Below, in pieces: positions 1 to 34,112 of a stretch of 34,112 nucleotides of DNA. Source of the stretch: a virus (Duplodnaviria; Caudoviricetes); the IMG/VR virus record IMGVR_UViG_3300020042_004176, positions 1 through 34,112 of that record; one strand, 5' to 3'. The notes under the pieces were generated by a model. It was not told the origin of the DNA. It worked only from the letters and a program-made list of their open reading frames with translations, and ran no database searches. Position 1 is the first letter of the stretch. Each line of letters starts with the position of its first letter. Both the position numbers and the translations under genes were made by a program.

Positions 1-2
1 CC

Positions 3-764
3 ATTGTTAGTCAGAACGCCGTCACGATTGCCTCTGGCGTCACGTTCTGGATGGGTGTGGACAAGTTCTACAAGTACGACGGTCGGGTTCAAACTCTGCG
101 CTGCGACCTGCGCCAGTACATCTTCTCTGATCTTGACAAGGAGCAGTACTCACAGGTGTTCGCGGGGACCAACGAAGGCTTCAATGAGGTTTGGTGGTTC
201 TACTGCTCGGCAGGCTCTATCGCGGTGGACAAGTACGTCATCTACAACTACCTTGAAGACATCTGGTACTACGGCGACATGGCCCGCTCGGCGTGGCTGG
301 ATTCTGGCTTGCGGGACTACCCAATTGCCGCCACGTACATCAACAACATCGTGAATCATGAGTCAGGGGTTGATGACAACTCTACAGCCACTCCAACTGC
401 GATTGCTGCGACGATTACCTCTGCTCAATTTGATTTGGATGACGGGCACAAGTTTATGTTCCTGTGGCGCGTTCTACCGGACATCACCTTCCGTGGATCA
501 GAAGCCGCGTCTCCCACAGCCCAGATGTACATGCAGCCTTTGAAGAACTCGGGCTCTGGTTATACCGACCCCCCTTCGGTTGGCGGAGAGAACAACCGAC
601 CAATCACGCGCACAGCCGTGCTGCCAATTGAAGCGTTCACTGGACAGATTTACACGCGGGTACGTGCTCGGCAGATGTCTGTAAAAGTGGAAAGCACCGA
701 CCTTGGTGTGACATGGCAGCTTGGCGCTCCTCGCCTTGACCTGCGTGCTGACGGATCGAGGTAA
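3..764 (+). CDS. Virion tail/head-closure protein, C-terminal part (P22 gp10 / tail tubular B-like); 5'-truncated
   Basis: Frame is open from position 3 (IVSQNAVTIASGVTFWMGVDKFYKYDG...). Aromatic-rich beta-type sequence (EVWWFY, YVIYNYLEDIWYYG) ending RVRARQMSVKVES...WQLGAPRLDLRADGSR. Lies just upstream of the ejection-protein genes. Confidence 0.65.
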   Translation: MVSQNAVTIASGVTFWMGVDKFYKYDGRVQTLRCDLRQYIFSDLDKEQYSQVFAGTNEGFNEVWWFYCSAGSIAVDKYVIYNYLEDIWYYGDMARSAWLDSGLRDYPIAATYINNIVNHESGVDDNSTATPTAIAATITSAQFDLDDGHKFMFLWRVLPDITFRGSEAASPTAQMYMQPLKNSGSGYTDPPSVGGENNRPITRTAVLPIEAFTGQIYTRVRARQMSVKVESTDLGVTWQLGAPRLDLRADGSR

Positions 765-766
765 CT

Positions 767-1021
767 ATGGGAATGTTTAGTCGCGTAACCCCGCCCCGTC
801 CAACCGCTGCGCCGCAGCAGTACACAACTGCATTCATGGACCAGATGCAGAACATCTTCAACTTGTTCTTCAAGCAGATAAACGCTGTGCAGCCAATCAA
901 CATTGCCAGTTTAAACATTGACATTGACACTCTGCCGACTCAAGCCGACTTGGCCAACCTGCGCGTGGGTGATGTATATCGGGACAGCACGGCGTCCAAC
1001 GTATTGAAAGTGAAGGTCTGA
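767..1021 (+). CDS. Small hypothetical virion-associated protein (84 aa)
   Basis: ATG 2 nt after the previous stop; fills the gap in the structural operon exactly. Confidence 0.75.
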   Translation: MGMFSRVTPPRPTAAPQQYTTAFMDQMQNIFNLFFKQINAVQPINIASLNIDIDTLPTQADLANLRVGDVYRDSTASNVLKVKV

Positions 1022-1022
1022 T

Positions 1023-3614
1023 ATGGAAATGACAGCAGAGCAGCTACGCGCTCAAATTCAAGCTGGCCCACAAACGCAAGCGGCCTTGGATCAAGCCTTT
1101 GCCACATATTCGCCGGAACAGTTGTACGCCGCGTTTCCTGAGTTTGCGTCAACGGATGCTGCGACAGGTTTGGAGCAGTACACCCAAGCTGCCGCAGAAG
1201 CTGCGGCACGTATGCAGGCCAACTCTACGCCCAACGCAGGGCTAAACACTACCCCCAACACCACACCCGCTGCCGCGCCTGTTGCACCTACGAACGACTG
1301 GATGCCGAACCAGTGGTACAACCCCAACGTGATGCCGGAGAACTTTGACTGGCAGCGATACGTCGGAGCCAACCAAGACTTAGGCGCAGCAGGCATCGAC
1401 ACGCAAGAAGAGGCCCAGCGGCACTACTTCAACTACGGCCAGAAAGAAGGCCGCAACATCGGGGCTTTGGCTCCAACAAAGTTTGAAGACTTGTCTCAAG
1501 AGGACAAGAGAGCGGGGATGGAGGCTTATCGACAAGCGACGGGCAACGACGGCTTGGTCGTCTTTAACCCCGGCACGAATTCAAGCAACGATCCTGTTCT
1601 CTCTTGGATCAACCAGAACTACATCCCTCAAGGCCAGTTCAAGACAGACTACGCCGCAGCAAAGCCTGCGGATACGTTTCAGTTGCTGAACCAGATGCAG
1701 ACATCAACCCGTCCGCCAGATCAGCTTGCAAGTATCCGGACGGCGTGGGAGGCAAACAAGGACAAGCCCTCCAAGATGCGTGAGCTTATGGAGCAGTACG
1801 GCGTCACGCTGGGCGACCTATCTCAAGCAACCGGCGAAACATACAGCCAGCTCAACACTTGGGTGAAGGGCGGAGACATCCTTGGGACAATCGGGTTTTC
1901 CGTCAACCGACCCGGCGCTTACGACAAATACAAAACGACCACCACACCCAAGTACGACCCGAACTCGAAGGTTGTTGCCGGTCCAAGCACCCCAGAATCT
2001 CAGCTTGCTGCTATTGAGGCATCTCGGAAGAAGGCCCCCAACACCTTCGACCCTGTTGCCTATGCCAAGGACCCCGAGGCTTACGTCAAGAAGATGCGCG
2101 AGCAAGGTGGGTTGGCCGCTTTGGTTGCCGAAAAGGCAGTCCCCTCATCTACTGGCGCTCAAGCAAGCATCCCCACTTCGTATCAGCAACCCGAAAAAAT
2201 TACGGCTGCAAACTTTCAATCTGAGTACGACAAACTAAGGGCGGACTCAAACGTCAATGAAGATCAACAGAGAAAGTTTCTTACAAGCGCTTTGGAAGAC
2301 CCAACTATCAAAGCGAAGCTTGGTGATAAGCTGCAACCGGCTTTGGATGAACTCAACAGACCGCCGGGTGAAAGAATGCTCGGCCAGATTGAGAAGCAGC
2401 GCGGGGTTCTTGGCGGGCAGTATTACCAAGGCGCGTACAGCGACCCCAAAACAATGGCCAAAATCCTTGAGGATAAGGGCGTTAAAAGTCTTGCTGATTT
2501 GGGGCAGAAGGAGAAGTTTAAAACAGCTACTGCGGCGGTTCAATACACCACAGCCGATGGCCAGAAGTTAACTGAATTTAATGATGGCACTCTGGGCTTT
2601 GCTGTTGAATCTGGTGAGGGCAGCGAATGGCGCATGGTGCCAAAAGATCAGGCTAAAGCTTCATACGGGAAATACGAAGATGACGGATACGGCGAAACCA
2701 AATTTACGCCCCTGTCAGAAAAAGAACAGGCAACTCTTAAAGATGGAAAGTATCAAGAAAATACTGGCAATGTTGTCATCAACAAAAGAACCGGCGAGGA
2801 GTTGACTGACACCACGCGCCAGCTTGCCTATCAATCTAGCAGTGGTGGGGTCAAGAAAAAGAAGAACTATTTGACTGTAGAGTTCACCAAAGACGGAACG
2901 CCGGTGCTGGTGGCCACCAAAGAGAAGGCTGGGCTTGGTGCTGCTTTGCAAGATGCCGCGCCAATGATTGCTATGGCGCTTCCGTTTATTCTCCCCGGCA
3001 TAGGCGCTGCAATCAGCAGTGGCTTGGCAAGCGTTGGTGGTACCGCATTGGCTGCAGGCTCTGTGGCTAACGCCGCGATAACCCAAGGCATTATTAGCGG
3101 TGGTCTTGGTTCGCTTACTGGTAAAGATTTTGGCAAAAGCTTCCTTAGTGGGGCAATAACCCCCGTCATTGGTTCTGGAATTGGATCGTTGCTGCCAGCC
3201 GGTCTTGACGCAAACGCAGCCAACGCTATAAAAGGTGCAGGCACTGGCGTGATCAAGGGTGCGCTGCAAGGTGAAAATTTTGGGGATTTGCTCAAGCAGG
3301 GCGTCATTGGCGGAGCAACCAACTACGGCCTTAGCGAAGCAGCAAAGGGCTTGAACCTAACCCCTCAGCAACTGAACATGGCCACTGGGGTTGTTGCTCC
3401 CTTGCTTCAAGGACAGAAAATTGATCCTATGAAATTGATTAGCTCGGCCATCACTTCAGGTGCCCAAGCAAAGCCAAAAGAAGCGGTGCCCGGGAACGCA
3501 GGAGGCGGCTTGTTGGAAGGCCCCCTGCCTGTTAAAGTACCGGGTAACGCCTCCGGCATGGACCCCCGTATGTTTACTGGAATCGCCGCAAATCTGATGG
3601 CAAGGAGCATGTAA
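1023..3614 (+). CDS. Putative internal virion/ejection protein (863 aa)
   Basis: Long ORF tightly coupled to its neighbours. Contains an FDWQRY..NQDL..HYFNYGQKEGR module and a long Gly/Ala-rich hydrophobic C-terminal region (MIAMALPFILPGIGAAISSGLASVGG...). Confidence 0.7.
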   Translation: MEMTAEQLRAQIQAGPQTQAALDQAFATYSPEQLYAAFPEFASTDAATGLEQYTQAAAEAAARMQANSTPNAGLNTTPNTTPAAAPVAPTNDWMPNQWYNPNVMPENFDWQRYVGANQDLGAAGIDTQEEAQRHYFNYGQKEGRNIGALAPTKFEDLSQEDKRAGMEAYRQATGNDGLVVFNPGTNSSNDPVLSWINQNYIPQGQFKTDYAAAKPADTFQLLNQMQTSTRPPDQLASIRTAWEANKDKPSKMRELMEQYGVTLGDLSQATGETYSQLNTWVKGGDILGTIGFSVNRPGAYDKYKTTTTPKYDPNSKVVAGPSTPESQLAAIEASRKKAPNTFDPVAYAKDPEAYVKKMREQGGLAALVAEKAVPSSTGAQASIPTSYQQPEKITAANFQSEYDKLRADSNVNEDQQRKFLTSALEDPTIKAKLGDKLQPALDELNRPPGERMLGQIEKQRGVLGGQYYQGAYSDPKTMAKILEDKGVKSLADLGQKEKFKTATAAVQYTTADGQKLTEFNDGTLGFAVESGEGSEWRMVPKDQAKASYGKYEDDGYGETKFTPLSEKEQATLKDGKYQENTGNVVINKRTGEELTDTTRQLAYQSSSGGVKKKKNYLTVEFTKDGTPVLVATKEKAGLGAALQDAAPMIAMALPFILPGIGAAISSGLASVGGTALAAGSVANAAITQGIISGGLGSLTGKDFGKSFLSGAITPVIGSGIGSLLPAGLDANAANAIKGAGTGVIKGALQGENFGDLLKQGVIGGATNYGLSEAAKGLNLTPQQLNMATGVVAPLLQGQKIDPMKLISSAITSGAQAKPKEAVPGNAGGGLLEGPLPVKVPGNASGMDPRMFTGIAANLMARSM

Positions 3615-3885
3615 TGGATGAACTTGATTTTGGCGACTTTGACTTCGGCGACTTTGACCTGAGCGGCTTGGAGAACATGGACCTAAGCGGTCTTGAGGGG
3701 CTTGACCTGAGTGGGTTGGGTGACCTTGACCTGAGCAGTCTGGAGGGCTTGGACCTGAGTGGCCTAGAGGGGCTCAGCGGCCTAGAGGGGCTGGCGGATG
3801 CAGATATGTCCGGCTTGAGCTTTGAGGGCCTTGACCCAAGCATGCTTGAAGGAGTTGACCCGAGCCTGCTTGAAAGCCTTGGCTT
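3614..3885 (+). repeat. Degenerate coding tandem repeat (DFG x3, then about 8-10 units of DLSGL(E/G)G-like sequence)
   Basis: Protein reads MDELDFGDFDFGDFDLSGLENMDLSGLEGLDLSGLGDLDLSSLEGLDLSGLEGLSGLEGL...; DNA repeats GACCTGAG(C/T)GG with synonymous variation. Confidence 0.85.
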
Positions 3886-5032
3886 GAGCCAGCCTGAGGG
3901 TGAAGGCGAAGCCAGATCGTTAGCCAGATCGTTATTTGGTGGTGATACCCAAAATACTAGTGGTGCAGATGACGGCTACTCGCCTAGGATTCAGCAAGAC
4001 CTTGATGATTTAATAGCGGCGCGTACTGGCGAAGGTGGAAGTGGTGCCGGTAATGACGGTCAAAAATTTGATGGTGCTGGACAGCCTGATAACCCGTTGT
4101 ACAGCGATACCACAGAGGAGGTGCAGCCTTGGCAAAACCTTGAAGGCTCCGGGACCACCCAGCTAAGTGACGCTTATAGTTACAAAGATGGTAAGTGGAG
4201 CGTTCGCGGGTACTACGATGAAGGAACAGGGCGTTTTATACCCGACCCAAATGGCCCCCTTACCAACCCTTTAGATGAAACGTCCGGTACAAACCTAAAG
4301 TCCATGGACGGGTATACATACGATAAAAAAACGGGTACATGGACAACTCCACAGGGGGAAACATACACCCCAAAAACACCTCCATCACACACGGCAAAAT
4401 CTGGTGCGCAGGTAATGGTTGATGCGGGCGCACTTCCTCCCGGTTACGCGGGTCTAACTCCCGGAAAAGGCTCAACTGCGGCCAATTCTGGTAGTGGTTC
4501 TGGCAACAAAAGCGATACGGGTAACAAAAGCGGCACTGGCGAGAAAAAAGACGACTGGATGAAGTACATCATGTTGCTCATGGCTCTCGATGCTATGCGC
4601 AACAAGGGTGGCGGCTCCAGTGGTGCTGTTATTCCAAGCCTCACAGCCAGTCGCGGTACAACTCCATACGCTGAAACCCAGAAGGCTCCGGGCTACCGTC
4701 CCGGCCAAGGCGGCGTTCAGTACTTTGGCCCGACCGTCTACCGTGCAGCCGGTGGTGGCATTGGTTCCTTGGATGCAGCGGGTGGCCGACTGCTTCGCGG
4801 CCCGGGTGATGGCGTCTCTGATGACATCGTTGCCCAGATTGGCGACAGCCAGCCAGCACGCCTTGCTGACGGTGAGTATGTGCTCGACGCCCGCACGGTT
4901 TCTGAGGTCGGTAACGGTTCCACAGACGCTGGTGCCAAGAAGATTGCCCAGATGGTGGAGCGCATCCACGACGAGCGCCGCAACGCAAAACGCGGCGAGC
5001 CCAGCAGGGCCGACAGAAAACTTTTAGCTTGA
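3614..5032 (+). CDS. Putative internal virion protein (472 aa) with acidic N-terminal repeats and a C-terminal GPGDG..SDDI..LADGEYV domain
   Basis: TAATG overlap with the upstream gene. The C-terminal AAGG..RGPGDGVSDDI...RLADGEYVL resembles a motif I recall from tape-measure and internal virion proteins. Confidence 0.7.
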   Translation: MDELDFGDFDFGDFDLSGLENMDLSGLEGLDLSGLGDLDLSSLEGLDLSGLEGLSGLEGLADADMSGLSFEGLDPSMLEGVDPSLLESLGLSQPEGEGEARSLARSLFGGDTQNTSGADDGYSPRIQQDLDDLIAARTGEGGSGAGNDGQKFDGAGQPDNPLYSDTTEEVQPWQNLEGSGTTQLSDAYSYKDGKWSVRGYYDEGTGRFIPDPNGPLTNPLDETSGTNLKSMDGYTYDKKTGTWTTPQGETYTPKTPPSHTAKSGAQVMVDAGALPPGYAGLTPGKGSTAANSGSGSGNKSDTGNKSGTGEKKDDWMKYIMLLMALDAMRNKGGGSSGAVIPSLTASRGTTPYAETQKAPGYRPGQGGVQYFGPTVYRAAGGGIGSLDAAGGRLLRGPGDGVSDDIVAQIGDSQPARLADGEYVLDARTVSEVGNGSTDAGAKKIAQMVERIHDERRNAKRGEPSRADRKLLA

Positions 5033-5041
5033 GGACAGATC

Positions 5042-6028
5042 ATGCCAACAACTCCCGCAACACCGACAACACCCGGTACGACCAACACTCAAGGCTTGGC
5101 CGACTGGGCTGCGCCGTACATTACCAACTACCTCGGCCAAGCGCAGACTCTTGCGCAGCAACCCTATCAAGCCTACGAAGGCCCCCTGACCGCTGGCCCA
5201 TCCGCCCTGCAGAACCAAGCCTTCACCGGCATCGGCTCACTGACTGTGCCTGCGGGTATCGGCCAAGCCGCCACAACGGCTGGTAACTTTGCAACGCAAG
5301 CTGGCAACACCCAGTACAACGCAGTCGGCTCCGACTTCGGCACGCAGCAGGCCCAGCAGTACATGAACCCGTACCTGCAGGCTGCACTGAACCCAGCGAT
5401 GGATGAGGCTCGCAGGCAGGCGGACATCTCTCGCATGGCTGATGCTGGCCGACTGACTCAGGCCGGTGCTTTTGGTGGTAGCCGTCAAGCCATCATGGAG
5501 TCAGAGGGTCGTCGTAACCTGATGGACAAGCAGAACCAGATGCTGACCTCCGGCTACTCAACTGCGTTTGACAAAGCGCAGCAGCAGTTTAATGCTGATC
5601 AGGCACGCAAGATTAACGAGCAGCAGTTTGGTGCGGAGCTGGGGCTCAAAGGTCTGCAGACTGGCATTCAAGGCGCTCAGACACAAGGTCAACTGGCCGA
5701 AGCTCAGAACAAGGCCAGCTTGGCTAACATCCAGCAGCAGCTTGCTGGCGGCGAAATCCAGCGCGGCATCACCTCGGAAGGCGTCAAAGCTGATCTGGAC
5801 GAGTTCAACCGCCAGCGCGATGACCCATACAAGAAGCTGCAGTTCCAGCGCGAGATGATCTCCGGCCTGCCCGTCGGCTCAGTGACAAGCCAGACGCAAG
5901 GCTTGTCTGGGCTTGCTGCCCTAATTCAGGGCATGGGTGGTGCTGCTGCCCTCAACACTTCTTTGTCTGACAAAGAGAGCCCTCTGTACAAGCTGCTTGG
6001 CAATCTTGGCTTTAACTTTGGTAGCTGA
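5042..6028 (+). CDS. Putative DNA ejection/pilot protein (328 aa)
   Basis: RBS GAGGA upstream. Gln/Ala/Gly-rich, with QQYMNPYLQAAL and AGAFGGSRQAI segments typical of podovirus injection proteins. Confidence 0.7.
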   Translation: MPTTPATPTTPGTTNTQGLADWAAPYITNYLGQAQTLAQQPYQAYEGPLTAGPSALQNQAFTGIGSLTVPAGIGQAATTAGNFATQAGNTQYNAVGSDFGTQQAQQYMNPYLQAALNPAMDEARRQADISRMADAGRLTQAGAFGGSRQAIMESEGRRNLMDKQNQMLTSGYSTAFDKAQQQFNADQARKINEQQFGAELGLKGLQTGIQGAQTQGQLAEAQNKASLANIQQQLAGGEIQRGITSEGVKADLDEFNRQRDDPYKKLQFQREMISGLPVGSVTSQTQGLSGLAALIQGMGGAAALNTSLSDKESPLYKLLGNLGFNFGS

Positions 6029-6029
6029 T

Positions 6030-7688
6030 ATGAGCATGAATCTGATCCAAACCCAAGAGCGTCTTAAGGACGTTCCATTGCAGGCCGTCATGCAGTACGT
6101 GAACGGTATGAACCCTGAGGTCCCTCCCTACATGGCGCTGTCCGAGCTGGACCGACGCAAGCGGATGCAGCAGCAGGCTCAAGCCCAAGCCCCGCAAGGG
6201 ACCGTTAAGGAGCAGATTGAGCAGCAGGTCAGCGGCATTGGTGGACTGGTTCCTCCCGGCGCTCAAATGCCCGGTCAAGCCGCCCCACAGGCTGCGCCCC
6301 AAGGTGCCCCGCAAGGAATGCCGCCCGGTATGCCTCCGGCTATGGCTCAGCGTGGAATGCCCCCGGGTATGCCTCCCGGTATGCCGCCTCAAGGTGCGCC
6401 TGTACGAGCTGCTGGTGGTGGCTTGATGTCTCTGATGGGTGGCCGTTACGCCCACGGAGGCATGGTTGCGTTTGCAAGAAGTGGCGAAGTTGAAGACGAA
6501 GACGATGGTGAAGATGGCGGTGGCAGTTCCGAAGACAGCTCGGCTGGCCCAGTATCTATGACGCCTTCCGCCGACTTGGTCGAGTACAAGCGCATGATGG
6601 CCGACAAGCTGAAGGAGAAGGTGACCAAAACGCTTTCGCCTTTGGAGCAGCGCAAGAAGATGATGCAGGAAGACCCTGAAGCGTACGGTGTGCTCGCCAA
6701 AAAACCCGGGGAAGAGTACCTCTCTGGCATTCAGGCCATGCTCCAGAAACGTGAGGCTGAGGCTGAAAAGCAGCGCGGCGAGAACTCCCGCCTCAAGGAG
6801 CTGGGCACATACGCAGCCATGTCTAAAGCAGCGGAGGCGACTCGCGGTATGCGCGGCGGCAAGGGCTCTCAGATCGCAGCCATGCTCGGTAGCTTTGGCC
6901 AGCAGCTCGGCGGTGTTGAGAAGGAATCCGTCGGACGCGAACAGGCGTTGCGTGAGGACTTGCTCAAGCGCCAAGAGCTGCAGAACGCCGCCAAGTTTGA
7001 GGTTGAGAAGCTGCAGATGGCGCGAGCCGAAGGCGATGTCAAAGGTGAGCAGCAGCACGCCGCAAACTTGGCCAAGCTCGAAAACGCCCTGCGCGTGTCG
7101 CAGAACAGCTTGCTCAAGGGTGCCTTTACCGGTGCTTACGGAGCTGCTGGCAAAGCGTACGCCGCCGACATTGCTGCCAAAGCCAAGATCAAAGCTGCCA
7201 GTATGCGTGGGGCGCAGGAGAAGAAGCCGACCGACTTGGGCTCCATGATCCAAATTGAGTTTGACGCACTGGTGGCCAACGGGGCCGACGCAAGCGATCC
7301 GAACACAAAACGGATCGCTGCACAAAATGCTGCACGGGCGTTGAGCAAGTCGGCGGGTACTACTCGTGCAGACACAGATGCAATCGACAGGGCCAATACC
7401 GCGTTTGAGAATAAAGTTTTGATGGACCGCAACCTGCGCAAACTGCGTACAACTGACCCTGTTGCATACGACCTACGGCTAAAGGAAATTCGTAGCGAAG
7501 TTGAGGCCCAGTACAAAGTACGCCCGGACGCGGCTGCTCCTATTGGTAACGACGCCGCCCCAGCAAAACCTGCTGCAACAAAGCCTGCTGCGGGTATAAC
7601 CCCTGAACAATTCAATGCGCAATGGGCTAAACTAGGCCCGGGCCAGACACTGGTTGGGCCAGACGGCAAGACGTACACCAAAAAATAA
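6030..7688 (+). CDS. Putative ejection protein (552 aa)
   Basis: ATG at 6030, 1 nt after the previous stop (the ORF-track start at 5937 overlaps the upstream gene). Has PPGM repeats, AAGG/AHGG motifs, a coiled-coil middle and a C-terminal GPDGKTYTKK. Confidence 0.7.
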   Translation: MSMNLIQTQERLKDVPLQAVMQYVNGMNPEVPPYMALSELDRRKRMQQQAQAQAPQGTVKEQIEQQVSGIGGLVPPGAQMPGQAAPQAAPQGAPQGMPPGMPPAMAQRGMPPGMPPGMPPQGAPVRAAGGGLMSLMGGRYAHGGMVAFARSGEVEDEDDGEDGGGSSEDSSAGPVSMTPSADLVEYKRMMADKLKEKVTKTLSPLEQRKKMMQEDPEAYGVLAKKPGEEYLSGIQAMLQKREAEAEKQRGENSRLKELGTYAAMSKAAEATRGMRGGKGSQIAAMLGSFGQQLGGVEKESVGREQALREDLLKRQELQNAAKFEVEKLQMARAEGDVKGEQQHAANLAKLENALRVSQNSLLKGAFTGAYGAAGKAYAADIAAKAKIKAASMRGAQEKKPTDLGSMIQIEFDALVANGADASDPNTKRIAAQNAARALSKSAGTTRADTDAIDRANTAFENKVLMDRNLRKLRTTDPVAYDLRLKEIRSEVEAQYKVRPDAAAPIGNDAAPAKPAATKPAAGITPEQFNAQWAKLGPGQTLVGPDGKTYTKK

Positions 7689-7697
7689 AGGTTAGTT

Positions 7698-10600
7698 ATG
7701 GCGTGGACTCCCCCCAGCGATGCTGTAGAGGCGCAAGCGTCCTCTGATACTACCGCCAGCATGGGGTGGACTCCGCCTTCTGATGCCATAGTAGCCCAAC
7801 CTGCGGCCCCTACAGGCTGGACTCCACCCACCGACGCAGTAGTAGCAACTGCACCCAAACCCGTTGATACCCTCGACGCCAAACTTGCTGCGCAAGAGGC
7901 TAAACGCGCCCAGTTCGCCCCGGGCGAAGAGCTCAAAAAGGGTGTCATGAAAGCGGCCACCTCGGACTTGCCGTCCTTGTGGGAGCAGGCGGGGATCATG
8001 AAAGACGTTGGTGCTGCACTGACGGTCAAGCAGCGCATGGACCTATTCGACAAGATCGACAAGGGCGAGATCACCAGCAACGATCAACTGCGCGGGTTAG
8101 ATATGACTACGGGGCAGGGGCGCATGTACCTTGCCGCGCCTCCAGAAACACGCGATAAGCTCAAGGGTCGCCTGACTAACGAGCTGGCCAACCGCAAAGA
8201 GTTTGTGAAGGCGTCCATCGACACAATCAATGCGTACAAACAGCAGGCCAAGAAATACGCTCCTCGGGTTGAGAAAGCCTCGGACATTGGCTCTGTTACC
8301 GATTTCACAAACTTCGTAGCCAGTAACGTCGGCTCTGGTGCAGTTCAGCTTGTTCCACTAATGCTTGCTGCTGCTACAACAGGTGGAGTAGGTCTGGGCG
8401 CGATTGGTGTGGGTATGGGCACTTCTGAGGCTGTGGGCAACCGCTTGCAGTTTCTAGAGAAAGAATTGGCGCAACTTCCCCAAAATCAACGCGCCGACGC
8501 TGTCATCAACTACCTCGAAAAGACTGGCGGTACATCGCTGGCCGTTGGTGTTGTATCCGGTGCGCTCGACACGGTTCTTGGGCCTGCGGCAACTTTGGTC
8601 AAGCAGTTGGCAAGCAAAACACTCAAAGATCAGACACGCAAAGAAGCTGTCAAGGCTGCGGCAAAAGAAGTGCCCAAAGTCGTCGCAGGTGAAGCTGTCA
8701 CTGGCGGTGCCCAAGAAGCTACTCAGATTGCGGGTAAGGTCAATGTCGGCGAACGCAAGGAGTTTGCAACCAAAGAGACTCTGGTTGACGTGCTCAACGC
8801 CGCCGCTGCCGAGGCTGCGGGCTCACTTGCTGGTGCCGGTGTAAACGTAGGTACTGCCGCCCTTCGCGCCAAGGGTGCACAGCCAGAAGAAACCAAGGAG
8901 CGCATTGACCCCACTATGGGGGACATAGACCTCAAGCCAAAAGCACCCACTACTGAAGCTCGCACTGCTGATCTGGTTAAGAAGTACCGTGGCATGGGTA
9001 TGATGAAGGACGACGCCGAGATGCTGGCGCGTCGGACCGTTGCTGAGCAAGATGCAGAGGCTGCAAAAGCAGCCGAGACGGTCGTGGAAGAAACACCCGC
9101 CGAGACGACGCTTACGCCTACCGAAGAAACTCCAACTGCTGAAGTTGTAACTGAAGAAGTTGAAGCTGCGCCGACGCTGGAGTCACTCACTGCCGACCTC
9201 ATGGATCAAGGGTTGGCAGAAGATGAAGCGCGTGTGTTGGCGCAGATGCGCCTCGACAAAGAGAAGCCAATCGTCACGCAACCGACGCAAGCCCCGTCGG
9301 CAATCGTCAGCCGCGAAGCACCTCCGACGCTAGAATCGCTGACCACAGAATTCATTGACCAAGGACTGACCGAGGACGAAGCTCGCGTTCAAGCCCAACT
9401 GTTTTTGGATCGGAGCAAGAGTGCGCCAACTCAAGGGAGACAAGATGTTGCAAGACCTGACACAGAGCCAAGTGGAGTCAGCACTACAGTACCTGCACCT
9501 GCAACCGACAAACTTCCCACCGCCCGAAGCACTGAACCACCTCAACCAGATGGAATGGTTTCTACTCGACAGGATGCTGGCGTGCCTGCTGCAAGAGAAG
9601 GAAAGCAGCCAATTACAGTAACCTCAGAAGATCAAGCGCGTGCGCTTACGGATGAGCAGCTAGATACATTATTGGCCGAACACACGTTTGCGCGTGACGA
9701 TGATAACGAGTACAAACTTTTAAAGGCTGAACAAACTCGGCGTAAGCAACCAAAGTCAAGTGCACTGACTGAAGACAAAACCGCAGACGTATCTAGCACA
9801 CTCGATTACTTTGAGAAAAGGGATGCACTGATTAAGCAACTTGATGAGGCGAGTGAAGAAAGCTCGGCTTTGCTGGACAAAATGATTGACTTGGATAGTG
9901 TTCGCGCAGCAAGTGTTTTAGGTGCTGATGGCAAGCCGTTGGTTCTTGATGAGAACGGTAGATATGACTCAGACAAAAAATACGAAGCCAGAAAAACTCT
10001 AGAAGCTGAGCGCGATAAAGCCTCAGCTAAATTTGATGCTCTCATTAAACAGATTGACGAGTTGGATGCGGCTAGAGCTGCCGCAAGAGCTGCCAAAACC
10101 AAAACCGAAGGAACCACGACCGATGGCACTGAGACCACTGAAACCGTCCAAACAGAAACGCAAGAACAAAAAGCACCAGCAGCAGGAGGAGTAGCTCCGG
10201 CTAAGCCAAAACGCGGTCGGCCTGTCACCCTGACGCCGGAAGAAAAAGCGGCTACGGAAGCGGATAAGAAGGAAGACCGAGCTGCTCGCGGTCGGCATAA
10301 GCGTGCCGTTGACAAGGCTGAGGCTTCCCTTCAGAAAGCTATTACTCCTCTGGACGAAGGCGAGTTCGCCGACGACACCGAGTTAAAAGAAGCCCAAGAC
10401 GACCAGCGCTCCGAGCGCCGCAACGCCGTCAAAGAACTTCTGCGCGTATCTGAAGAGTCTGGCCTCAAGCCCGAGGGCAAGCGTGCACGTCAAATCCTGC
10501 GCGATGCAAAGATTCCTCAGACCGAGATCGACGACATCAAGCGTGGGCTAGAGCGTGCCAAGAAAGCACTTGCCGACAAGACCAACTTGTTAGGCCCAGC

Positions 10601-13600
10601 CTCGTCCACCGACCGCAAGGGTGCAGCAGTTACCAAAGCAGACCCGGCCTTTGCTGCGTTCAAAACTGGTGCACAGGCCATTGGCCACATCATTAAGACT
10701 GGCACCCGGTTTCAAAAAGCCATTGCAAAGCGCCTGCGTAACTTTGTGCGCGACGTTGAGTTTGTCGTGCTTGAGCAAGACTCAGAAGTTCCAGCTCAGC
10801 TCCAGCAAGCTAAGTACGCAGACCAATGGGAACGGTCACGCGCCCTGTTTATAGAGAACTTCAAGACCGGCAAGCGTGTGGTCTATGTGCGTGGCGCGTC
10901 GTTCGGCAACTCCCAAGGAGCCAACAACATCACCGTGCTGCACGAGTTGCTGCATGCTGCCACGGTCAAGAAAATTGCGCTGGCGCAGGAGTACATCAAC
11001 AAGGGCATCAACCTCAACATACCTCTGGTACGTGCGTATCAGGACCTGCTTGCCACCATGCGGGCAGCGCAGAATCGTCTGGTTGAGATGAGCGACAACG
11101 GTGAGATGACCGACGCGCTTGCCGATCTGTACGAAAGCACAGACGGAGACATCGTTGCAGACCCCCGTGAGTTCTTGGCCTACGGCATGTCGGAAGAGCA
11201 GTTCCAAGAGTTCCTGATGACTGCTGAGGGTGTGCAGGAAGACACATCGTTCTTCACCCGTTTTGTGGACTCCATCCGCCGCATGTTTGGCATGGACGAG
11301 TCGGACGTAAACGCTCTGTCTGACCTCATCATCGCCACTGACTCCTTGCTCACTTCCCGCATCCCTCGCGGTGATTCTCTGCCCGGCACAGGTCTTGTGT
11401 CGCAGCTCAAGAAGAAGTCGGCCAAGGTTTCTGCCGCCGAGCGCAAGCTCCTGCGCAGCAAAGACGCACAGGAAGTTGCCGAAGACATTGGCATCCTTAC
11501 GACCCTGCGCGACCCTCAGTTGCTTGTGGATACGCTCGGCGCTCTATGGGAGACTGCCAACGTCAACAAGCTCAGGGCCTTGCTGCCTGCGATCCAGACC
11601 AATAACTTGGTGGAGTGGGCACAGAACTTGGGCATCCCTGAGCTGGGCCGCACTTGGCGCATGAACCAAGACATGAGCGCAATGCGCAACAAGATGCTGT
11701 CTGCGTCTGCTGCCGTAGTGGACGAATGGCTAAAGATTCAACCCGGCATAATCGGCAAGCTGCGCGGCAAGAAGAACGAACTGACTGCTCTGGCCGATGT
11801 CATGCACTACTCGACCGACCAAAGGATCGACCCGACCAAGAGCACCAAGGACCCTGTGCTCAACAAGATGTGGAACGCCCTGAGCCCTCAAGCGCAGAAG
11901 GTCTACACAGAAGTCCGTGACTTCTATCAGGCGCAGTACGACCTGTACCGTGGGTTACTTGACGAGCGGATTGCCAATTCCAGCATCCCCGGCGATATAA
12001 ACGACCCAGATACTCCCAAGGGTCAGTTAATGGCGGAGATCAAGAAGGCGTACGAGAACGGCAAGGGCATGGCCCCGTACTTCCCTCTGATGCGCTACGG
12101 TAACTTCTGGGTGCGCGTTGGCAATGGTAAAGCCAAAGAGTTCTACATGTTCGAGAGCCAAGTGTCTCGGGAGCTGTTCATCAAGAAGCGCGTGCGCCAA
12201 TTGCAAGACGCTGGAGATAGCCGCACTGAAGCGCAGATGCGTGAAGACCAAGACCTCGACAGCGGTAACGAGCTGTCCGGCCTGCGCAAGTCCAGCATCG
12301 AGAACAGCACCATGCTCAAGAACATCTTTGAGCTGCTCGACGTGCCCGGAGCCAACCAAGACATTGATGCGCTCAAGGACCAGATATACCAGTTGTATCT
12401 GACCACGATGCCGGAGAACAACTTCCGCAGACAGTTCATCCACCGCAAGGGCACTGCTGGTTTCTCTGGTGACGCACTGCGCAACTTCATCACGTCGTCC
12501 GTGAACATGGCAAACCAGTTGTCGCGGATCAAGTACGGCTATCAGATGCTCAACTCCATCGACACTGCACAAGCGTCGCTAGATGGAAACCCAGATAAGC
12601 CACGGCTGGAGATGCTGGTCAAAGAGATGGGCAAGCGCGTTGAGATGGACGTGTATCCGCAAGTGGACAGCCCGTTCCTGAACACTGCAGCCAACTTCTT
12701 GAACAAGTCGGCGTTCCTGTACTTCATGACCTCGGTGAAAACTGCCCTTGTGCAGCTCTCGTCGTTGCCTATCTTTGTTGTGCCGGTGCTCATGTCACGA
12801 CATAACCCGTTGCAGGTGGCCAAGGAGATGGGCCGTTTCATGCTGGTCTACAACCAGTTCGGTGTGGTCAAAGACGGCAAGCTGGTGATGCCGACCATCG
12901 AGGCATCCAAAGAGATCAACATGAATGCGGACGAGCGTGCGGCCATTGAGGCTATGCACGACCGGGGGATTGCGGAAGTCACGCTGGCGTACGACTTGAT
13001 GGACCGTCAAGATAAGCCGACTACCAAGTACTCTAGTGCGTTCAACACTGGAACCAACTTGCTGGGTGCACTGTTCCATCACACCGAACGCCTCAACCGC
13101 GAAATCACATTTATGTCTTCGTTCCGCCTGAGCCGCAACGAGGGAATGAGTGTTGAGGACGCCATCGAGCAAGCAGTGAGCGATACGCACACAGCCCTCG
13201 GCAACTTTACTGCCCAGAACCGCCCACGGATCATGCGAGCCCCAGCCGGGCGCGTGCTGTTGCAGTTCAAGATGTTCCCGATGTTCTTGTCTACTTACCT
13301 GTTGCGTAACGGGTATCGTGCTACTGCGGGTATGGACGCAGCCGCAAAGAAAGAAGCGCGGATTCAGCTCATCGGCACAGTCACCATGTCAGCGTATCTT
13401 GCTGGTTACGTTGGTGTTCCCGGTGCGAGCATGGTGCTTGGTGCTATCCAAGCGTTTATCAATTCGATGCGAGACGAGGACGAGGAAGACGATCCGCTGG
13501 AGAAGCGCGACGTGGAGTTTTACATTCGGTCTGTGTACATACCCAACTTGTTTGGCGACTTGAAGATTGGCGACAGAAAGCTGGGTGAACTTTTAGACGC

Positions 13601-14309
13601 AGGTGCTCTTGACTCCCTTAGTGGGTACGCTATATCCAACAGCATGTCTATGAACAACATGTGGATTCCCGAACTCAAAGAGCAGAAGACTGCGCAAGCC
13701 ACGATGATGGACTACGCCATGTCTTTGTTGGGGCCAAGCGCAAGTCTGTACCTCAAGCAGTTTCCCGCCGCCTACGACGACTTCGCCGCTGGCAAAACGC
13801 TGCAAGGGTTTGAAAAGATGTTACCCGCCGCGCTGAGAAACCCCGTAGTTGCGTACCGCTATTCGCAAGAGGGTGCACGCACTGCAACCGGTGATGTGTT
13901 GAAACATGCTGACGAGTTCACCAAGGGCCAGATTTTTGCCCAAGCTCTTGGCTTTCGCACCGAGGGTCTGGCTGCTGTGCAAGAAGCAAACTTTAAAGCC
14001 GAAGCAATACGCCAGAAGGTCATCCAAGACAAGGGCGCAGTACGTGCCCGCCTTGACCGAGAGCTTGAGCTGGGCTCCGACGAGGGCGTGGACAAGGCAA
14101 TGGAGAAGCTGCTGAAGTTCAATGCTCGCAATCCACAGTCGGCGATCAAAGCAGACGAGCTGTCCAAGCAACTGCTCAACCGTGCCAAGCAACGTGCGAT
14201 GTCCGATCGCGGGTTCAAGGTGGATAAGGATATGTACCCCTACCTCGCCGAGCTGCTCGACTTGTCCCGTGAGAAGATTGAGCGGGAAGCTGCGAAGCCT
14301 GAGAAGTAA
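7698..14309 (+). CDS. Large polyvalent virion/ejection protein (2203 aa) with zincin-like HExxH metallopeptidase and PLxRFG-like domains
   Basis: HELLH at 10941-10955 with a downstream REFLAYG; YFPLMRYG at ~12078-12101; AT-hook-like KPKRGRP at ~10203; WTPPSDA x3 at the N-terminus; last gene of the structural operon. Confidence 0.8.
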   Translation: MAWTPPSDAVEAQASSDTTASMGWTPPSDAIVAQPAAPTGWTPPTDAVVATAPKPVDTLDAKLAAQEAKRAQFAPGEELKKGVMKAATSDLPSLWEQAGIMKDVGAALTVKQRMDLFDKIDKGEITSNDQLRGLDMTTGQGRMYLAAPPETRDKLKGRLTNELANRKEFVKASIDTINAYKQQAKKYAPRVEKASDIGSVTDFTNFVASNVGSGAVQLVPLMLAAATTGGVGLGAIGVGMGTSEAVGNRLQFLEKELAQLPQNQRADAVINYLEKTGGTSLAVGVVSGALDTVLGPAATLVKQLASKTLKDQTRKEAVKAAAKEVPKVVAGEAVTGGAQEATQIAGKVNVGERKEFATKETLVDVLNAAAAEAAGSLAGAGVNVGTAALRAKGAQPEETKERIDPTMGDIDLKPKAPTTEARTADLVKKYRGMGMMKDDAEMLARRTVAEQDAEAAKAAETVVEETPAETTLTPTEETPTAEVVTEEVEAAPTLESLTADLMDQGLAEDEARVLAQMRLDKEKPIVTQPTQAPSAIVSREAPPTLESLTTEFIDQGLTEDEARVQAQLFLDRSKSAPTQGRQDVARPDTEPSGVSTTVPAPATDKLPTARSTEPPQPDGMVSTRQDAGVPAAREGKQPITVTSEDQARALTDEQLDTLLAEHTFARDDDNEYKLLKAEQTRRKQPKSSALTEDKTADVSSTLDYFEKRDALIKQLDEASEESSALLDKMIDLDSVRAASVLGADGKPLVLDENGRYDSDKKYEARKTLEAERDKASAKFDALIKQIDELDAARAAARAAKTKTEGTTTDGTETTETVQTETQEQKAPAAGGVAPAKPKRGRPVTLTPEEKAATEADKKEDRAARGRHKRAVDKAEASLQKAITPLDEGEFADDTELKEAQDDQRSERRNAVKELLRVSEESGLKPEGKRARQILRDAKIPQTEIDDIKRGLERAKKALADKTNLLGPASSTDRKGAAVTKADPAFAAFKTGAQAIGHIIKTGTRFQKAIAKRLRNFVRDVEFVVLEQDSEVPAQLQQAKYADQWERSRALFIENFKTGKRVVYVRGASFGNSQGANNITVLHELLHAATVKKIALAQEYINKGINLNIPLVRAYQDLLATMRAAQNRLVEMSDNGEMTDALADLYESTDGDIVADPREFLAYGMSEEQFQEFLMTAEGVQEDTSFFTRFVDSIRRMFGMDESDVNALSDLIIATDSLLTSRIPRGDSLPGTGLVSQLKKKSAKVSAAERKLLRSKDAQEVAEDIGILTTLRDPQLLVDTLGALWETANVNKLRALLPAIQTNNLVEWAQNLGIPELGRTWRMNQDMSAMRNKMLSASAAVVDEWLKIQPGIIGKLRGKKNELTALADVMHYSTDQRIDPTKSTKDPVLNKMWNALSPQAQKVYTEVRDFYQAQYDLYRGLLDERIANSSIPGDINDPDTPKGQLMAEIKKAYENGKGMAPYFPLMRYGNFWVRVGNGKAKEFYMFESQVSRELFIKKRVRQLQDAGDSRTEAQMREDQDLDSGNELSGLRKSSIENSTMLKNIFELLDVPGANQDIDALKDQIYQLYLTTMPENNFRRQFIHRKGTAGFSGDALRNFITSSVNMANQLSRIKYGYQMLNSIDTAQASLDGNPDKPRLEMLVKEMGKRVEMDVYPQVDSPFLNTAANFLNKSAFLYFMTSVKTALVQLSSLPIFVVPVLMSRHNPLQVAKEMGRFMLVYNQFGVVKDGKLVMPTIEASKEINMNADERAAIEAMHDRGIAEVTLAYDLMDRQDKPTTKYSSAFNTGTNLLGALFHHTERLNREITFMSSFRLSRNEGMSVEDAIEQAVSDTHTALGNFTAQNRPRIMRAPAGRVLLQFKMFPMFLSTYLLRNGYRATAGMDAAAKKEARIQLIGTVTMSAYLAGYVGVPGASMVLGAIQAFINSMRDEDEEDDPLEKRDVEFYIRSVYIPNLFGDLKIGDRKLGELLDAGALDSLSGYAISNSMSMNNMWIPELKEQKTAQATMMDYAMSLLGPSASLYLKQFPAAYDDFAAGKTLQGFEKMLPAALRNPVVAYRYSQEGARTATGDVLKHADEFTKGQIFAQALGFRTEGLAAVQEANFKAEAIRQKVIQDKGAVRARLDRELELGSDEGVDKAMEKLLKFNARNPQSAIKADELSKQLLNRAKQRAMSDRGFKVDKDMYPYLAELLDLSREKIEREAAKPEK
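9445..9621 (+). CDS. Possible overprinted 58-aa protein in the +1 frame of the large virion gene
   Basis: AAGGGAGA RBS 4 nt before ATG 9445. Product MLQDLTQSQVESALQYLHLQP...NQMEWFLLDRMLACLLQEKESSQLQ has a helical pattern, while the host frame here is low-complexity P/T/S. Confidence 0.45.
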   Translation: MLQDLTQSQVESALQYLHLQPTNFPPPEALNHLNQMEWFLLDRMLACLLQEKESSQLQ

Positions 14310-14336
14310 AAAAGCCCCCGGCGTAAACCGGGGGCT
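14308..14336 (-). terminator. Rho-independent terminator between the convergent late and replication operons
   Basis: Stem AGCCCCCGG (14313-14321), loop CGTAAA, stem CCGGGGGCT (14328-14336). The A6 at 14308-14313 gives a U-tract on the - strand. Confidence 0.85.
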
Positions 14337-14382
14337 AAAGAGGAGCGTCGGCAACTGCGGTAACCAACAAAATAAGTGTAGC

Positions 14383-14577
14383 TCAAACGCGCCACACTCG
14401 CAATCCTTTTACGCCGTCTTCGACTACCACCTTTGTGACTACCTCTATGCGTAAGCGTTTGACTACGCGAGCAACTGTTGCACGAGCTGCTACGACGTCT
14501 ATGCAAGGGACAAAAAACGACCGCCCCTTGCGGAACTTCTGCCAGTTAAGCTGGTACGTCACTGTCTCGATTTTCAT
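14383..14577 (-). CDS. Small hypothetical protein (64 aa)
   Basis: ATG at 14577 overlaps the 3' end of the primase gene. Ends in GLRVWRV just before the terminator. Confidence 0.65.
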   Translation of the reverse strand: MKIETVTYQLNWQKFRKGRSFFVPCIDVVAARATVARVVKRLRIEVVTKVVVEDGVKGLRVWRV

Positions 14578-17401
14578 CGCTTGTTGCAAGTTGGTCGATG
14601 TGGATAAAGTCAAAGCTCTCGGCGTTGAAGCGCAGCACGCGCACAGCGGGGGATAACACTTTCATGCCCTTGGCCATTCGCTTGTTTGTTGTTTCCTTGA
14701 AGGCTCCCGTAGTCGTGAGCTCTCTGATGGTGTCCTTGTAATTTATTTGGTACTTGACGCAGTAGTCCTTGAAACTCTTGGCAGCGATGAAGAGTTCCTT
14801 TGTGTCTGGCTCATAGCGTACCAGCAGTTCTCCCTTCGGCTCCATGAGCGGGAGCGATGACAGGTTTGTCCGAGCGTCGGTCAGTCCGTTGACCACAAGC
14901 GTGTTGGCCATGTGCGCGTTGATGTATTCACCAAGTATGGACGCAGTTGAGTGGAACTCTGCAGGCTTCACATCGCCGCGCATCTCGTTGAGCATCTTAA
15001 TTGTCCACTCGTAGATCGCACGCATGTCGTAGTCGTGGAGCCCAAGGTTCTTGGCAATCAAGCCACCTGCGATGTTGCAAGCCGCTGTGGCCGACCAAAA
15101 GCGTTCTTTGGCTGTGACCTGCAGTTCTTTGTCTATGCGTGCTTGAACTTTCCTAACCAAGTCAGTTGCCGACTCCAAGTTGTTGACGAGCCACTGCAAA
15201 TAGACTTCCCCGGCGTGGCCAAAGTTCTGCATCAACTGGTGGTCAAACATGTGCTTGCCCTCGGCTACCGAGATAACCGTGGTGGGGGCAATCTTGTACT
15301 CAAGCAGTCGCATGTTCTCGCCGTCTGGGGAGTTCTTGGCCGCACCCAGTTTTTCGTAGAACGATGCGTTCGACGAGGTAAGCGTGATGCCCTGCCACTT
15401 GGTGTTGTTGATCCGCATCTCGTTGCTCTGCGACTTCATGCGGTCCTTGCCTCGGCCTTGGCTGATACCGTAGATCAGGTCAGAGAACTCCATTGCCGGG
15501 ATGTTCGTGATCTCGTCGATTGTGTTGGCCAAGTTGTTCATGACACCAAGGCGGAACATCTTGGAGTTGGCTGTGTCTTTCCAGATAGACGCAAGCTCAG
15601 AGGGGTGCCCCATAATGCTGTTGCACACGTACAGTGTGGTTGACTTGCCCGTACCGGAGTCTTTGTGGATCAGGTTGATGATCGCGCCCTTCATCCCGGT
15701 GAACTTCAGCAACGGGGAGCCAAAGCCTGTGAGCGCCGCAAACGCATTGGGCTCCAGCCCCGGCCTGTTGTACATGTTGAACACTTCTTTCCAAGCGTCC
15801 ATGTTGCCTTCAGTGCGGATGTTGGCTGAGATTTCTCTGGTTGTTGCAGACGGAGGGCTGTAGAACACGCCGTCCTTGGTAATCTCCCTATCCCCCAGAA
15901 TGAACTTGCTGTCGTCGTCGATCCACCCAAACTGTGTCCTCATAATCTCAGCTTTCTTTTTGAATTGCAGGTTCTTGATAAACGTAGTCAGGTAGTTCGA
16001 CAGGGAAGTCATTTGCTTCGTAGTCGGCACCACACCGTAATGCGCCAGAACTTCACGTAATTTTTCTTTGACCACAATGGCCGTTGCGGGGACAGCAAAT
16101 TCTCTGACCCCGTCTTGTGGCAGGTGCAGCCGCATAAGTGCGACCTCGCCCATCTCTGAATGCTTCATGCGCTTGACCACATACAGGTCGTGCTCGTACA
16201 CAAGTGTCGGCTCTTCTTCGTCGTCTTCTGCCTTCTTGTACACGCCGCCGTTCTTACCTCGGAAATAGGGGAACGGATACTCTGGAATCCGTACCGTCTC
16301 AACGACGCCGTCTTCGTCCTCTACCTCGACTTCGCCGTCATCGTCGGCTTCAGCTATCTCGATACCCAGAACAATCGGAGACTTGATCTTGCCGTCATGC
16401 GGACACCCGGTGCACCCGTTGGGGTTGAGCTTCTTGAACGTGGCGCAGTGGTGCGGCCCACCGCTCTTTTGCAGGTTAGCTAGCTTGCGGTCTACCTCGG
16501 CAGCGTTGTAGCCTGCGTATTGGTCTGACAGTTTGTGTGCAGCCCACGGGCCGTCAATGCAGTGTGCAGCAATCGACAGCGCAGAAAACCACAGAGGCTC
16601 TTCCACATCGTTTTGATTCTCGTAGCAGTGCAGCAGTTGGTTGCACCCATCGCCTTGGGCCGAGCGGATCATGATGGTCTGAAACTTCTTGACCTTGTTG
16701 CCCATCAAGGCTTCCATCATGGGGCTAACCGAGCGCGGCAGGAAGTCAGGGACCGTGTCCTTTGGCTCCGGTGCACCAAGCAGCTCTCTCAGCTCTTCGT
16801 AAGTAAACCGGGGGGTGTCTGTGTTCCACACCGCAACAGCCTTGGGGTTTGCCTTGTCCTTGAAGTTGAACGAGTTCAGTGGGCGCAGCACCCGAGACGC
16901 CTCAAACACGGAGGAGTCAACGATCAAGTTGTTTTCTTCGCACAGCTCACGTAGGCGTTGCGATAGTGGCTCCCACTCGTTGCGGGAGATAGTCGTATCA
17001 AGCAACCAGTAAGCGTGTATGCCGTTACCGGAGTTGATCAGGATTGGTTTAGGTAAGCCGACTGCCTTGCAAAAACGGGAGAACTCTGTGAGTCCGATCT
17101 GTTGGTCGAGGTAGCCCTTGATGATGCCCTTCTCGTCGGGCACGCCCTTTGTTGGGCCGCAGTCGATGTCCATCCACAGTGCTTTGAAGAACTTGGCGTT
17201 CTCATGCGTGCGGTTGTTCTCGGGGCCAAACTTGGCGCACCCGAAATAGGCGTCGATGTTGTTCTGGACAAACTCTTGGATCAGCTCCTCAGCTTCTTCT
17301 CTCGTGTCTGCAAACCGCTGGTCTGCATACCGACTAATCCCCATCACGCAGTACCTGCCTTCTGGCGGTAGCACTGCGTCTAGCAGGTCAAAGTTGTGCA
17401 T
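14546..17401 (-). CDS. Primase-helicase (N-terminal RepB/AEP-like primase, Cys cluster, DUF927-like P-loop helicase)
   Basis: LWMDID and INSGNGIHAYW primase motifs; HHCATF..GCTGCPH Cys cluster; Walker A SGTGKST; Walker B TIDE. Confidence 0.85.
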   Translation of the reverse strand: MHNFDLLDAVLPPEGRYCVMGISRYADQRFADTREEAEELIQEFVQNNIDAYFGCAKFGPENNRTHENAKFFKALWMDIDCGPTKGVPDEKGIIKGYLDQQIGLTEFSRFCKAVGLPKPILINSGNGIHAYWLLDTTISRNEWEPLSQRLRELCEENNLIVDSSVFEASRVLRPLNSFNFKDKANPKAVAVWNTDTPRFTYEELRELLGAPEPKDTVPDFLPRSVSPMMEALMGNKVKKFQTIMIRSAQGDGCNQLLHCYENQNDVEEPLWFSALSIAAHCIDGPWAAHKLSDQYAGYNAAEVDRKLANLQKSGGPHHCATFKKLNPNGCTGCPHDGKIKSPIVLGIEIAEADDDGEVEVEDEDGVVETVRIPEYPFPYFRGKNGGVYKKAEDDEEEPTLVYEHDLYVVKRMKHSEMGEVALMRLHLPQDGVREFAVPATAIVVKEKLREVLAHYGVVPTTKQMTSLSNYLTTFIKNLQFKKKAEIMRTQFGWIDDDSKFILGDREITKDGVFYSPPSATTREISANIRTEGNMDAWKEVFNMYNRPGLEPNAFAALTGFGSPLLKFTGMKGAIINLIHKDSGTGKSTTLYVCNSIMGHPSELASIWKDTANSKMFRLGVMNNLANTIDEITNIPAMEFSDLIYGISQGRGKDRMKSQSNEMRINNTKWQGITLTSSNASFYEKLGAAKNSPDGENMRLLEYKIAPTTVISVAEGKHMFDHQLMQNFGHAGEVYLQWLVNNLESATDLVRKVQARIDKELQVTAKERFWSATAACNIAGGLIAKNLGLHDYDMRAIYEWTIKMLNEMRGDVKPAEFHSTASILGEYINAHMANTLVVNGLTDARTNLSSLPLMEPKGELLVRYEPDTKELFIAAKSFKDYCVKYQINYKDTIRELTTTGAFKETTNKRMAKGMKVLSPAVRVLRFNAESFDFIHIDQLATSDENRDSDVPA

Positions 17402-17404
17402 GGG

Positions 17405-17659
17405 TCAATCTAGCCAGTTGTGGGTTTTATTTTTTAGTGCGGCTATGTGCTCGCGGATGTACCCATGCCGAGAAGGTAGGGGAGCACCGTCCCCCTTGAA
17501 CCAGTTGTAAATCGTCATGCGGCTCACGCCGAACGCAGCCGCCACGCGATCTACACTTACGTCGGCACGGATACACTCACGGCCCAAGGCCACACCCAGA
17601 GACCTAGCACTTGCTTTTCTGTTCGCTTGCACCAAGCTCTGGCTGTAACCGTGGCTCAT
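17405..17659 (-). CDS. Cro/XRE-like helix-turn-helix protein
   Basis: SVDRVAAAFGVSRMTIYNWFKG is a canonical HTH signature; RBS GGAG upstream. Confidence 0.8.
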   Translation of the reverse strand: MSHGYSQSLVQANRKASARSLGVALGRECIRADVSVDRVAAAFGVSRMTIYNWFKGDGAPLPSRHGYIREHIAALKNKTHNWLD

Positions 17660-17661
17660 GA

Positions 17662-18564
17662 TTACTCCTCTTTAGTCCATGCGTCGAGCACAGAGTTCAA
17701 GTCCTTCTTGCCTTCGGGTGCAGGTGCTGCAACCTTCTTGCTAGGTCGAACTGTAGGCTCGGGTTCTGCGGTCTCCACGGCGGCTTGAGGTGCAGGAGCG
17801 GCGGCTTTGGGGGCTTCCAACTTCTGCTGACGGCCAGACGCATCCGCTTGGTATGGAGTCATCACAACCATCTTGTGCACTTCAGGCTTCTGCACGACTG
17901 CGCTCGTGACTGCGTACTCGTTCTTGTTGATGAACCGCGACGGAGTGAACAACACTGACTGGTTGTCGTTGTCTTCGTTGAAGCTGATCTGGGTAACTAC
18001 GTAGTCCAAGCTCTTGCCGTTGTTGGCCAAGTACTTCGCGTAGTTCTCAAACGTGTGCGCGTTGTCGCTACCGCCTTCGCCAAACAAAGACTTGGAGGCC
18101 AAGTTCATTTGGTACACCTCACCCTCAAGCGATGTGCCGAAATCTTCTTCAAGCACCAAGGCCAGTCGGCGAGAGTAGCGGCACGACTTGGAGTTGCCCA
18201 TACCCGAACCTTTGATGTTCTGTGGGCAGGCATCGCAGCGAGCTGCTTGTGGGTTTTGCGCACCAGCATCTGGTGCCGCGCCGTCATTGCTGAAGCAATC
18301 AGGTGCAGTCGGCTCGGCATCTGGAGTCCATTGCTTGGCGTAGAAGATACGCCCGACTTTGGGGGATGCGCTGACCACGATGGCATTGAGGTTGCCCTTG
18401 ATCTTGCCCATCTCTTCTTTGCCGACAACTTTGCGGAAGATGCCGTTTTTGGGCACGATGCGCTTGACGCCGGAGTTACCAGCCAATTGCTTGGTGAGGT
18501 CGCTGACACCTGCGGTTTGCAGAAAGTCGGGGAGGTTTTGGTCGATCACTGTAATGTTGCTCAT
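17662..18564 (-). CDS. Putative ssDNA-binding/annealing protein with Cys cluster (300 aa)
   Basis: Located in the replication module. Contains C..CDACP..C, an Ala/Pro linker and an acidic/Trp C-terminal tail (VLDAWTKEE) as seen in phage SSBs. Confidence 0.55.
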   Translation of the reverse strand: MSNITVIDQNLPDFLQTAGVSDLTKQLAGNSGVKRIVPKNGIFRKVVGKEEMGKIKGNLNAIVVSASPKVGRIFYAKQWTPDAEPTAPDCFSNDGAAPDAGAQNPQAARCDACPQNIKGSGMGNSKSCRYSRRLALVLEEDFGTSLEGEVYQMNLASKSLFGEGGSDNAHTFENYAKYLANNGKSLDYVVTQISFNEDNDNQSVLFTPSRFINKNEYAVTSAVVQKPEVHKMVVMTPYQADASGRQQKLEAPKAAAPAPQAAVETAEPEPTVRPSKKVAAPAPEGKKDLNSVLDAWTKEE

Positions 18565-18565
18565 T

Positions 18566-18997
18566 TCACTTTTCCTTAGAACGTCTAACAGTCACGGTGT
18601 ATTCGCTTTCCACGTTCAAGCCCATGGGAAGCAGGTCGGGATTCTCAGAGAGGAAGTCCTTCATGTTGGTTTGATGAAGTCTCTTCTCCAACAGGCCAAA
18701 TGCACCTTGCTCTTTGATGAACTGGTACATCGAATCCCAATCATTCGTCCAATACCGCGATTTGACGGAACGAATGATGGTGCCATGTGGGGTGCGGATG
18801 CTGTCGGCGTCAAACTGTTTGCACACCTCAAGCATCCCGTTGCCGAGCAGGCTTTGCTGCTCTTCAAGGTCTTTGTCTTCGAGCTCAAACGTACGCTTGT
18901 TCTCGGCACGTTTGTCTCTGATTTTGATGTAGACCTCGGTTAGCTCGGCGAGTGTCTTTGTGTCGGGGGTGGGTTCCCCCTGAACGGTGTCGTCCAT
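18566..18997 (-). CDS. Hypothetical protein (143 aa, N-terminal coiled coil)
   Basis: Strong RBS AAGGAG; first gene downstream of the 19023-19050 promoter. Confidence 0.75.
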   Translation of the reverse strand: MDDTVQGEPTPDTKTLAELTEVYIKIRDKRAENKRTFELEDKDLEEQQSLLGNGMLEVCKQFDADSIRTPHGTIIRSVKSRYWTNDWDSMYQFIKEQGAFGLLEKRLHQTNMKDFLSENPDLLPMGLNVESEYTVTVRRSKEK

Positions 18998-19022
18998 GTC
19001 AGCTCCTTGCAGTTGAGAAGTT

Positions 19023-19050
19023 ATTATATGGGTTCTGTTGACACTGTCAA
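19023..19050 (-). promoter_or_regulatory. Sigma70-type promoter TTGACA-N16-TATAAT
   Basis: On the - strand, -35 TTGACA is at 19050-19045 and -10 TATAAT at 19028-19023; both match consensus perfectly. The -35 is one arm of the palindrome TTGACACTGTCAA (19038-19050). Confidence 0.75.
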
Positions 19051-20433
19051 TAGGCCATCAGAAATTTCTTCACGATAAAGATCAATTATTTTTGTGTGGT
19101 TGCTAATGTTGTTCTGCAACATGCTGTACAGCCGTTGCTCAACTGCACTGCCCTTGATGTGCACCACTGTCATATTGTTCTTCTGACCGGGGCGGTCAAT
19201 CCGTGCGTTGGCTTGCAGGTAAGTCTCAACACTGGAGACGGGAGCGTACCAAATAACAGTGTTAGCTGCAGTCAGTGTTAACCCGTGGGAGGCCGCTTGC
19301 GGTTGGATGATGAGCACCTTTGGATCAGTCTGGTTCTGAAAACGATGCACTGCGTCACTGCGCTTGTTCAAACTCACGTCTCCGTTGATGACATCGCAGG
19401 TTATGCCGTTCTTTTCGAGGTGCGCCCTCAGCAGGTTTATGGTGTGCGTGAACGGCACAAAGACGAGTACCTTGTGTGACGACTCCTCGATCACTTCCTG
19501 CACCACGTTGAGGCGGTTTGACACATCAAAGTCCACTACCTCGCCAGTGTTGGTGTAGATGGAGCCGCAGGAAATTTGGAGCAGCTTGTTGATTGCCACT
19601 GCTGCGTTAACCGCAGAGATTTCTTCGCCTGCAGCTTCGATCATGAGCTGCGACTTGAGCTTGCTGTAAAACTTCAATTGCTGTGGCGTCAGTGGGGCAT
19701 CACGCTCTACGAACGTAACTGGTGGCAGGTCAAGGCACTGATCCTTCTCAAATCGAATTGCTGGCTGAAGTGCCTTGTGCACTACGTGAATAGCCGTTGG
19801 TTTTGGCACCCACTTGTACATCGTCATCTTGTTCATAACGGAGTCGCGAAACTGCCCGAAGAACGGGGGCACGCCTGTGGGGTTCACCAGTTTCGCCAAG
19901 CCATACGCATCCGCAGGGGACTGGGCAGCAGGTGTACCTGTCAGCATCCACAACCCTTTGACCTTGCGGTTGATGTCGCGCAATACTTTCCAACGATCTG
20001 TCTGCGCGTTTTTGTACGCAGACGCTTCATCTACAACGATCAGATCGAAGCCTCCGTTGATGACCTCGTCTTTGACAATACCAAGCCCGTCGAAGTTGAT
20101 GACGACATACTCGGCATTGCCGTTGACGATTTCTTTGCGCTTGAGTCGAGACCCATAGGCTATGGCTACGGTGCGATGTAGAGCAAACTTAAACAAGTCG
20201 TTCTGCCACGCTGGCTTCATGATCGACAGGGGGCACACAACCAAGACACGCTTGATCGCACCCACGTTCATGAGGTAGTCGGTCGCCCAAATCACTGATG
20301 CTGTTTTGCCAGTGCCCTGCTCGTTGAAGCAGAACGCTTTGCGGTTACTAACAAGGAACTCGGCAGTTAACTTCTGATGGTCGAACGGTTGAAACCCGTG
20401 AGGGCGGGGCCATTCATATTCTGATAGGTTCAT
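19024..20433 (-). CDS. SNF2-family (SF2) helicase
   Basis: Motifs EQGTGKT (I), VVDEAS (II), LTGTP (III), HGLTLTAA (V) and QANARIDRPGQ (VI). Confidence 0.9.
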   Translation of the reverse strand: MNLSEYEWPRPHGFQPFDHQKLTAEFLVSNRKAFCFNEQGTGKTASVIWATDYLMNVGAIKRVLVVCPLSIMKPAWQNDLFKFALHRTVAIAYGSRLKRKEIVNGNAEYVVINFDGLGIVKDEVINGGFDLIVVDEASAYKNAQTDRWKVLRDINRKVKGLWMLTGTPAAQSPADAYGLAKLVNPTGVPPFFGQFRDSVMNKMTMYKWVPKPTAIHVVHKALQPAIRFEKDQCLDLPPVTFVERDAPLTPQQLKFYSKLKSQLMIEAAGEEISAVNAAVAINKLLQISCGSIYTNTGEVVDFDVSNRLNVVQEVIEESSHKVLVFVPFTHTINLLRAHLEKNGITCDVINGDVSLNKRSDAVHRFQNQTDPKVLIIQPQAASHGLTLTAANTVIWYAPVSSVETYLQANARIDRPGQKNNMTVVHIKGSAVEQRLYSMLQNNISNHTKIIDLYREEISDGLLTVSTEPI

Positions 20434-20729
20434 TTTGCTTTACGTTCTTTCGTACTGGTTTGGGAGACGAGGTCGTGGCCAGAGTTGCGCTTGAACGAAC
20501 GGTTGGCTGACGCAGGTACAGCACGCAGGTTTGACTTGGTCGTCTCGCCACCGTTGGACAGGGCCTTCTTGTGGTCCACGTCCTTGCCGTCACCTTTGCT
20601 GACTTTGCCAGCGTCCTCCATGAGTCGCCGCGCCTTGTTGCGCTGTGCTCGCTTCTTCTTGACAGCTTCAGTGCCATCGTACTGCTCGTACTCTTTGGCA
20701 TAGGGTCGGGGTTTGTTTACGTAGGGCAT
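20430..20729 (-). CDS. HNH endonuclease-like protein
   Basis: DVDHKKALSNGG...SNLRAVPASANRS matches the HNH pattern; RBS AAGGAG. Confidence 0.8.
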   Translation of the reverse strand: MPYVNKPRPYAKEYEQYDGTEAVKKKRAQRNKARRLMEDAGKVSKGDGKDVDHKKALSNGGETTKSNLRAVPASANRSFKRNSGHDLVSQTSTKERKAK

Positions 20730-20908
20730 GTTGGCTCCTTTTCGCGGTTAATGATTCGTTTGAGGCATCGCTCCACAGCACTATGAATATCTTTTTTCAC
20801 CGATGGGCGACTACATTGTTCAAGATCACGCAACTCAATCACAATGTTTCTACCGCTTTTAGTTGGCATAACCGCGAAAGAGTTAAGTTTTTTCCCTACG
20901 TGTTCCAT
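20717..20908 (-). CDS. Hypothetical protein (63 aa)
   Basis: TGATG coupling with the upstream nuclease gene; fills the gap. Confidence 0.5.
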   Translation of the reverse strand: MEHVGKKLNSFAVMPTKSGRNIVIELRDLEQCSRPSVKKDIHSAVERCLKRIINREKEPTCPT

Positions 20909-21573
20909 CAGTCGCTCCTGTTGTGTTCACATTGTTTGACTGGGCAGAATCTGCACAGTGGCCCCGTTATGGGGTTCCACACTCCATTTTCCATTGCCGT
21001 TTCGATCCGAGCAAGGTCTGGGCGCAACTTGTCTACGTAGGCTTCTTTTAGCTCTACAACGTGTTCTGCGCGTACGAATTCTTTGCTAACTACAAACAGC
21101 AAAGCTGACTTGACCCGTGTAATCTTTGGGAACCGGGCGAATATGGCAGCGGCTACCAAGTCCAACTGCTGCTTGTCAGCGTAGCGAGCCGACTTGCTGG
21201 TTTTGTAGTCCACAGAATACGCAAGGCCCTTGGCCTCGTCGATCACGAGGAAGTCCGCAATGCCCCGCCACCACACATCGTCGGCATCGAACGCGCAGGG
21301 CTTGAGGTCTTTGGTCAGGCCAAGCTCCAGCTCTACATGCTTCTCGCCGGGTATGGCGGCAAGCGTATCCAGAAACGGCTGCATGTAGGAAAACTTCTCG
21401 GGTATCGGCGTGCCGTCCTTGACGAAATCCTCGGCGGCTTTGTGCACCGACTGGCCGTACATCGTAGCCACAGTGGGCGAGTCCTTGATGTCTTTGGCTA
21501 TCTTCAAGTGATAGTATTTCTTCGGACACTGTTGGAATGTCTTCAGGCTGCTGTACGACCATTTAATGCTCAT
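20908..21573 (-). CDS. Cas4-like PD-(D/E)XK exonuclease
   Basis: WSYSSL..QQCP at the N-terminus, G..VH, GIAD, DYKT and a C-terminal CRFCP..C (Fe-S-type Cys pattern). TAATG overlap with the polymerase gene. Confidence 0.85.
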   Translation of the reverse strand: MSIKWSYSSLKTFQQCPKKYYHLKIAKDIKDSPTVATMYGQSVHKAAEDFVKDGTPIPEKFSYMQPFLDTLAAIPGEKHVELELGLTKDLKPCAFDADDVWWRGIADFLVIDEAKGLAYSVDYKTSKSARYADKQQLDLVAAAIFARFPKITRVKSALLFVVSKEFVRAEHVVELKEAYVDKLRPDLARIETAMENGVWNPITGPLCRFCPVKQCEHNRSD

Positions 21574-23390
21574 TAACAATCTCCGTAACTTTTACCGAAA
21601 CCAGACTCGCAGTTTAGCGGGAGTTCGGGTCCCCACTTCGGCCTGACCTTCATGCAAACCTCGACGTACTCTTGTGCGCGTTCAACTTCCGCTTCGGGCG
21701 CAATGCAGGCAATCGCGTCATGCACCGTCATGACCACTTTGTATTTCTTGGCAACCATAAGCATCTGCTCACCGATGATGATTCGCGCAAGGGCTTGGCA
21801 CACGTTCTCCACCACCTTGCCGCCATAGATGCGGTTGGGGATAACAGCCTTGCCCTTCTTGGTGTCGTAGACAACTTCGGCTCTGCCTTGGTCGTTCTCC
21901 CACAAGCGGATGTTGGGGTACTTCAAGTGCAGGCCGTTGGGCAGTTGAACCCCTTTGCTGCCGTCAACCTTGAGCAGACCGCCTCGGCCAAATGAGGCTA
22001 CGCTGTTCTCCATTACCGCACGCAGAACATTGTTAGCCTCACGCCACAGCTCCGTTATCTTTGGATACGTAAGGCGATACGTGTCGATGATGCGTTTCGC
22101 TTCGTCCAGTTCGATGGACACACCGAAATTTTTAAGTTGGGCTTGGAACTTCGCAGCGCCCATGCCATAACCCGCGCCCAAGATTGTTGTCTTGCCGACA
22201 AAGCGCTCGTCTTTTGTGATCTTTTCGATTGCCTTGCCGTAGATAGCAGAAGCCATGATTTTGTAGACATCTTCACCCTTATCAAACGCATCGACAAGAT
22301 CGTCTTGCCCCGCAAGCCATGCCAACGTACGGGCTTCAATCTGCGATGAGTCTGAGTCAATCATCATGTAGCCGTTGGGGGCGAGAATGGCTCGCTTCAG
22401 CGGTGAGCTCCTTGGCAGATTTTGTAGATTGAGTTTATCGTCGCCGCCCCAACGCCCTGTGTGCGCAGCGTAATAGCGCAGTGGTACGGGCAGCTTGCCC
22501 CTTTCCGCAATGGAGATGAAACGCTCGGTGCGGGTCTCCTCCAGCGTAGACTTTACGCCCAGCCTAGCAGCCACAATTGCCTGCACTTGTGGGTCTTCGT
22601 GCTCAAGCAACGCTTTGAACTCTTCGTCGCTCTTGGCAAAAGCGAATGTCTCTCTGCCCGTGGCCGCGCTGATCTTGGTCGGTGGTGGTACGCCTAACAA
22701 TGTTAGCAAGTCGGCCAACTTTGGGTTGCTCATCAACGTGTCTTTGTCGTGGTCACCAAGCAACGCTTGCTTCTTATCGCGCACAGAGATGATGTGGTCG
22801 GCAAGGACTTTGGTGTCCAGCTCCAACGTGGGTTGTGTGTACATGCGCAGTGTCAGGTCAATCAGGCGCAGCTCCGCACCGGGGAAGCCCTGTGCCATGT
22901 GCTGAAACAATCTGTACGTCATGGCAACATCGTTCTTGCAGTACTCGCCGTACGTGGCTAGGTGCTCCGGTGTGAAGTCTGCCCGGTGGAATCCCTTGGC
23001 ATCGTTGACCTCTGTGCCCTTGACACCCACGTTGTAGTGCTCCGCAAGTGCCTTCAAGCTACCGCCCACCTCAGTGCCGTGCAGTGCACGCCCCATGCTC
23101 AGTGTGTCGAGCAAGCCCTTGGGGTGTATGTCAAACAGCCAGCCCATGATGGCCCCGTCGAACGCAGTGTTGTGCGCCAGCATCAACGAGTTCTCCCAGT
23201 CGTACTGCTTGAGGAACTTCTCGGTCTGCAACATGGAGCCGCTAAACCAGACTGGCTCACCGTCATCCTCCTGCACTGATACACCGATCACTTCAAACTC
23301 GGAGCCGCGCACGTACTCCTCAGTGGTCATGCGCGACAGGCTGTACTCGGTGGAGTAGTAGGTCTCGAAATCGAGGGTGATTATTTTCAT
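21573..23390 (-). CDS. polA: Phage family A DNA polymerase (3'-5' exonuclease + polymerase)
   Basis: ExoI LDFETY, ExoII AHNTAFD, motif A DSSQIEAR, motif B RFVGKTTILGAGYG, motif C VHD. Confidence 0.92.
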   Translation of the reverse strand: MKIITLDFETYYSTEYSLSRMTTEEYVRGSEFEVIGVSVQEDDGEPVWFSGSMLQTEKFLKQYDWENSLMLAHNTAFDGAIMGWLFDIHPKGLLDTLSMGRALHGTEVGGSLKALAEHYNVGVKGTEVNDAKGFHRADFTPEHLATYGEYCKNDVAMTYRLFQHMAQGFPGAELRLIDLTLRMYTQPTLELDTKVLADHIISVRDKKQALLGDHDKDTLMSNPKLADLLTLLGVPPPTKISAATGRETFAFAKSDEEFKALLEHEDPQVQAIVAARLGVKSTLEETRTERFISIAERGKLPVPLRYYAAHTGRWGGDDKLNLQNLPRSSPLKRAILAPNGYMMIDSDSSQIEARTLAWLAGQDDLVDAFDKGEDVYKIMASAIYGKAIEKITKDERFVGKTTILGAGYGMGAAKFQAQLKNFGVSIELDEAKRIIDTYRLTYPKITELWREANNVLRAVMENSVASFGRGGLLKVDGSKGVQLPNGLHLKYPNIRLWENDQGRAEVVYDTKKGKAVIPNRIYGGKVVENVCQALARIIIGEQMLMVAKKYKVVMTVHDAIACIAPEAEVERAQEYVEVCMKVRPKWGPELPLNCESGFGKSYGDC

Positions 23391-23623
23391 GTGGGGTCTT
23401 TCAGTAATTTCATCATGCCCGTAGCTGTTTCTTTGTCTATGCCTTTGGCTAGGGTAGTGCTCACGCGCTCACCATTACGGCTGTAGTCCCAGCGGTAGAC
23501 GGCGTACTTGCCTTTTTTGGAGCGCATGCTGTACTCGGTGCGGGGCTTTGTGTACTGCATACCAAACAAATTATTGAGTCCGGGCAGTAGCTCCTTGAGG
23601 AGTTGGGCGCGGCTTATTGGCAT
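23387..23623 (-). CDS. 78-aa protein whose N-terminus resembles a major capsid protein N-terminus
   Basis: RBS AAGGAG 8 nt upstream of ATG 23623; sequence begins MPISRAQLLKELLPGLNNLFGMQY; stop overlaps the polA start (ATGA). Confidence 0.7.
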   Translation of the reverse strand: MPISRAQLLKELLPGLNNLFGMQYTKPRTEYSMRSKKGKYAVYRWDYSRNGERVSTTLAKGIDKETATGMMKLLKDPT

Positions 23624-23916
23624 CCCATGCACTCCTTAATCACTGCTTCGAGGTGGTTGAAATTGGTCTCGTTGATAAGGCAGGTATAGCCACCCGCCTT
23701 GTTGATATCGCTGAGGTTCTTGAGTTGTAGGGCTGTTGCCATGCCCTTGCCTGCCTTGGCTTCAATAGCCACAAACTTGCCGTTCACGCAGCACAGGAAG
23801 TCAGGCACGCCGCTGTTGCCATAGCCAGTGCCGATGGGCATGGCGTAGTAGACGTTGTGTTCGGTCAGAATCTTTTTGATCTTGGCCTTGACCTTGGCCT
23901 CTGGTGTCGTTGCCAT
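23614..23916 (-). CDS. VRR-NUC domain nuclease (Holliday junction resolvase-like)
   Basis: TPEAKVK...GVPD...IEAKAGKG..TALQ matches the PD-(D/E)XK VRR-NUC pattern. Confidence 0.85.
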   Translation of the reverse strand: MATTPEAKVKAKIKKILTEHNVYYAMPIGTGYGNSGVPDFLCCVNGKFVAIEAKAGKGMATALQLKNLSDINKAGGYTCLINETNFNHLEAVIKECMGCQ

Positions 23917-24269
23917 CAGTCAACCCATTCCATGAACGTGTGGCCCTTGTGCTGAAAGATAGCCAGTCGGAATGTCTTCTCAAGTGTTGCGTCGTCTTCG
24001 CCGTTTTGTTTGTAGCTGCACTGCTCACAGGTAAACTCGATCAGCATGCCCTGTCGGGCCGGGCTTGGGTTGCAGGTGTCTTGTGAGGGGAACTCGGTTG
24101 CTTGTACGTTGCACCCGTCTTGCGCTATCACCGTGGTGGTGTGTGAGCTTTCACCGCACGCAAATATCGTGACGTTCTCTTGGTGGATGTTGCCGCCGCT
24201 TCCGCATGGGCAATTAAGCTGTCCGTAGCTGTCGCTGTCCACCACAGCGGGGTTCAAACCAAATGCCAT
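23916..24269 (-). CDS. Hypothetical Cys-containing protein (117 aa)
   Basis: CPC near the N-terminus and CEQC later; RBS GGAG; first gene after the 24300-24327 promoter. Confidence 0.7.
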   Translation of the reverse strand: MAFGLNPAVVDSDSYGQLNCPCGSGGNIHQENVTIFACGESSHTTTVIAQDGCNVQATEFPSQDTCNPSPARQGMLIEFTCEQCSYKQNGEDDATLEKTFRLAIFQHKGHTFMEWVD

Positions 24270-24299
24270 CTAATGCTCCAATTTATTTAGGGAACGGTC

Positions 24300-24327
24300 A
24301 TAATATCACGGCTCTTTACTTTGTCAA
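24300..24327 (-). promoter_or_regulatory. Sigma70-type promoter TTGACA-N16-TATTAT with extended -10 TG
   Basis: -35 at 24327-24322 and -10 at 24305-24300 on the - strand, directly downstream of a terminator and upstream of the replication genes. Confidence 0.75.
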
Positions 24328-24338
24328 CACCCAGACGT

Positions 24339-24361
24339 AAAAAAGCCGCCCGTAGGCGGCT
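24339..24361 (-). terminator. Rho-independent terminator ending the early operon
   Basis: The - strand reads AGCCGCC-TACG-GGCGGCT-TTTTT (C-UACG-G tetraloop, U6 tract). Confidence 0.88.
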
Positions 24362-24388
24362 CGGTGAATACCCTAACAATGTTAGGCG

Positions 24389-24958
24389 TCAGAAGATAGA
24401 ACTATCAATCTCACGCTTCAAGTACCAAAGCGCTTTTTCGAGGTCTTGTTTGCGGTTGCCTTTGTGGTCGGCACGGGTGATGTACTTGATCACGTTGCCA
24501 AGGTTGTAACCAAGCTCCTTGGCTTCAATGAAGTCGATGGTCTCGATGCCGCCGTACTTGTAGTGAGCAGGTTGGTTGACCGGGTCGGCCTTGGGTTCGT
24601 GCATGGTTACAGGCAATGGGTCTGGCCCCTGCATCAGAATCTTACCCGTCACGGGGTGTACTCGGTTTCGGACCTTACCTGCTTGATACGCCAACTCCAC
24701 CATACGTTGTTTGTACGTATCGGTAACCTTATCCTCAACCACGGGCGTGTCGGATGTGCTGATGTGCAGTGTCTTCCATTTCTTCGGCGTGGGTCTAGTC
24801 TTCCTAGGCTCGGTCTTCCCCACTCTGCCCTTTGCTTTGAGCGCCCAAAGAACTGTGTGCACATAGTTATTCTTCGTGCCTAATGCTGTGCTTATATCCT
24901 TAGCCGTAGCGTTTGGGTTTGCTGCGGCGTAGTCGCGGATTTGTTGGGACTTGTTCAT
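24389..24958 (-). CDS. DUF3310 (SaV-like) domain protein with N-terminal HTH-like segment
   Basis: C-terminal DPVNQPAHY..GGIETIDFI...GNVIKYITRADHKG..QDLEKALWYL; N-terminal ATAKDISTALGTKNNYVHTVLW. Confidence 0.8.
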   Translation of the reverse strand: MNKSQQIRDYAAANPNATAKDISTALGTKNNYVHTVLWALKAKGRVGKTEPRKTRPTPKKWKTLHISTSDTPVVEDKVTDTYKQRMVELAYQAGKVRNRVHPVTGKILMQGPDPLPVTMHEPKADPVNQPAHYKYGGIETIDFIEAKELGYNLGNVIKYITRADHKGNRKQDLEKALWYLKREIDSSIF

Positions 24959-25155
24959 GGTTTAACTCCTGTTTGTTGGTTAACGTAGTTCACTAAAATC
25001 TCCCTGATCTTGGCTTGTTTTGAATATTCGTGGTGCGTGTCAAAGTACTCCAGCACATGCACAGGTAGCCGTAGGCTTGTGCACAGCAGGCGTGGTTTCT
25101 TGCCAAGGCCCCGCCCCTTGCGTTCTTTTTTTGGTTCTTCAATCTCCTTAGTCAT
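24955..25155 (-). CDS. Small DNA-binding protein, BrnA-antitoxin/ribbon-helix-helix-like
   Basis: RKGRG.GKKP..CTSLRLPVHVLEYF...KQAKIREIL: a basic arm followed by a beta strand and two helices. Confidence 0.6.
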   Translation of the reverse strand: MTKEIEEPKKERKGRGLGKKPRLLCTSLRLPVHVLEYFDTHHEYSKQAKIREILVNYVNQQTGVKP

Positions 25156-25382
25156 TTTTTCTCCGCATACACTTCTGGAGCTGCATGGATGAACGTACCC
25201 CCTTCTATTTTTCCTCGCGGTTGGTTAAAAAACACACGGCTGCCCAGCGTGTCTTTGTTGTGGAAAAACCGTGGGTTGGTTTCCTGCACAGATTTAATCG
25301 TGTGGTCCAAGTTGCTGGGCGTGGCGGCACGTAGAGTTGATTGCAGGTTTACGGGTAACAGGGAATGGAATAGATGGCTCAT
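25152..25382 (-). CDS. Hypothetical protein (76 aa)
   Basis: RBS AAGGAG; ATGA overlap with the next gene. Confidence 0.7.
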   Translation of the reverse strand: MSHLFHSLLPVNLQSTLRAATPSNLDHTIKSVQETNPRFFHNKDTLGSRVFFNQPRGKIEGGTFIHAAPEVYAEKK

Positions 25383-25418
25383 GGTTTCTCCTTGGGTTAA
25401 AAAAGTGCTTCGGGTAAA

Positions 25419-25664
25419 TTAGTCGTTGGTTTCTTTCTTTCGACGGTAGACAGGTGCATCAAGTTCAACACCTTCGGGTCGGCTCGATCGAACGGCCACC
25501 ATGCGTTTGTCACGAGGGCGTGGAGTTGTTCCCGCTGCGACTTGTTCAAGCGAGATGAAAGTGTGGGTGTTGGCGCACTCTTTTCTTCGCCAGATTTCGT
25601 TGGTGTTTTCATCGGTTCGTGTCTCTAGTGTGCGTGTCCATGCGCCGCAGATTGGGCATTTCAT
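25419..25664 (-). CDS. NrdR-like N-terminal zinc-ribbon protein
   Basis: MKCPICG..TRTLETR...RRKEC..HTFISLE mirrors the NrdR zinc ribbon; no ATP-cone follows. Confidence 0.7.
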   Translation of the reverse strand: MKCPICGAWTRTLETRTDENTNEIWRRKECANTHTFISLEQVAAGTTPRPRDKRMVAVRSSRPEGVELDAPVYRRKKETND

Positions 25665-25873
25665 ATTTCATGTTTGTTGAGTTGTGGTTTGGTTTTCGGC
25701 GCGGCTCGGGTGTGGATGCTAAAGACCTTGTAGGCCACCAAATTTTCCTCTTTGCTCAGGTGCGCGTAGGTTTGAGGAACTTTTGGTTTGAACGCTACGT
25801 CTTTGCCAAAAATACTTGGTCGTTGGTTGTGAGCCCAGTGGAAGGGCGAGTCGGGGTGGCATTTACATTTCAT
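25661..25873 (-). CDS. Hypothetical protein (70 aa)
   Basis: Overlaps both neighbours in a coupled chain of small genes. Confidence 0.6.
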   Translation of the reverse strand: MKCKCHPDSPFHWAHNQRPSIFGKDVAFKPKVPQTYAHLSKEENLVAYKVFSIHTRAAPKTKPQLNKHEI

Positions 25874-26135
25874 TTTTTTCTTTCAGTTTGGCTTCGATGG
25901 CTTCGGCAAATTCATCAAGCTCTTGCTCCTCGTAAGTCCCATCTTTTCTTACAAAGCGCACACCGATGAGGTTATCGTTCTCATCGTAGAATCCCGCCAT
26001 CATGGGCGCGTCTCCCCACGGCGCACGGGAATGCACAATGGTTGATTTCTTTTTGGGGGGCGTCCAGTAGCAGGCCGTCTTTGTGCCTTCAGGTACAGGC
26101 CCGCGCTGGTAGTCGTAGAGTTTGATGTCAGGCAT
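25863..26135 (-). CDS. Hypothetical protein (90 aa)
   Basis: ATG 26135 with GGAG upstream; C-terminal FAEAIEAKLKEKN resembles that of the upstream gene. Confidence 0.65.
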   Translation of the reverse strand: MPDIKLYDYQRGPVPEGTKTACYWTPPKKKSTIVHSRAPWGDAPMMAGFYDENDNLIGVRFVRKDGTYEEQELDEFAEAIEAKLKEKNEM

Positions 26136-26334
26136 GGTTCTTCTCCCGCAGTTCGGCTTCGACGGCCCGGGCAAGCATCAAATCGTTCTTCCCAACGCCT
26201 TGATAAATATCGTCGATCTCCTCATCCGTCAGCCCAACCCACTTACGTCGAACAACTTCAACGCCGTCATTGTCAAAACGGGAGTCATAGCAAGCGCACC
26301 CCCGTTCGTAACAGGCTTTGTCTATCAGTGTCAT
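26128..26334 (-). CDS. Hypothetical protein (68 aa) with WVGLTDEEI...ARAVEAELREKN module
   Basis: ATGA overlap at 26331-26334 with GAGG upstream. Confidence 0.7.
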   Translation of the reverse strand: MTLIDKACYERGCACYDSRFDNDGVEVVRRKWVGLTDEEIDDIYQGVGKNDLMLARAVEAELREKNHA

Positions 26335-26696
26335 GGCTTCCTCATCTTTAAAGTTTCTGCCCTGCAATCGTTCCAGCCTTGGATGTATTCAAGAGTCTCG
26401 CTAGTGTCAGTGTGGTGGATGAGGTCAGGTACTGTTGGCTGTTGTGGGACAATCCACGCCACAGGCTCCTGCTGTGCTGGCTGCTCTGCCAGTGCTTCTC
26501 GCACCCTGCGCTTTGCATCCGGTTTATTGGCCAGCCACTTGCTTAAACCTTTGCAGTCATCTTGCAAAAGACCGGGAGGCCAGCCTGTTTTACCGCCGTT
26601 GTTTTCGGTTGTTGTCATCTGCTCTGGCTCATAGTCCAGCCCCACCTGTCTGGCGTTCTCTGCCATCCGGTCAAGGGCTTCGTTTGCTTTACTCAT
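26331..26696 (-). CDS. Hypothetical mosaic protein (121 aa)
   Basis: RBS GAGGAG; contains EQPAQQEPVAW and YIQGWNDCRAE segments common in phage early genes. Confidence 0.7.
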   Translation of the reverse strand: MSKANEALDRMAENARQVGLDYEPEQMTTTENNGGKTGWPPGLLQDDCKGLSKWLANKPDAKRRVREALAEQPAQQEPVAWIVPQQPTVPDLIHHTDTSETLEYIQGWNDCRAETLKMRKP

Positions 26697-26803
26697 AAAC
26701 AGCTCCTCAATGTTAAAAGTCCAATCATCAGCGTGATAAACGCCACTATCACCCACACCAGTTGGCCATCGGCAGGTTCAGGTTTGTCTTCGTCTTCGGT
26801 CAT
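26693..26803 (-). CDS. 36-aa single-pass membrane peptide (absent from the ORF track)
   Basis: MTEDEDKPEPADGQLVWVIVAFITLMIGLLTLRSCL; ATGA overlaps at both ends. Confidence 0.65.
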   Translation of the reverse strand: MTEDEDKPEPADGQLVWVIVAFITLMIGLLTLRSCL

Positions 26804-26901
26804 TTGATGACCCTCAAGTAAGCGCCGCATCGGGCGCAGCGATACAGGGGTTGGCCCTCAACAGGCTCCCAGCGATGCTGGCAACCGGAGTACTTGTTCA
26901 T
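26800..26901 (-). CDS. 33-aa zinc-ribbon peptide (absent from the ORF track)
   Basis: MNKYSGCQHRWEPVEGQPLYRCARCGAYLRVIK (CxH...CxxC); RBS AGGAG; ATGA overlaps at both ends. Confidence 0.65.
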   Translation of the reverse strand: MNKYSGCQHRWEPVEGQPLYRCARCGAYLRVIK

Positions 26902-27083
26902 GGTGCTTCTCCTAATACTTGTGCAACCACTTTCTTGATCCTGCTGTGTGCGTCTGCTTTAGTAAACGGTGCAGTCAGGATGCTTTCAATGGTGCTTAAC
27001 GCTTCGTGGTAGGCAGCGCCTTTCAGCGCATGCTCTAGCTTTTGCTCATCTTCGGGGTAGTTGAACTCAAGTACCGCTTTCAT
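26898..27083 (-). CDS. Hypothetical protein (61 aa)
   Basis: MKAVLEFNYPED..., coupled to both neighbours by ATGA overlaps. Confidence 0.7.
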   Translation of the reverse strand: MKAVLEFNYPEDEQKLEHALKGAAYHEALSTIESILTAPFTKADAHSRIKKVVAQVLGEAP

Positions 27084-27253
27084 TTAACCCGCCGTACGTT
27101 CACCCATACAGGTTCTTCTTTCTTAGCCACGGGTGGTGGTGTCATCTTCTCGCTCGGGGGTGTCCACCCGTACTTGCGCCACAGTGCTTGTACGTCAGCA
27201 CCACTAGACCATTTGTACTCGGGGTGGCCTACGGGAATCCATGGGTTAGTCAT
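27080..27253 (-). CDS. Hypothetical protein (57 aa)
   Basis: ATG 27253 with AAGGAG RBS; contains DVQALWRKYGWTPPSE. Confidence 0.7.
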   Translation of the reverse strand: MTNPWIPVGHPEYKWSSGADVQALWRKYGWTPPSEKMTPPPVAKKEEPVWVNVRRVK

Positions 27254-28122
27254 TTGCTTGCTCCTTCTTCGTCTAACACAACAACAAACACTTCGCTGCT
27301 TACTCTGCAACCAGCATTCGTCACCATCTGCTTGTACTCGACCAGCTTCAACAGACCCAGTCGGCCCCGTATTTGTTCGGGGAGGTCATTATCATCAAAC
27401 AGTTGTACGTTGTCACCTGTTTTAACTATGTACTTACCCTGATCTAACACAACAAGTGCAGCGTTACCCGAACCGTATTTGTTTCGCACTTCCTCGATAG
27501 TTTCTGCATCCAATGTCTCCTTGTCGTACCGCTCTAACATTGTTAGGTTGGCTGACGCATGCACCTTCGAGAACTGCTCAAACGCTTTGCGAGCTTGGGC
27601 CATAACAAACACAAAGGACGCAGTCTCTAGCTTGTACTTGACTGACTGTACGTTGTGGGCTGACCTGCTCACAGCGGAGTCGATTGCCGCTCTTGCATCA
27701 CTTTGCGCGCTCACAAGCCTCTCGTTGGAGTTGCGTTTGATGAAGTGCTTTTTGACAGCACCGATCGCACGCTTGACATCGCTCGTACGCATGCGGCTGT
27801 TGCGGTTATTGCTCATCCGGTGGTTGTATATACCAACGCCGTGGTTGCCGCGAAAATAGTCGCCCTCTATGACGCCAAGGTCCTCGCCCCCGCAACTGAT
27901 TTTGATCTTTGATGGTGTGGCTGCGGTGCTATCGCTATAGCTAAGGCCCTCGAACTGAAACCGCCATGTCGGGTTAGCTTTGTAGATTGCGTCGAACACC
28001 TCGCCCATCATGGTCGATCGAAACTTGATACTGCCGTCCCAGTTGGCGTATCGGTTGTTGATTGCATCCAATGTGCTGGACTCGAACGATGCGTTCGGCA
28101 GGTTGCGTGTGTTGAATCTCAT
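27250..28122 (-). CDS. Hypothetical protein (290 aa)
   Basis: RBS AAGGAGA before ATG 28122; long ORF in the early operon. Confidence 0.8.
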   Translation of the reverse strand: MRFNTRNLPNASFESSTLDAINNRYANWDGSIKFRSTMMGEVFDAIYKANPTWRFQFEGLSYSDSTAATPSKIKISCGGEDLGVIEGDYFRGNHGVGIYNHRMSNNRNSRMRTSDVKRAIGAVKKHFIKRNSNERLVSAQSDARAAIDSAVSRSAHNVQSVKYKLETASFVFVMAQARKAFEQFSKVHASANLTMLERYDKETLDAETIEEVRNKYGSGNAALVVLDQGKYIVKTGDNVQLFDDNDLPEQIRGRLGLLKLVEYKQMVTNAGCRVSSEVFVVVLDEEGASK

Positions 28123-28132
28123 TGTGTTCTCC

Positions 28133-28987
28133 TTACCATTCAAACTTCTTGAGGATGCTGTCCACCTTGGACTTCAGCTCGCTTCGTGCATCGCTGCTTT
28201 CCTTGATGACTTCTATGTTTGCCCCTAACATTGTTAGCTCCAACTGTCTACGAGCTTCTTCGAGCAAGGGGTTGTTGGTCACGTTCAGCTTTGTCAGCAG
28301 CCCGCATAACTCCAAAGGGTTACTGATAAGTGTGTCGTGGTAACGCTTCTTGGCGTCATCGCCTTCAACGTCTGTCAGCTTCTCCGACATGGTTGTCAGC
28401 ATGGTGTGTAGGCGGTTCCATGGCTCGCGCACTGCATCGGCCAGTCGCTCTTTGAACTTGTCCTCGAACTCGTCGCGCATCTCTGCTAAGTCATCCGCAG
28501 GTATGTCCAAGCGGAAGTCACCCGACTCGGGCATGGGGTTCACTGCTCGGCGAAACCCGAACTTGGCTTTGACTGTCTCCAAGTCTGGGTAGTCCTCGGC
28601 CTTGTACATCGTGCCAAGATTGTTGTGCGCCTCGCCCACCAGCCGTGGGTACTCGGCATAGAAGTTGTGACACATCGTGTCGAACGCACGTTCGTAGTCG
28701 TTCATCGTCTGCTTGTACTCCATGAACAGCTTGGTCGGCAGCATGCGCTCGCCCTTGTCAGCCCACGGTAGGGTGTGCTGGTTGTGGTAGAGCCGAACGC
28801 GAGCGGCGAACTTCTCGATGTCTTTGCGCAAGCTCGTACCTGCAAACAAATTCTTCTTGGTCTGCGATGCCCCGGCCACTGCCGATGCGTCTGCATTTAC
28901 CTTGTCCGTAACCTCTCGGTCGATCTTCGACGCAGGCCACACACTGATGTTCAACTCAACTAACACTGCTGATGCACTGATACTCAT
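28133..28987 (-). CDS. Helical hypothetical protein, possibly DUF3150-like (284 aa)
   Basis: RBS AGGAG before ATG 28987 (MSISASAVLVELNISVW); downstream of the AAA/VWA pair. The family call is from memory. Confidence 0.65.
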   Translation of the reverse strand: MSISASAVLVELNISVWPASKIDREVTDKVNADASAVAGASQTKKNLFAGTSLRKDIEKFAARVRLYHNQHTLPWADKGERMLPTKLFMEYKQTMNDYERAFDTMCHNFYAEYPRLVGEAHNNLGTMYKAEDYPDLETVKAKFGFRRAVNPMPESGDFRLDIPADDLAEMRDEFEDKFKERLADAVREPWNRLHTMLTTMSEKLTDVEGDDAKKRYHDTLISNPLELCGLLTKLNVTNNPLLEEARRQLELTMLGANIEVIKESSDARSELKSKVDSILKKFEW

Positions 28988-29037
28988 TTGGTTTCTCCTA
29001 ACATTGTTACATCGGCCACAAAGAGTGACCGTTCCCA

Positions 29038-29268
29038 TTACTTCTTGTCTGGCTTGCCAGCCATACGTGCCATCTCCGCAATCGAGTCGGGCACGATCTT
29101 CATCGAGAAGTTTTGCTCGCTCGGGTATGCAAAGTAAGCGGTGGTGCTTGACTCGCTCATGTACTTCTCCTCCCATGTTTGTGCCTTGGACAGAATTTCT
29201 GCCACGGTTACTGCATCCTTAACAGACAAAAGGAATTCCGAATTCCAACCTAATTTCAAAACCATCAT
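29038..29268 (-). CDS. Hypothetical protein (76 aa)
   Basis: RBS GAGGAG before ATG 29268, immediately after the VWA gene stop. Confidence 0.7.
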   Translation of the reverse strand: MMVLKLGWNSEFLLSVKDAVTVAEILSKAQTWEEKYMSESSTTAYFAYPSEQNFSMKIVPDSIAEMARMAGKPDKK

Positions 29269-29278
29269 GTTGCTCTCC

Positions 29279-30478
29279 TCAGTTTTTGATGTGAATTGTT
29301 TTGCCGCTTGGAGCGACACTTGTGTTGCCACCTGTGATGGCCCACATAACCGGAGCAGTCCAGTCACTACCCCAGTCACTGCCGACATAGCCATCTGTGA
29401 GCATGATGATGCACTCAGGAACAATCTTCTTCTCCTTCAGGTACTCGGACATGCAGCTTGGGCTTGTGCCCCCGCCACCCTTGGGTTTGGTTGAGCTAAC
29501 AATGTTAGCCACGTCAGCCTCGGCGTACTCTTCGTGCGCCGCTACTTCGCTGTCCCAGTAGATCAAGTCAACCTTCTCTGGGTTTACTTCTTCCGCGATA
29601 CCCTTTACCTCGGACAGAAACTCTGCGAGCTCAGGCCCACCGATCGAACCCGATGTGTCGATACCCACAACGATGTGGCCCACCTTCTCACCTACCATAG
29701 AGGGCATGTAAATACCCGTAGACAGGAACCGCCGGTTGACTCTGCGCCAGCTTGATGTGTCCTTGGCTCGGCACACTGCTTTCACATACTCACGCAGCTC
29801 CTCGCGCCAGTTGACCTTGGGCTCCATCAAGTCTTGCAACTCGCGGTCGAGTCCACCCGCACCCTTGCCGTTGATCTTCTGGTGTGCCATCAACCCCTGC
29901 CGTATCGCTTGGTCGATGTCACGGGCCAGCTCCTTCTTCTGCTCGTCGGTTAGTTCCTTGGCTCCGTCCCAGTCGTGCTCGTCCATGCCACCACCACCGC
30001 CGCCGCCTTCGTCATCTTCTTGCTCTTGCTTGAGGATGTCGAACACCTGCTTGGTGTTCATGCCACGGAACCGCTCGTCGATCAGGCCCATCTTCTTGCC
30101 CATGTGCGGCCCGTCCCTGTACATAGGCATGGCGATGACGCTCTCGGTCGGATCGAGGTCCTTGAGCATCAGGTTAATAACGTAGTCACAAGCCTGATTG
30201 GTTAACTGCGGATTTTCCGCATGTAACTTCGTCCACGTAGTCATGTGGCGGTACATCTTGTGCCCTGCCTCGTGTGCGATGACAAAGGCAAGCTCGGGGT
30301 CGCGCAGCTTCTTGACGAACTCACGGCCATAAATCTCGTCACGACCGTTGGTACACGCAGTCGGAATGTTGTCGGCTACCCGTGTTTTGCCCACCATCAA
30401 GATACCTTGCAGCAATGCGAACTTGGGGTGTCGCATCAATGTGATCTTGGCCTTCTGAACCTTGCGTTCTTCTAACAT
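29279..30478 (-). CDS. DUF2201-like protein: HExxH metallopeptidase-like domain + VWA domain
   Basis: TACTNG, IAHEAGH, NQACDYVIN; MIDAS DTSGS, GGGT and LTDGY. Confidence 0.88.
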   Translation of the reverse strand: MLEERKVQKAKITLMRHPKFALLQGILMVGKTRVADNIPTACTNGRDEIYGREFVKKLRDPELAFVIAHEAGHKMYRHMTTWTKLHAENPQLTNQACDYVINLMLKDLDPTESVIAMPMYRDGPHMGKKMGLIDERFRGMNTKQVFDILKQEQEDDEGGGGGGGMDEHDWDGAKELTDEQKKELARDIDQAIRQGLMAHQKINGKGAGGLDRELQDLMEPKVNWREELREYVKAVCRAKDTSSWRRVNRRFLSTGIYMPSMVGEKVGHIVVGIDTSGSIGGPELAEFLSEVKGIAEEVNPEKVDLIYWDSEVAAHEEYAEADVANIVSSTKPKGGGGTSPSCMSEYLKEKKIVPECIIMLTDGYVGSDWGSDWTAPVMWAITGGNTSVAPSGKTIHIKN

Positions 30479-30490
30479 TGTTAGCTCCTT

Positions 30491-31555
30491 TCACAGTAAA
30501 TCTTGATTCTTGGCAACCCAGTCCGAGAACGCCTTGCAACTGAACGCAATGGCTTGCTTGGATGGTGTACGTGCGATGTTGATTGCAAAGCATGCTTGCC
30601 ACTCTGGTTCAAACCTCTCCAGATAGGACATGAACGGAGCGATCGTTGTCTTGTCCACACGGGCGATAGCACCGAACACCACGATGGCACATGCGCCGGG
30701 GCTTGTGGGTACAGTCGTAGTCTTTGGATGCTGGATGGTGGACTCCCACGTAGGCAGTTGATCCGAGAACTCGATGTACGCTTGCATGTCACGGGCTGCA
30801 CTCTCACCGATCGCACCTGTCAGCGCGGCAATCACCGCATCGCTGTCGTTCTCTTTGCGTGTCCTAACAATGTTAGATGCAGTCTCAAGTGAACGTGGCG
30901 ATACGAACGCTGTCTGTGTCTTCCTCGGGTTGTAGATGTAGGGGTTGTCACCCTGCCCACCGTCCGTGTAGCTTGCCAGCGCATGAGGGAAACGATTCAC
31001 CCACGCAATCACCTCAGCCTCGATGCCTTTGTTGATGGCCCAGTCGATCCACTGATCTGCATCAGGCTTGCTGATGGTTACGGGTACTAAGCGATTGCGA
31101 GAGTGGGCCTTCAGGCTGTCACCCACACCGTCCGTGCTCAGGTTGCCCGTCAGGAACACGATGGTGTCCTTGGTCAGCGGGATGTCGCCGAGCCGTGGGT
31201 TGGCCTTCTCAAGCATGGGGTGCAGCATGTTCTTCACTGGGTCAGCACCCTTGGTGAACTCGTCGAGCATGATGACCAACGGCTTGTTCTCGTGGATGCG
31301 GAACCGTGCGTTGGGGTAGTAGCGTGTCGTCTTGGTGTCGTGGTCGATCACAGGCATGGCGATATCACCCAAGTCCATGTTCGGTACGTCTATGTATGCG
31401 TACTCGTAACCCAGACCGCCAGCGATGGATTCGAGCAACGAAGACTTGCCAATCCCCGGCTCGCCTTGCAGCAAGAACCGGGTCGTTGGGTTGGTGCGGA
31501 TCAAGTTGGCCGCTTGCTTGAGCGTGATGCTCTTGCCGAAAGATACTTCTGACAT
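30491..31555 (-). CDS. MoxR-like AAA+ ATPase
   Basis: Walker A GEPGIGKS, Walker B IMLDEF, sensor TGN, RNR arginine finger, SPRS sensor II; adjacent to the VWA gene. Confidence 0.88.
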   Translation of the reverse strand: MSEVSFGKSITLKQAANLIRTNPTTRFLLQGEPGIGKSSLLESIAGGLGYEYAYIDVPNMDLGDIAMPVIDHDTKTTRYYPNARFRIHENKPLVIMLDEFTKGADPVKNMLHPMLEKANPRLGDIPLTKDTIVFLTGNLSTDGVGDSLKAHSRNRLVPVTISKPDADQWIDWAINKGIEAEVIAWVNRFPHALASYTDGGQGDNPYIYNPRKTQTAFVSPRSLETASNIVRTRKENDSDAVIAALTGAIGESAARDMQAYIEFSDQLPTWESTIQHPKTTTVPTSPGACAIVVFGAIARVDKTTIAPFMSYLERFEPEWQACFAINIARTPSKQAIAFSCKAFSDWVAKNQDLL

Positions 31556-31643
31556 TTCTAATCCTCTGATGTATGCCTAACATTGTTAGGCGGGTTTCTG
31601 ATTTACTCTCTGAATTTGACATGGTTTTCCCACATCAGCTTAT

Positions 31644-31672
31644 ATTGTAACACAGATTGATACCTAAGTCAA
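31644..31672 (-). promoter_or_regulatory. Sigma70-type promoter TTGACT-N17-TACAAT
   Basis: -35 at 31672-31667 and -10 at 31649-31644 on the - strand, in the intergenic gap upstream of the AAA gene. Confidence 0.8.
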
Positions 31673-31677
31673 GTGAT

Positions 31678-31899
31678 TTAGCCATGGGGTCTGACTAAAG
31701 ATGAAGATACGTATCTGTCTGTTAGCAGGGCCATCGCTTGCATGGCCCCGTGGTCGTCGCTCTCAGCAGCAATCCACCACATCTGGTTAACACCGCGCCG
31801 CTTGCTGATGCCCATGCGGTCGTACCATTGACGCTCAACGACGATGAAGTTGCCGAACTTGCCGCGCAGCAACATCCATTTCTTCTTGCGCCGTGGCAT
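31678..31899 (-). CDS. Hypothetical protein (73 aa)
   Basis: TGATG coupling at 31899; begins MPRRKKKWMLLRG. Confidence 0.6.
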   Translation of the reverse strand: MPRRKKKWMLLRGKFGNFIVVERQWYDRMGISKRRGVNQMWWIAAESDDHGAMQAMALLTDRYVSSSLVRPHG

Positions 31900-32015
31900 C
31901 ACCGCCCCTTTGTCAGCGCCAACACCCACACTTCAACCGCATGGGCGTCCTCGTGCCTGCCTACCAATCGCAGAGCATTGGCTAACTGCATCCCCGCGTG
32001 GTACACGTTGTTCAT
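31899..32015 (-). CDS. 38-aa hypothetical peptide (absent from the ORF track)
   Basis: MNNVYHAGMQLANALRLVGRHEDAHAVEVWVLALTKGR; overlaps the stop/start codons of both neighbours. Confidence 0.55.
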   Translation of the reverse strand: MNNVYHAGMQLANALRLVGRHEDAHAVEVWVLALTKGR

Positions 32016-32260
32016 TTCATCACCATCACTTTCCTCGTGACTACCTCGGCTACCACAGTGGGTAACACTGTTAGGGGCTCGGACTCGCCGAACTCATCGC
32101 GCAGGCGTGTCCACACCGTTGCGTTCCACTTCGCCGTGCGTTGGTTGGGGACGTGCATCCAGCGGCCACTGGCCCTGTCCACAACGTCGAACCCATCACC
32201 CACGGGCACGATGATGCAACCCTTGTAGCCCGTAGGCGCTCCAATGTTTACTTGTTTCAT
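32012..32260 (-). CDS. Hypothetical protein (82 aa)
   Basis: RBS AAGGAG upstream. Confidence 0.65.
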   Translation of the reverse strand: MKQVNIGAPTGYKGCIIVPVGDGFDVVDRASGRWMHVPNQRTAKWNATVWTRLRDEFGESEPLTVLPTVVAEVVTRKVMVMK

Positions 32261-32272
32261 TTCATTTCTCCT

Positions 32273-32443
32273 TTAACTAAATATTTCTTCGACCGATTCG
32301 ACATCCCATTGGGAGTCGTTGATGTTTACGTTGTCGGCTTCGACCCGTGCCCATGCTTTGGTTTCAGCATCGTCTTCGTTCTCCGCCTCCACTGTGATGG
32401 TGATGTAGCTGGTACGGCGTAACTCCACTTCAAATGTCTTCAT
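32273..32443 (-). CDS. 56-aa acidic protein, DpnD/PcfM-like pattern (absent from the ORF track)
   Basis: MKTFEVELRRTSYITITVEAENEDDAETKAWARVEADNVNINDSQWDVESVEEIFS; RBS AAGGAG; ATGA overlap. Confidence 0.7.
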   Translation of the reverse strand: MKTFEVELRRTSYITITVEAENEDDAETKAWARVEADNVNINDSQWDVESVEEIFS

Positions 32444-33594
32444 GCTTTCTCTCCTTCGTTTCTAAAGTCATCGAACAACATCCCTGCATAGTGTGTCGTA
32501 GGCACACGGCCCACGGGCATCTGCTTGAGCTCCATAATCTCCTCGGCATGCACAAGTGTCAGGAACGCTGTCACTGCATCGGCTGCTGCGGAGTAGCTCA
32601 ACTCAATCGGTCTGTACGGCCCCTTCACATCAAAGGTGAACGACCGCACACCTGACGCCGCGCACATGAGGCCCATTGACGCCTTGAGGAAGTTGGCATG
32701 CTTGGTCTCCTCGGGCTGGTCACTGCGCATGAGGTCTAACACCTTGTCTCGTATGCCGTACCAGTCAGCTTTGCGTTTCTGCGCTCGCTCGTTTGCTTCT
32801 CTCTTGCCCTCCTCCGTGTCATAGCTGACGTAGTACCCCAACCATGTCGGCTTGTTCCTCACATCGGCGAACAGCTTCACGTCTATGTACGTAACCTCAA
32901 CATCGGTGAACATCGATACGGGTCCGTTACCAGAGAACCGATTCTCCATCCGAGTACTCGTCCCAAGCGTGTCGGCAAGCATGTCTTTGGGTAGTGCCAG
33001 TATCCGCGCCGCCTCGAACGGGTCATCCTCGTTGGACTTCTCGCGCTCTTGTGTGAGCAGTGAGACCATGCCTTTGTGGTAGCCGATCATCTCTTTGTAC
33101 TTGGCCCTAACACTGTTAGCCTTGGTACGGTTGGGTGCCCATACGCGCACACCCTCAGCGTTCCTGACCTCCCATCTACCGGGGCGGTTCTCCGCAGGAA
33201 TACGCACAAGCTCGATGCTCGTGCCTTCCTTCAGTGGGTGCTTGATAAAGTTGTCTCCACTGTTCAAGCGCAACACCATCATGCCCCTCGTTCTGTTTAC
33301 GGTCGTATCGGGAAGTAACCCTTCGATGAACGAACATGTGAACGATGACGGCCACTTGCCCGGCGTGACCACCACACCGCCGTCTTGCTTGAACGTCACC
33401 ACAGCAGTGTCATAGAGCACACACTCAAGGTTGCCCTCGTTGTTCTCACGTATGAACATGTGCGCGTCCCTACGCGCACCCAGTGGCCTGCGGCCCATAC
33501 GCGCACCGTTTCGCAGTGGCTTGATACTGTCGTGGTACTTCTTGGCACCTTCGTAGCCGTACAGGTACGGCAGTCTTCCTGTTGATGCAAACAT
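32440..33594 (-). CDS. Hypothetical early protein (384 aa)
   Basis: RBS AAGGAGA; long ORF with no motif I recognise. Confidence 0.8.
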   Translation of the reverse strand: MFASTGRLPYLYGYEGAKKYHDSIKPLRNGARMGRRPLGARRDAHMFIRENNEGNLECVLYDTAVVTFKQDGGVVVTPGKWPSSFTCSFIEGLLPDTTVNRTRGMMVLRLNSGDNFIKHPLKEGTSIELVRIPAENRPGRWEVRNAEGVRVWAPNRTKANSVRAKYKEMIGYHKGMVSLLTQEREKSNEDDPFEAARILALPKDMLADTLGTSTRMENRFSGNGPVSMFTDVEVTYIDVKLFADVRNKPTWLGYYVSYDTEEGKREANERAQKRKADWYGIRDKVLDLMRSDQPEETKHANFLKASMGLMCAASGVRSFTFDVKGPYRPIELSYSAAADAVTAFLTLVHAEEIMELKQMPVGRVPTTHYAGMLFDDFRNEGEKA

Positions 33595-33595
33595 G

Positions 33596-33763
33596 TCAAT
33601 TCTCCTTGTTGAGTCGGTAAACTTTTATCTGCTTGAGTGTCGGATGGCTGGTCTGGTATCGCTTCTTGGCCGCTTCCATCGTTGCACATTCGAGCGTCTC
33701 GGCAACCCACATGCCGAACCTTGCGCTCCAGCCTGTGACGTAATATCTATTGAGTCCACTCAT
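33596..33763 (-). CDS. 55-aa hypothetical protein (absent from the ORF track)
   Basis: MSGLNRYYVTGWSARFGMWVAETLECATMEAAKKRYQTSHPTLKQIKVYRLNKEN; ATGA overlap; fills the gap exactly. Confidence 0.6.
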   Translation of the reverse strand: MSGLNRYYVTGWSARFGMWVAETLECATMEAAKKRYQTSHPTLKQIKVYRLNKEN

Positions 33764-33972
33764 ACGTAGTCCTTGGTTGCTGCGTTGTCCTTGTCGTTGG
33801 CCAGTCGCTCTAACATTGTTATGTAGTCCTTCTCGCCGCTCACCACCAGCTCAAGGTTTCGCGGTTGCTTTGTCTCCCACTGGTAGTCGGCCCAGTGGTC
33901 TGCCTTGATTACATATACGTGGTCGGTCTCTCGTGAGCGCACCAGAATCCACTCGTCAGTTTTAGCTAACAT
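33760..33972 (-). CDS. Hypothetical protein (70 aa)
   Basis: RBS AGGAGG; ATG 33972 lies inside a palindrome copy (MLAKTDEWILV...). Confidence 0.7.
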   Translation of the reverse strand: MLAKTDEWILVRSRETDHVYVIKADHWADYQWETKQPRNLELVVSGEKDYITMLERLANDKDNAATKDYV

Positions 33973-34111
33973 TGTTAGGCCCCTCCTGCCAGTCCTTGCA
34001 CTCACAGAGTTCTTCGTTCCCTGTGCGGTATGTGGCGCAGCTCCGCATGTGCATGAGTTTGTGCCCGTGGTAGATGAACGTATCAATCATCTGAGCGTGG
34101 TCGTGCAGTAG
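33962..34111 (-). CDS. Hypothetical His/Cys-rich protein, probably 5'-truncated by the window edge
   Basis: Open frame LLHDHAQMIDTFIYHGHKLMHMRSCATYRTGNEELCECKDWQEGPNNVS*, overlapping the next start. Confidence 0.45.
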   Translation of the reverse strand, partial: LLHDHAQMIDTFIYHGHKLMHMRSCATYRTGNEELCECKDWQEGPNNVS

Positions 34112-34112
34112 C

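What the first reader, a model, noticed from the sequence alone, without database searches (positions are those of the whole stretch)
19253..33978. Array of a 13-bp palindrome (CTAACA-N-TGTTAG) written through the early and replication genes: candidate undescribed protein-DNA site system
Seen: 10 perfect copies (22694, 24373, 27534, 28225, 29496, 30472, 30864, 31577, 33107, 33966) and 4 one-mismatch copies (19253, 28998, 32062, 33810). A motif with 12 fixed bases is expected about 0.002 times in 34 kb at uniform composition. Only the centre and the outermost base vary, the pattern expected for a dimeric DNA-binding protein. Copies occur every 0.15-1 kb from 27.5 kb rightwards, are sparse in the replication block, and were not found in the late genes. 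Inference: a genome-scale binding system. Options include a stoperator-like silencing array (mycobacteriophage L5 uses many 13-bp, but asymmetric, sites), sites that organise or shield the first-entering DNA, or decoys that titrate a host regulator.
Basis: partly seen in the sequence, partly recalled or inferred. Interest (0 to 1): 0.88.

Follow-up and report, generated by a model that had tools for sequence, protein, structure and literature searches.

The report
Phage operator array with swappable specificity
This uncultured phage has one short DNA palindrome written 14 times through its early genes, and in its relatives the palindrome's spacing changes in step with one small protein of no known family, which likely binds these sites as a pair and likely dampens early transcription, so that related phages would fall into separate immunity groups.

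Summary
The array is real: 10 perfect and 4 outer-mismatch copies; 9 lie wholly inside genes against 0.13 expected from synonymous shuffles. The window is a 34-kb piece of a ~62-kb phage lineage. Relatives carry the same half-site with a 1-, 2- or 3-bp spacer, and 182 of 183 sites in 11 near-complete genomes lie on the early/replication arm. Spacer class tracks the first early gene (gp1, ~170 aa, no Pfam/PHROG or fold match, predicted homodimer), which lies just beyond the window's end. Intragenic sites are gained and lost with gp1 type, some by synonymous codons. In a sister lineage one Thr/Val change in an unrelated first-gene protein tracks one base of a different palindrome (7 and 3 loci). 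Best reading: a phage-encoded dimeric repressor with dispersed operators. Binding and repression are inferred, not shown. No integrase was found. It works like stoperators but fails membership (symmetric sites). It most resembles the unexplained Cluster O mycobacteriophage palindromes. This scan noted the same array before in three other genomes.

The parts
33966..33978 (.). perfect site; contains the ATG (33972) of a 70-aa gene and overlaps the end of the upstream ORF
33810..33822 (.). outer-mismatch site inside the 70-aa gene (ITMLER)
33107..33119 (.). perfect site inside the 384-aa gene (ANSVRA)
   Evidence: orthologous sites
32062..32074 (.). outer-mismatch site inside an 82-aa gene
31644..31672 (-). 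predicted strong sigma-70 promoter (P3) of the ATPase-vWA-DUF3150 part of the early operon
   Evidence: conserved in 32 genomes
31577..31589 (.). perfect site centred about +54 from P3, in the leader; 31 of 32 P3 promoters have such a downstream site, the exception being the array-less G005
30864..30876 (.). perfect site inside the MoxR-like AAA ATPase gene (30491-31555; SNIVR); kept in 16 of 16 one-bp-spacer genomes, erased, mostly by synonymous codons, in 8 of 13 two-bp genomes
30472..30484 (.). perfect site containing the start codon of the DUF2201/vWA gene (29279-30478)
29496..29508 (.). perfect site inside the vWA gene (ANIVSS); 14 of 16 one-bp genomes, 2 of 13 two-bp genomes
28998..29010 (.). 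outer-mismatch site abutting the ribosome-binding site of the DUF3150-like gene (28133-28987)
28225..28237 (.). perfect site inside the DUF3150-like gene (LTMLG); 14 of 16 one-bp genomes, 2 of 13 two-bp genomes
27534..27546 (.). perfect site inside the 290-aa gene (27250-28122)
24373..24385 (.). perfect site at the end of the early operon, just before the terminator and centred about -86 from the replication promoter
24335..24362 (-). predicted intrinsic terminator closing the early operon
24300..24327 (-). predicted sigma-70 promoter (P4) of the replication genes
22694..22706 (.). perfect site inside the DNA polymerase A gene (LTLLG)
22024..22036 (.). two-mismatch site inside the DNA polymerase gene (possible weak or decaying site)
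19253..19265 (.). outer-mismatch site inside the SNF2-type helicase gene (ANTVI); 7 of 16 one-bp genomes, 0 of 12 two-bp genomes
34112..34112 (-). contig end; the inferred binder gp1, its promoter P1 and promoter P2 would lie up to about 2 kb beyond it (in relative G001, gp1 = L085:5281-5796)
   Evidence: inferred from relatives, not in the window

Best explanation
The palindromes are likely operators for gp1, a ~170-residue all-helical protein encoded by the first early gene (seen in close relatives, inferred for this truncated genome), which is predicted to form a symmetric dimer and likely turns down the early operon once it has accumulated. gp1 is made from its own short transcription unit (own promoter, own terminator). 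It would bind 11-21 sites spread over the following ~13 kb: one 33-104 bp downstream of each strong early promoter and the rest at gene junctions and inside genes. There it would act as a series of orientation-independent roadblocks, or by cooperative looping, rather than by covering the -35/-10 boxes. Sites 64-103 bp upstream of its own promoter and of the replication promoter would tune those two promoters; the sign is unknown and activation is plausible. Specificity is set by half-site spacing: the length of the segment before gp1's conserved Trp-x-Arg helix goes with a 1-bp or a 2/3-bp spacer. gp1 alleles have been exchanged between lineages, after which the array is rewritten. I infer the driving force is escape from repression by co-infecting or resident relatives, i.e. 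immunity groups. Shown: the array, its placement, its covariation with gp1. Predicted: the dimer. Inferred: binding, repression, immunity.
For: Confinement: 182 of 183 class sites on the early/replication arm in 11 near-complete genomes, 166 in its first 13 kb. Covariation: site class needs 4 changes on the gp1 tree (minimum 3; 0 of 500 label shuffles as low) against 5-9 on 20 other genes, while gp1 clade itself changes 7-8 times on ATPase, terminase and polymerase trees. Segment length: 37 of 37 gp1 proteins with an E68-W88 span of 21-22 residues go with 1-bp sites; 35 of 36 longer ones go with 2- or 3-bp sites (73 of 76 distinct proteins; 3 left out for fewer than 3 sites). This includes switches inside each clade. 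Rewriting: ATPase site 16/16 vs 5/13, DUF3150 two-bp site 1/16 vs 12/13, helicase sites 7/16 vs 0/12 and 0/16 vs 7/12. Loss: five loci with a different first gene (c167) have no site at the first-gene promoter or downstream of the second promoter and keep mainly intragenic relics. Sister lineage: an unrelated first-gene family; Thr in TAQKTY goes with TTCGTAC-N-GTACGAA only (7 loci), Val with TTCATAC only (3 loci, three places on the tree), a third variant with TTCCCAC. Duplex symmetry: outer-base variants mirror each other (5' A 36, 3' T 45), with no G-U preference; 70 of 76 gp1 genes have a site upstream of their promoter region, with no A/T spacer bias. Dimer model: score 0.76, best of 3 controls 0.00, runs agree in at least 85% of contacts, pLDDT at least 78; mark reached by 20 of 30 known homodimers and 1 of 23 monomers. 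The two helices around the loop are the only net-basic segments; W88 is in 141 and R90 in 112 of 149 homologues. Terminator after gp1 in 26 of 27 copies; none found inside the early operon in 4 of 4 genomes scanned.
Against: No binding or expression data. gp1 is not in the window; the nearest complete relative is 83-91% identical in DNA. gp1 matches no known DNA-binding fold, so DNA binding rests on covariation. Independent-pair tests go the right way (3.2-4.6 of 4-5 pairs) but are too few for significance (median p 0.06-0.25). Exceptions: L294 has the long segment with 1-bp sites; G008, G030, G039 and G042 carry two site classes, and I labelled those used in the trees by hand (G030 by its promoter-linked sites, against its majority). 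Two of five c167 loci keep the P3 site. Sites seldom overlap core promoter boxes, and a site at +50 is a weak position for a simple repressor. No integrase in 30 records, 13 of them at least 90% complete; no partition or resolvase family among proteins scanned; no integrated relative among 11 genome hits. A lysogenic state, the usual reason for immunity, is therefore unsupported.
Confidence: 0.6

Rival explanations
1. Same binder and sites, but a purely lytic timer: gp1 shuts the early host-takeover operon and switches on the replication promoter in every infection, with no role in immunity; specificity changes follow from gene exchange.
For: No integrase or partition genes. Upstream sites at the replication promoter cluster near -64, -71, -84/-86 and -93/-94, roughly one helical turn apart.
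Against: An internal timer gives little reason for the extreme divergence of gp1 (347 clusters at 50% identity), for repeated swaps, or for changing amino acids to write new sites. Start sites were estimated from consensus only.
Confidence: 0.2
2. Structural role: gp1 coats, loops or anchors the early arm (compaction, shielding from nucleases, membrane or partition anchoring); effects on transcription are secondary.
For: Even spacing of about 0.7 kb; 198 of 555 sites inside coding sequence; two predicted dimer interfaces joined by a flexible linker. Cluster O authors judged initiation control unlikely for their array (PMC4351075).
Against: 31 of 32 P3 promoters and 70 of 76 gp1 promoters have a site at a fixed side. 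Shielding would not need private specificity. Entry order of the DNA is unknown.
Confidence: 0.1
3. RNA-level control: the palindromes are mRNA hairpins (AUG in the loop) bound by gp1 as a translational repressor or cut by a nuclease.
For: 95 of 555 sites are centred on an ATG and 71 more lie just upstream of a start (crude gene calls). A few copies form terminator stems.
Against: Typical hairpins are weak (about -2.4 kcal/mol). No G-U wobble preference; variants are strand-symmetric. The most conserved site lies upstream of the first promoter. The site itself contains ATG and ends in an RBS-like run, which explains the overlap.
Confidence: 0.05
4. The sites are decoys or targets for a host regulator, or crossover points for site-specific shuffling of early genes.
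For: Some indel ends between close relatives fall next to a site. Recombination between repeats is reported for Cluster O (PMC4351075).
Against: Site class follows a phage gene. 1 match in 151 genomes of one guessed host family against 5 for the reversed control (host unknown). The 700-bp indel examined is not site-to-site. No recombinase found.
Confidence: 0.05

Closest known systems
17-bp palindrome array of Cluster O mycobacteriophages (Corndog; PMC4351075, section 8 and passages read)
   Same: Perfect dyad with a short A/T-rich spacer, dozens of copies, inside and between genes, densest in one arm, no integrase or parAB.
   Different: Different sequence and lineage. There the binder and function are unknown and most sites are not tied to promoters. 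Here a specific protein covaries with the site, spacer length varies between phages, and sites sit at fixed sides of each promoter.
Stoperator system of Cluster A mycobacteriophages (L5 gp71, TipsytheTRex; PMC9283540 and PMC6550527, passages read)
   Same: One ~180-aa phage protein, more than twenty 13-bp sites (11-21 here), proposed elongation block, and motif variation that tracks repressor variation.
   Different: Stoperators are asymmetric, oriented, mostly in intergenic spaces and bound by a monomer with HTH plus Stoperator domains, in phages with integrase or parABS. Here sites are symmetric, often intragenic, bound by a predicted dimer with no detected similarity, and no integrase or parABS was found.
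Streptomyces phage phiC31 repressor and its dispersed sites (seen only as a passage in PMC4557955; that the sites are inverted repeats is recalled)
   Same: 18-30 dispersed repressor sites. The Atlas listed a 'Streptomyces phage repressor c' cluster among the nearest named ones (0.81 and 0.79).
   Different: Temperate integrating phage with three repressor isoforms. The Atlas score is under 0.9, a lead only; no Pfam support among the families listed.
KorB/OB system of plasmid RK2 (PMC11790492, passages read)
   Same: Operator sites that repress promoters from a distance.
   Different: KorB is a ParB-type CTPase clamp with co-repressor KorA; gp1 has no ParB match.

Membership tests
Cluster A stoperator system | Many short sites dispersed through the phage genome | tested here: met
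   14 in the window; 11-21 per near-complete relative
Cluster A stoperator system | Sites asymmetric and oriented with transcription | tested here: not met
   Perfect dyads with mirror-symmetric variants
Cluster A stoperator system | Repressor with HTH plus Stoperator domains | tested here: inconclusive
   No Pfam, PHROG, PDB-sequence or fold match listed; absence from the lists does not exclude it
Cluster A stoperator system | Repressor binds as a monomer | tested here: inconclusive
   Model predicts a homodimer (0.76 vs 0.00); prediction only
Cluster A stoperator system | Temperate phage with integrase or parABS | tested here: not met
   Tyrosine integrase 0 of 30 records; no recombinase or ParA/B family in proteins scanned
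Cluster A stoperator system | Bound protein stops elongation and confers immunity | not testable with these tools
   Needs reporter and infection assays
Cluster O-type palindrome array (descriptive kind) | Near-invariant dyad with short A/T-rich spacer, inside and between genes, biased to one arm, no integrase | tested here: met
   PMC4351075 section 8
Cluster O-type palindrome array (descriptive kind) | Same site sequence as Cluster O | tested here: not met
   Half-site CTAACA here, TGTTCGG there
Cluster O-type palindrome array (descriptive kind) | Homologous binding protein | not tested
   The Cluster O binder is unidentified; gp1 had no match in 50,697 phage records
KorB/ParB global regulator | ParB-type CTPase domain | tested here: not met
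   No ParB family for gp1 or among families listed for 149 homologues; model has only helices
Host regulon site | Enriched in host genomes | tested here: inconclusive
   1 match in 151 genomes of one guessed family vs 5 for control; true host unknown

The most novel reading that the evidence does not exclude
An abundant phage lineage without integrase runs an immunity system built on an uncharacterised dimeric DNA-binding family whose specificity is reprogrammed by half-site spacing, set by one loop. gp1 would keep its own promoter and the replication promoter on while silencing the early operon, holding the phage as a non-integrated, self-replicating resident. The first-gene slot is a swappable cassette (at least five families not shown to be related), and each swap is followed by rewriting 10-25 sites into coding sequence.
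Probability: 0.25. Interest if true: 0.9.

Novelty: new variant of a known kind. Interest (0 to 1): 0.74.

Why it matters
Dispersed palindrome arrays in apparently lytic phages (Cluster O) have had no assigned binder or function. Here natural covariation names the binder and yields sharp predictions: spacer class from loop length, and one base from one residue in the sister family. It points to a DNA-binding protein family with no known match and a natural set of orthogonal protein-site pairs. It shows that selection for operators can rewrite codons and amino acids across 13 kb. A cultured phage of similar gene order, Pag-Yong1, carries its own 25-copy array, so whether such arrays give immunity, timing or a carrier state can be tested directly.

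Tried and rejected
Fold searches of gp1 gave no clear match: full length, Foldseek PDB and BFVD no E<=0.001, VIA best Z 6.5; N-domain, best Z 7.2, rmsd 4.3 over 84 residues. PDB sequence search found nothing under E 0.3. Atlas leads (DUF3102, Streptomyces repressor c, T4-type translation repressor) scored under 0.9 and were inconsistent between the two searches. A resemblance of the W...W-x-R pattern to Myb/MADF domains is recalled and was not supported by these searches. Profile comparisons of gp1 with the Pag-Yong1 first gene and the sister family were negative; with c167 weak (E 0.003, probability 11%). The HTH, RHH-like and DUF3310 proteins were rejected as binders. Genome collection: nothing with the ATPase; 11 terminase hits, all on contigs of 60 kb or less in bins of unrelated taxa, so no host and no prophage. 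gp1 profile 0 of 301 bacterial genomes, without a positive control. No array in the partial stretches read of DSL-LC04 (33 kb), 023Pt_psg01 (21 kb), HTVC027P (22.5 kb) and KPP25 (34 kb). One RNA run covers the region evenly as contigs and may hold DNA: uninformative; its site-to-site joint rests on 22 letters. The metagenome scan gave 5 short contigs, not examined for gp1. Nine paper searches listed no description of this array or protein family; the library lacks most subscription journals and I read no supplements, which may bear on Pag-Yong1 and HTVC023P-type phages.
Full report
Observation. The four one-mismatch copies differ only at an outer base, so all 14 share TAACA-N-TGTTA; a two-mismatch copy lies at 22024. 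It is the only recurrent palindrome in the window. Nine copies lie wholly within genes, often using rare codons (CTA, TTA); synonymous shuffles give 0.13 on average and at most 2 in 2000. Two more contain a start codon, one abuts a ribosome-binding site, one lies about 54 bp after a strong promoter and one precedes the terminator and the replication promoter.

Setting. The window is a whole 34-kb virus record: virion genes on the plus strand to 14.3 kb, then on the minus strand an early operon (MoxR-like ATPase, DUF2201/vWA, DUF3150-like) and replication genes. Relatives are common in IMG/VR (95, 309 and 598 confirmed stretches) and complete ones are 61-67 kb. The nearest catalogued terminases are 54-58% identical (DSL-LC04, 023Pt_psg01, pelagiphage HTVC027P). 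The host is unknown.

The array in relatives. De novo palindrome counts on 156 loci showed the same half-site with spacers of 1, 2 or 3 bp, variants with TGACA, some mixed loci and some with almost none (part of that output was cut). I fetched 33 of the 50 larger records. In 11 near-complete genomes with both landmarks, 182 of 183 class sites are on the early/replication arm, 166 in its first 13 kb. Of 555 sites in 32 genomes, 198 are in coding sequence, 166 at starts and 191 intergenic or unassigned by my crude gene caller.

The binder. The first early gene, gp1 (~170 aa), lies beyond the window's end; in G001, whose ATPase is 98% identical and DNA 83-91% identical, it has its own promoter with a site upstream and one at its ribosome-binding site. 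It has no PHROG or Pfam match and 347 homologous clusters at 50% identity. gp1 clade changes 7-8 times on backbone trees, so alleles were exchanged. Independent pairs agree (3.2-4.6 of 4-5) but are too few for significance. Among 73 of 76 distinct gp1 proteins with three or more sites, a span of 21-22 residues from E68 to W88 goes with 1-bp sites in 37 of 37, and a longer span with 2- or 3-bp sites in 35 of 36. That covers insertions in clade I (L273/L286, L285, G004) and a shortening in clade II (G011); L294 is the exception, and mixed genomes were labelled by hand. The model has a four-helix N-domain (pLDDT 86), a disordered linker and a C-terminal hairpin. A homodimer is predicted (0.76, best control 0.00; mark reached by 20 of 30 dimers and 1 of 23 monomers), with most of the W88/R90 helix outside the interface. 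That helix and the one before it are the only net-basic segments.

The array follows the protein. The ATPase site is kept in 16 of 16 one-bp genomes and in 5 of 13 two-bp genomes; the others mostly encode the same SNIVR with other codons. Two-bp genomes have new sites elsewhere, with amino-acid changes (DUF3150 12 of 13 vs 1 of 16; helicase 7 of 12 vs 0 of 16). Five loci with another first gene (c167) lack the site at the first-gene promoter and downstream of the second, keep 1-8 mostly intragenic relics, and two keep the P3 site. A sister lineage has an unrelated first-gene family and TTCGTAC-N-GTACGAA in the same slots: Thr in TAQKTY goes with that site only (7 loci), Val with TTCATAC only (3 loci at three places on a small tree), and a third variant with TTCCCAC. 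Cultured Pag-Yong1 has 25 copies of GTTCA-N3-TGAAC, with one on each side of its first early gene and several in late genes.

DNA, not RNA. Outer-base variants mirror each other (5' A 36, 3' T 45); wobble-forming T..G pairs are no commoner than their mirror images (5 vs 5; 41 vs 53). 70 of 76 gp1 genes have a site upstream of the promoter region with no spacer orientation bias. Typical hairpins are weak.

Mechanism. Of 128 predicted promoters, 104 have a site within 130 bp, in two groups: +33 to +114 after the strong early promoters, and mostly -64 to -103 before the gp1 and replication promoters; few overlap the core boxes. 31 of 32 ATPase promoters have the downstream site, the exception being array-less G005. 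gp1 is closed by a terminator in 26 of 27 copies, and no terminator was found inside the early operon in the four genomes scanned. This layout allows a state with gp1 on and the early operon down. I infer cumulative roadblocks or looping, and immunity between classes as the force behind the swaps. Against this, no integrase (0 of 30), partition gene or integrated relative was found, so a lytic timer remains a serious rival. Nothing here shows binding or its sign.

Comparison. It works like the Cluster A stoperator system (PMC9283540 and PMC6550527, passages) but is not a member: sites are symmetric and there is no integrase or parABS. In anatomy it is closest to the Cluster O array, whose binder and function were unknown (PMC4351075, section 8 and passages). 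phiC31 (passage in PMC4557955) and KorB (PMC11790492, passages) are looser analogues. Passages of PMC9599517 on HTVC023P-type phages contain no 'palindrom'. Nine searches listed no account of this array; no supplements were read. Three earlier notes of this scan report the array in other genomes, one naming the first gene; I read them after forming my reading and do not count them as support.

Verdict. Real, widespread in its lineage, and a new variant of the dispersed-operator kind with a candidate binder of no known family. Odds: about 0.85 that gp1 binds the sites, 0.6 for repression with class-specific immunity. Interest 0.74.

Noticed in passing
L349, L354-L368: Sister lineage with an unrelated first-gene family (alignment A5, at least 200 homologues) and arrays TTCGTAC/TTCATAC/TTCCCAC-N1; one residue tracks one base.
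   Followed up: partly
L337/L338 (OL906435, Pag-Yong1): Cultured phage with 25 GTTCA-N3-TGAAC sites. MinM2 and Pra-JY27 have the same length (65,014) and the same match scores but are listed with different cyanobacterial hosts, so the true host deserves checking.
   Followed up: partly
window 19038-19050: A different palindrome, TTGACAGTGTCAA, overlaps the -35 box of the promoter at 19050 and is seen in both one-bp and two-bp genomes, absent in four of ten shown; a possible site for another regulator such as the HTH at 17405-17659.
   Followed up: no
L035:880-910 and 1945-1962; L043, L049, L152, L291: c167-type genomes have a TAG[GT]GTT[TA][AC] motif abutting the -35 box of the first-gene promoter; G005 also has TAGGGTTAACCCTA before the ATPase promoter.
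   Followed up: partly
L049:1038-1200 and 1598-1635; L152:6532-6625 and 7037-7092: Tandem 19-bp-period repeats (TGCCTATTTTTTAAGCA) between the first gene and the second promoter, iteron-like.
   Followed up: no
G004, G012, G015, G042 downstream of gp1: The palindrome forms the stem of a second terminator-like hairpin right after the first.
   Followed up: no
G021 (L029:2744-3256 and 3943-4431); G005 (L035:1010-1516 and 2071-2577): The first gene is duplicated with its promoter in both families.
   Followed up: no
L343, L369, L327, L373, L290/L292: Further palindrome families in related loci: ACCCT-N7-AGGGT, TGAC-N5-GTCA, CGAA-N5-TTCG, GTTCA-N3-TGAAC, and G[GT]AACA-N-TGTTCC beside a divergent gp1.
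   Followed up: no
L146/L031 and L050: Two more first-gene proteins with no gp1 match and no palindrome array.
   Followed up: no
window 7698-14309: 2203-aa virion protein with LPD39 and DarB-like anti-restriction matches.
   Followed up: no
L085:6060-6700: Long non-coding stretch between gp1 and the second promoter, with a duplicated ~30-bp repeat and A/T runs; possible origin or packaging region.
   Followed up: no

Follow-up and report, generated by a model that had tools for sequence, protein, structure and literature searches.

Why would a phage encode, among its replication genes, a small protein that begins like a major capsid protein? We examined this question in a viral record of 34,112 nucleotides (hereafter the window, meaning the whole stretch analyzed), which holds tail, ejection and replication genes and occurs in sequencing runs from fresh water; a host search for this virus returned one weak match only. 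The translation agrees with the original prediction of a 78-residue ORF that starts with 24 capsid-like residues (Table 1). The 5′ end of this ORF overlaps the final 10 nt of the upstream nuclease gene, for which we keep the earlier label VRR-NUC although its profile match is the phrog_93 endonuclease, and an AAGGAG motif lies 8 nt ahead of its ATG. This predicted ribosome-binding site (RBS) is sited in the coding end of VRR-NUC and persists in strains that lack the mimic gene, and thus was not captured from a capsid gene.

Table 1. Position and character of the mimic gene, its two parts, its RBS and its neighbors in the window.
Feature	Position	Strand	Description
Capsid-helix mimic gene, accessory	23387..23623	(-)	78 aa: copy of a capsid N-arm helix plus basic three-strand/one-helix carrier
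Capsid helix copy, residues 1-24	23552..23623	(-)	First N-arm helix of Mu-gpT-like/HTVC023P-type major capsid protein; predicted helix 5-25
Carrier domain, residues 28-78	23390..23542	(-)	Predicted beta-beta-beta-alpha, basic
Shine-Dalgarno AAGGAG of mimic gene	23632..23637	(-)	Within VRR-NUC 3′ end
VRR-NUC-type nuclease, upstream neighbor	23614..23916	(-)	phrog_93 endonuclease, E 5e-14
DNA polymerase polA, downstream neighbor	21573..23390	(-)	phrog_17, E 3e-88; start overlaps mimic-gene stop

The likeness of the N-terminal peptide to capsids had been proposed earlier, and searches bear it out: with residues 1–40 as query, 12 matches at E ≤ 1 were obtained among 15 candidates, all of them capsids. 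These longer proteins measure 283–310 aa, all 12 carry PF25209 and 11 also PF10124, and phrog_371 was assigned to the single capsid match tested; isolate relatives of the matched gpT-type capsid include the pelagiphages HTVC023P/027P and the roseophages CRP-901/902. An HMM built solely from capsid N-termini gives the mimic ORF 63 bits, compared with 7.0 for the best of 3000 shuffles. The capsid gene of this phage is absent from the 34-kb record, which is the entire assembly, and the DNA comparison suggested earlier was made with the capsid genes of four related genomes (G001, G004, G015 and G016). The window helix is identical to their capsids at 21/24 residues, with pS of 0.77–0.90 and pN of 0.10–0.12 over its coding stretch, meaning that silent sites are saturated. 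Judged by its sequence, the window helix appears to be an old capsid copy held at the protein level, and throughout the gpT-type capsid family this N-arm helix is almost invariant.

The mimic protein itself is not a capsid protein: it has no PF10124/PF25209 match, the HK97 body of ~300 aa is missing, and its gene sits between nuclease and polA, outside the head module, with the true capsid of relatives encoded elsewhere. No solved structure matching the gpT capsid by sequence was found, and the AF2 model of that capsid (23 sequences) reached a pLDDT of 39.9, at which the buried helix face is not readable.

Among 110 candidates, 108 proved to be homologues of the 78-aa ORF, 104 of them covering at least 95% of the query. 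Eighty viral loci were kept, 68 of which begin as capsid genes and 12 of which are the mimic gene; the latter all have the nuclease gene upstream, and 11/12 have polA downstream, the contig of the twelfth ending there. Uncorrected pN/pS is 0.25 for the helix versus 0.31 for the carrier (276 pairs, 24 distinct genes). The four related genomes named above, of which G016 is complete, each encode both mimic and capsid; the two share 13–19 of 22 residues, with pS at 0.79–0.93 in 4/4 genomes. Residues R5, L12, P14, F20 (100%), L13, L16 and Y24 are conserved in the family and for the most part form a single hydrophobic face. The relaxed positions are Q7, G15, N17, A18 and L/M22, which in capsids are fixed or nearly so. 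Mimics also retain E11 (81%) and acquire acidic residues at 7 and 17; changes at positions 7 and 18 are partly built in where mimic-type filters were used, while the conservation profile was made without that filter.

Capsid mimicry maintained by selection is supported by the conservation of the family, by the purifying selection that acts on the helix, by silent sites saturated relative to the capsid gene of the same genome, and by the presence of the helix on several unrelated tails, described below. An assembly chimera or one-off recombination remnant, which might be suspected because many of the short database entries with this capsid start are pieces of capsid genes, either truncated or joined to adapters, is almost certainly the wrong explanation: it is refuted by the 108 homologues, their synteny, purifying selection and exact gene pieces in two independent runs. 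The mimic family is real, under selection and, in the literature searched, undescribed, its function being putative. No isolate phage record matching the mimic protein was found. One contig of the family carries two differing mimic copies in inverted nuclease-gene-polA blocks (L096:8673-8960 (+) and 10210-10878 (-)), probably an assembly chimera of two strains. The polA of genome G010 (L396:7210-9573 (+)) is 787 aa long instead of about 605, which suggests an insertion such as an intein.

The helix also behaves as a portable unit. When 1.84 billion representatives were searched with a helix profile, 245 matches were obtained, and tails were counted in the best 150 of these; among 149 representatives, capsid fragments and adapter chimeras were set aside, leaving 48, of which 14 are doubtful (canonical capsid start). 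Among the matches listed, several groups of 2–6 proteins carry the helix on unrelated tails. A pattern built to exclude the capsid consensus found 16 viral stretches, all 16 being ORFs of 37–89 aa among replication genes: seven bear the window carrier and nine bear four other tails, the start of the 37-aa case being uncertain. The survey for the peptide on other C-termini, as proposed originally, therefore finds the gpT helix heading at least four unrelated short tails with its hydrophobic face kept; R5, P14 and F20 are invariant across them, and the shortest tails measure about 15–35 aa. Alignment scans for VEVDF-type and IGGN-type tails, dominated by capsid genes, yielded no locus for either tail type. 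A check of 10 genomes, of which seven are fragments, showed a single intact mimic copy in each. In G006 a stop-broken mimic relic occupies the nuclease-polA slot (G006:C1:25662-25832 (-)), and the intact copy, with a different helix type, lies elsewhere.

This different helix is the second one found upon the same carrier. Of 150 short carrier-bearing proteins, 110 start with the gpT helix and 10 with a P22-coat-type helix, whereas 30 have neither, some of the last being nearly carrier-only (46–53 aa). The resemblance of the second helix to the coats of the P22 family was tested with a motif. This occurs in 120 viral stretches, of which 68 are long ORFs, 44 run into the edge of their locus, five are mimics and three are interrupted coats. 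All four long ORFs tested match PF11651 from residue 1. A word-based search with the first 40 residues of a P22-type mimic found no match among longer proteins, and the P22-coat link was obtained through the DNA pattern scan. Neither helix type scores above 2.4 bits with the model of the other. The P22 helix HMM was built from coats chosen with a mimic-derived pattern, a circularity that inflates its bit scores. P22-type mimics belong to the same clade, in the nuclease-polA slot in L086 and G010 and farther upstream in G006 and G011.

The 19-kb fragment G011 contains an intact terminase-portal-GroES-scaffold-capsid module with a gpT-type capsid, 92% identical to that of G005, and has no PF11651 match; its mimic, in contrast, is identical to the N-terminus of a P22-family coat (L277) at 17/18 residues and matches another (L273) at 16/19 residues, with 11/16 codons differing. 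With a gpT-type capsid and a P22-family helix in one genome, the helix of G011 is foreign to its own capsid, and this is directly evident in the G011 fragment only. The synteny of G011 with G005 begins at the capsid gene, continues through the genes for scaffold, GroES, portal and terminase, and reaches the early genes. In G005 (98% complete) the capsid is likewise of the gpT type and PF11651 is absent; its mimic helix is degenerate and groups in a supported clade with members at 9–11 bits for the P22 type. Compared with its own head machinery, the helix is thus own-family in G001, G004, G015 and G016 and foreign-family in G011, the capsid gene of the window being missing. A carrier tree (49 columns, unrooted) needs two changes for the P22 label and gives no order of events. 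None of five near-complete phages with the P22-type coat motif carried the mimic family, in a search without a positive control.

Three apparent 48-aa P22-coat "mini-genes" were dropped, since the coat resumes after an insertion in two of them and the third locus ends first. These P22-family coats (L302:1483-3039, L311 and L356) are interrupted near codon 44–49 by a shared insertion of ~290 nt, after which the coat frame picks up again in L302 and L311; the insertion is possibly a group I intron. The GroES-like co-chaperonin of the clade's head module is encoded between portal and likely scaffold (L395:3617-4027 (-)).

An alternative is that the capsid start was simply recycled: the 5′ end of a highly expressed capsid gene would have been captured by recombination and kept as a generic amphipathic or dimerizing element of a small DNA-binding protein, without any role related to capsids. 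We consider this unlikely. The conserved residues do form one hydrophobic face and 30/150 carriers have a degenerate helix or none, both as it would have it, yet it leaves unexplained why R5, P14 and F20 are invariant over unrelated tails, why 16/19 foreign-coat residues are kept despite 11/16 differing codons, and why both captured pieces are the first helix of a capsid; nor is the RBS of capsid origin.

Strain comparison further constrains the role of the gene. In contigs that are ~98–99% identical to the window but lack the gene, found in 3/4 runs from three studies, position 23389 is joined to 23628 with five letters between. The indel spans the mimic gene and the RBS stays, where it would serve polA at the identical 8-nt spacing. 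One of the gene-less runs also contains, at lower depth, an exact 151-bp piece of the mimic gene, and in the fourth run an exact gene piece spans the polA junction. The sole RNA run has the gene-less form and shows no sign of mimic expression. Given its exact absence from such close strains in three studies, the mimic gene is optional, accessory and non-essential.

Of the three functions offered originally, a decoy for a capsid sensor fits best, although unproven, and this clean absence, along with the P22 helix in a gpT-capsid relative, weakens the other two, a cargo tag and a regulator of self-assembly of the phage head. In fact, the foreign helix, the optional gene and the unrelated short tails together argue against either a self-address tag or an essential assembly role. 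We therefore regard it as quite unlikely that the mimic is directed at the phage's own head, as an address tag loading the basic carrier into the prohead or as a brake on head assembly. Such a role would agree with the identity of 13–19/22 residues to the same-genome capsid in four genomes, and with a basic carrier bearing a weak likeness to DNA-binding arm domains; it is at odds with the departure of Q7, N17 and A18 from what is the consensus in capsids, the location among replication genes, and tails of ~15–35 aa that offer little to deliver.

The AF2 model of the 78-aa protein (mean pLDDT 88.7) predicts a helix at 5–25, three strands and a helix at 64–75, and residues 26–78 are basic (pI about 10, 13 K/R vs 6 D/E). 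The fold weakly resembles integrase arm-binding, DUF1508 and WGR domains: in the Atlas comparison the carrier reached TM 0.67–0.70 to integrase N-termini, under the naming bar, with feature matches all <0.9; its match to PF07935 (E 0.037) is below the cut-off, and the best Z in the VIA structure search is 4.6. Foldseek with the mimic model returned nothing at E ≤ 0.001 in PDB and BFVD, and no named family was assigned to the mimic protein by PHROGs, Pfam or PADLOC. In two further proteins, P0100 and P0103, for which no locus was found, the same carrier follows another N-terminal piece, whose match to DUF7483 is weak (E 0.008 and 0.047) and below the cut-off. As DUF7483 occurs in tail proteins, the carrier may here bear a third kind of virion fragment.

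What, then, might bind a free N-arm helix? The main rival explanation, possible though on balance doubtful, is scaffold titration, in which the helix would tie up the capsid-binding helix-turn-helix in the scaffold of a co-infecting phage, or the size-redirecting scaffold of a satellite, and spoil the head assembly of the rival. In the accessible part of the respective reports, the N-arm helix is the scaffold site of P22, with D14 contacting scaffold R293 (10.1101/2022.12.13.520362), and also that of 80alpha, where CpmB of SaPI1 competes with the scaffold (PMC5644958). Titration would directly explain a foreign P22-type helix and agrees with an optional gene; the retained E11 and the acidic gains at 7 and 17 fit as well, the clade's likely scaffold ending in a basic helix-turn-helix-like motif. 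It presupposes, however, a host shared with P22-like phages, and the 110/150 carriers with the nearly invariant gpT helix should poison their own assembly too. A complex prediction with the mimic and the last 50 residues of the likely scaffold (score 0.02, mark 0.32) gave no answer either way.

The best reading, which we advance tentatively and at somewhat less than an even chance, is that the mimic acts as a decoy for a putative host sensor of capsid N-arms. A small optional phage protein would display the first N-arm helix of the capsid upon a compact carrier and would be expressed along with the replication genes, before the late genes. The candidate host sensor would grip the hydrophobic face of the N-arm helix on capsid monomers of more than one family, and the mimic would occupy it ahead of real capsid synthesis, binding without activation because the remaining capsid fold is missing. 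A sensor of N-arms from several capsid families would explain the free helix, the optional gene, its placement among replication genes and the acceptance of either helix. The reading builds on features established at the level of sequence, namely homology, selection on the helix, the exchange of helices from two unrelated capsid families upon a single carrier, the foreign origin of one helix, and exact presence or absence between strains.

Several points stand against the decoy reading. The capsid sensors Avs7/8/10 and Sau-Thoeris sense surfaces other than the N-arm helix: as far as the available portions of these reports go, the A-domain is the part of the capsid that Avs7/8/10 bind, while variable extensions stay free (10.64898/2026.01.04.697583), and escape from Sau-Thoeris maps to the P-loop and E-loop of the capsid (PMC12578639). 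The N-arm helix has an established partner already, the scaffolding protein. Also to be weighed against the decoy are the RNA run with the gene-less form and the fact that a foreign helix is seen directly in one 19-kb fragment, with a degenerate one in G005. A broader formulation, in which the family forms a modular decoy platform of abundant freshwater phages, presenting own or foreign HK97 N-arm helices to a broad sensor or to rival scaffolds, is plausible, but we would not put it at even chances.

Capsids are immunity triggers that are hard to mutate, so that phage strategies for hiding them are an open question. A helix that is selected in an optional gene and swapped across two unrelated capsid families points to one partner recognizing both N-arms, which would be the scaffold of a rival or else a pattern receptor of a novel type. 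If the platform reading is true, the two interchangeable helices are ready-made baits for this partner, and two proteins of 76–84 aa with exchangeable helices make the partner hypothesis directly testable.

The mimic is not a demonstrated member of the DSAD1 family or of any named family, and no report of capsid N-arm mimics was found in the literature searched, which covered few subscription papers and included the accessible part of a 2026 anti-defence review (PMC13728456). Similarly to HK97-fold capsids (PF10124, PF25209, phrog_371; PF11651), the mimic has their first helix, with which its residues 1–24 are homologous, and its relatives carry the PF11651 equivalent. Unlike them it has no E-loop, P- or A-domain, comprises 78 aa versus about 302 or 410, is encoded among replication genes, and is relaxed at positions 7, 17 and 18. 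The T4 capsid targeting sequence of internal proteins, about 10 residues long and no copy of the capsid, is likewise a portable N-terminal peptide on unrelated small proteins; the mimic peptide differs in that it may derive from a foreign capsid and that some of its tails are too short for cargo.

The nearest functional parallel may be DSAD1 of SPbeta-like phages, which, according to the available part of its description, blocks the tail-tube sensor DSR2 via an overlapping site (PMC11087589). Both are small accessory phage proteins, the mimic being a proposed occupant of the virion-protein site of a host sensor. The sensor and effect of DSAD1 are proven in that account, whereas the sensor of the mimic is putative and the likeness is drawn by description; moreover, the mimic directly reproduces the sequence of a capsid helix, which is exchangeable between capsid families. 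The competition between CpmB and the 80alpha scaffold likewise centers on the capsid N-arm/scaffold contact, but in the part of the report available (PMC5644958) CpmB is encoded by the satellite and imitates the scaffold side, while the mimic is phage-encoded and imitates the capsid side.

Three further regions of the window deserve mention. The ORF at 18566-18997 (-) matches the phrog_13900 "minor head protein" (E 5e-21), a label that may be wrong, since the surrounding genes are replication genes and relatives conserve the ORF at this place. At 7698-14309 (+), a 2203-aa protein has a DarB-like antirestriction match in its C-terminal third; its N-terminal part has no assignment and is only ~31% identical in relatives. 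Finally, two overlapping ORFs in different frames at 25397-25664 (-) both match L001 (80–83%) and L097 (54–62%), double-frame matches that may reflect DNA similarity only.
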